Positions 1 to 46,087 of a stretch of 46,087 nt of DNA are shown piece by piece. The stretch is taken from positions 1-46,087 of the forward strand of contig LXFE01000124.1 of assembly GCA_001929475.1 (NCBI GenBank). The letters run 5' to 3'. The notes beneath the pieces were generated by a model. It ran no database searches and was not told where the DNA came from. It saw only the letters and a program-made list of their open reading frames with translations. Position numbers and translations under genes: made by a program. How positions within the stretch are numbered: the stretch's first letter is position 1; every line of letters begins with the position of its first letter. The DNA is from Neolecta irregularis DAH-3 (lineage: Eukaryota).

Positions 1-377
1 GGCTTCCGCACGCACCGCCTGGGCCCTGTGGCTGACGGCGACTCGCTGGGCGGCGGCGATTCGCTGGGCGGGCTCGCGTTTGTGGCGGCGTCGCTGTCGG
101 CGCTACGCCAGATCGGGTCGCGCCCGCTGTACGCGCAGCTGTTTGTAGACGCGGGCACGCTCACGCACCGAGGTATGTCATGTCCGCGCGCGCCGCGCTA
201 ACGTCAGTGGCGGCCCTAGCGCGCTGCCCCAGCATTGCCGTGGGCAGCGGCCTCGTGTACCGCCACGCACTCGCCCGCGTCGAACTCAACTTTGCTCTGC
301 CCCTCGTCATCGCCCGCGGTGAGCGGCCACGCAAGGGGCTGCAGTTTGGGGTCGCTGTCGACTTTGGGGGTGTTTAG
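1..377 (+). CDS. SAM50: 3' end of mitochondrial outer-membrane beta-barrel assembly protein Sam50/Tob55 (Omp85 family); starts upstream of the window
   Basis: Frame from base 1 reads GFRTHRLGP..DSLGG..LFVDAGTL. After a 35-nt intron (173-207, GTATGT..GCTAAC..CAG) it continues ..PSIAVGSGLVYRHALARVELNFALPL..RKGLQFGVAVDFGGV*, matching the Sam50 C-terminal strands and beta-signal. Confidence 0.85.
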
Positions 378-660
378 TATATTCTCTATTCTATATCATT
401 CTATATCATTCTATATTCTATATCATTCTATATTCTATATCATCCTATATTCTATATCATTCTATATCAATCACCTATTCATCTATATCATTCAATATCA
501 ATCATCTATTCATCTATATCAATCATCTATTCATCTATTCATCTATATCAATCATCTATTCATCTATATATCATCATAATCATATATATACCATAATCAT
601 ATATATACCATAATAATATATATACCATAATCATATTATATATCACCATAATCACACATC
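378..660. repeat. G-free low-complexity tandem repeat tract (TCTATATCAT, TCATCTAT and ATATATACCATAATC units)
   Basis: No G on the + strand from 378 to 660. Successive blocks of related short tandem units are directly visible. Confidence 0.95.
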
Positions 661-676
661 GTCACCTACCAACCAC

Positions 677-3600
677 ATGGACAACAGACCCGTCCAGCTC
701 CGCCGCAATCGTCTGGTCGCTATTGCTCCTCCAGATTCATCCCAGCCATACTCCTACACAGATCCCTGGCTGGACCGGTATACACTCTCGTAATACTATC
801 GTAATACAAGGCCCCATTTCACTGCCATGTCCGATCTCAAAATCGACGCCTTTTTGCGAGAGGCCATAGACTCGCTGATCCCCACCCCGAAATTCGACAA
901 GTCTTCCTTCTCCCAAGCCCTCAAAGACCACTCAAACCCCCGCGTCCTCGACATCCTCGTCGACGTCCTCGAATCCTTTGATACCTTTATCCACACACAC
1001 TCCTCCCCCCACCGCCCCCTCTTCCTCGACCTCGTCGTCTTCTTCATCGTATCCCCCTAGACTCCCCCGCTCACCCTAGAACAATGACGTCCTGTCCCTC
1101 GAATCCATCGCGGAACGCTTCTCCGCCGCCACAATCGCCTCCCTGAAATTCACCCCCGGCGTCGATTTCGCAAAAAGATACCGCGTCCAAAGAACAAACC
1201 TCCTCTACAAGCAAAAGAAATTCAACCTCATCCGCGAAGAATCAGAAGGCTACGCTAAATTAATCGTCGAGCTTTCAAATATGACCGCGTCCCCCGCTAT
1301 CGTCATCGACAGGATCCAGTCCCTAATCGGCTACTTTGATCTCAGCCCCGCAAGAGTCTTGGACATCCTCTTTGATGTATACTCTTCAAATCTGCTGGAA
1401 GGTTACTCCTTCTTTTGCGATCTGTGCAAATTGAGCCCCTGGTGGCCTGAAACTCTCGCCTCAGAATGGAAAGTAATGTCAAACGAACAGAGACTCGCTG
1501 CAATGCAATCGGGAATCGCACCCAGCCTAACAACCACGGGCTCCTCAGACAGAGCTAGCCAGATCATGGGCTTCAAGTTTCAAGGCTACCACGACTCGGA
1601 CGAGGAAACCCCAATGCGCCTATCCCTCCTCGCCGCCATTCTAATAAAAGAGGGCATGATTGATTTGAAAATTATCTACAAACACGTATCCTCCCAAGCT
1701 ATCTTTCTTACTCAAGTTGCAACCCCATCATTCCGCCATTCTCGAATTGCACCAGTCCTGGAAAATTGAAATGGCCCAAAAAGTTGGAAAGCCAGCCGTT
1801 TTATTCCTCCTCTTCGGCGCTAATCTCAGGCCGCCCCAGAGGCTAAACCCTCTTTTCAAAAGATTTCTCTGTTAAAATCACTCCTTGCCGTCGGCGCCTT
1901 GCCCGAATCCCTATTCATTCTTTCCCAGTACCCTTGGCTTCCCTCTTTTGATCCAGAAATTGCAGATTTAATGAACAAACTCATAAACCACACCATCGAA
2001 CCCTTATATTCCACTATCCGCCCACTAAACGGCCTCGAAATCTTTTCGCCCAAAAAACGCCCCACGGATAAGAAAGCTGGAGAATTACATCTAGTCGATC
2101 CCGCAAAACCTATTGGCTATCGAATTTCAAATCCCCTTCCAAAGGGCCCTAATGAGCGTTTCTTTTATCGGGAATGGGACCAAGAAATCCCAGTCATACA
2201 CACCTTTGAAGAATTCCACCGCGTAATAGTCCCCTTGCTGCGGTTCCCCGGCTGTCTTTTATCGCGAGACGTTTTCCTATTGCATAAACTCGTTCGATTG
2301 GGAATTCGAGAAATTTCTATACTCCCTACACAATCGCCGGTCTGGCAGGACCTCGTCCGCACATTCGTCCTCCCCAGTCTGTCGCTACAACCAACCAACG
2401 CCGGCTTGACAAACCTCGTTTGGGAATTACTAGCCAGCTTCCCGTATACCACCCGTTTCGGCATATACGGAACGTGGTCGTCCTCGTATAAATCCATTCC
2501 TGAACTAAAAATCCAATTCGCGCAAACGGAAAAAGAAGCAAAGGGCATATTAAAGCGGCTTTCAAAAGAAACAACACGACAAACAAGTCGTACTTTTCCT
2601 AAACTGATTCATTCGAATCCTATCGTGGTGTTTGGAGTCGTCCTCGGACAAATCCAGGCTTATGATAATCTCTCCGAAACAGTAGTCGAAGTAGCGAGAT
2701 ATCTCGGTCCAATGGGCTACGACGTCTTTGCTTATGTTTTGCTCTCGCTCCTTTCCACAGACGATAAGCGACGGTTGAAAGACGATGGAACGAATCTAGG
2801 ACACTGGCTACAAAGTCTTTCTTCGTTTGCAGGAAAAGTGTACAAACGCTATCCTGCAATGGACGTTTCTCTACCTCTAGAATACGTCGTCTGGCAACTA
2901 AAATCAGGCCAAACTTTCGACTTGGTCGTGTTGAAAGAATTGCTCATCAATTTGTCCGGCGTAGATAGTATCGTCAACTTGTCCGATGCGCAAATTAAAG
3001 ATGTCTCGGGCGGCGCCGTGCTCAAAGAAGTCTTTCTAAAAGACGTCTTTTGGAAAGAAAAAGATCGCTCAAAAAAGAGTAGTGCGCGGCTTTCTAAAGT
3101 ACTCCAAGGCCCCCTCGGACGAGAATTCGTTAAACTGCTGCCCATCGCTAGACAGACAGTCGTTTATCAGCAGGCTGACAGAATCTCCATTCCAAAGTTG
3201 CTCGCAAACTTGTTCGACGAGGTATACCACCTTCTTTCCAAGCTAATGCAAGTGCCATGAAATTATGATCTTGTTCGCGGATTTCATCGCGAATTCGCTC
3301 TGGGAAAATTACTCGGCTTTGGTCCCGAGTATTTCTACGTTTCTCGGAGAATGGGGCGTGGACCCGGAATCCGCTTTTTACTTTTTACGACCGGTGATGT
3401 TGGAGAATATCAGGGTATATCCAATCTTGACGATTCTTACGGTCTAGGAATGGGATACTAACGAGACTATTAGGATACAGCGCGAAGCGCTTCTTAAAAA
3501 GCGCGCAGAGAACGGGATTGAAGTCGAGGAGGGAGAGGATTCAGGTGGAGGAAAAGATGATGTTTTGATGGTGCGCTCCAGTTTCAACTTGCCGACAAAC

Positions 3601-6267
3601 AACAAGGAAAGCGGAAACGAGGGGTTTCCATTTCATCCTGCGTTGAAATCTTTCTTTCAAGATGCAGAAAAAGTGTTGCCTGAAGAGTTCAAGGAACTCA
3701 TTTCGCAAGTCTAAAAACATGCTTTTGTTAACCCTAGACCTGAATTTTTCATTCTGTTCTGGCAACTCGATATTTCGGATATTCACGTCCCGCTGGCTCG
3801 ATACGCCGCCGCTAAAGATAAACTTGCTTCCCAAATTCGAACTCTTGATGTTCCCGCACATCTTTTACCAGTATATTCTTGTTTCCGCATCATCTACCCA
3901 TGTAGACTATGACCGGCAGAGAAAAAGAGGACCTTGCAACAAAAAAGTCAGACTTCAATAGACAGCTTTTACTCCTCACAGATGAATCAAAACGTCTCGT
4001 ACGATCATTTGAAAAAACTCGGAAACGATTCAATTTGGAAAAAGATCACTGGTTTCGGTCAAAGTTGCCGGGCGAACGCATCAACGTTGCTGAATTCTTT
4101 ATTCAGCATTGTGTTTTCCCCAGAGCAAAATTCAGCCCAAAGGACGCTATTTTTGCTGCAAGGTTTATTAAACAGTTGCATGCCCTCGGAACTCCAAATT
4201 TCCCAACACTGGTTATTTACGACGATGTACCCTGCTACCATATCACATGCTCATCTCTAGATTTTCAATGAACGATTTGCTTCGATAATTCCTACATTCT
4301 CACAATACGAAGCGGACAATTACGGTCGCTTTGTAGCGGAATGTCTGGCCGAGTTGATGTTATGGCACAAGGATGAGTCTCTATTCAATAAAGAAGGTCG
4401 TGGAAAGAATCTTCCAGGGTTCTACAAGCGCGGACTAATCCGTATCGACGACAATGAACCCGCTGAAGAAAAAGCTAAGCGATTACTAACGTACGAAGAA
4501 TTTAGGGCGGTGATGTTTAAATGGTCAATGAAACTAGAAAAGGTACATTGTCATCTAGTTGTTTCCAACATCCTAGTCTGTAAAGGTTTGTCTTGCGTCG
4601 AAAGAATACATGCGTATTCGAAATACGCTAGTCATTCTGGGAAATATCGCTCACGTTTGGCCTGCAAATGACGAGCACGGAGATCATGTTATCACGTACA
4701 TGGAGGAACTCTTAGCCGAGGAAAAAGCGGACGATTCAACGGAGGAAAAGAGGCAGGATATCATTACGAGAGGCGATGGATGTCTGGGACTATTAAAGAA
4801 GAATAAAGACCGATGGATTCCAAGGGAGGAATTTTCTCTCGCAAGTATTTGGTGTGGTGACTTGTTGACGCCAGGGCAAGGATACCAAGAAAGGCGAATC
4901 AACAACGGATCGAAATGTGGAACTAAATCCAAGTGCAGCGGACTTTTGTCCCGGGTATAAATTGTTTTCTGCAATTCTGATATAGAGATCGGCTCAGCAA
5001 TTGTCTTTGGTATCCACGGAACCCTTTCGGCGACCTGCGAACGGCACGAATGGAACGGCATCCCGGACAACCACAATGCAAACTCCAGATATGAAACCAC
5101 CACCAACTGAACCACTTCGGTCTCGCGCTTTCAACGACCCTCGTAGAGATGACAACGGGAGTCCCTTGCGTCCGTCTAGACCCCACGACGAGTGGAAAAG
5201 AGACGAAGATCGACGCGGTCGACTTATCAACTCGAGAGAACCGTCACCCCGAAGAACTCCGAGATCTGACAGTCGAAATCGGTTGGATGGGCAAACGAGA
5301 CCTCGAGACGACACGGTGAGACTTTCTAGATCAGTGGGGGGTTCCCCACGGGGAGAACGAAGGTATTCAAAGGCTGAAAAATAATCCTAATAAAAGCGAT
5401 ACCATTGATCGACCACCTTCAAAACAACAAACGTCTGAAGAACTTGAAGCTTCTCTTCGAGCACAACTCAAGAATAAAGATTCGCCAACGTTATTCAAGG
5501 AACCACCGAGTCAGCCTCGTTTACACAACCAGCATCCCCGAGCTCCTACTAGTCGAATTCCGCCTTCGGGGCCGGCATCAACACGAAACGAGGCTCCTCC
5601 TATCCAGCCTAGGATAATGGGGACTCTGGGATCCAGTTATCGGCCTGAAACATGGGTGCCGGGTAGTCGGGATCACCCTAGTTGCGCGCTGCTTCTTCCC
5701 AAACCTGCCATTGAGGCGAGATTAAACGGCAAGGAAGTGTTTTGGGAGGGTAAAAGGGATGACCGAGAGAAGGAAGATCGATCCCGAGACGATCGACGAG
5801 ACGATAGGGATCGCAAAGATGATCGAAGAGAGTTTATGAAAGCGGACCCGATTCGACCGGATATAGCTATTCGTAGTAGACCACCAAGTCGGGGAGAAAA
5901 TCGAGAAACGCATCGATCGTCGCATCGAGATGATAAACGGGAAATTTCCCGAACTGGACAGCCGCGTAACCGGGATTTTCCACGCAGCGACCACCACCAC
6001 CGGACCGAGGAGAATTCCAGTCGTCGAGAGTCGCTGGTAGGAATATCAATTCGAGGCACGGGGGCGCCCCGGGACGAGCGAGAACGACGACGGGACGAGG
6101 ATCGACGGGAAGATTCGCGACACGAGACTATTATCCGGGAACCGCGACGTGAAGAACGGCGACACCACCGACGGAGGAGCAAGAGTCCTGAGCGACGGGA
6201 ACGGAGGAAACACGAGCGCGAGGAGGATCGACAGGGAGTATCAAAGAGGAGGAAAACAGATCGGTAA
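677..6267 (+). CDS. THO2: THO complex subunit 2 (Tho2/THOC2), multi-exon
   Basis: ATG 677; introns e.g. 778-810, 1049-1079, 3222-3252. Motifs LLYKQKKFNLIREESEGYAKL, LIGYFDLSPARVLDI, RLKDDGTNLGHWLQSLSSF and FFIQHCVFPRAKFSPKDAIFA, plus an R/D/E-rich tail ending at 6267. Some internal boundaries are uncertain. Confidence 0.93.
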
Positions 6268-6677
6268 AACTTGGTTTTTTTTCCGATCAAGTAGATACTA
6301 AATATAATATACCAATGGACGAGCTAAACAAACCGGTTTCGTGTGGAAACATCGGCCCAATCTTTGAAGGGCCGAGATTGGTTTCAGCTAAAGCTTAAAC
6401 AGGATGGCTCAGACATGGCGGTAGGAATCCAAAATCATGGCTCTCACCGCACATTTCCCTTTGAGCGCATTTCGAGCGGTTTGTAATGCGCTGACGGCCG
6501 GTAGCCAGTCGCAGGCCGTAAGCGGGATATGGAAATTAGCCGATAGCTGACGTCAGCGGCGCTAAGCGGACCAGGCACGACCGAAACACAAAAAGTGCAG
6601 GGGTTAGCCGAGCGGGGCACAACTAACTTGCTGGCCTCTGTTCTCTTAAACTGCCAGCACCCCGCTTGTCCTTCTCC

Positions 6678-8406
6678 ATGACCTTTTGCTATCTCAGCAG
6701 GTTGAGTGCGCACCTCGACTCCTTTTATTCTATTGAGCTTGTGCCGTTTCACCGATCTATCAAGGTACAGGCGTGTTCTACCATCGAGCAACTCGCGCAT
6801 CAGATCGAAGCAGATTTTGACGGCAGCGTGTGTGTCGCTTTTCTTCTAGACTACGAGGATGACGTTATTCTGAGGTGGCATGAGACTGTGGACGAGGTGT
6901 TGCCCACCAGAGGTGCAAGAGTCAAAGTCATAGATTTGCTGCGTACCATTGTTCCACCTGCATGACGTGCTAACGGTGAAAGATTCTACTCCCCTCAAAC
7001 GCAACATTCACATTTCACCCTTTCGTCCTTCTTCGAGTCCGTACCCCTTGACTCTGCAGCCAGCCTTGCTCGGCACCCCTGAAGATGCATTCCCTGCTTC
7101 AGCCTCAAATCTTGATTTAATATGTTTGAATACACTGTCATTAACTTCATTCGCCGGGTTTGCTCTTCGAAAGAATTTCCTAGAGGAACTAGTCTTTTAT
7201 TTGGATTATAAATCAAAATGTCCGAATGATTATTTATTTTCTCTTTATTTGCACGCAAATAGTCCGCTTCGTTTACCTGTTTTAATGTCTGAGATAACCA
7301 CTGTTGAAGGCGCATTTGAAATCGTCGAGCGAGGCGTCTTGAAACGTTGGGCAGTATCTGCATGGGAAGTATCAGAAGAAGGAAAATGGTTCTGGAAACT
7401 CAAATCTAGTCGTATTCCTCCTTTGTTTCAAGTTTGCTGACTCTGAGACTCGGATCTCTGTGCTTCAACGACTTTTGGACCCTCATCCTCAAGCGATCTC
7501 ACCTCTATACTCTTTACAACCTTTGCTTCCAACCCAAAAGTCGATTTTGAAGCTCGGGAAAAGGTTCTCGGAGTGATTTGCCGCAAATATTTCGGAGATA
7601 GTATCTCGGCCAACGGGTACCTGTTAAAAACAGCTCTCAGTTTATCCAAGCCCGAACGCATACGAAAGCAAATCCTTTTCGATCTTCTCAGTCGTCATAC
7701 CCCGTCTGTTGTTATCCCTTTTGAATCAGCAGGGGTTCCGACAATATCAGAAGAATTAGTCGCATTCGACGAAGATTACAGTGACCTTGAAGAAGAAGAA
7801 CCAATTCTCAATACCGACGACTCTGAAGGCTCATACATGAAAAATCTCTTACAACCCAAACCACTCATCTCAGACGAAGCAAGTTTTGTCTTTCAGCAGA
7901 ATGGCCTATCGCCACAAACACGCCGCGAAATGCGCAGGAAACATGGAAAACTCTGTAAAATTCTAGGGGAGCCGCCGCCAGAAGATAAACTCGATGTCCC
8001 ACGTCCGCAAAGCGTTGCAAGTTTCGAAACTAGCTCGAGTTTTGATAATATCTATGACAGAGTAGTCGGTCACTCGTCGAAATTGAAATCCGCACAAAAG
8101 GTTTATTCATTGTTAGGCGAGCATGTTTCACCGTCTATCGCCTTGCGCCAGGTCGCCCCGAAAGCCAGAAGCCGTGTGGAATCCGTGAAGCAAGTCAAGA
8201 AATTGTGTAAAGTGTTTGGAGAACCGCCTCCCCCGGGTCATTTCTACGTCTTTCATACTCCACCCGAGAGCCCACAAACTAGTGTTTCTGAAGAGGACTT
8301 TGGGAATGGTGGGAAATGGAATCAACGAAGACGGGCGGAGAAACTGCGGAATTTCTTCGGGACTGGGGTTCCCGCTGAGCCTGAACGTGTCGGATCAATA
8401 TGGTGA
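6678..8406 (+). CDS. Putative signalling protein: possible ubiquitin/RA-like N-terminus, divergent RGS-like domain, four KL..(F/L)G..P repeats
   Basis: Three ORF segments joined by introns 6943-6981 and 7412-7447. LTSFAGFALRKNFLEELVFYLDY..LFSLYLHANSPLRL resembles the RGS pattern F..F.....ENL.F....Y..YI...SP.ELN. The domain call is by eye. Confidence 0.6.
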
Positions 8407-8839
8407 TCCCATGACTCTTACTGTCATTTTCTAATTGTCCCTCTTTTCTCTTGATACTGATCTCTTTACATTACTATCTAGATTGACAAATTCCTTTCAT
8501 TTCCTTATTTAGTCGAGTTCATGATTGTCTTGGTATAATCGCGTCACGGCGGGCGTGATTGGAGGTAATTTAGACACCACGTAGCTTCTAAAATAATGTT
8601 CATTCTTAAATGTTTCGGAAATGAGCGCTGCTTGTCATCTTTCTACAATGCTGTGACAGACGAAATTACATGGCAACCAACTGGTCAAGGCTCACTCTAA
8701 TATGTCTCATATCCATTCATATCTTTTTTATGTACAGCTGACAGTTTGGGGGTACTAAATCCATGAGTAAGGAAAGTTCCGTGGCTACCCGACATTCTCG
8801 GGTTCCTGTCCACCTTTCTTCGCTTTCCCATCACCAGCA

Positions 8840-9716
8840 ATGAATCGCCTCCACTCCACCCTCACCTCCTGGCGCGAACGTATAGTGCCAATAAACCACG
8901 TCTCCTCTTTCGACAAGACCGGAACGATAACTCCCGAAGAATTCGTGCAAGCCGGAGATTATCTAGTATACAAATTCCCGACTTGGAAATGGTAGATTTG
9001 GTTTAAATTCAGTACTTTATCTCATCTACAGGGAAGCAGGCGATCCCGCTCGTAGACGAGAGTTTTTGCCGGTAGATAAGCAGTATCTGGTCACGAAACA
9101 TGGTAATTTGGCGTCTTATCTGTTATTAATTCTAGTTCCCTGCATCCCTGGTAGATCAAACAGCAATGACAACGAAGCAGAACAACTCGAAGACGACTGG
9201 TACACGACTCCTTCTATTCCCCATAGTTCCGAGTCCGTTCATGATATCGACTCCGTTTCAGAACATTCCAATCCCATACTATCAATCGAAGAAGAAGACG
9301 CTGAGCATGATCCTTCTGCTGCGCCTCACACTCTCCAAACCCGAACTTATGATCTTCATATCACGTATGATAAATGGTACCAGACACCACGTCTCTGGTT
9401 GTTTGGATGGTCAGAGACTCAGGTCCCTCTTGGACCCAACGATATTCTTCAAGATATACAGTCGGATTACGCATCAAAGACGGTTACTATCGAATCTTTT
9501 CCAAACATCGACATGCAGATGGCCACAGTCCATCCATGCCGTCATGCCGAGGTAATGTTATCTTTCATCAAACGTTCAGACAATGTTCGAGTGGATCAGT
9601 ATACATCCCCTTTTTGCACACCCTAACTAATGCAATCAAGGTATTTATTGCTGTTTTTAAAGTTTATGGCAAGTGTTATGCCTACTATTGAACATGATCA
9701 AACCATGGGGTTTTGA
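8840..9716 (+). CDS. ATG3: Autophagy E2-like conjugating enzyme Atg3
   Basis: [55 protein letters not shown], catalytic VHPCRHA and [15 protein letters not shown]; introns 8992-9031, 9103-9135, 9599-9640. Confidence 0.96.
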
Positions 9717-10196
9717 ACATTGGGCTTGCTTGGATTAATGGAGCTGTTTAAGTTTTTACTTGACTGTATGTCTTTTTCAATTCTTCTTGTGGGCTGTAGA
9801 TAGGCAATACATCTTTATTTCCTTTGATCGGAGTTGAGATTATCTTCGATTCGACATATATCATCAAGATTTTCTCTAGCTTTCATAATTATGACGCTAT
9901 CTCGTCGCTTAGCCTGTCTGATCAGTCAACTAGTTGGTGGTGTTTTGCAGTTGATGTTGGGTATAATGGATTTGTTTAATTATTATCAATCCAATATTCT
10001 ATCAAAGGCTTGGAGCAAGACATCGCTTACGACAAAATCATATCTCTAACAGTTCACACTATTATCTCTATATCACTGTTATGGCCCTCTAGGCCTCTTC
10101 ATGGCATATCAATAATGACAGACAGAGAGAATCATCCTTGTCATCTGCCATCGCCCGGTTCTTTGCAGATTGAAATGTGTTACATTCGGTTCTGAC

Positions 10197-12408
10197 TTAC
10201 CCCACTTCAATTCTATTATCACTAATAATCTCGATATTCCACTCATCCTCTCCAACCCGCTTTAGAAAATAGAAACCTTTCTCGACTCTTAATTTGCCGG
10301 AAAATAAACCCAGTCTTCCGTCTGAAATATTCTCTTCCCAGATTACCTCTTCATTTTCAGCCAGAAACTGCAGCCCGATAAACTCTCTTGAAAGCACTAT
10401 GATCCAAATTTCAGTCAGTCGCGAGACAGTAATGTGGACTTGTTGATTAGTCGTCGCTAAAGACTTCTTAAATTTTCCCTAGATCATCGTCAAAACTAAG
10501 TGATAATTGATACGATACCGCATCATAAGGCGCCAATTTTTCCAGTTTAATGAAAGAGTCGCTTTCTACTTGAATCTCATATCCCCCCTCTGTACTTTCA
10601 AAACAAGTCGGAATAACAATATATTTTCCTGGATCAAGTACTTTTAAAATGACTGCTTGTGAGGGTTGATAATTGCCGCTGTTCGCAAGACAATCACCAC
10701 TGCGTAACCTGAGTATGAGCCTGCAATATGCGAGAGCTAAATGTACCGATCAACACGCTCATCAGAAGACAAAAGATCAAGTCTAACCAATCCTTTGGCA
10801 GATGTAATAACAAGTGCAACAAACGAGACTGAAGTAATGGTAATTCTATATTGTTGATTTGTAATGAAAGTTGATGAGTTAATCTTCGAGGTTCCTTTCC
10901 AGAGAGCTATCTCCTTGCAACGAAATGCGGGCGAGGCTACATGTTCACAGTATATTGATTCCTGAGAATATAATGAAATAGTCCAGTTTGACGAGCTTGG
11001 AGACACAGGCACAAGGATTCGTGGTCCTGAAAAAGGCTTTAATCGACAAAATGTATAGAAGGAATCCAATTTATGTCCCTGGAAACAATTGTCAGTGCAA
11101 AGACGTTGGAAAGAAGTCTCACCTTCAGAATCGGATTCTTGAAATCATAAATCTTTGTTGATCCAAGAAAAACATCCATTGCAGTCCATGTGTCTGTCCA
11201 GGTAGAAATATGTTGACTTAATAAAACGCAAATCTCCCCATGCGAAGGGTGTACCACAAATTGTTGAGGTCCTGAGAAATGTTTTTGATAACGATGACGA
11301 AACTGGACAGGGTCATGGGAAATATAGAGAGTCTCAAATGATCTGTGTAGCTGTGTCCATTCGTGCAATTTAGAGCCACCCCATGGGTTCACCACCCTGA
11401 CTGTATTCTGATCAAATTCTACCATTTCATTAAGCAGGAAGGAATCGTGAAAGGTACCAGTTAGTGCAAAATTATGCTGGCCGATCTCTTCGTATTTATT
11501 GCTTCCAACAGTCATCACTCCCCCTCTTAGCCTAATTTCATCGAGATCTATCTCTGGCGAATGGAGCCTAACTATTTCAGGAATGTACCCGAGCAAAAGA
11601 AACAGATCGGTTGCAGAATTGCTCCCTTGAAAGTCATAGGAATTGCGTAACGCATGAAATGCTTTTTCAACAAGTATTGGACCAAGATGAGTCGACATTA
11701 CCGTCAATGGAGTTAAATCCAAGGAAACTGGAATATTGGGCGTAATGCTTAGCCTCCGGTACGTACCATTAAGGTAAATCTTGAATGTAAACGAAGACTT
11801 GTCCGCGAGAAGTATCGATGATAAATTCTACATGCTGAGCATTGCTCTGGTTCGAACGAGAAATACAGCAGCATTTAAAGGGCTCAGAGCTATCAAGGAA
11901 GCGACGAATGAACAATTTGAAAGCAGCATTTGCTTTATTTCCATTTGGTCTGGCCATATGTTTGAACCGTAAATCTCCCGTCCGTCAACCCAATGGTCGA
12001 TTTGATTTATCTGGTCTGGGGATAAAACAAGCTGATCTATTCTAACGTCAGTGGATCGCCGAAAGAACACCGGCCTACATTTCTGGAGATGGCTTCCCGT
12101 TCCACGGGGGAACTTTACAGCCAGATAATAAACTCCCTTTCAACAGGATTATTTCCTCGCTCTTCGAAAGGCCGTAGTTCCATTGTTTCAAACACTCCGC
12201 CTGCGCGAGGATTGATTTAATGTTTTGGGAGCGCTCCCTTCTGGATGAAGCTGTGGGTAACTGGGAGATATATATTTCCGATGCACGAAGAAGCGTTTTT
12301 ACGGCAAACGAGGGATTTGTAGAGGACGATGCAATATCTACAAGAGCCTGCTCAATAGATATACGAGGCAAATCGTTATATACATACCTTGGGATCTAGA
12401 GAAGCCAT
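10197..12408 (-). CDS. palB: Calpain-like cysteine protease PalB/Rim13 (calpain-7 type)
   Basis: Catalytic triad motifs Q..LSNCSFVASL, GQHNFAL and VRVVNPWG, plus LVEKAF..SYDFQGSNSATDLFLLLGYIPE. ATG 12408, first intron from 12387. The 3' end is approximate because GTAAGT at the stop may be another intron. Confidence 0.85.
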
Positions 12409-12470
12409 AAAATGTTTCTGTGGGGTGGTGGTATCATCCAAATCACATTTCTAATGCAACTTCTACTTAC

Positions 12471-14374
12471 ATGCCACCCCGCAAACGCACCATTATCGCG
12501 ATTTCCTCGGCTGAAGATGTCGCAACAGCTCCACCGCTAAAGAAATTGAGGACAACAACGACTCAGAAGAAGCTACCCGCAAAAAGGAGACCCCAGAGAA
12601 GAAAAGCCCAACCAACACTTGTAATTGATGAACTGAACGATGCTATCTCCTCCGACGGCGAAACTTCCATTCCGAGGGCAAGCCAGACAAATTCATCGCA
12701 ATATATTTTACGTCAGACGCTCAAGTTTCCTGATACTAATAACGTTGCTGCCACAGCCACGGACGGGATTCTGTGGACTGAGAGATATCGACCTGATCTA
12801 TCTACTCTAGCTATACATAAAAAGAAAATTGAGTCGGTACAGAAATGGATCGACATGCCTTCATCGGTATGTCTCTCGGGATGGATTGCTCCTCAATTAA
12901 TAGAAAATACTTATTCTATCTGGACCAGCAGGGTCCGGAAAAACTGCGACCGTCGAATCAATACTTCAGGGACAGGGCATCGCAAAACTTGAATGGGAGA
13001 ATCCAATGTTTCGAAGAGCTGCAGATGGTACAGTCTACTTTGTCATTAGAAGATCTTGATATCAAGAACATGAAAGTCTGATATCGAAGTTTCAAGAATT
13101 TTTAATCCGCGGGGAGAGATACCCAAATCTCATTACGGAAAAATACCCGCACACAGATCATCGAAAAGTCATCATTATCGAAGACATTCCCAATACCTTC
13201 TGCTCCCCCGACTCCAAACAATCTTTTAGGAAAATATTAAACCAATTCATCTATTCAACTCGTTCAAACTTCCCGCTAGTAATAATAATTTCAACTACTG
13301 AAACGCCAGATCAGTCAGATAATTTGACACCACATTCGCTCATTGGCTCCGAGATTCTTTCGAAATGTATGCATATAGAGTATAACTCTTGGCATACTTC
13401 GGACTAATGGAAGATTCAATCCAATAGCAAAGACATACATACAAAAGGCTCTTCTTCAAATAATTGAAAAGGAATCCTTAGGACTATTAGAGCCCGAATA
13501 TATCTCGGCAATCTCTGAATCAGGTGATATTAGATCTGCCATTAACACACTTCAATTTCAAACTATTGGCTCCCAAAAATCGAAACGGAAGTTTGCGAAG
13601 CGGAAAAAAGGGGAAAGAGTACTTCTCTCAACAATAGATCAAGAACTGGTGAGTTTTGCTGAACGTGATGTCAAAGTCGATGCATTCCACGCATTTGGGA
13701 AAATAGTTTACAATCGACGTATCCTCTTAACGCTAGAATAAGCTAAATTAAAAGGGATTGGAGACGATCCCGAGGATCCACCACATCCGCCTATGCAAGG
13801 GTCTTTACCAGACCACCTCAGTTCCTGGGCTCGAAGAAAAAGTAAAGTCGATATCGAAGTACCAACCCTAATTTGAGGAGGTCACCAACAAACAGGAATT
13901 GCTGTCGAATTTAACAGTGGACGTCTCAACCTTTCTGAACGGAATTTTTGAGAACTATGTATTGAGTTGCTCTACAATCGGAGAAATCAGTTCGACCCTT
14001 GAATCACTCTCTCAAACAGATTTTCCAATACCCTACAACTTGAGAGTATTCAATTTACTTTGTTCATGACTAACCTTAAGGCAATGGAGTCTCTCCTTGC
14101 TTCTTCTACCATTCGCTCAATATTGCTAAACCTTCCCTCCCCGGTGCTGCGCCTAAAAAAGGACAACAAGTTGTATTGGCCAGAAGTTTCGCGAGTTCTC
14201 AAACAACGAGACAATTCCTTGGAAGATTTGGGCGGGAAGCATTGGTCGACCTCCGAGAAATACGGGGGTCTCGGACGATTTGGACGGGAAAAACTGGGCA
14301 TCGTGAAGGCAGAGAAAAGAGTTATTGAAAAGGAAACAGAAGAAGAAATTTACGACTTGATTGAAGACTTTTAG
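12471..14374 (+). CDS. RAD17: DNA damage checkpoint clamp loader Rad17/Rad24
   Basis: LWTERYRPDLSTLAIHKKKIESVQKW, Walker A GPAGSGKTAT, IIIEDIPN, SESGDIRSAINTLQF and C-terminal DLIEDF; multiple short introns. Confidence 0.92.
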
Positions 14375-14501
14375 ATTGGTCGTTGGGTTTATTTCGGCTG
14401 GTACTTGCTTGGATGGGAAGAGCTATTGGTTGTCATTTATAATGCTCGGAAGAATTTAGGTATGATTCATAATAGCTAAATTTGTCCCATAGGGAAATCG
14501 A

Positions 14502-14596
14502 GACAGTATGTCCGAGTGGTTAAGGAGCAAGACTTGAATTACCTAAATGAAATCTTGTAGCGTTTCGCTGCGCAGGTTCAAATCCTGCTGCTGTCG
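14502..14596 (+). tRNA. tRNA-Ser(TGA) with ~13-nt intron (14539-14551)
   Basis: Acceptor stem GACAGTA/TGCTGTC, D-loop TCCGAGTGGTTAAGG, anticodon stem CAAGA/TCTTG, long variable arm, GGTTCAAATCC T-loop and downstream T-run terminator. Confidence 0.93.
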
Positions 14597-14788
14597 ACAT
14601 TTTTTTCTTCTGCCTTGTAGGATCTTGCGTTCGCTGGCTTGTTCGAAATGCTGCGATTGATTGTCTATGGGAGGATATGAATAGTGCTTGGCACAAGGAC
14701 TGAAGGCAAGATTGTTCAACTGGAAGTCCTCGCATCAGCCACCACCAGTACCTCTTGATTAAAGGGCGCAGCACCTCTGATTAATACA

Positions 14789-16156
14789 ATGCTTATACAG
14801 TTGTTCATATCTCTACTTATCCCACGGGCCTTGACGTTCTCGCTAAACACAGACCTGCTATCTTCGCCACAGTATACTTTAACATTCGACTCCCCATCAG
14901 TAAACGAACAAGCTGCCTTTGCCAAGCTAACACGGGTAATCATTCTCCTCGTTTTAAACCTAACCAATAGCCGAATCACCATCTCCTTCGGTTGAATGGA
15001 TCCAAATATCTTTGTGAAGTCCCGCCTCCACGTAATACTGCACAATCGCATCAACTTCCCCTTCTTTCACCCTCGGAAACGGAAACTGAGATCAACCGCC
15101 TGTCTCTCATAGCCGATGATCTCCTCCGTCCGCTATTAAAGGAATGCTTGTATTATGTACGCTCTTATTGCTATCAAATTTAATATATAGACAAGTGGGT
15201 GGTGGACATATGTATACTGTCCCGGACGGTTCTTCAAACAATACCACGGGATTCCTGGGACCTTTCCTCCCAAGCCTGACGAACGATTTGATGAATACGT
15301 CATGGGAAGAGGGTCAAATGGGACTGTGCAGAATATTGACGGTGTCTGGAATTATGTTGATCGAATGGAGAACGGCGACTTCTGCGGATTGATCAATAGG
15401 GAAAGGTCCATCGAGGTTCTGGTATGTTCATGCATCTTTTTACTTCTTGTCTCCGAATGGGGAAGGGACAATCGTATGCATTTTTGTTCGTGGCGGGATG
15501 CCTTTTCATTTGGCCAATTTGATATGCTACACTTCTCTTAATTCGCAAGATTCGATGTGAATCTTGGACCGAATGCTTCATATACGCCCAGGACCAATAT
15601 TCGTTGTGTGTACACACTCTTCATAGATAGCAATTCTGCCTTTTTAATTGCTTTTTATCTGATGCTAACGAGGTAGATTTCCTGTAATCCAACCCCAAAA
15701 TTATCTCGTGTCAAAGAGATTTCCACATGCATCTACCAAGCTTCCTTTGGTACTCCCCTACTTTGCGCCGAAGAATCCTTCCGACCACCTCCGCCAGAGG
15801 AAAGCACGAACATATCGTGCCAAAAAATTACTTCATTGCCTGAAATTGACGAGAAAAGCGAGACGGCAAGTCAACTGGCCAAACAGTCCATCCTCAAGAC
15901 ACCAGATACTACAGAAAACACAGAACCCATTGAAGCAAATGAAGAGCAAGATTCAGTTCATGTTGATCTCCTTGGCAACGATGGGATGACCTACCCAATT
16001 GTAAATATGTTGCTTGAGGAAGACGGGAACCTGAAAGCCATTGCGAGTGATGGAGATGACCTGAGTGAAGAAGAGAAAGAGCAACTGGAGAAATTGAAGA
16101 AGAAATTGGAAAAGCAGGTAAAGGCGTTGTTTGATGAACACTTGATGGAATTTTAG
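14789..16156 (+). CDS. YOS9: ER lectin Yos9/OS-9 (MRH domain)
   Basis: Signal peptide MLIQLFISLLIPRALT. MRH motifs CLYY..GWWTYVYC..FFKQYH and MENGDFC..RSIEVL|ISC..RVKEISTCIY..TPLLC; acidic tail ending EHLMEF; long intron 15422-15676. Confidence 0.85.
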
Positions 16157-16247
16157 TTCATTTTTTGCTACAATCTTTACAAGTTGCTATCGATATCATC
16201 TATATATAGACAACCAATAATTCTTTCTTTTCCAATCCCTCGTCTTG

Positions 16248-17340
16248 CTAGATAGACACCGGGAAAGACAAAAACCCTCTTTCGTATCCTTCCGGATAAT
16301 GAAACACAGGCGAGACAATTTCTCCCGCACTTACGGCACTTCTGAGGTTTGAAACATTTATATGATAGATACACTGATGTTTATCTGCAACCGAAACCTC
16401 ATCCCCACGCAGATCAGTATTACTCAGCGAAAGTACTTGTGCCAATACTGTTCCGTTTGTTATAGTTAAAACAAGGCATTCAGAAGAACTGCTGCAGATC
16501 CCAAAAGATTTCATGGAGCCAAGATGGCTTCCAAATAACATCAGTCTTGTTCATTGAAATGAGTCTGCATGGCATTAGGCTCGCTTCTCGGTCTTACATA
16601 TTCAAGCAGATGGACAGATGCCTCGCAGACTTGCTGAAGCAGCGTAAAAACCCCCATATCCTAGAGAAACCCGGGCTTCCGTGACGCTATACTTAAGCGG
16701 ATGTAGCATAACTCCCTCCCGGATATAGGAGGCGTATATTTAATTGCAGTCTTCCCTGCCTTAGGCTGCACAAATGGATCATACTTTTCTCATCACGGCC
16801 GGATTGATTTCCTGCATTGTTGTCACTGCTATAAGTCGATTTCTGTCCTCCGCGATGGTTGAGGCCGAGCCCAAGTGCAAATCAACGAGACGATGGATGA
16901 CGGTCGATATTTCGTCTATTTGATCAATTCAGACGTCTCAGAAGTCGCCGGACGAAGATGATACGTTCATTAAAGTATAACCATTATATCTATAAAGTTA
17001 CAGAAGGAGTACTCTCGCTATGGGCCTGGTTTGCTGGTGGGGGTTGTAGAGAAAGAAAACTCAAACACATGCTGTTCGCTTTTGTATCCCAGATATTCTA
17101 ATATTATTTCATATATCCGTTCTGCTCAGCTTTCCCCAATATAACATCCATTCTTCCAGCACTCATAAAGAACTAGGGTGGTTTATGATGCCGTTTTTAA
17201 TTACCAATTTTAAAAAAGAATTCCCCTTGTCGCGAGTAACATGGCAACACGCACTTCTTCATTTTCCAGTTACAGTGCAACTCAATACAATCAAATTCAC
17301 TGTGAATCCTGATTGGAGCCTGTATTCCAGCACACTCTTC
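16248..17340 (-). pseudogene. Decayed tandem AAA+ ATPase relic (Cdc48/Afg2-like)
   Basis: Ordered remnants across frames with stops: AGIQAP, TGK*, YIGES*, IDQIDEI, LIAVTTMQEINPAVMRK/GRLQLNIRLLYP (SRH-like), GYG..LLQQVCEA, then DLRGDEV and IVSPVFHYPEGYER (D2 start-like). Confidence 0.45.
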
Positions 17341-17581
17341 CAGCTGCACTTACGTACTGATACTAAAGCCGTATGCCCTTTTCTATCACTATTCCTGTTA
17401 TTGCCCTCTCTTACCGAATGGCCTAAAAGAACTTCCACATCCCTACTTCTAATTTCTTTTCCAGATGCCTTATCCCTGTATTTAGAAGCTACTGGTTGTA
17501 TTACAATGGAAATATTAATGTGTCATTTGGAGACGACTCCAGGGTTCGTTGTTAGATAACCGTTCATGGTCCCTTCTCCCC

Positions 17582-18235
17582 ATGTCATTTACTAAACCGT
17601 CCGCTGCAGAATTACTTGACAGTGTCGAACCATATCTCTCCTCTCATGGACGTACAGTAATCACAATTTCCGGCATCCCTGGAAGTGGCAAGTCAACTCT
17701 CCTCTCCTCACTCTACACTGAAATTTTACAACGAAAACTTGAAAGTGAGATCAAGGCGATATCTATGGACGGATGGCATTATTCTCGTAGCGGATTGGAA
17801 AAAATGAGCGATCCTAAAGAAGCGATTAGAAGGAGAGGAGCTCCGTTCACGTTCGATTCGGAGGGTTGCATTGATATGATTCGTCGAATTAAATTAGGAG
17901 AGCAAGTGGGGTGTCCTACTTTCGATCATTCAGTGAAGGACCCCGTTTTCGACACTGTGACAATAGCAAAGGAGAAAATTATTTTCATCGAGGGGCTATA
18001 CCTCTCCTACACTGAAGCTCCTTGGAATCGAATTGCAGAATACGTAGACAAAGCTTGGTTCTTGAAATGTGATGTCAATGTTGCGAGTATGAGAGTAGTC
18101 AGAAGACATGTCCACAGCGGAATAACAGATGATATAGAAGCTGCGTGGAAACGATGGCATGAGAGTGATAAGATTAATGCTGATTTGATACTTGAGCACA
18201 TAGGTCAAATTGATCTGAACATACAGAACCTTTAG
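17582..18235 (+). CDS. P-loop kinase of the uridine kinase/phosphoribulokinase/PanK fold (YFH7-like), intronless
   Basis: Walker A SGIPGSGKST, MDGWHYSR..L....DP.EAIRRRGAPFTFD, CPTFDHSVKDPV and IIFIEGLYL. Confidence 0.88.
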   Translation: MSFTKPSAAELLDSVEPYLSSHGRTVITISGIPGSGKSTLLSSLYTEILQRKLESEIKAISMDGWHYSRSGLEKMSDPKEAIRRRGAPFTFDSEGCIDMIRRIKLGEQVGCPTFDHSVKDPVFDTVTIAKEKIIFIEGLYLSYTEAPWNRIAEYVDKAWFLKCDVNVASMRVVRRHVHSGITDDIEAAWKRWHESDKINADLILEHIGQIDLNIQNL

Positions 18236-18522
18236 TCAAATGAAACTTCATGTCAATATTGAAGAGCATCTGGCAAATTCTAAACCTTGGCCGCCTAAAT
18301 TATTGGACGTGGCACGAGCATTCTACTTCTGTCATAAAACATTATGAAGAGTAGACAATCATTTCTGTGACCTGTGTGGTAAGCTTACAAATATTTTATA
18401 GCATCAGCCCTCGTATTATAATTGCTTTGATGGCGTTAATGGAATAGTTACTATACTGCAGATTTCCCCCGCCTGTGAGGAGGTAGGAAACTGGGACGAG
18501 AATACCTCTAGCAAAAGGATAT

Positions 18523-18625
18523 TGGTGACGATGGGATTCGAACCCATGCGCGTTTCCGCATCAGGAGGTTCTTCCTAGAAAGACTGGCTTGAATCTGACG
18601 CCTTAACCAACTCGGCCACATCACC
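18523..18625 (-). tRNA. tRNA-Leu(CAA) with intron
   Basis: Minus strand reads GGTGATGTGGCCGAGTTGGTTAAGGCG TCAGA TT CAA G [intron] .. TGCGGAAACGCG CATGGGTTCGAATCCCATCGTCACCA. Confidence 0.92.
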
Positions 18626-18798
18626 TTGTCGGGACATAGGTTGCAGATCAATATGAATGAGTGTTACCAGTTTACAAAAACTCTCGCCAACCTCTCAGCA
18701 AGTCTTAGATCGCTTTGGTCTCCCGCATGAGTCTACAGGTAAAGGAATCGCCAATCAGCAAGGACGCGTGGCGTTCGGCACTGAAGTAACCTATAACT

Positions 18799-19783
18799 AT
18801 GCCTGATTATCTCTTCAAATCACGGAGCAAATCCAAGAATATTCGTAAACGCCCGGCCGATCGTCCCCTGTCATCTTCGGACTCAGAACCCGAAGAAACA
18901 GCAGCATCCTCCCGTCTCCAGAAAAATACATCCGCTATTAGATCGTCAAAGATCCCAAAATCCATTGTATCTGAGGTTGATGTAACATACGCCTCCGCAC
19001 GATCGTCGAGGAACACGAATATCAACGATGTAGCTCGAGAAATCGAGACGAAGCCAGATAAACCAGTGGCAAACCCAGTAAATGATCAATTTTATCATGG
19101 AGCCGAGAATTATAAGAAACATATTACACCAAGAGAAAGTGGAGCTGTTGGACCGGTCAAGGCGCCTCAAAACATTCGGCAAATTACAATAATTGACTAC
19201 CAGCCCGATGTTTGTAAGGACTATAAGGAGACAGGATATTGTGGATACGGTGACTCGTGTAAGTTTTTGCACGATCGAGGTACGTGCGTTCGTTTTCTGC
19301 CCTTCCCTAGAGTTTTAATTTCAGGATGGACCTGTCTAATGCTCAACATTCAATACAAGTAACTCGTTGATGCTGTTGCTTGACAGATTCTTTATTATTT
19401 CATTGGGAATATTGCATGGATGCTAACATTTCGCAGGAGATTACAAAGCAGGTTGGCAGCTAGACCGCGAATGGGAAACTGTTCAACGCCGAGATCAAAC
19501 GAGTACTAAACCACCTGCTTCAGATGTGGACTCTGAGGAAGACCTTCCTTTTGTATGTCTAATTTGCCGTTGTGAGTATTCCTCACCGATCGTAACGAAA
19601 TGCGGACACTTCTTTTGCGAGGCCTGTGCCATTAAACGGTACAAAAAGAACCCGAGTTGTCTTGTATGTGGAGCGGGAACGATGGGTATTTTTCATCCAG
19701 CAAAAAAGCTGGAAGGCAAAATCAAGGAGAAGAAGGAACGAGAAGAAAAAGAAGCTGAAGTGGAGAATGAAGTTGATAGTTAG
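18799..19783 (+). CDS. CWC24: Pre-mRNA splicing factor Cwc24/RNF113 (CCCH plus RING fingers)
   Basis: [43 protein letters not shown] and [28 protein letters not shown]; a single 157-nt intron 19280-19436. Confidence 0.96.
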
Positions 19784-20330
19784 GTATTTATGTACGAGGT
19801 TTCTTGTGGAGGCTTCCATAGTGCAAGGCAGCCCTTGATATTCAAACCAAGTTGCATTAAAGACAAGGTTGTGTGAATCCAGAGCATCATTTACAAGTTC
19901 ACCTGTCTGTGTAACAACGATATACCCGGAGTATTACCGGGATATATCGTACCAATACAGTATGAGGCGCAATAAAAAATAAGGGCAATTAATATATAGA
20001 GGATATAACGGCTTAGCAAACATATCTTAACCTAAGCATAACGTTCTGCTTACTTAGGTTAAGGTATGTGAAGCGTTAAAGGTCTGCTTGCTTAGGTTAA
20101 GGAGTATAACCTGATCTTATTTGTACACTACGCTTCACCACTTACCCTCTGTGAGTCTCTCAGTTAGCAGTAATCCTGCGGCAACTCCGCTAATTCGGGA
20201 ATTCTCCGCTAATTTCTTTCCAGCCACAATTCAAACTCCGAGCACGGTGAAATTCACCACCCAAAAGCTCTCTGGATTCTCCCCATTTATCCTGAATACT
20301 GAATAGTTCATTCTGCTTGTCAACATATCA

Positions 20331-22365
20331 ATGATCCGAACTACCATTCCCCGTGCATTGCCTACCGTTCGCAGCGTCTCAAGGGTTGCCATCAATGTGG
20401 TACGTTGTTTTTATCTGTTCGGGAGGGGGAAGATGTGGGCTGCAAGTCGGAAAACTTGCCCATTGCATTATTTATATGCTGACCCGTTCAAATTGAGAGT
20501 TTCTTTTTCTCCTTTTCTTTTCGTGGCTCTATTGTTGACCCACAAGACGCGAACCAAAATCCCCGCCGTTATCATAAGGCGTCGAACCTACGCAACTGCC
20601 AATCCGACAGAGGTTAGTTCAATCCTTGAAGAGCGAATTCGAGGCGCCGTTTCAGAGACCAACCTCGCGGAGACTGGGCGAGTTTTATCCGTCGGGTACA
20701 ATTCGCCTCTCGTTTGAATAGTTATTTAATAGCTATATAGTGACGGTATTGCTCGTATCCATGGGCTTACAAATGTCCAAGCTGAAGAACTTATCGAATT
20801 TGCTTCGGGAGTCAAAGGGATGGCGCTGAATTTGGAAGCAGGCCAAGTACGTGTCATTCATTCCACGTTGTAGACTAATGCCTTTTCCTAGGTTGGTGCA
20901 GTATTATTTGGTAGCGATCGGCTTGTTAGGGAAGGGGAAACTGTCAAACGAACAGGGCAAATCGTCGATGTTCCTGTTGGTGAAGGATTACTTGGGCGAG
21001 TTGTAGACGCTCTTGGTCAACCAATCGATGGAAAAGGTCCAATCAAATCATCTCAGCGCACAATAGTCCAATCTAAGGCTCCTGGAATTTTGCCTCGAGA
21101 ATCTGTCTCCGAGCCCATGCAGACTGGTATTGTAGACACTTATTCTCCCATGTTAATGCCATCAGGTCTTAAAGCCGTAGATGCCATGGTTCCCATCGGT
21201 CGAGGCCAGCGAGAGCTCATCATTGGTGACAGACAAACGGGAAAGACGGCCGTCGCTATCGATGCAATTCTCAATCAGAAGCGATGGAACAACGGAGCTG
21301 ACGAATCCAAGAAACTATATTGTGTATATGTTGCGATTGGACAAAAACGATCGACCGTTGCTCAACTTGTTCAAACTCTCGAGCAGCACGATGCGATGAA
21401 ATATTCTATCGTAGTGGCTGCCACTGCATCAGAGGCAGCTCCCCTTCAATATCTTGCTCCATTCTCCGGCTGTGCCATGGGCGAATGGTTCCGAGATAAT
21501 GGGAAACATGCATTAATTGTATATGACGATTTGTCCAAACAGGCCGTCGCTTATCGACAAATGTCTCTACTGCTTCGAAGACCTCCTGGCCGAGAGGCTT
21601 ACCCCGGAGAGTATATTGCAGTATTACGAACACATTTTGATAGTCTAGCGTTTTCTACCTGCATTCTCGATTACTAGAACGAGCTGCTAAGATGAACAAA
21701 AAGACTCATGGCGGCGGCTCTCTTACTGCTCTCCCGATTATTGAAACGCAAGGTGGTGATGTATCCGCTTATATTCCAACCAATGGTTTGTTTTATATAT
21801 CATACATTCTAACCCGAAGTTATCTCTATCACCGACGGTCAGATCTTTTTAGAAGCAGAGCTTTTCTTCAAGGGTATCCGGCCAGCTATCAATGTCGGTC
21901 TTTCCGTTTCTCGGGTCGGTTCCGCTGCTCAGTTGAAGGCTATGAAAAAAGTTGCCGGTTCCCTCAAGCTCTTCTTAGCTCAATACAGAGAAGTTGCTGC
22001 ATTTGCTCAATTCGGTTCTGATCTTGATGCCTCTACGAAATCTACTCTTGCACGGTATCTTCTCTTTGCTCATGTGAGTGTTAATTTTGAAAAGTGGTGA
22101 ACGTTTAACAGAGCTCCTCAAACAACGACAATACTCACCACTAGCTGTTGAAGAAATGGTTCCTCTTATCTATGCCGGAGTTAATGGTTACCTTGACAAA
22201 GTTCCTGTCGAGAGAATCACAGAATTTGAGCAGAAGTTCCTTGGACACATTCGAACTAACGAAATTGACTTACTCAAGACGATCAATAAAGATGGAGATA
22301 TCTTTAAAGCCACAGAAGAAAATATCAAAAAGTTGATTGATGGCTTTGTGAAGAGTTTCTTATAG
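20331..22365 (+). CDS. ATP1: Mitochondrial F1 ATP synthase subunit alpha
   Basis: Presequence-like N-terminus, [22 protein letters not shown] and [28 protein letters not shown]; introns 20400-20546, 20696-20740, 20847-20891, 21127-21165, 21611-21648, 21786-21819, 22055-22094. Confidence 0.98.
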
Positions 22366-22929
22366 GATTATCTGTGCAAAGCGCGGGTATAAAATGACAT
22401 AGTTGAGATAGAAGAGCGGGATAATTATAGAGTGCTATATATTCAGACTATTTGTTGTCGTTTTCAATTGACTTGTCGATGGTCGAATATCTGGCATAAC
22501 TGTTCAACACATTGCAAGATTACTTATGTATCGCTCATTATTTTTTTTTCATTGTCTGATAATTGCATTTCTTTAAAGCCTTCTTCAGCTTTGATTGGAT
22601 GAAATCGAATTGACATCCCATGTGACAGTGAATCAAAAATAAAAACTAATTATAGGATAGGGCAAGAGAAGAAATGCACGGTGAGACAAAATAGTTTACC
22701 ATGAGCGAAGGTTAGGGTTAGGGTTATGGATCTTCACAACGCAAATGGTAGAATGATACAATTTTTTTCCTAGCCTAAAAAACATGTACATGGAAAACCC
22801 GTTTACCAAGTCCACAAAAAAACAACAAACAAGCCACTAACCCTAACCCACCTTATACAAATCCCATTGTATATACAATATCAAATCATTCCTAAGGAGC
22901 CGTCAGTTTCAGTGTATTTAACGTCGTTG

Positions 22930-23886
22930 TCATACCCATTGAGCAGCAATACGTTGCCTCTCGAGGTACGCCAATAGCATAATGCCAACTGCGTCAAAGT
23001 TTGTCGCAGGAACTGTGGAATCATCATCTGATTGAGGAGGAGAGGTTGGCGTCAATGCTTGTGTCGGAATATGTGGAGATGACGTGGTGGGAACTAAAAG
23101 TTCGTCGTATCGAACTTGTCTTCTTTTATAGTTGGAAGGCGTTCGGGGAACTTTTCCTTTGATCTTTCCAGGGCCTCCGAGTAACTCGAGTTCTAATGCG
23201 TCATTCTGAACCAATTGGCGAGGAACACATACTGTCCTTATCGAAATAATATAGCTCTTTCATAGTTTGTACCCTGGAACTGACTTGACGGTTGTTGAGA
23301 ACAATGCCGTGACATTTCAAAAGCAACGCCGAGATCATATTGCTTCTACCATTGAATGTAGTGCCCTCAAAATGAATCCTCCCAGCGCTCTTCTGCGGGC
23401 CTGTCCTTCGAAGAACTAGAAGGCTGAGCAATCGTCTTGAAAGCGGGAATTGATACTGCCAAGTATATATTCGTAAATAAGTTCCTTTGAGGCCTGATCT
23501 TTGTGTTTACCCTTGTCCTCGTCGGTTTTGGCTTGGCTGGAATCACTATGGCCGCTGCATAGGGATATTGCTTGTTCTTGCGCTGCCCCGACGATATTGG
23601 TCGCAAGATCGATGCCAGCAGTTTGGATCGGATATTCCAATGTTGTAGGGGGTGTTATGGGAGGAGTAATGACCGTGTTCTGACAAATAATACCATTATA
23701 TAGGTATACAAGGTCTCCGTAGAATGGGAAGCTGCCGCAAGGTTGGGCGTAGAGGCATTTTTCGAACATAATCGTAGTCCAAAGAAGGTCCTGAAAACCT
23801 TTGGCTTGCTCATAGGTTAACGGGCCATATAGCGTGAAGCCTTGGGGGACTGTAACGGCAAATGGCATGACGGGGTCAGACATCAT
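22930..23886 (-). CDS. Putative divergent TEA/ATTS-domain transcription factor (3 exons, about 290 aa)
   Basis: Three ORFs join in frame via introns 23456-23416 and 23232-23193. The middle exon reads GRIHFEGTTFNGRSNMISALLLKCHGIVLNNRQVSSRVQTMK, compared with the TEA consensus GRNELIARYI...TG..RTRKQVSSHIQVL. Confidence 0.65.
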
Positions 23887-24691
23887 GTAGAAGAATAGAA
23901 GATAGAAGAGGGAGACGAGAGGTTTTTATAGGTTCATTCATGCATGAAGACGTATGCCGCTCAGATCCATTCTCGTCCTCGGAACGGGAGAAATAGGGAT
24001 ACGATCGCTCTGATTCGCGTTTTGAGAAATGGCTGAAATTTCTTCCTCTAAAATAAAAAGTTGGTACCAAATGACCTCCCATAAACATTGCCTACTTTTG
24101 CTGGGGCCGAATAGACATGAGCTTCCTTTATACACACATACGCATAGACGGTGAAGGAAACTCACATCTAACATGGTTGAAAGAACGAATGGGAATGTGA
24201 TTCTCGTTGTTGAAAAGTGTGATTTCCCGAGATGATCGACAGTCGGATCCGACAAGAAAGCCTCAAAAAAAGGCTGCATACTTCGGAGAAGTTGGAGAGC
24301 GCAGATCAAATTTTCAGCCTGGGTTGGTGACCGACGATCTTGGGTCCCTTTCTGAAGATGTCATCTCAATGACGAAGATAGTTCCAAACACTAAAATTGC
24401 AAGTATCGGGGAGAACCATTCTAGCTTGCTCCAGATTATTTACGAGAATTCTCTCGCCTAAGATCATAGTCAAACTGGAATTCTTTCACATGGGATAAGT
24501 TAAATCAACCATTTCCAAAGGGATGGTCTGAATTTTCAGAAGGTTTGCACTTTTCCGCACAGGACTGTTGCAGATACGGTAAAAAGAAATCATTTTACGG
24601 AATAGTGACACTTCAATTGAGACATGAGGTTCGGATGAGCGGAATTTTAATTTCATGCACATCGCGATCCCATCAATTAGACTCCAGATTC

Positions 24692-25132
24692 CAGTCTCCA
24701 CCCGCCCGCCGCCGTTGGCGACCCTCCGGCGGGCGGGCAAAAACGCCTCGTTTCTTTTAACAATTTATATGGGTGCAGTCCCGAATTCACTAAATAATCA
24801 AATTTGCTAATATAAAATGATTTCTATCTGGCCATTTCTTTCGTTGGTGTAAGTAAGTTGCTCACACCCACAAAGTTCACGACGAATCATGTGGATCAGA
24901 GTGTCACGTGATCTGTGACAAATCTTGCCAGCAGAACTTAGAGCAAAGGCAATCAAATCAATCCACAGTTATTCAACCAACCAACGGTTTCAAACGAAAC
25001 AACCACTATCGGGATCAGAATTTAAAGGCAATACTAAAGGTTTGCCAACACATGTGAGTGGTTCAGATCTTTTGGGGGGGAGGCAGCTTACATATCAGTC
25101 CAACAGCCCGTCGGCGGGCGGGCGGGATACTA
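24692..25132. mobile_element. Non-autonomous DNA-transposon-like (MITE) element, copy 1
   Basis: Imperfect terminal inverted repeats (CAGTCTCCACCCGCCCGCC.. / ..GGCGGGCGGGATACTA). The internal ~280 nt (24770-25050) is clearly homologous to 30013-30290. No TSD is evident. Confidence 0.6.
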
Positions 25133-25856
25133 CGTTGACAGATTCCTTGTCTGTCATATCCATTGCTTGCAAGTCTATATTGAGATAGGATTTCATCCCT
25201 TGAGGGATCTCTCGGGAGCCTACATAGTCATGTTGGAAAGCTTTCAAGACATGTTCCTGGCCAAGTTGAGCAAATATGCTTTCAAAGAGTTTTATGCCAC
25301 ACATTCATTCCCGCGTAACGCTAAAATGGTGAATATGTATTCCCTAAGAGAGCAAATCCACTGAATGTCCTAATGAGTCTCCGCCAGGTGGATTTCTGTC
25401 GAGAAAATCTATGATGTCATCGCCTCATGTCATGTGCGACTTTTTCTCATCACAGGATACCATATGAATATTCTCTTTTATCGAGTATTCTTTTATAGAG
25501 TATCAGGATACCTAATGTTCATTTACCAGGCGTTGGTTCTCTCTGCCTTGCCCTGTATTATCAAGCGAGGTATTGTAGTATATCAGTTTGTCAACATTTA
25601 ATTCTCTGTGGCGAGAATCATATTCTTGCTGCACCGGTTAATTATTGAGTCTGGGAGACAAAACAGAGTGATCCTCTCCCCGGTGAATATCCATTTGAAA
25701 GTCAACATGCCTGTTGCCTTTTGTAGGTCTATGACGATGAATATATTTACAGTCACCTATTGGCTGTCAGGGTCCTCGCAAGCATATGGAAACACTATTA
25801 AAGTCAGTCTTCTTGCACCATTTCTCTTGTTCAAGTGGCCTTGTCTTTTACTCAGT

Positions 25857-26443
25857 ATGCGCTTCCTTATCTTTCATGCAGTCGCTTTACTTGCCGGCAT
25901 TGCCGGCATTGCCTCTGCCGCAGTTGCGGTAGAAAATCGAGCTCTCAAGCCCCAGAAAAAGTGGACCGAAGAAGATTTTCCTGGGTGTGCAAGAGCGATA
26001 GATCAAGACAGCACATTAATGGCAACCAATTTTGACCTTACCCCAGGTCAAACGCCAATTCATTGGTTTATATTAAATCCACATCATGGCGATATTCTGT
26101 GCAAGAATACGAATGTAGTCATCAAAATCTGCATCTCGCCCACATATGATCTTAGCCCTGGCTATGTAAGTGCAGTTCGAGTGGAATACAAGGGACGTAT
26201 GACCCCTGTTCACATTAGTAAATACCTTACTTAGAAGATTTTCAAGGAGATATCTGGAGACCAGAATTGGCGGACATTAGCCTTAAAGAAATTTCTTACC
26301 ATGACGGTGGATTTACTATTGCATGGACAATTCCAATACATCTGCCCGTGATGACTGAATTGGGATTTCTTCTCTATCTGGAAAACCCATCAAATGATCG
26401 TTCTCTCATCAGGAGTGGAAATTTTCAGATTTATGATTGTTGA
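25857..26443 (+). CDS. Small secreted protein with Kre9/Knh1-like Ig-fold domain; no Ser/Thr tail or GPI signal
   Basis: Signal peptide MRFLIFHAVALLAGIAGIASA; intron 26197-26234; ILNPHHGDIL..GGFTIAWTIPIHLP..RSGNFQIYDC*; 4 Cys. Confidence 0.7.
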
Positions 26444-26758
26444 GTACTTCCCTGCTTCATAGATTGTAGAAAGCAATCTTCCAACTTTTTTGTAAATTTA
26501 AATGCTTAAAAAGAATTGTAAGAGGTCCGAGTGTAATAGGCTTGCAGTTTTTAGCCAGGAGATAGCCCAGGATTATCTTCCTCTGTGAAGTCGAGTTAGA
26601 AAAAAAGAGCGATTTTGTGCAATTGAGAAAATCTTCTATTGTGTAAGAAAAAGTATATCCTGGCGGTACCCTCAAATTTCTCATTCATATCACTCACGCT
26701 GTGTCACGTTTAATTCGAAAATCGAAGATCTTGTCTACTCAATTAACCCCTCACTAAA

Positions 26759-28394
26759 ATGATATCTCGCTTCTATCACTGCCTCAGGCAAGCCTCGAAC
26801 AAGTTTACAAGGCTGGCGTCAAGTAAGTCATTTGACTGATTTATGGCAAATGTCTAGCATTCGCCAAGTTCGATTACATAGATCCATTATCGATAACTTC
26901 ATTACTTACCCCAGAAGAACTCGCGATATCGTATATTTCGGCTTAATATATGTCTAAATCGCAGAGAGACTGCAAATCAATATGTGGAAGAATCACTTCG
27001 CCCTCGTGCTCGGCAAGATTATCGCAATGAATGTATTATTTTGGGATAATCTGGTCTTCTAATGATCAGCATTCAATTTGAGAATTCTCAAAGAGATGGG
27101 CGAACTAGGATTCCTTGGGTGTACTATTCCAGAATATGGAGGCATCAGCAGTGTTGGCTACGGCCTAATCACCAGAGAAATCGAACGGTGGGATTAATTT
27201 GAACTACTGGATTTATCAGAAGAATCGACAGTGGATATCGAAGTGCAATGAGTGTTCAATCATCGTTAGTCATGCATCCAATCTACGCCTTTGGGTCAGA
27301 TAAGCTCAAGAAGAAATACCTACCGGGACTTGGTAACCTTCCTCTTGATAGGACTGCGATTAATAGAAAAGCAAGAGCCGACCTCATAGGATGTTTCGGA
27401 CTCACTGAACGTATTGTAACCTTTCCAAAGAAACGTTGTAATAAGTTAGCAAATCATGGTTCCGATCCCGCATCGATGTCTACGACCGCGACAAAAACTG
27501 AAAACGGCTACATACTGAATGGATCAAAAACTTGGATCACAAATTCTCCTCTCGCTGATCTCTGTGTCATTTGGGCTAATTGTAAATGTGATTCCAAAAT
27601 CCGTGGGTTTATCGTTGAACGAGTATGTCCTTCTATTGACCATGGTTTCTGATCATAGGATGCGAAAGGTCTTTCCACACCGATAATTAAGCATAAAACT
27701 GGACTACGGGCAAGTATCACGGGACAAATCCTTTTGGATAATGTCTTTGTCCCATCTTTGAACATCTTGTCTGTAGAAGGGCTAAAAGGCCCATTTAGCT
27801 GTCTCAACAATGCACGTTACGGAATTTCCTGGGGTGCTCATTATTTTCATTGTTCGATGTTAATGGAAGGTGTCCTTGGTGCGCTGGAAGAATGTCTCGA
27901 AATCACTAGACGATATTCTCTAGAACGAGTCCAGTTCGGGAAATCACTGGCCTCATTTCAGCTGGTACAAAAGAAACTCGCAGATGTGGTTTCAGATATT
28001 GCATACGGTCAGCTGGCTTGTCTTCACGTATTGTTACTATATATGTATCGCTGAAACCATGACGTAGGTCGGACGGCTTAAAGATTCCCCCGGATCACTT
28101 GCTACAGAAATGATAAGTCTTATAAAACGAAAAAATTGTGATGCAGCTCTAAAAGGTTCACGAAAATGCATGGAAGTATTTGGTGGAAATGCTGTCAGTG
28201 ATGAATATGTATACTTGTTGCTATCAAGAATTTATAATTAACAGCCAGGACATAGGTCGCATTGCAGCGAATTTATTTGTCGTGCAGACTTATGAAGGAC
28301 AAAGCGACATCCATGGGTTGATTCTGGGAAGAGGAATTACCGGTATCCAGGTATGTCTTCTGTAAACGCAGACTGAATACAGGCCTTCTCATAG
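26759..28394 (+). CDS. GCDH: Mitochondrial glutaryl-CoA dehydrogenase (acyl-CoA dehydrogenase family), 11 short introns
   Basis: [70 protein letters not shown] and [23 protein letters not shown]. Confidence 0.94.
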
Positions 28395-28639
28395 ATATCT
28401 TATTCTCAGCAGTGTTTTTAATAATAAAAATTTCTGAATGACCATTCTTTGCTCAATAATCGCGTCTTTTTTCGAAACATCTGCATCGAAGCTCGAGAGT
28501 TACAAGTAGCTTTTCCCATGAGTTTTGAGAATGCAGCCATAGTCAAGAATGTCAATATCAACGTCATTGAACTTCATCGGATATGCGTACTCATAACACT
28601 ACGAGTTGTCCATCTGCCCCACTTTTGCTCGCTACGACC

Positions 28640-29582
28640 ATGTCTGATTCCCAGCTTAGCTTTGAGGATATATACACTGATGAGGTGAGAAACTTATTCT
28701 AAATGATGAACATTTTAGGAAGACAACGTCATTTTCAATCAACAAGACGTCGTCGTTGTTCCAATACAATCCATTGATTCCTATTCTCGACAAAACAGCA
28801 TATTTACTGACCTTGATTGCACGCAGCTGTTTGCAGAGATGAATACTCTTCTCGCGGAGAACGAAACTATGAGGATCAAATGTCGAGATCTCGAACAGGC
28901 CTTTAATGTTGAAAAGGGATATACTCATATTCTTCGTGAATCAAACAGGGTCTTTCACATGAGTTTTCAGGATGCCAAACTTTCCGAAAATAACTGCCAA
29001 TTCGAGCTTTCCGAAATGAAAGCAAAACTTAATCTTGCAATTACCGAACGTGAAGAGCTTGTCGCTGAGATGGGCAGCTTTGGAAATTTCTCCGGTGCGC
29101 TGAAGGATATGATATTTGAAGTCACTACTTTGAATCGAGAGCTCTCCGATCAGGTTGAAGGCTTGCAGTTTCAACTTGTTGCCCGCGGGCAATTGATGGA
29201 AGTAATGGACCTAAATCATATGAAAACAACGAAAGAATTGGAAATTTCAAACAAGAAGCTAAAAGAAATGGAAAATGTCCCTTACATGAAAGAATCGGAT
29301 GTTAAATCATTGGTCGGAATTCTTGAAGATCATATTCGAGAGATCGTCAGTTTGGTTCCGGAGACTCCAACTTGTAGTGCGCACCGTTTGAATCCACAAC
29401 TTGGTCAACCAGATGATCAACCTTCGGTACAGAATGGACTACAGGACTTGTCGAGAAAATTAGTTTGTTCTCTCTGGACATTGGCCTGTAGTTTTGCGGG
29501 TGAGAAGAGAGAATGGTTACGGCGTGAATTGGAAGGCCTCGAGATGGGGATCGAAGCGGCCTGGGGGAACATGGATGAGTAG
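28640..29582 (+). CDS. Uncharacterised coiled-coil protein
   Basis: ATG 28640 and intron 28685-28718 join to the 247-aa ORF, which has E/K/L-rich heptad-like segments. Confidence 0.6.
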
Positions 29583-29834
29583 ATTTCAATATTGGTAACT
29601 GTAAGATGCAAGTACGCGGAATTTCGTTGTTCATTCAATTTATTTTATATACTCACAATGAATCCTTAACTTGGCATGGTTTTCAGTGGATAGAATGACA
29701 TGGCCACCATCTCGCTCACTGTTTTGGGGCAAGATCCTTTCCAAGATTTCTGTAGTGGGCTCACTCATCCTCAACTGCATCATCTAAGGGACTGTTATAT
29801 CATTCAATCAGTATATCATCGAGTCGTTACTCCT

Positions 29835-30678
29835 CTTGTAAGCAGACTTGCTAACAAGTAAGCAAGTCCAAGTCTGGATGCATATTTCAGCCCTTTGGAT
29901 TTACTTGGTATTTTACTGCATACTTGGATTTGCTTGGATAGACTTGCTTGATAGATTTCGTTTTCGGCAGGCAGGTGGACAGGTGAGCGGCTTGTATTTT
30001 TTGACAATCAGGATAGGTGCAATACAATATTCACTAAATAACCAAAATTACTAACATAAAATGATTTCTATCTGGCTATTTCTTTCATTGGTGAAGTATG
30101 CTGCACATACAAGTTCATGTCGTATCATCCTGATCATTGTGTCACGTGATCCGTGATCCGTGACAAATCTTGCAGTGTAACTTTGAGCAAATGGCAATCA
30201 ATTCAGAGTTGAACAACCAACCAACGTATTCAAACGTAACAAACATTATCAGGATCAGAATTTAAAGACAACACTAATGCTCTGCCAACAAATTCAATAC
30301 AAGAATAAAGGGGGACCTTTAAGAATCATCACATGGAGGAAACTACCAAACCGCCATACAACCTAACAGCCTGCCAGATGATTCTCCCGGTGGGTGGTTG
30401 GATCTCTTGGTGAAGGCGGGAGGCATATAAATCCGGTCTGAGAGGCCCCACCTGCCAGAGAGGCTCCGGCGGGCGGACAGTTCAGATCTTTTCGGCAGGC
30501 AGCCGGCATATTAATCCTCCCCCAGTGTTGCGGATGGACCATGGACTTAATCCAGTCCATTAAAAGTCCACGGATAAAGTCCATGGACTGGACTGTGGAA
30601 AAAGCCTGGCCAACCCTAAGCAAGTAAGCAAGCAAATTTGACTTGAAAGGTTTACTTATTAGCAAGTCTGCTTGTAAG
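29835..30678. mobile_element. Nested MITE-like cluster bounded by a 29-bp inverted repeat
   Basis: 29835-29863 and the reverse complement of 30650-30678 match at 25 of 29 positions. The interval contains copy 2 of the 24770-25050 repeat, ACTTG/CAAGT sub-repeats, and a ~96-nt unit CAGTGTTG..CAACCCTA (30523-30618) full of TGGAC/GTCCA motifs. Confidence 0.65.
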
Positions 30679-30930
30679 TACCCGATTGGAACTTTCAACC
30701 AGATTAGAAAGTCAGGTTTGAGCTCAGGCTCAAAATTTACGCTCTCGTTGCTAATAAATATCAGTGACAACTATTTGAGTCGTAAGGAGGACTATGGACA
30801 ATAGGACACTTATGAATAAAGGGTATAGACAAAAAGCCAGAACCAACTATACACTCCTGAATAATACCTTCAGAATAGCTTCATAATTTACTAAGTCACA
30901 TTCATGCTTGAAGAACTCCAGAGATCCAGC

Positions 30931-31716
30931 TCAAGATTCCTGCAATAATGTTGCTGTTATGACACAAGGAATACCCAGCGTCACAACGAGTACACCGGTA
31001 GCCATGCCTACCACTACAGTCGTGATCCATAAACCGGCTGTCTTGAGAAGGATGCGAGACATATGTAAACGCTGCGTCCAGGTCATCCTTTTTACATGTG
31101 CTATGCCAGTTTTGACGATCTGCACTACGTTTCCAATTTTCTGCAGCACACGGGTTTGGTAATACTTATCCGTTAATCTATCCCAGTCTTTGGAAGAAAT
31201 GAGCATATGATGAAGACAGACGTCGATGAACCGAAGGATTTCTATGTCACCTGTAGTAGTCTTTTCAACGGGAGTTTCAAGTGCAATATCGATTCGGTTC
31301 TCTATTTCTGCGCAGAGTTCGCGATGGAGAACATAAGCTTCATAAAGAAACCCATGGACACTGAGCTCCCGTAAAATAAAGATAACTTGTTGAGCAGCAA
31401 TGACTGGTTGAACATGACATATATTCCATACGCTGCGTTTGAGAACCTCGCTAGCAGGCCGAAGATGGGTGGATATATTTGCGTTTCCATGACGTAGGTA
31501 ATCGATAGTCATCAGACGAGTCGTGCGAGATGCCTGGGAGAAAAGGCGAACGTCCAGCGTCTCAAGCTTTGAAAGGACAAGAAATTGTAATTCGGGAGGA
31601 AATTTCTCGATTGTGATGTGGCCATTATTACAATCGGCCAAAGTATTCTCGGTACAGCGATGAGGAGATGATCTCAGATTTGACTGCGATTCAATATCAG
31701 GAATCGAAGTATTCAT
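30931..31716 (-). CDS. Intronless F-box-like protein (family member A) with C-terminal hydrophobic segment
   Basis: 261-aa ORF with F-box pattern IEKFPPELQFLVLSKLETLDVRLFSQASR; C-terminus GLWITTVVVGMATGVLVVTLGIPCVITA. Confidence 0.7.
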   Translation of the reverse strand: MNTSIPDIESQSNLRSSPHRCTENTLADCNNGHITIEKFPPELQFLVLSKLETLDVRLFSQASRTTRLMTIDYLRHGNANISTHLRPASEVLKRSVWNICHVQPVIAAQQVIFILRELSVHGFLYEAYVLHRELCAEIENRIDIALETPVEKTTTGDIEILRFIDVCLHHMLISSKDWDRLTDKYYQTRVLQKIGNVVQIVKTGIAHVKRMTWTQRLHMSRILLKTAGLWITTVVVGMATGVLVVTLGIPCVITATLLQES

Positions 31717-32569
31717 TGGTCGAACTGGTTGTAAGTCAGGTCTCTAATTGCAGCCCAGCACAACTGGTAACAAAATCGATTCGATAATAAGGGTATTGTT
31801 TGCGGAGAAACATCGGCATCAGGAGGTTATTATACCTATGGATATGCTACGTTGTCTATATCGTCATCGTTTATATCAACGTAACAACGACAACTCTTCA
31901 GGAAGGCAAGTTCTCATAGATCGAGATAGCGCTGAGAATAGCCATTCTTTAGGAGGTATGAAACCTATACGTTTTATTATCAGTTCAAATGGTACGAGCA
32001 AGCTGCAGGAACACGAAGTCAATCTTGGAACAAACACGGACAAATTGTCGCTGGATCAAAGAATCCCTGGCTCAGTGGAGACGCCACCAAAATAAATCAT
32101 CAATTTCGAAATTGATACAGTGATTTCCTAGAATCGTGGTTCAGTCGAACGACTTCCACGTTCTAGAGTAGAGGACGATAATTCCTTGGTTATAAATTGA
32201 CTTTGGAGGAAGAGTCCTGTTTTTCGATTGTGCTCATATTCGAATCTCAAACGAACATGGGTACGTGGAGACAGGCGGATAGATCCCGTGTCATGGACAA
32301 TTTGGTGTCAATCTCTACTCCTAAATCGGATCTATATTTAGCGATTACTATGACATCAGAGCAAAAATGTTCCATAATGCTATTGGCTAACAGTTGCAGG
32401 AAAGCTATGATAAAATCGCTTTGAAAAGAAAAGGGCCAAGAGCCCATATATATCTATGCAAATATTATGAAAGACAAGATGTAAGTAAAAATATACAATG
32501 TTTAAACAATCAAGACTGTATCCAAAACACCCATTAAACTCCAACATATTTCTATAGGAAGCACAACCT

Positions 32570-33950
32570 TCAAGTAGAGTGAACGGAAATCGTATCCTGT
32601 ATTCGGCTACTTCTGCTCTCCACATCACTTTGATCGTTGGGATGTATACTCTTGTTGCTTTTGCGCTCTTGCCCCTTCGCCTCCCTCGCAACCCACCATC
32701 TTCCCAAACCAGTCAGGATTTGTCCAATGACAAGTTGTTCACCCTGATAGAGAACTAAAGGTATCGTAAGTTTACCACGAATAATCTGACTGAATCCCTG
32801 GTATTGGGAATGGATTAGAGGAATTCCGACTGCAGGAGTTTTTCCGGCGCCGCAATAGGCTATTGCGATGGCCTGTTTCTTCGAGAAGCCGGCTGCTAGA
32901 GCTAAGTACACGCAGAGGATGGTAAAGACTAGATAAAGGGCGATATTAGTAAGAAGCATAAACAAGATGCTGTTGGAGGAAAGGGACTGAAAGGCTCCTG
33001 AGGAGAAGGCGTTGGAGAATGTGGCCCTTTACTGATCAGTTTGAAAGATAAAAGTCAGTACCAGATTAGAAGGAGAAGCATGAATGAGCCGACTTTGTTT
33101 AGGTAAAGTTTCTGAAATACGGTGTCGACTTTTTTCGGATTTATTGTTCTGAGGAATTGGCCAACGATCTGTTTGTCGTTATAAGGAAAAGCAAGGATAG
33201 CTACCAGGGCACCAATAACGCAAGTTCCCAATTGTTGCAGGACCCTGGCGTAGATTTTCCCTATACTACCTTTTGGTTTTCCGGCCTCAAATCCTGTGCT
33301 TTCGCGAAGATACAACTGCAATAGAGCCGGGGTGATGAATGTTCCCAAGACGTTTCCCAGACAGGCTTCGATAAGTGCGGCAGCATCATCTCCACCCGCT
33401 TTTTTGGTCATAATTACATTCGAAGCGATGGCAGTTGCAGTGCAACCGAGAATAATGAATCCTGTCAAGATATAGAAATCGATTTTGGAGGTATAAAGGA
33501 CCAAGTAAGCGATCGACAAATTCACAACGGAGAAGAGGACAAAGGAGGTTAGTTGAGTAACGAGATGAAGCTTGTAGTTTAAGGCATTCTGGAGGAGGGC
33601 TTGAGAAGAACTTGAGGCGCCTGGTGGTGTTAGCCATGACTCCCAGTATATTGTAGAATAAAATAGAAAAATAAACAATTGGGCATCGAGAAGTGCTTGT
33701 TCGGTTTGATACTTTATCCCCAGCGCTCTCTGCCGGCAGAGGGTTATGGAAAAACAGACACACCCGAAAGCAGAAAGATCATCGCGACAGCTCCATATTC
33801 GATGGTATACTCACTACGTACGCTTCCTCCTGTTTTCCCGACGTCTGGGAATGCATACGCAAGGCCTATCAATACACCCAGAGTAACTAAAAACCACTGG
33901 TCGAGCAGAAAGAGCAACCCAGATTTTGCATAGTCTGTCCATCGCGGCAT
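32570..33950 (-). CDS. RCH1: SLC10A7/SBF-like solute carrier, Rch1 (regulator of calcium homeostasis) type
   Basis: LDQWFLVTLGVLIGLAYAFPDVGKTGGSVRSEYTIEYGAVAMIFLLSG, ATAIASNVIMTKKAGGD..A.IE..LGNVLGTFITPAL, YCGAGKTPAVGIPL and IPLVLYQGEQL; long intron 33763-33621. Confidence 0.88.
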
Positions 33951-34003
33951 GGAGGATCAGCCGTGTGCAGAGTAGGCCGTAGTGGTGGTGGGGTGCATGA
34001 GCA

Positions 34004-34151
34004 TTACGTCACGTGGATCCAGATGCCCAAGTGACGTCACTGCAAAAAAGGGCCGCCCAAAGAAAAGTAGACAGCCACACTGGGATCGGGAACTGGGCAA
34101 CATGGGATCCGCGAGCAGTGCGGGCCTGCACAGCCACCGCCGCACAGCCAC
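34004..34151. promoter_or_regulatory. Divergent RCH1/F-box promoter with CRE-like, E-box and Crz1/CDRE-like sites
   Basis: TTACGTCA 34004, CACGTG 34010, GTGACGTCAC 34031, and ACAGCCAC at 34071, 34130 and 34144 (GTGGCTGT on the minus strand). Confidence 0.55.
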
Positions 34152-34288
34152 TGCAAGCGGGTGGCGGCAATACTCTGTACATTCTCTCCTCCAGAACCAT
34201 TGGCAAAGGTCATGGACCAGGGTTTCTGTAGTTCTCGCCAATCGGAGGTCTTTGCATCTCAGCCTATCTACCAGCTCTCCCTTGTCCA

Positions 34289-34966
34289 ATGTTGTGGGAT
34301 CCGCTACTCGGAGAGATCAAGGAACTTGTCCTTCATAATCTTGAACTACGTACCATTCGCAGCCTGACGGCGACATCAGTTGGCAACGCGGGATTCTGCT
34401 CGCAGTATATGAAACACCATAAAGTCGCGAATGTCTACATCGTAAAACGGTTTCAATATCTCGTCAAACACAATTATCTTGAGGGAAGCATCCGCATTCT
34501 GCCGCGTGTTTCAAAGGCGATGAACACTGCTGTCAGACTTCGTTTCTACGAGGAATGGAACAACCTCCATGGAAGTTTACACAGCCTTCTTACAAAGGCA
34601 TTTGAGGACTACGTCGAAATCGAGAGTCCGCCGCAAATCGAGACGTCTACCTGCATGTATATTTACAAAGCTGTCCTATCAGCGGGATTCGAAAGCATTA
34701 AAATGGTCTTCGGTTGGTATCCAAGGCACTATCTAATCGACAACGCAACATGTGTTTACCATCTTCTACAGTTTACACCCATGATGAGAGTATTCGTGGA
34801 TCAGGTGTTAGATATCAAAACATTCGCGAGATGGTATAGCTCATTTGAGTGTTCAGCGGAATTGCTGTACTTTGATTATACAAGACTAAGACAATTAGGC
34901 GTAAGTCAGCAAGTTCTTCTGGATATCTGGGATGACGTCGATGATCTGAGAGCTGCATGTATTTAG
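34289..34966 (+). CDS. Intronless F-box-like protein (family member B)
   Basis: 225-aa ORF starting MLWDPLLGEIKELVLHNLELRTIRSLTATS (degenerate F-box); downstream similarity to members A and C. Confidence 0.6.
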   Translation: MLWDPLLGEIKELVLHNLELRTIRSLTATSVGNAGFCSQYMKHHKVANVYIVKRFQYLVKHNYLEGSIRILPRVSKAMNTAVRLRFYEEWNNLHGSLHSLLTKAFEDYVEIESPPQIETSTCMYIYKAVLSAGFESIKMVFGWYPRHYLIDNATCVYHLLQFTPMMRVFVDQVLDIKTFARWYSSFECSAELLYFDYTRLRQLGVSQQVLLDIWDDVDDLRAACI

Positions 34967-35239
34967 TCGTATTGAACAATTCGAGGTGTTTCTTGGTTCC
35001 GAGATATGCGAAGCAATGGATGAGACTAGATATCCAGAAACTTTATCGCCAGCGAGTGGAAAATCGATTTCTATATTCAACTACAAGAGTCTCATTTTTC
35101 AGGTCTTCTTTTGTTTGTCAAAAATCGATTCGTTCTCACTAGCAGCTTACCGGCTGTCCGTTTGCGGGATGATTTGCACCTTCTCTGCAAGCCGCTGAGT
35201 AAACCACACAATCTGAAGAAAATCAGCCGATTTACCAAG

Positions 35240-35650
35240 AAAATAGACGATACAACTCTATCAACAGCAACAGAGAGACTCAGATGACGCCCGTGTAACA
35301 TGATTACGCATAGAATCAATTACTCAAGGTATACAATTGCCCAGATAAGGAGGTGATCCAAACAGTCTAATATGGAGCAATCACAAGAAGTGACATGAAC
35401 CCCATAAGCGCTGACGGTTTTAAACATAATGTCGAATACAGAGAAATTGACAGGATCTCTCTCAAATTGTCCTTCTTCAACAATCATGGTCAGCCAAATC
35501 GCACCGACAAGAAAATAGAGGTCATGGGCCAACAAAGTGTGCAACTGAACACCGAAAAACTTGTGTGTGGTTTCGAAATCTTCGACCTCGTCGTGCAACG
35601 GCTTTGAAGAGTAGATTCCGAGACTTTGTTCTTTATAGAGATTGGATGAT
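35240..35650 (-). pseudogene. C-terminal fragment of a Trk-type K+ transporter
   Basis: NLYKEQSLGIY..LLAHDLYFL..IVEEG..FSVFDIMFKTVSAYG, then after a stop/frameshift ILCVIMLHGRHLSLSVAVDRVV (cf. Trk NVYEEQSLGIY, FEIVSAYG, RGRHRGLP..LDRAI). No upstream part is present. Confidence 0.75.
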
Positions 35651-35921
35651 AGCATGGAGAGGGTTGGGTAGATAACTATGTGATTTCCATGGATTAATAA
35701 TAGTGAAATGCAATATGTTATTAAATGTATATTCCAGATGCAAAGCTTGTAAAAAAAAATATAATAATTCAAAACATTGCGGTGTACACAATTATGCTCA
35801 TAAATTTCTACTTCCACAAACCACTTCTATTCATTATAAACCAATACCACATTACGGCTCTCATAAACTCCTTCTTCATTCTAGTTCATACATGTCCTGT
35901 CCCTTTCCCTCCTCGTGTAGG

Positions 35922-37024
35922 ATGGACTTGGCAGTTACTCCTACTATCCATATGCCAATCAAGTGGACTCTTGAAGGCACACTTAAACAAATCAACAAGA
36001 TATATCCATATTTGAATGCTCCTGAAGCCATTGAAAAGTTCTTTGAGTCTTATACATGGGTGTACTACCATATGCCCCAAAATAGCAAATGGACTTTTGC
36101 TGCAGAAAGATTATTGACTGAAGCCAGAGAGATGGTATGATTGAGAATATTGGATTATATGCCAACTTATAGATTGAGAAGGATGATCCTGACTTTTATT
36201 CCTTGCTCTGCTCAGTAACGCAAGACAATACACAACATTTACCTTTATCGGAGCTTATCGACATCTCAGTTCTTCCCGTCTTTGTTAATGAAGTCATTGA
36301 TTTGGAAACAGTTAGTATTATTAGTGATCCTATTTCTGACAGAGAATGTACTCCTACTATCTCCCTTCCCTTTGGAGTTCAAGTTAAAGAGGAGCCTATA
36401 TCTCCCAAATTCCCAGAAAAGGACATGCACGAGCCTGTACCTTCTGCTGAATCTACTCAAATAAACATCAAGCTTGAAGAGAAGGATACAACTCAGTTGA
36501 ATACTACCATCGTTGAGCCTCTCAAACAGCCTGGTCCGGATCAAAATGGATCGTCTTCTCCAAGCATACCAGAGTATAGTAATTGTGCTATGAATGATGA
36601 TTCCAAGGCCATAGGGACAAATGATTTACCACATATTGCAGACTCTCCTTCAAGAGCTGTATATTATCAACCACCGTCTTCGACGCAAGCATACCCTCCA
36701 ACTCTATACCATCAACCCCAAATCTATCCTTACCACCAAGAAGAGTTCGACCATAACCATCAATTCGCTACTGGCCATAAGTATGGACAAATGGGTTTCA
36801 TGCAGATGAATTTTCAAGAGGCGGCTATGTATAACCCTCATTACTATCACCCTTCAATAAGCTCCCTTAATCCCAACGCTCCTTCTCACCCTTATCAATA
36901 TCAAGGGCATTTATCTAAAGTCAACTCTCCTATACCTATTCTTAAAAAAGCTAAAAGCCTGCCTAGTGTTTTAATGAAAACTGTCGAGGACAATACTTTG
37001 CATGGGAAGAAATTATGTAGTTGA
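35922..37024 (+). CDS. Orphan protein with P/Q/Y-rich low-complexity C-terminal half
   Basis: Two ORFs joined in frame by intron 36135-36172 (GTATGA..TAG); no recognisable domain; start and end uncertain. Confidence 0.45.
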
Positions 37025-37505
37025 TCCATAGATCCCGAATTTGACAGTGTTTCATTAAATATAAAGGTGTATAAAGAGATTGGCATACTGTAGTCCCTTT
37101 AAAGTAGGATTGTTACCTTATTCTGTTAATATGAGCCTAATGCAGTCAACAAAATTATGTAGGATTTGCTTACAAGTCTAAATCAGTGATAATTATCTTC
37201 TAAAAGAACCTATCCGCAAAATACAACAGTTTAGGTACGCTATTTTACTGAATCCCATACTTTACCAAGGTGAACAAATCATTTTGATCATGCAGCGCTC
37301 GTTGTGGAGATTGGGGCAAGTGAGCTCAATTTTCTTGTCGTGTCAACGAAATAAGGATCACACGTGGAAAGGATGTGGAGAAGAATGGAATAGGTAAAAT
37401 TAGTTAAAAAGGCAAACGGCACCTTCAGAGTTCGAAATGGGGACGAAGGCTTATTGACCAATATCGTATCATTATTACAAAGACGATAGCGGGCGCCTCA
37501 GATCT

Positions 37506-37914
37506 TCAGGTTCCCCACTTTCTCATAATTCGGCTGGCGATATGTAATACGAAAACGCTGGCGATAAATCCAATAGCCAAAACCATAACGATAATCGGGT
37601 CCCTGCAATGTGAGTGGATTTGTGAAGACGACAAACGTACACTTTTAAGCCAGGTGCGTCATCAGTATACAATTTCAACATCGTTGTAGTAGAACCACCA
37701 GCACCAGCAACTCGAGTTCCAGCCGGTCTCTTATTATTTGCAGCTGTTTCCTGAGCTGCTCGTCGTCTGCAATCCATGTTAAAATATGCAGAAAAGAAGG
37801 TACCCTGCCTAACTAATGTTCGAGCAACTCCTAGAGGAACACCAGAATCCGATTGGGAGGCAGAACCTGACTAAGACATGTAAGCAAGTGCCGTATTGAA
37901 AGCGACTATACCAT
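37506..37914 (-). CDS. SBH1: Protein translocon Sec61 beta subunit
   Basis: AGAGGSTTTMLKLYTDDAPGLKV|DPIIVMVLAIGFIASVFVLHI; the ATG is immediately followed by an intron; three introns. Confidence 0.93.
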
Positions 37915-39183
37915 AATGATAAGCGGGATTATAACAGGAGGTTGAAATTGGATGGTTCAGGGAGTGACACGCCACCTACCTAAACAAAATGCTAATATCT
38001 TCGATAAATACAAAATTATATATTCTCAGGTAGGAAATAGTCGCTTGGGTTTCTGAGAAAGTTCTTCCTCGCAACCGTCGGACTCGCTTGTAGAGTTTAT
38101 GTATCCCTCTTGTAGTTACTACTAGAACCATTAGAGTTTTCCGGCTCAAGGCTAAATCTAACGAGATATGTGAACTAATATTCGTGCTGGCTTCTCTGAA
38201 ATTTAATATGTTCCCGATGTCCAGCTATTCGGATGCTGAAGATCGTTTCTGAAAGAAGAAGTCGGGACTCTTGATATGTCGCCTAGCAGTCTGTCGAAAT
38301 TCAGTTTCTAGGTTCAGACGACTCAAGTTTTATATTCATATTGATCACGGGAAAGAGAATATATATTTCACAAGGTGTTGCTAATCAAAGCTGATAAGTA
38401 TGATTGATCGTGTAGAAAAGTGGTATCAGTGAACCTCAGACGTCTTAGGAAGCCTCAACACTCAACGGTGAATGATTAATGATTTTTTACGGCAGTTTGT
38501 GCTTAGTTAAAGCGGCCATCACAGGAGTGAGTTTGAATAAGTCGTGGCAATGGAAGATTATGAGATAAGTATTGTCAGCACAGAGCTTTCCAGAGAACTG
38601 TCAGAAGCTGGAATTTACTTCTGGGATCTAGAGTAAGTCACTCTAGATCCCAGTGTCGGATCTCGGGGCCTGATTACGTCCCCACAGCTCTGGAGTTGTC
38701 CAACATGAAATATAGAGTTATAGGTAGGTGGTAGGAAAATAATATGTTAATTGGGAGAGGGTGGGAGGAGTAATGATGTGAGGTGGTCGGGGGTAACGTA
38801 ATAGTAAAGTGTAGATGATAGGGAAAAACTGATGAAAATGTGTGGTGAACGGTGTACCCAACCTCTATTATGATATTACTATCAAGTCTACCAAGTCCAA
38901 GTAAGCAAGTCTGAGAGTGACTTCTGAAAGTCGGCTTTGCGGATAACTGTCAGCCCTGTGGGTGGATGGGTATATTTGATATACATGCCAAGCAGTTGGA
39001 GACTTGTCGAGCTTGAATAAAGATCAAGGATTATTCCTATGTCGGCTAATCTCAGGATCAAATATACTGAGAAAAATTCTAAACAGATTGATTCATCATA
39101 ACTTTCATCTTATCCATCACTACTCAACAAACAAGTTCCCTATATGCCAGACGATATTCTTGACCAAGTGCAAAAAACATTGT

Positions 39184-39822
39184 CTAATGGAAAGTTGCGG
39201 GTCGTTTGGCAGAGAAGATTGTCTTTGATTTGTTGATACGGTGGGGCAGAGGGAATTTCAAGTTGCTCTCCAATAATTGTCGGATATAAGGTCGCTTGAT
39301 GTCTGCGGACTTTTTAACTTCGACCACTTGGAGAATCTAATGCCCAGTTAGTTTGAAATGTTGAAGAATCATTTACGTTGATAGAGCTAAATCGAGCACG
39401 ATGTCGTGAGGCCATATCTTGATACAATGCCTTGACGGCATCTGTTCGACTCATTTCTCGGTATTCTTTGTACATGTTGTGGGTCCCGGATCGAGAGTCA
39501 TACCGGATGAATATACCATAGGTCTTGACCTTGAGAGGTCGCTTTTCGGAGATCTAACATCTTTGTCAAACCTACGATCATCTTTTAGACAGTTGAACAT
39601 ACCACATTGATCGAGATAATTTCGCCATTGCTCTTCTTGACCTTTCTGAGTTTCTTGAGGAAGTACCAGAATCGAGACTTGGCAATGACTTGATTGGTAG
39701 CAAAAAGTCGCATCCGAAAGAGCTTTGGGACTAGAGAATTTAGATTCGATGTACAGAAGAAAAGCAATACCTGGCTCGCTCTCTGAGGGCAAGCGCCGGC
39801 CAATAACTTGGTATTCGTGCAT
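39184..39822 (-). CDS. RPL20: 60S ribosomal protein L20 (eL20/L18a)
   Basis: [75 protein letters not shown]; three coding introns. Confidence 0.97.
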
Positions 39823-41129
39823 GACTCTTGTAGGTGACGATTTGGTAAACTGATACCAGGCGAGTCGTGGATGACTTGAGGGTGGTGAGGAGGTGACTGC
39901 TGTCGACCGCTAATTTCCACAATCATAATTTACGGCATCTCTACCAGCTGGCTGTTACGACAACGGCTCTTAAGCGGAAGCCTTTTATCGCTTACCATCG
40001 ATTGAGTTGGTCTTTGTCTATGACTACTGCTCAGTTCTTTTTGGATAGAAACCGTATTAAGCTGTAGTTATTCTTCTAACCTCTGAAGACCTCAGCACTA
40101 CCTCAAATGCCCTACTTCACAGTTGATTATATTTTGATTGTGAAAAAGCAAAAAGATGATACATAACTAAGAGGAGAATTGATCTTAATGGGTGCTTGAA
40201 GAAAGAAATGTTCTTTGAGAAATATCCGCGTAAAATTCCATGGACGGATGATTGAGGTGAAGCACTAAGTATGAGCTATTTTAACTTGTCCAGAAATATT
40301 GAGATGGTCAAGGGGAAAATCTTGGGTCAAGGAAAGGAGTTTTAGTCATGAGGCCATGTTTTCTCCAGTTCTTGACTATTGATAATGGAGTGAATCCCAA
40401 CTAGTACTGTCTCATAGAAAGTTTGCAGTCCATAGCCTCCTTCGACATCTAAGGTTGACCAGGAGATGATGAGCGAGGATTGTGGCTATGTTGACCACTT
40501 AATTATCGTAGCAAATCTCTGGGTAAATAAAATGTTGAACATTCTTTGTCTGAGACACCTTATTTGGGTTTTTTGAGAGAATCCCTTAAGATTCTGAAAC
40601 GTCCAACGACTTAAAGGCATGCCCGGAATGATCCATATACAGTTTCGGCAAAAATGGTGGAGTGAATAATATAGACCCGATATTGGATCAGGTTGAAGTT
40701 GTGGGGGCTCGAAGTTACCCACAGTAATAAAATCCACCGGGTTGCCACCGTCACCACATGACCGTTGGGGGTAACTAAAGGAACTGTCATGGGAAGCCGC
40801 CAGTGTCATGACCTCGCTTATATGGGGCTATCACAGGAATTTCCAGACAGAAAGTGTAAGAACATGAGTTCCCTGGCGAGCGCTTAGTGAAAGAGTGATA
40901 TCGCTTGATTTCTAAAGCCCCGATGCTCTTCAAGGAATCGGCAGTTTTATCTAATATAAAATCATTTATAGAAGATTATATATAAGGCTCAAATATTAGT
41001 CCTCGTGGCGAACGCCTTCGCATCATCTTGGTTTAAGATTGGCGCGAAAGATTGAGTACTCCACTAATCGATATATAAAACATTCCGACTAATCATCAGC
41101 TCTCTTCGGAACATCGCAAAGTTAAACCT

Positions 41130-43311
41130 ATGTCAACATTCAACGGCTATCTACGCGAGTTTCCAGATATAGCTAGCATGTGCCGATGACTTTTTGGATT
41201 ATACTCATCTCTTATAGTCGATTTCTTTCGTGATCGACAACCACACCCTCCTCCGAAAGCCCTTTTCCTCTCACATGTTCATACAGATCATCTACGAGGA
41301 CTTGATACGTACAAGAATAATTCATTCGTTTACTGCTCAAAGGCGACAAAGGAGGTAGGTTTCTTGGAAAGAGCTGTTTTAGAATTTCCCTAGTTACTTT
41401 TAAAGTTACAGACAAAACATGATAGAGTAAATCTCGCTGAGGGAGTGCTAGAGAAGCCAAATTTTCGGTACCGTAATTTGAGTTATCGGAAGGACCTTCT
41501 CGTATACGCTAACGTTAATCCTTCCAATTGACGATATAGAGGGTACTGCCGATGGAAACGCCAACAGTAATTGATATTGGAGGGCCAAAGATTCGTATAA
41601 CTTTATTTGATGTGAATTTGCTCCATCTTTCTTTCTGATATGTCAGGCAAATCATTGTCCCGGAGCCTGTATGTTTTTGATTGAAGGTAACGGGAAGGCG
41701 GTATTGTATACCGGTGATTTTAGAGGTAAGTCTCAATATTCGCTTGGATTAATAGACTAGCGGAAACCTGGTGGAGGAATTCACTCGCCCGAAATGCTGC
41801 CCTGCTCCCGTATCTGAATTCTAAAGTCAAAAAGTTGGATTGCATATACCTTGATACAACGTTTGCGTCCAAAGATCCTCGCTGCATGCACTTTATTTCC
41901 AAGGTATCTCTTAACAACATAGGTAGAGCATTTCTAACTGAAAGACAGAATCTGCGATGTCTTTAGTGGAAGAAATGGCAAAATATCCAGACGACACTTT
42001 CTTCCATTTCAATGCCTGGACTCTTGGTTACGAGGAACTTTGGCTAGCAGTAGCAAATGCTTTCGACTTCAAGGTCACAGTCCGATTAAATATCATTAAT
42101 CATATAGATTCACGTGGATCGATATCGCAATAGTTTGTTCCATTCAATTCGTAGTCCCGATTCATATAACCACGGGCCATTTCTTGCTGGGTATAGTTAC
42201 ATCAATAACCAAAAACCAAACGCAAATCAAGACATAGAGGGTATGCTTACACAAAATCCAACGACTAGGTTTCATAGTTGTGAAGCAACCGGCTCATGTC
42301 CTGTTCGCGACGATGCTAAGAAACAGAAAAGGCTCATTCAAATTGTTCCATATGTCACGTGGAGCGAACATAATATCAGTTTGCGAAGAATTGTTGCTGT
42401 CAGAAAAGGCGGTTTAGAAGAGACTGCGAATATTTTGAGTGAATTTGCTAAGGAAAGGGTTATTCCAGAGAGAGAGGAAGTCCAGAAAGTTGCGAAAAGA
42501 TTAAGCATTGACTTGAGTCCTGAAAGGAAAGCGATTCTTTGGGAAAAGTTGGATGATTTGGATGGGACTGTGATCAAGGAACCCGGCCATACTGTCCTAC
42601 GAGGAACCAAGCTCGAAGAAGACGGAGAGGACCTACCATCGATTATCGTATAACGATATCAACCAGCTGGCTGATATACAGTACATCCCTTATAGTCGGC
42701 ATTCATCACTCTCAGAACTTCAAGATTTCGTCGGCCTTTTCCGTCCAACAACTGTCTTTCCCTGCGTCGCAGACAACGAACGTCTCTTTTACCTGGACAT
42801 GAAAGATTGTTTCGCAAATTATGTTTCCGGAAATTTCACCTTCTTTAACGAAATGCTTCTTTGTCAGCACAGAGACTCGGTCGTCGACAGTCGCATAATT
42901 CTCGAAAGGGTCCTTCAAGAAAAGTGGGCTTACGATGACTTGGATATCGATACCGATGGCGAAGAACTTTCCATAGAATCGTTGGAACTTGAAACAAGTG
43001 AAACGCAAACCTCTTTCTCGAAAGTCCTTGCTATGGCCGCCGAACCAGCTTTGAAGATCCAACAGTTGAAGAAAGAGCTAGCGGATGACATGCCAATTGA
43101 AGACACCACTAAGGATCCCACTGGAAGTTACATTAGTAGCAATTCCCAAACGCAACGAAGTGGAGAGGATACAAGTCAAGAATCGGTCTTCTACTATGAA
43201 AGTGAGACCGCTGATCCTGAAAAAGTCGAATTTTGGAAGGAATGGATCGAACGTGGCTGCGAAATTAAAATGAGCTGCGTTAAATGGCCAACAGTCGAAG
43301 TCGAACTGTGA
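41130..43311 (+). CDS. DCLRE1C: Artemis/DCLRE1C-type metallo-beta-lactamase beta-CASP nuclease
   Basis: [76 protein letters not shown] and [11 protein letters not shown]; the first intron is GC-AG (41176-41217). Confidence 0.9.
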
Positions 43312-43555
43312 CAAACGTTTCATTATTGTCCGACAATATATTCTCACAAGACTGAGTAGTTGCAAGCATAGGTTTCGCCTTAAGATGTGCTGTGTCACTC
43401 AGTTAACATTCTAGAACGATCGACTGTGGAACCTTTTCAGGAAACCCATTGATGACTATCCATTTACTCAAATCTGTTGTATGTTAAATTTCCTGATAAG
43501 TTGAAGTGGAAAATTCCTTACACCGCTCTCTTCCTATTGATTTCTGATACCTACA

Positions 43556-44317
43556 ATGATGCCAATCCCTCCTCATTTCGCCTTTCATCAGCACTCGTTC
43601 CACTCTGTTTGTCGTGCACGAACATCACTTCCATCAGCTACCTATTTCTTGGACTCGAGGCAGAGACAAGTTTTGTCGCCTTTTACAACCCATCTTTCTC
43701 CTGATTTGAAATCGCAAATCCTGAATTATCTCAACATCAACGACATCATCGCTGTAGGGAGGACATCGAAATCAAACCTCGAGATATGTAAAGCATACTA
43801 TGCGCGTCATAGCCAAAAGTTGAGACCATATAGAGAACAAATCAATTTTACGTTCACAAGATATCTAAATGCAAGTCAGACCAATCCAATCAATGCCGCT
43901 TTCAAGATTTCAAAGTTGCAGAGTGAATTAGCTCGTTTGGGCTTCATGAGAGAATACGCAATATTAGCCACTCGATTCGAAGAAGAGGAGATTCTACCGT
44001 CCCGACCTGGAGTCTCTTTCAATCCAAGACTGCTTCAATTCTATGCTCTATGTATCGCGAAAGGAGATTTCCGTATAACTAAAGGACTTTGTACTCTAGA
44101 AAATTTGATGAAATTTCGATCCATTGAATCTGCTCGATATACCTGGTGGTTTTATCGAGCTCTCTGGGAGAACCCGCTTGATGATAAGGCAGAAAAAGGA
44201 CTAAATTATTGCTTCCAGTATTGCTGTGAAGTTGCGCAATGTTGTGAAGTTAACCAGAATGTTAAGAAGGCATACATTGAACTTTGCGGATTGATGTATA
44301 GCTTGGGATGTTATTAA
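43556..44317 (+). CDS. Intronless F-box-like protein (family member C)
   Basis: 253-aa ORF with F-box pattern FTTHLSPDLKSQILNYLNINDIIAVGRTSK; shares a downstream motif with member A. Confidence 0.7.
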   Translation: MMPIPPHFAFHQHSFHSVCRARTSLPSATYFLDSRQRQVLSPFTTHLSPDLKSQILNYLNINDIIAVGRTSKSNLEICKAYYARHSQKLRPYREQINFTFTRYLNASQTNPINAAFKISKLQSELARLGFMREYAILATRFEEEEILPSRPGVSFNPRLLQFYALCIAKGDFRITKGLCTLENLMKFRSIESARYTWWFYRALWENPLDDKAEKGLNYCFQYCCEVAQCCEVNQNVKKAYIELCGLMYSLGCY

Positions 44318-44669
44318 GAGTACGGATTGTATTGCGGTTAGGGAGGAGACATGGGAGAAAGGCTGCATAGTATTATTTAATATCACGTGAAAAAGCCTGT
44401 GTCCGCCCATGGCCCATTGCCAACACTCCCGCTATCTGCCAGATCCAGGGTTAATGGGCAGTCTTTTTTGCTATTCTATGGCGTTTTTGTCTACTTACTT
44501 CTTGTTCTGCGGGGCAGCCTTTGGCGGCTCCCGGCACTTTCTGCTCCCTTTCCTTCCACTACCGCCCATCCTTTCTTTCTTTTGTTTTCTTTCCCACCTG
44601 TAATGACGAGTCCGCTGCTGGCGGCTATATGAAGGCCTGTTTTCTTCTATGTCGCTTATAACATTTCTC

Positions 44670-44938
44670 TCGACGGCTCACGACATGAAAGCCCATGAAT
44701 CCTTTGAATGGTTTTCATAAATGTCTCACCAAGTCAGATATTTTTTCCGACTTTTCTATTCCTTAAATTCTTGACGACTTATGACACGAATGTCTCACTG
44801 AGTAGGATATTTTTTCCAAGTACAAGATTTCTTCTTTTCTTTAAATTATCGACGGCTTGAGACAGTGACAGTCGTAAATACTGGGAACGGGTTTCATAAT
44901 TATCTCACCGAGTGAGATATTTTCTCCAAGTATATAAA
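44670..44938 (+). promoter_or_regulatory. Three degenerate tandem promoter repeats plus TATA box
   Basis: T(G/A)TCTCAC.-.AGT..GATATTTT..CC recurs at ~44722, ~44791 and 44901, each preceded by a GACG(G/A)CT motif; TATATAAA at 44931 lies upstream of ATG 44984. Confidence 0.55.
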
Positions 44939-44983
44939 AGACATCTATTCAGCAAACTTGTAAACTTGTAAACTTCTGCCAAG

Positions 44984-46087
44984 ATGAAGGTTACGCTTAT
45001 TGTCCTCGGTCTCGTTACCGTCAGTGCTGTAGGTGTCCAACAGAATGGTATGAAGAAATCACTTCTAGTAAGCATTTGTTTGCTAACAACTTCAGGAGCT
45101 GCTCAGTCAGTCTCTCCTACTCAAGTTGATGCTTATCAGCCTTCGAATGTTGTTCGACCCGCTGAAATAAATCCACGAATCAAGAATAATGATCCATTCT
45201 CGGAAATAACTGTAGAGGAACAGCCACCTTTATCCAGTTCTGATTCCTCGCTTCCTGAAACAACTTCGTGGGTCCGTTCAACCCTCACTTCGGTGTTCAA
45301 CGCTTTCAAACCCAAAAAGAGATCGAGCGCTCCAATACGTGGTAATAATTTCACCTGCCATCAAGTTAATATTTTGTTAGTAGCAAACAATCACGCCTAC
45401 CCTTATGCTATCCTGCCTGAGAATGCGTCAACTGAAGATCGAGGGAAGAATGATCATCAAACTGTCGACAATCCTGAGGAGATTCTGTTCAAAGGTGAAG
45501 AAAGCAAACGAACTAATACTCCTGAAGACAAATCTGAGAAGAATGATAATATAGGTATGTTTCCACTCACTTCTCATTCCTCATTTGGAAGATTCCGTAC
45601 TACCTAAGGCTCATGACGATTCTGCACATGAAGAAATGGAACAAACTGATGTTTCTGTTAAGAGTTTAGGTATGCTCTATTCAGGTCTCTTTTCTCATTT
45701 GGCAGAAATTGCTCAAACACCTCCAAGATTTTATAAATGGTATACTACAATGCGTGATTACGTTGTTGGATCAGGAAAGAAAGATGAAATTGTGGATGTA
45801 GAAACCGAACCAAGCCTTTCTGGTGAAGAATCTGGATTTAAGAAGGAATCTGATAACAATGGTCATCTGAGTATGTCTCCAATCTGTTCCAATTTCTTAT
45901 ATTGTCAGAAAATCCAAACAGTCATCCTCAAACTGCTGACGTACAGCCAATTCGACCTGAGGGGGGATCTGATAAGATACCCGAGGAGAAACCAGAGGAG
46001 AATGCTCCTCAAATTGTCCAAAATCCTGAGGAGATTCGTTTCAAGGATGAAGAAAACAAACGAACCCAACTTTCTGAGAAATCTGAC
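44984..46087 (+). CDS. Secreted acidic repeat protein, multi-exon, truncated by the window end
   Basis: Signal peptide MKVTLIVLGLVTVSAVG; short introns (e.g. 45048-45095); internal repeat NPEEILFKGEESKRT / NPEEIRFKDEENKRT. Confidence 0.7.

Follow-up and report, generated by a model that had tools for sequence, protein, structure and literature searches.

Loose end signals and regular internal spacing in the very short introns of a 46-kb window from Neolecta irregularis

The genes on this stretch of Neolecta irregularis DAH-3 DNA are interrupted by many very short introns whose ends often depart from the usual fungal signals, raising the question of what marks them for the spliceosome. A sequence-only reading had proposed that a narrow donor-to-branch-to-AG distance largely defines them, with little selectivity at acceptor position -3 or donor positions +3 to +6. 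We addressed this with a curated set of 60 introns in about 15 genes, all from a single 46,087-nt window (46 kb, the whole stretch of DNA analysed). Compared with those of other fungi, they have looser end signals, and they are very regularly spaced internally; the length-guided reading is partly supported.

Intron ends were fixed in several ways. An RNA tier holds 14 introns, for which contigs of run X2 omit GT..AG stretches that DNA run X1 retains; removal is seen as a joint for 11 and fits a piece boundary for three more. Among the 15 of 40 joints listed, run X2 thus has at least 11 GT..AG joints, and none of these occurs in DNA run X1. A homology tier of 27 introns was set by homologue alignments or HMM scores, a weaker tier of ten by deposited models or with one end ambiguous, and nine introns by reading-frame logic; these last two groups make up 19 of the 60. 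After removal the reading frame is open and homologous, as judged by the GCDH alignment, THO2 HMM scores and Pfam continuity in an SBF-like gene. Introns lie on the forward strand unless marked otherwise.

Joints in run X2 define three introns of ATG3, at 8992-9031 (40 nt, GTAGAT..CAG), 9103-9135 (33 nt, GTAATT..TAG) and 9599-9640 (42 nt, GTATAC..AAG); one at 14936-14970 (35 nt, GTAATC..TAG); the sole long intron, 19280-19436 (157 nt, GTACGT..CAG), in a CCCH zinc-finger gene; and six in an ATPase-family gene, at 20696-20740 (45 nt, GTACAA..TAG), 20847-20891 (45 nt, GTACGT..TAG), 21127-21165 (39 nt, GTATTG..CAG, in frame and stop-free), 21611-21648 (38 nt, GTATAT..TAG), 21786-21819 (34 nt, GTTTGT..AAG) and 22055-22094 (40 nt, GTATCT..AAG). 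An X2 piece begins at 23457, next to the reverse-strand intron 23416-23456 (41 nt, GTATCA..TAG; sequence inspected), and another ends at 15156, before 15157-15190 (34 nt, GTACGC..TAG; sequence inspected). Here a frame-based finder had erred, ending the intron in AAG (15150-15195) against TAG in the RNA contig. The one GAG acceptor, at 7447, is the end of intron 7412-7447 (36 nt, GTATTC..GAG), and an X2 piece starts exactly at 7448, the joint itself being among the 25 of 40 not listed; of nine frame-keeping alternatives, four end at this GAG, five at downstream AAGs and none at a YAG.

The claim of 11 introns within 1.6 kb of GCDH is borne out by 11 in 26759-28394 (1636 nt), a model that aligns to 17 homologues with no gaps at the junctions. 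Eight agree with deposited model P0001 as well as the alignment: 26823-26857 (35 nt, GTAAGT..TAG), 26931-26964 (34 nt, GTATAT..CAG), 27033-27069 (37 nt, GTATTA..CAG), 27411-27449 (39 nt, GTATTG..TAG), 27623-27658 (36 nt, GTATGT..TAG), 27834-27869 (36 nt, GTGCTC..AAG), 28028-28067 (40 nt, GTATTG..TAG) and 28209-28248 (40 nt, GTATAC..CAG). Intron 27188-27222 (35 nt, GTGGGA..AAG) leaves a CAG three bases upstream unused, the one NAGNAG tandem acceptor found (CAGAAG, 27217-27222); the distal AAG fits the homologues, 17 of 17 of which lack the extra residue. The in-frame intron 27333-27371 (39 nt, GTAACC..AAG) is treated as coding in the deposited model and would add a 13-residue insert missing from 17 of 17 homologues, while 28351-28382 (32 nt, GTATGT..CAG), absent from that model, restores the A-F of 16 of 17 homologues. 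Deposited gene models contain errors at junctions of both GCDH and THO2.

In THO2, intron 778-810 (33 nt, GTATAC..AAG; deposited P0121) ends at the one acceptor that the three frame-keeping candidates listed within ±48 nt have in common. For 1049-1079 (31 nt, GTATCC..TAG) an alternative donor at 1037 gains 2-4 bits by HMM, whereas the signal prefers 1049. Replacing the deposited single intron 1686-1829 by 1686-1716 (31 nt, GTATCC..AAG; +13 bits over the next alternative) and 1798-1829 (32 nt, GTTTTA..CAG; HMM scores) gains 20 bits, and 3222-3252 (31 nt, GTATAC..AAG) gains 65.6 bits over the deposited 3099-3252 and 28 over the next alternative. The GC-AG intron 3705-3737 (33 nt, GCAAGT..TAG) improves on the deposited 3687-3737 by 16.4 bits and removes a 6-residue gap. 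Deposited model and HMM scores agree on 3415-3447 (33 nt, GTATAT..TAG; best score), 4227-4260 (34 nt, GTACCC..TAG) and 4543-4576 (34 nt, GTACAT..TAG). The remaining three follow the deposited model: 3871-3905 (35 nt, GTATAT..TAG), with an ambiguous donor (3850 gains 4 bits); 4955-4997 (43 nt, GTATAA..CAG), which the HMM does not discriminate and for which 4955-4985 (TAG, 31 nt) is equally possible; and 5363-5396 (34 nt, GTATTC..AAG), in a low-complexity part without homology.

Five introns of a Rad17-like gene are given both by deposited P0169 and by our frame model, at 12867-12903 (37 nt, GTATGT..TAG), 13028-13066 (39 nt, GTACAG..AAG), 13380-13413 (34 nt, GTATAA..AAG), 13859-13895 (37 nt, GTACCA..CAG) and 14046-14080 (35 nt, GTATTC..AAG); for a sixth, 13719-13754 (36 nt, GTATCC..AAG), we kept P0169, the frame model having picked 13763 instead. 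The Artemis gene has a GC-AG intron at 41176-41217 (42 nt, GCATGT..TAG), and its exon 2 shows a weak alignment to solved Artemis chains, starting near residue 15. Our 628-aa model adds 41355-41393 (39 nt, GTAGGT..TAG; open frame), 41502-41539 (38 nt, GTATAC..TAG) and 41612-41646 (35 nt, GTGAAT..CAG), the last connecting to the start of deposited P0168, which supplies 41726-41760 (35 nt, GTAAGT..TAG), 41904-41944 (41 nt, GTATCT..AAG), 42074-42107 (34 nt, GTCACA..TAG; other donors also keep the frame) and 42648-42681 (34 nt, GTATAA..CAG). On the reverse strand, 33027-33061 of the SBF-like transporter (35 nt, GTACTG..AAG) joins Pfam profile positions 205 and 207 and leaves a CAG four bases upstream unused; no other short GT-AG pair keeps the frame, and the one further short candidate, of 53 nt, combines this AAG with a GC donor. 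Frame logic gave 173-207 (35 nt, GTATGT..CAG; gene fragment at the window start, with signals), 6943-6982 (40 nt, GTACCA..AAG; gene 6678-8406, CTAAC 9 nt from the end), 28685-28718 (34 nt, GTGAGA..TAG), 36135-36172 (38 nt, GTATGA..TAG), 45555-45591 (37 nt, GTATGT..AAG), 45871-45908 (38 nt, GTATGT..CAG) and, on the reverse strand, 39337-39376 (40 nt, GTAAAT..TAG) and 39554-39602 (49 nt, GTATGT..TAG) of a gene that we take, from its translation, to be ribosomal-protein-like.

That nearly all introns measure 31-48 nt is confirmed: 58 of 60 fall within 31-45 nt, with a median of 36 nt and a mean of 36.8 nt (sd 3.7, the 157-nt intron excluded). The shortest is 31 nt and the two outliers 49 and 157 nt. 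Fifty-eight donors are GT and two GC, and AG stands at the 3' end of all 60. The spacing is not obligatory, because the 157-nt intron is seen to be spliced in the RNA.

The canonical fungal consensus GTRNGT...YAG describes neither end of these introns well. At acceptor position -3 we counted 27 T, 18 A, 14 C and one G, that is, a pyrimidine in 41 of 60 (against about 90%) and 19 RAG acceptors (32%), spread over at least nine different genes; the information at this position is 0.29 bit. The accessible part of PMC5677156 puts RAG acceptors at about 6% (5.69%) in Fusarium and about 11% pooled over five fungi, and the share in this window is higher than either (binomial p = 1.4e-5 against 11%, 5e-10 against 5.69%), also when only the RNA and homology tiers are counted (11/41; p = 0.0039 and 1.3e-5). 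The relaxation proposed for -3 holds for A, whose frequency matches local intron composition (18/60 against 0.31, p = 1.0), and fails for G, which is depleted against both the expectation of 0.133 (1/60, p = 0.002) and the base preceding unused intronic AGs (9/56, Fisher p = 0.007). All nine AAG acceptors named in the sequence-only reading stand, eight of them through RNA, homology or frame: 9640, 21819 and 22094 are ends of stretches that X2 contigs skip and DNA run X1 does not, 27222, 27371 and 27869 are set by the GCDH alignment, and 810 and 3252 by the THO2 evidence above. The ninth, given there as 6981 and here as 6982, follows from frame logic and signals, and two frame-keeping YAG alternatives exist.

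At the donor, the little selectivity claimed for +3 to +6 applies to +5, where G occurs in only 19 of 60 (32%; 0.05 bit) against 93% of Fusarium donors in the accessible part of PMC5677156, and to +6 (0.15 bit); it applies weakly to +4 (T in 36/60) and not to +3, which is A in 53 of 60 (1.17 bit). The five odd donors that had been singled out hold up along with the GAG acceptor, on uneven evidence: the GCDH alignment fixes GTGGGA (27188) and GTGCTC (27834), an RNA joint shows GTTTGT (21786), for GCATGT (41176) a reading from the ATG at 41130 leaves 11 frame-keeping alternatives that all have a GC donor, and GTCACA (42074), for which PDB searches brought no homology evidence, belongs to the deposited Artemis model and gives the usual 34-nt length. 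U12-type introns have the donor RTATCCTT and a branch TCCTTAAC 10-15 nt from the 3' end. Only three of the 60 donors here start GTATCC, about the expectation from GTAT and composition, and the one inspected, 1686-1716, has a branch-like A 6 nt from its end.

Branch points were predicted rather than mapped, as the best motif 5-14 nt from the intron end with a threshold of at least 3 bits. A YTNAY-like motif was predicted in 46 of 60 introns, the other 14 having only a weak one; it carries 5.96 bits and takes the form of 13 different pentamers. The donor is 24-33 nt away from the predicted branch A in 44 of the 46, and the 3' end is 6-8 nt away from it in 34 (6-13 nt overall). An unused AG occurs 3-5 nt past this A in 8 of 46 introns and at 6 nt or beyond in none, a result partly built in because the motif was sought 5-14 nt from the end. 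The 3' site can accordingly be described, with partial support, as the first AG to occur no closer than 6 nt downstream of the predicted branch A, the distance being mostly 6-8 nt. The choice of the first AG past a minimum branch-point distance is a known selection rule rather than a new mechanism. Introns 27188, 27333 and 33027 bypass a CAG or TAG 3-4 nt past the branch for an AAG.

A rule based on these spacings recovered 31 of 46 validated introns and missed 15, with nine false candidates, which rose to 55 and then 170 as the donor-to-branch window was widened; in silico, therefore, spacing carries most of the discriminating information, a conclusion that is again partly supported. Rule-satisfying decoys in the spliced coding sequences showed no significant depletion (5 against 9.3 ± 3.2 in codon shuffles, 10% of which had counts as low). 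The inference of narrow geometry is thus upheld for the donor-to-branch distance and rule recovery, and not for the unselective +3 and -3 that it included.

The explanation that we favour, and hold to be probable, takes the 60 to be ordinary U2-type spliceosomal introns in the compact genome of an intron-rich fungus, with relaxed donor and -3 signals and regular spacing, recognised by intron definition. Both ends would be paired across the intron, constant spacing compensating for the information absent from the donor. A pyrimidine tract would not fit into the 6-8 nt between branch and AG, and the AG may therefore be chosen at the second catalytic step by its reach from the branch point; such selection would account for the lost pyrimidine preference at -3, with A, C and T accepted roughly according to composition and G avoided.

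Weak sites might instead have accumulated by drift in the short AT-rich introns of a small-population organism with the usual fungal spliceosome, for which AAG would be a weaker acceptor that all fungi tolerate, no length being measured and the narrow range reflecting deletion bias down to a physical minimum. We consider this possible, if rather unlikely. RAG sites do occur at 6-11% in other fungi (PMC5677156, accessible part), normal preferences persist, since G is avoided at -3 and A kept at +3, decoys are not significantly depleted and the 157-nt intron is spliced. Drift sits less easily with an A at -3 that shows no depletion relative to composition, with a +5 position so far below that of Fusarium, with three introns that skip a nearby YAG for an AAG, and with a spacing that eliminates most false candidates in silico. 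It is very improbable that this one window of 60 introns in about 15 genes is rich in AAG and weak donors by sampling accident, genome-wide figures resembling those of other fungi: besides the binomial test and the number of genes involved, the RAG share is similar by RNA (4/14), homology (7/27) and deposited models of four genes (AAG in 10/30). Misplaced boundaries with canonical true sites are scarcely credible, for while the first reading was made without tools, deposited models err and the frame finder erred once, three AAG sites are direct RNA joints, the GAG is an RNA piece boundary, homologue alignment or a gain of 13-65 bits in HMM score places four AAG sites, and Pfam profile continuity one.

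The favoured reading, intron definition with relaxed signals, can be set beside known systems. Short introns of other intron-rich fungi (Cryptococcus, fission yeast and Fusarium), for which recognition across the intron is assumed, share with ours GT-AG and rare GC-AG ends, a CTRAY-like branch near the 3' end with no pyrimidine tract separating it from the AG, and a high number of introns per gene. They are longer, averaging 63-65 nt in Cryptococcus, in the source portion available, and spanning 42-529 nt in Fusarium (PMC5677156, accessible part), against a median of 36 nt here. The available part of Irimia and Roy (2008; PMC2483917) describes highly regular 3' intron ends in Yarrowia, Giardia and Trichomonas, likewise with a very short, nearly fixed branch-to-AG distance. 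Those intron-poor organisms have a long, strongly conserved fused motif, whereas the many introns here have a degenerate YTNAY at variable distances. Ciliate and nucleomorph introns are ultra-short, about 15-25 nt. As in those introns, treated in the accessible part of PMC5014332, the length distribution here is very narrow and near the physical minimum, suggesting a constraint on length itself; the minimum here is 31 nt, in a fungal lineage, and a clear predicted branch motif is retained.

To our knowledge, the read-outs of donor +5 G and acceptor -3 pyrimidine are nearly universal. The choice at -3 is known to depend on second-step factors, because S. cerevisiae without Prp18 comes to use branch-proximal and non-YAG 3' sites (PMC10711555, available part), much as such sites are used here; the yeast case is the phenotype of a mutant and extends to non-AG sites, whereas here AG ends all 60 introns, GAG is rare and relaxed -3 is the normal state of annotated genes. 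It is a tentative and doubtful proposition that this spliceosome has lost both read-outs and relies on a ruler-like geometry, with a donor-to-branch distance of about 28 nt and a branch-to-AG distance of 6-8 nt, through changes in U1 or U6 pairing and in second-step factors (Prp18, Slu7, the Prp8 alpha-finger) or in the small U2AF subunit; if true, fungi would have their own equivalent of the tiny ciliate introns that are defined by geometry. With end signals looser than those of other fungi and so regular a spacing, the spacing may help the cell to find its introns.

The introns of this window are tiny and their splice signals degenerate, as the sequence-only reading had claimed, and the pattern extends beyond the sites it listed to nine more AAG acceptors (1716, 5396, 13066, 13413, 13754, 14080, 33027 on the minus strand, 41944 and 45591) and a second GC-AG intron. 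Among the 60 introns that we curated, the median length is 36 nt and 58 measure 31-45 nt, with one of 49 nt and one of 157 nt. The base before the terminal AG (position -3) is T in 27, A in 18, C in 14 and G in 1. Purines at this position (RAG) occur in 4/14 introns supported by RNA, 7/27 supported by homology, 5/10 that are deposited or ambiguous and 3/9 that depend on frame logic; across the four deposited gene models, AAG is used in 10/30. At the donor, A is found at +3 in 53/60 and T at +4 in 36/60, with G at +5 in 19/60 (0.05 bit) and T at +6 in 26/60 (0.15 bit).

For Fusarium, PMC5677156 gives Y93 at -3, RAG in 5.69% of 2022 introns and G93 at +5, and it relays Y89 at -3 for five other fungi from the figures of Kupfer et al. 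2004. The RAG count of 19/60 exceeds both levels (p = 1.4e-5 vs 11%, p = 5e-10 vs 5.69%), as does the 11/41 found in the RNA and homology tiers combined (p = 0.0039 and 1.3e-5, respectively). The frequency of A at -3 matches the share of A at positions -12 to -4 (0.31; p = 1.0). G at -3 is depleted, both against expectation (1/60 vs 0.133 expected, p = 0.002) and against unused intronic AGs (9/56, Fisher p = 0.007). A U12-type identity for these introns was rejected: the donor GTATCC is present in 3/60, close to what GTAT and base composition would yield, and in the one such intron inspected (1686-1716) the branch-like A is 6 nt from the end.

The window is gene-dense eukaryotic DNA with a G+C content of 41-50%, from a genome given as 14.5 Mb with 5,546 genes (PMC5309816). 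Pfam searches of single exons identified THO2, ATG3, a Rad17-like gene, a PRK-family kinase, a CCCH zinc-finger gene, an ATP-synthase alpha/beta family member, an acyl-CoA dehydrogenase, an SBF-like transporter and an Artemis-type nuclease. Protein searches returned 100% matches to the deposited GCDH (P0001), THO2 (P0121) and Artemis (P0168) of N. irregularis DAH-3, and the Rad17-like model corresponds to P0169, an unnamed representative. The translation of a minus-strand gene at 39184-39926 resembles what we take to be ribosomal protein eL20/L18a; a search for its 5' exon or exons did not locate them. Two tRNA genes detected by Rfam measure 95 nt (14502-14596, plus strand) and 103 nt (18523-18625, minus strand), each long enough to leave room for an intron; ARAGORN in default mode detected none. 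At 380-660, a long AT-rich stretch built of short, degenerate tandem units (TCTATATCATTCTATA-like) separates a GC-rich gene end from the start of THO2.

Our de novo gene finder, which combines codon bias with splice matrices, served as a draft only, and the nine of its introns that we kept form the weakest tier. The codon-bias signal is weak, true introns reach just 4-11 bits, and the finder fails by chaining through intergenic DNA or by splitting genes. Its mis-calls include 15150-15195, 23343-23416, 17478-17532 and 19280-19359/19366-19436. Left out of the count as unverified were six introns that the finder placed in the minus-strand gene at 10197-12420, as well as 33726-33763, 45048-45095, 23193-23232 and 25337-25649.

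Transcript evidence comes from contigs of two runs compared over 7350-27349. No run was recorded as RNA; the second run (X2) is labelled 'DNA?' and was taken as cDNA-like because its contigs show GT..AG skips that are absent from the first, a DNA run (X1) that is colinear with the window. Among the 15 of 40 joints listed, at least 11 are GT..AG introns (8992-9031, 9103-9135, 9599-9640, 14936-14970, 19280-19436, 20696-20740, 20847-20891, 21127-21165, 21611-21648, 21786-21819 and 22055-22094), and three of these 11 use an AAG acceptor (9640, 21819 and 22094). X2 piece boundaries add a GAG acceptor at 7447, from a piece that begins at 7448, and fit a donor at 15157 and a minus-strand donor at 23456.

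The same contigs yielded several other observations. At about 24750-25100, X1 contig depth rises from ~400 to 9,272, with single spots up to ~50,000, and loose ends and odd joints are numerous in X1 and X2 alike, which points to a high-copy repeat. One X1 contig carries 26 different letters in place of 72 nt at 20035-20108, with an additional A at 20104, making this a length variant at the DNA level, upstream of the ATPase-family gene. One-letter differences between X2 and the window, none of them in X1, lie at 11897, 15760, 21956, 25836, 25967 and 26477, and could be strain or allele variation, errors or editing. Finally, a colinear 565-nt X2 contig at 16346-16910, with no convincing reading frame, could represent either a UTR or a transcript that codes for no protein.

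Individual junctions in GCDH (26759-28394) were checked by homology. The deposited protein is the translation obtained with nine introns, whereas the 11-intron structure proposed from the sequence leaves zero gaps at junctions when aligned with 17 fungal and bacterial homologues. One missed intron is the in-frame 39-nt 27333-27371, with an AAG acceptor, which the deposited model translates as a 13-residue insert absent in 17/17 homologues; the other, 28351-28382, accounts for the deposited C-terminal V-C, where the 11-intron model and 16/17 homologues have A-F. The alignment also backs the donors GTGGGA (27188) and GTGCTC (27834). At the tandem acceptor CAGAAG (27217-27222), the homologues match the distal AAG, which is favoured because use of CAG would add a residue that no homologue has. 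Retention of 27333-27371 or of 21127-21165 would escape translation-based surveillance, since both 39-nt introns are in frame without a stop codon. Frame logic is blind to such introns, so our intron count is a lower bound.

For THO2 (677-6267), alternative junctions were scored with an HMM built from 18 homologues. The 31-nt intron 3222-3252, with an AAG acceptor, gains 65.6 bits over the deposited 3099-3252; the pair 1686-1716 (AAG) and 1798-1829, of 31 and 32 nt, gains 20 bits over a deposited intron of 144 nt; and the 33-nt GC-AG intron 3705-3737 (donor GCAAGT) gains 16.4 bits over the deposited 3687-3737 and removes a six-residue gap. For 778-810, enumeration of junction pairs within +-48 nt gave no other acceptor that keeps frame, and three introns retain two candidate ends (1049/1037, 3871/3850 and 4997/4985), with YAG in either version. 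Two candidates were rejected: 4543-4585 costs 10 bits and 4955-4987 disrupts the reading frame.

A Rad17 homologue profile was rejected, as its matches were too remote (E = 2.5e-8 and worse), and the Rad17-like introns are based on the deposited model, in which 4/6 use AAG, and on our own frame model, which agrees with it at 5/6. The deposited Artemis begins at an internal Met and is ~130 N-terminal residues short, including the metal-binding HxHxDH motif, with the affected region at 41130-41670. An open 628-residue model requires four additional upstream introns. For one of them, 41176-41217, every one of the 11 alternatives that start at the ATG at 41130 and keep the frame has a GC donor. 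Exon 2 of this model matches solved Artemis chains (PDB) weakly (E = 0.055-0.15), in a register that leaves ~14 residues upstream, and the exons flanking intron 42074-42107 gave chance-level PDB matches only. Across intron 33027-33061 of the SBF-like gene, the Pfam profile runs on at positions 205|207, and a CAG four bases upstream of the AAG is skipped. The rivals of this intron are a 53-nt GC-donor pair with the identical AAG and frame-keeping pairs of at least 92 nt; there being no other short acceptor, the AAG stands.

The geometry of these introns is tight. A YTNAY-type motif (5.96 bits in total) scoring at least 3 bits lies 5-14 nt from the end in 46/60 introns; the distance from the predicted branch A to the 3' end is 6-8 nt in 34/46, and that to the donor is 24-33 nt in 44/46. 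An AG 3-5 nt past the predicted branch A is left unused in 8/46, as well as in the intron at 27188, which has a weak motif; none is skipped at 6 nt or more when the motif is searched 5-14 nt from the end. Three introns skip a CAG or TAG and use an AAG. A rule requiring GTA, a branch motif at 24-33 nt and the first AG at 6-13 nt, GAG excluded, recovers 31/46 validated introns in six genes with nine other candidates, vs 55 when the branch window is widened to 15-60 nt and 170 at 15-150 nt. Decoy depletion in spliced coding sequences was not significant (5 vs 9.3 +- 3.2).

Selection of the first AG after the branch is an established rule. The short branch-AG distance leaves no space for a pyrimidine tract, which directs attention to AG choice at the second step as the likeliest place where the -3 preference would be relaxed. 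In budding yeast, Prp18 enforces YAG and suppresses branch-proximal sites, as described in PMC10711555. The proposal that splicing here is guided by length with little selectivity is half right: tight geometry can provide most of the discrimination, and there is hardly any constraint against A at -3 or on the bases at +5 and +6, but A at +3 and a non-G base at -3 are kept.

A literature search by genus found no description of Neolecta intron lengths or splice motifs. The main text of the genome paper, as available in PMC5309816, has no mention of the terms intron, splic, RNA-seq or transcriptom, and the available text of Lim et al. 2021 (PMC8476143) merely names the genome among the data used. 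The deposited models are wrong at tiny introns in three of the four genes checked, with two introns missed in GCDH, at least three junctions wrong in THO2 and the first 130 residues absent from Artemis. These errors imply that finders trained on other fungi will mis-annotate the N. irregularis genome. If our figures hold genome-wide, N. irregularis would offer a natural example of splice sites with unusually little sequence information combined with unusually regular spacing, and both the share of intron recognition borne by geometry and the spliceosome parts behind the -3 and +5 preferences would become testable.

Follow-up and report, generated by a model that had tools for sequence, protein, structure and literature searches.

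Three single-exon orphan genes with F-box-like N-terminal motifs, one with a putative tail anchor, in the fungus Neolecta irregularis

INTRODUCTION

What kind of proteins are encoded by three uninterrupted open reading frames (ORFs) that lie within 13.4 kb of one another in the genome of Neolecta irregularis, begin with F-box-like motifs, and have no recognizable relatives elsewhere? The question arises from a 46,087-nucleotide contig (the window, by which we mean the whole stretch of DNA that was analyzed), in which an initial annotation had proposed a dispersed family of SCF adaptors that share a helical domain and that may have been retroposed or mobilized by transposable elements. F-box families in fungi evolve fast and divergence quickly erases orthology, as stated in the excerpts that we used of a report on mushroom-forming fungi (PMC10282164). 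The main text of the Neolecta genome paper (PMC5309816) makes no mention of an F-box, ubiquitin, an intron, or an orphan. Here we ask whether the three genes, called A, B, and C below, constitute one family, whether they carry marks of mobility, and what function their architecture might serve.

RESULTS

Three coding ORFs between housekeeping genes

Each of the three genes is a single ATG-to-stop ORF at the site given by the initial annotation, and the peptide strings quoted there are also found. Gene A (30931-31716, minus strand) encodes a protein of 261 aa with an F-box-like motif and a C-terminal hydrophobic putative anchor. Gene B (34289-34966, plus strand) encodes 225 aa, with an F-box-like N-terminus on a helical body that is otherwise unrelated to the other two proteins. 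Gene C (43556-44317, plus strand) encodes 253 aa, again with an F-box-like motif, and its C-terminus is rich in cysteine, with 7 of these residues within the last 45. The N-terminus of C is basic and hydroxyl-rich, and its first acidic residue does not occur before position 33. By our own arithmetic from base composition, about 0.01 stop-free runs of at least 225 codons are expected per 46 kb, and therefore the three ORFs are not a product of chance. Furthermore, the codon log-likelihood is above zero solely in the named frame for each gene.

The genes are indeed located between housekeeping genes, since their neighbors, all of them intron-split, encode an SBF-like transporter, Sec61-beta, ribosomal protein L18A/L20, a Pso2/SNM1-type DRMBL protein, and an acyl-CoA dehydrogenase. 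An apparent 35-nt GT-AG intron is located at 33027-33061 (minus strand). A strict pattern of donor, branch, and acceptor sites revealed no canonical introns inside A, B, or C, but introns in the neighboring genes have looser donors, which makes this negative result weak evidence. The three had been portrayed as intronless genes that stand out in an intron-dense genome. They are single ORFs, as claimed, but they are not singular in this respect, given that the window has other single ORFs of 283-478 codons. Among these are further orphan ORFs of 283-319 codons that are likewise uninterrupted, and thus the absence of introns is not peculiar to A, B, and C.

Flanking sequences and the question of mobility

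Repeat or pseudogene debris was said to lie near two of the genes, and both items are present. A 27-nt inverted-repeat pair (29835..30678, no strand assigned; 89% complementary, enclosing 790 nt) is found about 250 nt past the stop codon of A, with no equivalent beside B or C. A lone TrkH-family fragment (35323..35826, minus strand; PF02386, E = 2e-7) that covers only profile positions 361-447 of 502 is found about 350 bp downstream of B, and none of the 17 other minus-strand ORFs in the interval 34818-37497 matches any family. Both features are genomic context and are not part of the gene set.

This debris, together with the occurrence of single exons amid many tiny introns, might suggest that retroposition or a transposon spread the genes, which would then make up a mobile adaptor family of the type involved in genetic conflict. 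We consider this origin very improbable. In the 600 nt that follow each stop codon, no A-run exceeds 5 nt, which leaves no poly-A remnant. Flanking direct repeats reach 9 nt at most, a length that is attained by 141, 129, and 136 of 200 shuffles for the three genes, and no target-site duplication was recognized. The genes show no similarity to one another at the DNA level (best blastn E values of 0.23-2.7), and their flanks have no sequence or element in common. No repeat family encloses A, B, or C, and the inverted-repeat pair leaves A outside. In addition, other orphan ORFs in the window are uninterrupted as well, and a single exon is thus no distinctive mark of A, B, and C. The proposal that the genes were retroposed or TE-mobilized is thus not borne out, and their loose clustering would be best accounted for by an ancient local duplication that was followed by divergence.

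A divergent F-box-like motif at each N-terminus

The assignment of an F-box motif to all three proteins holds in part. A shared N-terminal F-box-like feature is supported, but the scores fall below curated Pfam thresholds, and B has no Pfam match. Among 24,736 Pfam models, the F-box is the best-ranked match for both A and C, at the same N-terminal place and at the same profile positions. In A, the matching stretch comprises residues 37-67 (31516..31608, minus strand; PF00646, E = 0.011, 16.1 bits, profile positions 2-32 of 43), and in C it comprises residues 46-77 (43691..43786, plus strand; PF00646, E = 0.0076, 16.6 bits; PF12937, E = 0.12). Both bit scores are under the curated F-box cut-off of 20.5 bits. 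For two independent proteins to share their first choice among so many models is very unlikely to be a matter of chance.

The F-box-like segment of B (residues 5-44; 34301..34420, plus strand) is defined by its likeness to the segments of A and C, as supported by shuffling. The observed alignment score was reached by 0 of 1000 shuffles for A and B, by 0 of 1000 for B and C, and by 8 of 1000 for A and C. The core of the three segments aligns without gaps, and the motif ends with an invariant Y and H, spaced as Y-x-x-H in A and B and as Y-x-x-x-H in C. When hidden Markov models (HMMs) of the full-length proteins were built with one protein omitted, the missing member was recovered near the top of the 591 window ORFs (A at rank 1, E = 0.0032; B at rank 2, E = 0.02; C at rank 1, E = 0.017). 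An hhalign comparison of the A+C profile with B yielded a P value of 0.0067, at a probability of only 5.7%.

An F-box-segment HMM detected no fourth member in the window at E < 0.1. The A+C HMM matched an ORF at 12411-12989 (E = 0.0076) that was rejected as a chance hit because it is a Rad17 exon, and a Cbl_N match to A (E = 0.03) was dismissed as sub-threshold helical noise.

Features derived from the ESM protein language model place B near F-box clusters with a top score of 0.95, and its ten best family-bearing matches all belong to that family. The nearest of these neighbors are nematode F-box clusters. Protein C also has F-box clusters as neighbors, with a score of 0.88 that we treat as a lead only.

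The AF2 model of C has helices at residues 49-56, 61-68, and 72-84 within the motif, with pLDDT values of 64-79. Residues 44-88 of this model superpose on the F-box of FBXL5 (6vcd_B; Z = 5.3, rmsd 1.9 Å, 44 residues aligned, 23% identity) and residues 41-87 superpose on Cdc4 (3v7d_D; Z = 4.8, rmsd 2.1 Å, 45 residues aligned, 24% identity). Among 409 chains, these two F-boxes rank 29th and 47th, and a Z score of about 5 is in the range that the superposition tool calls common for helical arrangements. With Foldseek, 0 of 415 matches had E <= 0.001, and the F-box proteins Cdc4 and AnkB ranked only 27th and 32nd (E values of about 3). The structure models are of poor quality overall, with mean pLDDT values of 47.2 (A) and 50.6 (C) for AF2 and a pLDDT of 0.44 for the Atlas model of B. 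In the AF2 model of A, pLDDT is below 50 over residues 1-89, so that its F-box region is unusable, and the model was left out of the fold search. Profile searches of the PDB, built from either the three proteins or just their F-box segments, gave no F-box chain and a sole match to the unrelated DAP3 (E = 1.8), and single-sequence phmmer searches of the PDB with A, B, and C gave nothing at E values up to 10.

Do these motifs serve ubiquitin ligases? The yeast proteins Rcy1 and Ctf13 are F-box proteins that act outside cullin ligases, and A, B, and C might bind Skp1 in a similar capacity. Alternatively, the motif could be a degenerate helical segment that does not bind Skp1 and that is carried by proteins with unrelated functions. 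The sub-threshold Pfam scores, the empty PDB sequence searches, and the low confidence of the structure models are all compatible with such readings, as is the loss of consensus positions by B, which has Gly at what we take to be the proline position of the F-box Leu-Pro. A helix-3 Trp that is presumably usual in F-boxes is absent from all three proteins. However, A and C independently rank the same Pfam family first, B and C have F-box neighbors in language-model space, and the model of C superposes on F-boxes that are bound to Skp1. We therefore judge both versions, taken together, to be quite improbable, and favor the reading that the motif is a divergent F-box, made up of three short helices, with Skp1 as its probable docking partner. 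Pfam scans of the window ORFs revealed no Skp1 encoded in the window.

Similarity beyond the F-box is confined to A and C

Another possibility is that A, B, and C are paralogues of a single family, all with the same uncharacterized helical substrate-binding domain after the F-box, much as the initial annotation had envisioned. The location of the three genes inside 13.4 kb agrees with this notion. Moreover, hhalign aligns 101 columns (39-144 versus 6-107) at the P value given above, and MAFFT and hhalign both set R-F-Y-E-E-W-N-N-L of B against G-F-L-Y-E-A-Y-V-L of A and G-F-M-R-E-Y-A-I-L of C at collinear offsets. However, the hhalign score comes mainly from F-box columns, and B is left without a signal once the F-box is removed.

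For A and C, similarity past the F-box does exist over about 55 residues. A BLASTP alignment of these proteins runs from the F-box into the following stretch (E = 7e-4), and when post-F-box alignments were anchored, only 0, 3, 0, and 9 of 2000 shuffles equaled or exceeded the observed A-C score at lengths of 50, 60, 70, and 90, respectively. At the same lengths, the corresponding counts are 317, 1660, 1510, and 488 of 2000 for A-B and 298, 960, 691, and 256 of 2000 for B-C, which makes the resemblance of B indistinguishable from chance. Likewise, local alignments of the tails of the two pairs that include B were equaled or exceeded by 186 and 138 of 1000 shuffles. Profile similarity past the F-box is not seen across all three proteins either, given that leave-one-out HMMs of the post-F-box regions ranked the omitted protein 68th, 57th, and 155th of 591 window ORFs. 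On this evidence, a single family with a common domain is unlikely.

The shared module occupies residues ~82-130 of A (31327..31473, minus strand), as supported by BLASTP and the anchored shuffles, and residues ~86-137 of C (43811..43966, plus strand), where it is modeled as a three-helix bundle with helices at 86-106, 111-128, and 131-145. In a wide structural search with the model of C, residues 88-161 matched nothing but generic three-helix bundles, designed mini-proteins among them, at a best Z of 9.0, and therefore no specific fold can be named for the module. As had been reported, WD40 and LRR repeats are absent from all three proteins, and a Pfam scan found no other domain either, including the nematode FTH and FBA_2 domains. 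Thus, A and C would be old paralogues with a common three-helix module right after the F-box, and B would have only the F-box variant in common with them.

A candidate tail anchor in A

The hydrophobic tail that had been noted in A is evident from a Kyte-Doolittle analysis, in which the 19-residue maximum is 2.31 at residues 235-253. The longest uncharged stretch of the protein encloses it, at residues 226-259 of 261 (30940..31041, minus strand), and is a hydrophobic stretch of 34 residues that ends 2 residues from the C-terminus. The N-terminal 45 residues of A are hydrophilic and include 6 acidic residues. As is expected of tail-anchored proteins, A has a single hydrophobic segment that lies within about 30 residues of the C-terminus, and it lacks a signal sequence at its N-terminus. 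The C-terminal stretch therefore fits a tail anchor, as predicted from sequence. By the Kyte-Doolittle measure, B and C are without a transmembrane (TM) segment.

Mitochondrial tail anchors usually have a basic C-terminal flank. The candidate anchor of A differs from these in that it is followed by Q-E-S alone, with no basic residues, and so the endoplasmic reticulum (ER) or the nuclear envelope is the likelier membrane. Such an anchor would tether the SCF complex of A to the membrane, with the F-box on the cytosolic side.

No relatives detected outside this genome

The suggestion that the genes are lineage-specific or fast-evolving agrees with our searches and is the best reading of A, B, and C as F-box-only proteins, since no relatives were detected outside this genome. 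An exhaustive phmmer search with A against 1.84 billion representatives recovered only A itself, and word-index searches with B and C recovered no relatives and at most the query. A profile of the three proteins identified no relatives beyond the queries among 2244 candidates. Two metagenome scans produced 119 and 84 pattern matches, none of which was confirmed by tblastn. The exact proteins A and B are present in public collections as unnamed singletons, and the exact sequence of C is absent from the public protein collection.

DISCUSSION

We think it probable that all three genes encode lineage-specific F-box-only proteins and arose by an old local duplication, each protein with an F-box that would dock on Skp1 and a helical body that would pick substrates, and with A held by a tail anchor. 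In this arrangement, the all-helical, fast-evolving body of each protein would serve the SCF (Skp1-Cul1-F-box) ubiquitin ligase.

The proteins resemble SCF substrate receptors of the FBXO class (PF00646/PF12937) in that an N-terminal motif of about 45 residues has the F-box hydrophobic pattern, WD40 and LRR repeats are missing, and the modeled helices of C superpose on the F-boxes of FBXL5 and Cdc4. They differ from this class in that A and C score under the curated threshold and B is Pfam-negative, in that the motif has its own ending with an invariant Y and H, and in that none of the three has detectable orthologues in the databases searched. Lineage specificity and the erasure of orthology by divergence are also features of the expanded F-box families of mushroom-forming fungi, as far as these are covered in the excerpts that we used (PMC10282164), and of nematodes. 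In contrast to those expansions, only three genes are present within this 46-kb window, and none of their products carries the FTH or FBA_2 domain of nematodes.

The closest match in layout to gene A that we can cite comes from a plant. According to the sections used of a study of Arabidopsis CFB (PMC5853388), this protein is encoded by a single exon, has 363 aa, and carries an F-box near residues 36-67, a predicted TM helix near the C-terminus, and no other known domain. The same sections describe CFB as one of a group of three (with AT2G27310 and AT2G36090) and report that it binds the Skp1 homologue ASK1 via its F-box, and that both its association with membranes and its overexpression phenotype require the TM segment (PMC5853388). 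Gene A likewise has a single exon, an F-box at 37-67, a C-terminal hydrophobic segment, and nothing else, which is an analogy of layout only, and B and C are unlike this TM-bearing plant protein in that they have no TM segment. By analogy, what these sections describe of CFB may serve as a functional precedent for a single-exon protein that combines an F-box and a C-terminal TM segment with no further domain. In fungi, yeast Mdm30 is an F-box protein that acts on the mitochondrial outer-membrane GTPase Fzo1, as described in a partial text of PMC8678412. Mdm30 is like A in being a fungal F-box protein that has no canonical WD40 or LRR repeats, and it works at an organelle surface, as A would. 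To our knowledge, Mdm30 has no transmembrane anchor. We found no description of an F-box and tail-anchor layout in fungi in the literature searched.

A more specific proposal is that A, and perhaps C, are lineage-restricted, membrane-tethered SCF adaptors of an early-diverging ascomycete, with A as a tail-anchored protein that keeps an SCF ligase on the cytosolic side of the ER or the nuclear envelope, in a layout convergent with that of plant CFB. Under this proposal, C would rely on other means, namely its basic, hydroxyl-rich N-terminus and the cysteines of its last 45 residues, which could be lipidated, and the A-C three-helix module would be a new unit that binds substrates or membrane partners. 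We rate this fuller scenario as distinctly unlikely, and return to the broader reading of A, B, and C as lineage-specific F-box-only proteins for what the genes may mean.

If that reading is true, three orphan substrate receptors are added to the ubiquitin system of this fungus, of which A and B have so far been unnamed singletons in public collections and C has not been public in its present form. Lineage-specific F-box genes are already common in fungi, where they are thought to supply regulatory novelty, and therefore the finding is mainly of annotation value. The three proteins are probably ordinary members of a known, fast-evolving F-box class. The feature most worth attention here is the tail anchor of A, which, if real, would place an SCF ligase on a membrane.

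Three small open reading frames with F-box-like N-termini

The window is eukaryotic DNA of fungal appearance. Its conserved genes (THOC2, Atg3, ATP synthase alpha/beta, a PRK-type kinase, an SBF-like transporter, Sec61-beta, ribosomal L18A/L20, Pso2/SNM1 and acyl-CoA dehydrogenase) are split into many short ORF pieces. Among them lie three small single-ORF genes, A (30931-31716, minus strand, 261 aa), B (34289-34966, plus strand, 225 aa) and C (43556-44317, plus strand, 253 aa), exactly at the positions claimed in the initial annotation. The three open frames far exceed chance, with about 0.01 frames of this length expected per window by our own arithmetic at 43% GC. When a codon log-likelihood was trained on nine conserved exons, the named frame was the sole positive one in each gene (A 0.060, B 0.076, C 0.069), with other frames and the reverse strand at -0.11 to -0.25; the conserved exons themselves score higher (0.10-0.30). 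A and B each have a letter-identical entry in public protein collections, in both cases an unnamed singleton. Gene C in its present form has no entry in these collections, and it may be missing from public annotation or modelled differently there. The final 66 nt of gene B (34901-34966, plus strand) start with GTAAGT and finish with TAG; were they spliced out, B would stop two codons later and lose an acidic 21-residue tail.

Probable divergent F-boxes

We consider A and C to be quite probably divergent F-box proteins, and the same assignment is favored for B with less assurance. The best Pfam match of A residues 37-67 (E 0.011, 16.1 bits) and of C residues 46-77 (E 0.0076, 16.6 bits) is F-box, with both scores below the cut-off of 20.5 bits, and C also matches F-box-like (E 0.12). 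Each match alone is weak, but the selection by both proteins of one model out of 24,736, at an equal N-terminal place, is strong evidence. No Pfam match was returned for B. The N-terminal segments of all three proteins align over a gapless core with invariant L, L, S, Y and H, and the observed Smith-Waterman segment scores were reached by none of 1000 shuffles for A-B and for B-C and by 8 of 1000 for A-C. Full-length HMMs built from two proteins were also used to search the 591 six-frame ORFs of the window, where the omitted member ranked first for A (E 0.0032) and C (E 0.017) and second for B (E 0.02). The match ranked above B in the A+C search, a Rad17 exon, was dismissed as chance. Protein-language-model neighbors of B are F-box clusters (top 0.95; all 10 of the best family-bearing matches belong to the same family), with 166 shared features, slightly below the guide value of 170. 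Those of C are likewise F-box clusters (0.88), rated as a lead only.

The AlphaFold model of A is unusable (mean pLDDT 47.2) and that of C has low overall confidence (mean pLDDT 50.6), with residues 42-144 reaching 59-79 and helices at 49-56, 61-68 and 72-84, followed by 86-106, 111-128 and 131-145. Residues 44-88 of the C model superpose on the FBXL5 F-box from a Skp1 complex (6vcd_B; Z 5.3, rmsd 1.9 Å, 44 residues, 23% identity) and residues 41-87 on yeast Cdc4 (3v7d_D; Z 4.8, rmsd 2.1 Å, 45 residues, 24% identity), which rank 29 and 47 of 409 chains, but Z values near 5 fall in a range common for helical arrangements. Foldseek gave no match to the C model at E <= 0.001 among 415, with Cdc4 and AnkB appearing only at E ~3, and sequence searches of the PDB with profiles and single sequences matched no F-box chain.

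A post-F-box module in A and C

A helical domain shared by all three proteins beyond the F-box had been proposed, and this holds for A and C but not for B. BLASTP joins A 41-168 and C 49-167 in a single alignment (22% identity, E 7e-4). For an anchored test we took the 50, 60, 70 or 90 residues after the conserved H that closes the F-box segment, so that segments were not picked by motif. At these lengths, the A-C score was matched by 0, 3, 0 and 9 of 2000 shuffles, whereas A-B was matched by 317, 1660, 1510 and 488 and B-C by 298, 960, 691 and 256, which is at chance level. Leave-one-out HMMs of the post-F-box region placed the omitted protein 68th, 57th and 155th. An hhalign comparison of the A+C profile with B gave 101 collinear columns (39-144 versus 6-107; P 0.0067, probability 5.7%) that include the F-x-x-E-x-x-x-L motif noticed earlier, and its score comes mostly from the F-box. 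Given these shuffles, ranks and scores, membership of B beyond the F-box is unproven.

The A-C module, about 55 residues right after the F-box, was modelled as a three-helix bundle that matches only generic bundles, designed mini-proteins included (best Z 9.0). Because solved SCF receptors usually have helical linkers after the F-box, the module may be an extended linker.

C-terminal tails

Residues 226-259 of the 261 in A form a 34-residue stretch without a charged residue (Kyte-Doolittle maximum 2.31, versus 0.96 for B and 0.66 for C). With its hydrophilic N-terminus, A thus has a predicted tail-anchored layout. In tail-anchor sorting, a missing basic flank generally favors the ER over mitochondria or peroxisomes. 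The putative anchor of A is followed by only three residues, Q-E-S, with no basic flank, which would make the ER its probable destination. In C, 7 of the 11 cysteines lie in the last 45 residues, and the N-terminal 32 residues have no acidic residue.

Origin and genomic surroundings

A retroposed or transposon-mobilized origin, as initially suggested, finds no backing in the DNA. There is no A-run longer than 5 within 600 nt past the stop codons of A, B and C, and direct repeats shared by the upstream and downstream flanks of a gene extend to 9 nt at most, a length that 141, 129 and 136 of 200 shuffles also attain. We found no DNA similarity among the three genes, no sequence common to their flanks, no tandem repeats and no repeat family enclosing any of them. 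Nor is their single-exon state a strong anomaly, since the window has other ORFs of 283-478 codons without interruption. If F-box-like genes are rare genome-wide, three of them among about eight neighbors are unlikely to be chance, and this clustering would favor an old local duplication.

The debris reported near the genes is present, but it is unconnected. Beyond the 3' end of A, a 27-nt inverted-repeat pair (29835-29861 and 30652-30678, 89% complementary) is possibly a small non-autonomous element; its arms, each nearly palindromic, enclose 790 nt of the interval that separates A from an orphan ORF (28719-29582). After B lies a lone TrkH fragment (35323-35826, minus strand), a 168-codon ORF (E 2e-7) that covers only positions 361-447 of 502 in the TrkH cation-transporter profile. 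None of the 17 other minus-strand ORFs nearby has a family match, and the fragment is probably what is left of a potassium transporter gene of the Trk type.

Other features of the locus were also recorded. The SBF-like transporter gene has an apparent 35-nt GT-AG intron (33027-33061, minus strand) that joins two ORF pieces in frame, with donor GTACTG versus the common fungal GTAAGT. In the divergent intergenic region between this gene and B lies a GC-rich island (33950-34200; up to 66% GC per 100-nt window versus ~43% overall) with two TGACGTCA-like palindromes, which likely serves both genes as a bidirectional promoter. Degenerate direct repeats of ~70-80 nt (44670-44927; 72-76% identity, spaced 69 to 179 nt) sit between C and the next ORF. 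An orphan ORF pair (44972-46085, plus strand) without a Pfam match reaches past the window end, and its 72-nt repeat (45442-45513 and 45994-46065, 552 nt apart, 83% identity) suggests that ~184 codons were duplicated within an unannotated protein.

Relatives and implications

By sequence searches, A, B and C appear as orphans at present sampling. An exhaustive phmmer search of 1.84 billion representatives with A returned A alone; word-index searches returned nothing for C, B itself for B, and A and B for a three-protein profile; and two metagenome scans confirmed no relative. A word search of the main text of the Neolecta genome paper finds F-box proteins unmentioned (PMC5309816), and in one paper where "Neolecta" and "F-box" co-occur, the words are unconnected. 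The initial observation is partly confirmed. Its interpretation is supported in part, as probable lineage-specific F-box adaptors, but neither as a three-member domain family nor with a mobile origin.

In their predicted working, the three proteins would be most like F-box-only SCF receptors. A resembles Arabidopsis CFB in layout, by analogy and not by tested homology. CFB is described as a single-exon member of a three-gene group that combines an F-box (36-67) with a transmembrane helix at the C-terminus and lacks any further domain; its ASK1 binding depends on the F-box and its membrane association on the transmembrane segment (PMC5853388). Action of a fungal F-box protein at organelle surfaces is reported for yeast Mdm30 (PMC8678412), and expanded, fast-evolving F-box families are reported for mushroom-forming fungi (PMC10282164). 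A, B and C would add to the already known class of F-box adaptors, and their main appeal is that A is a possible tail-anchored SCF receptor.
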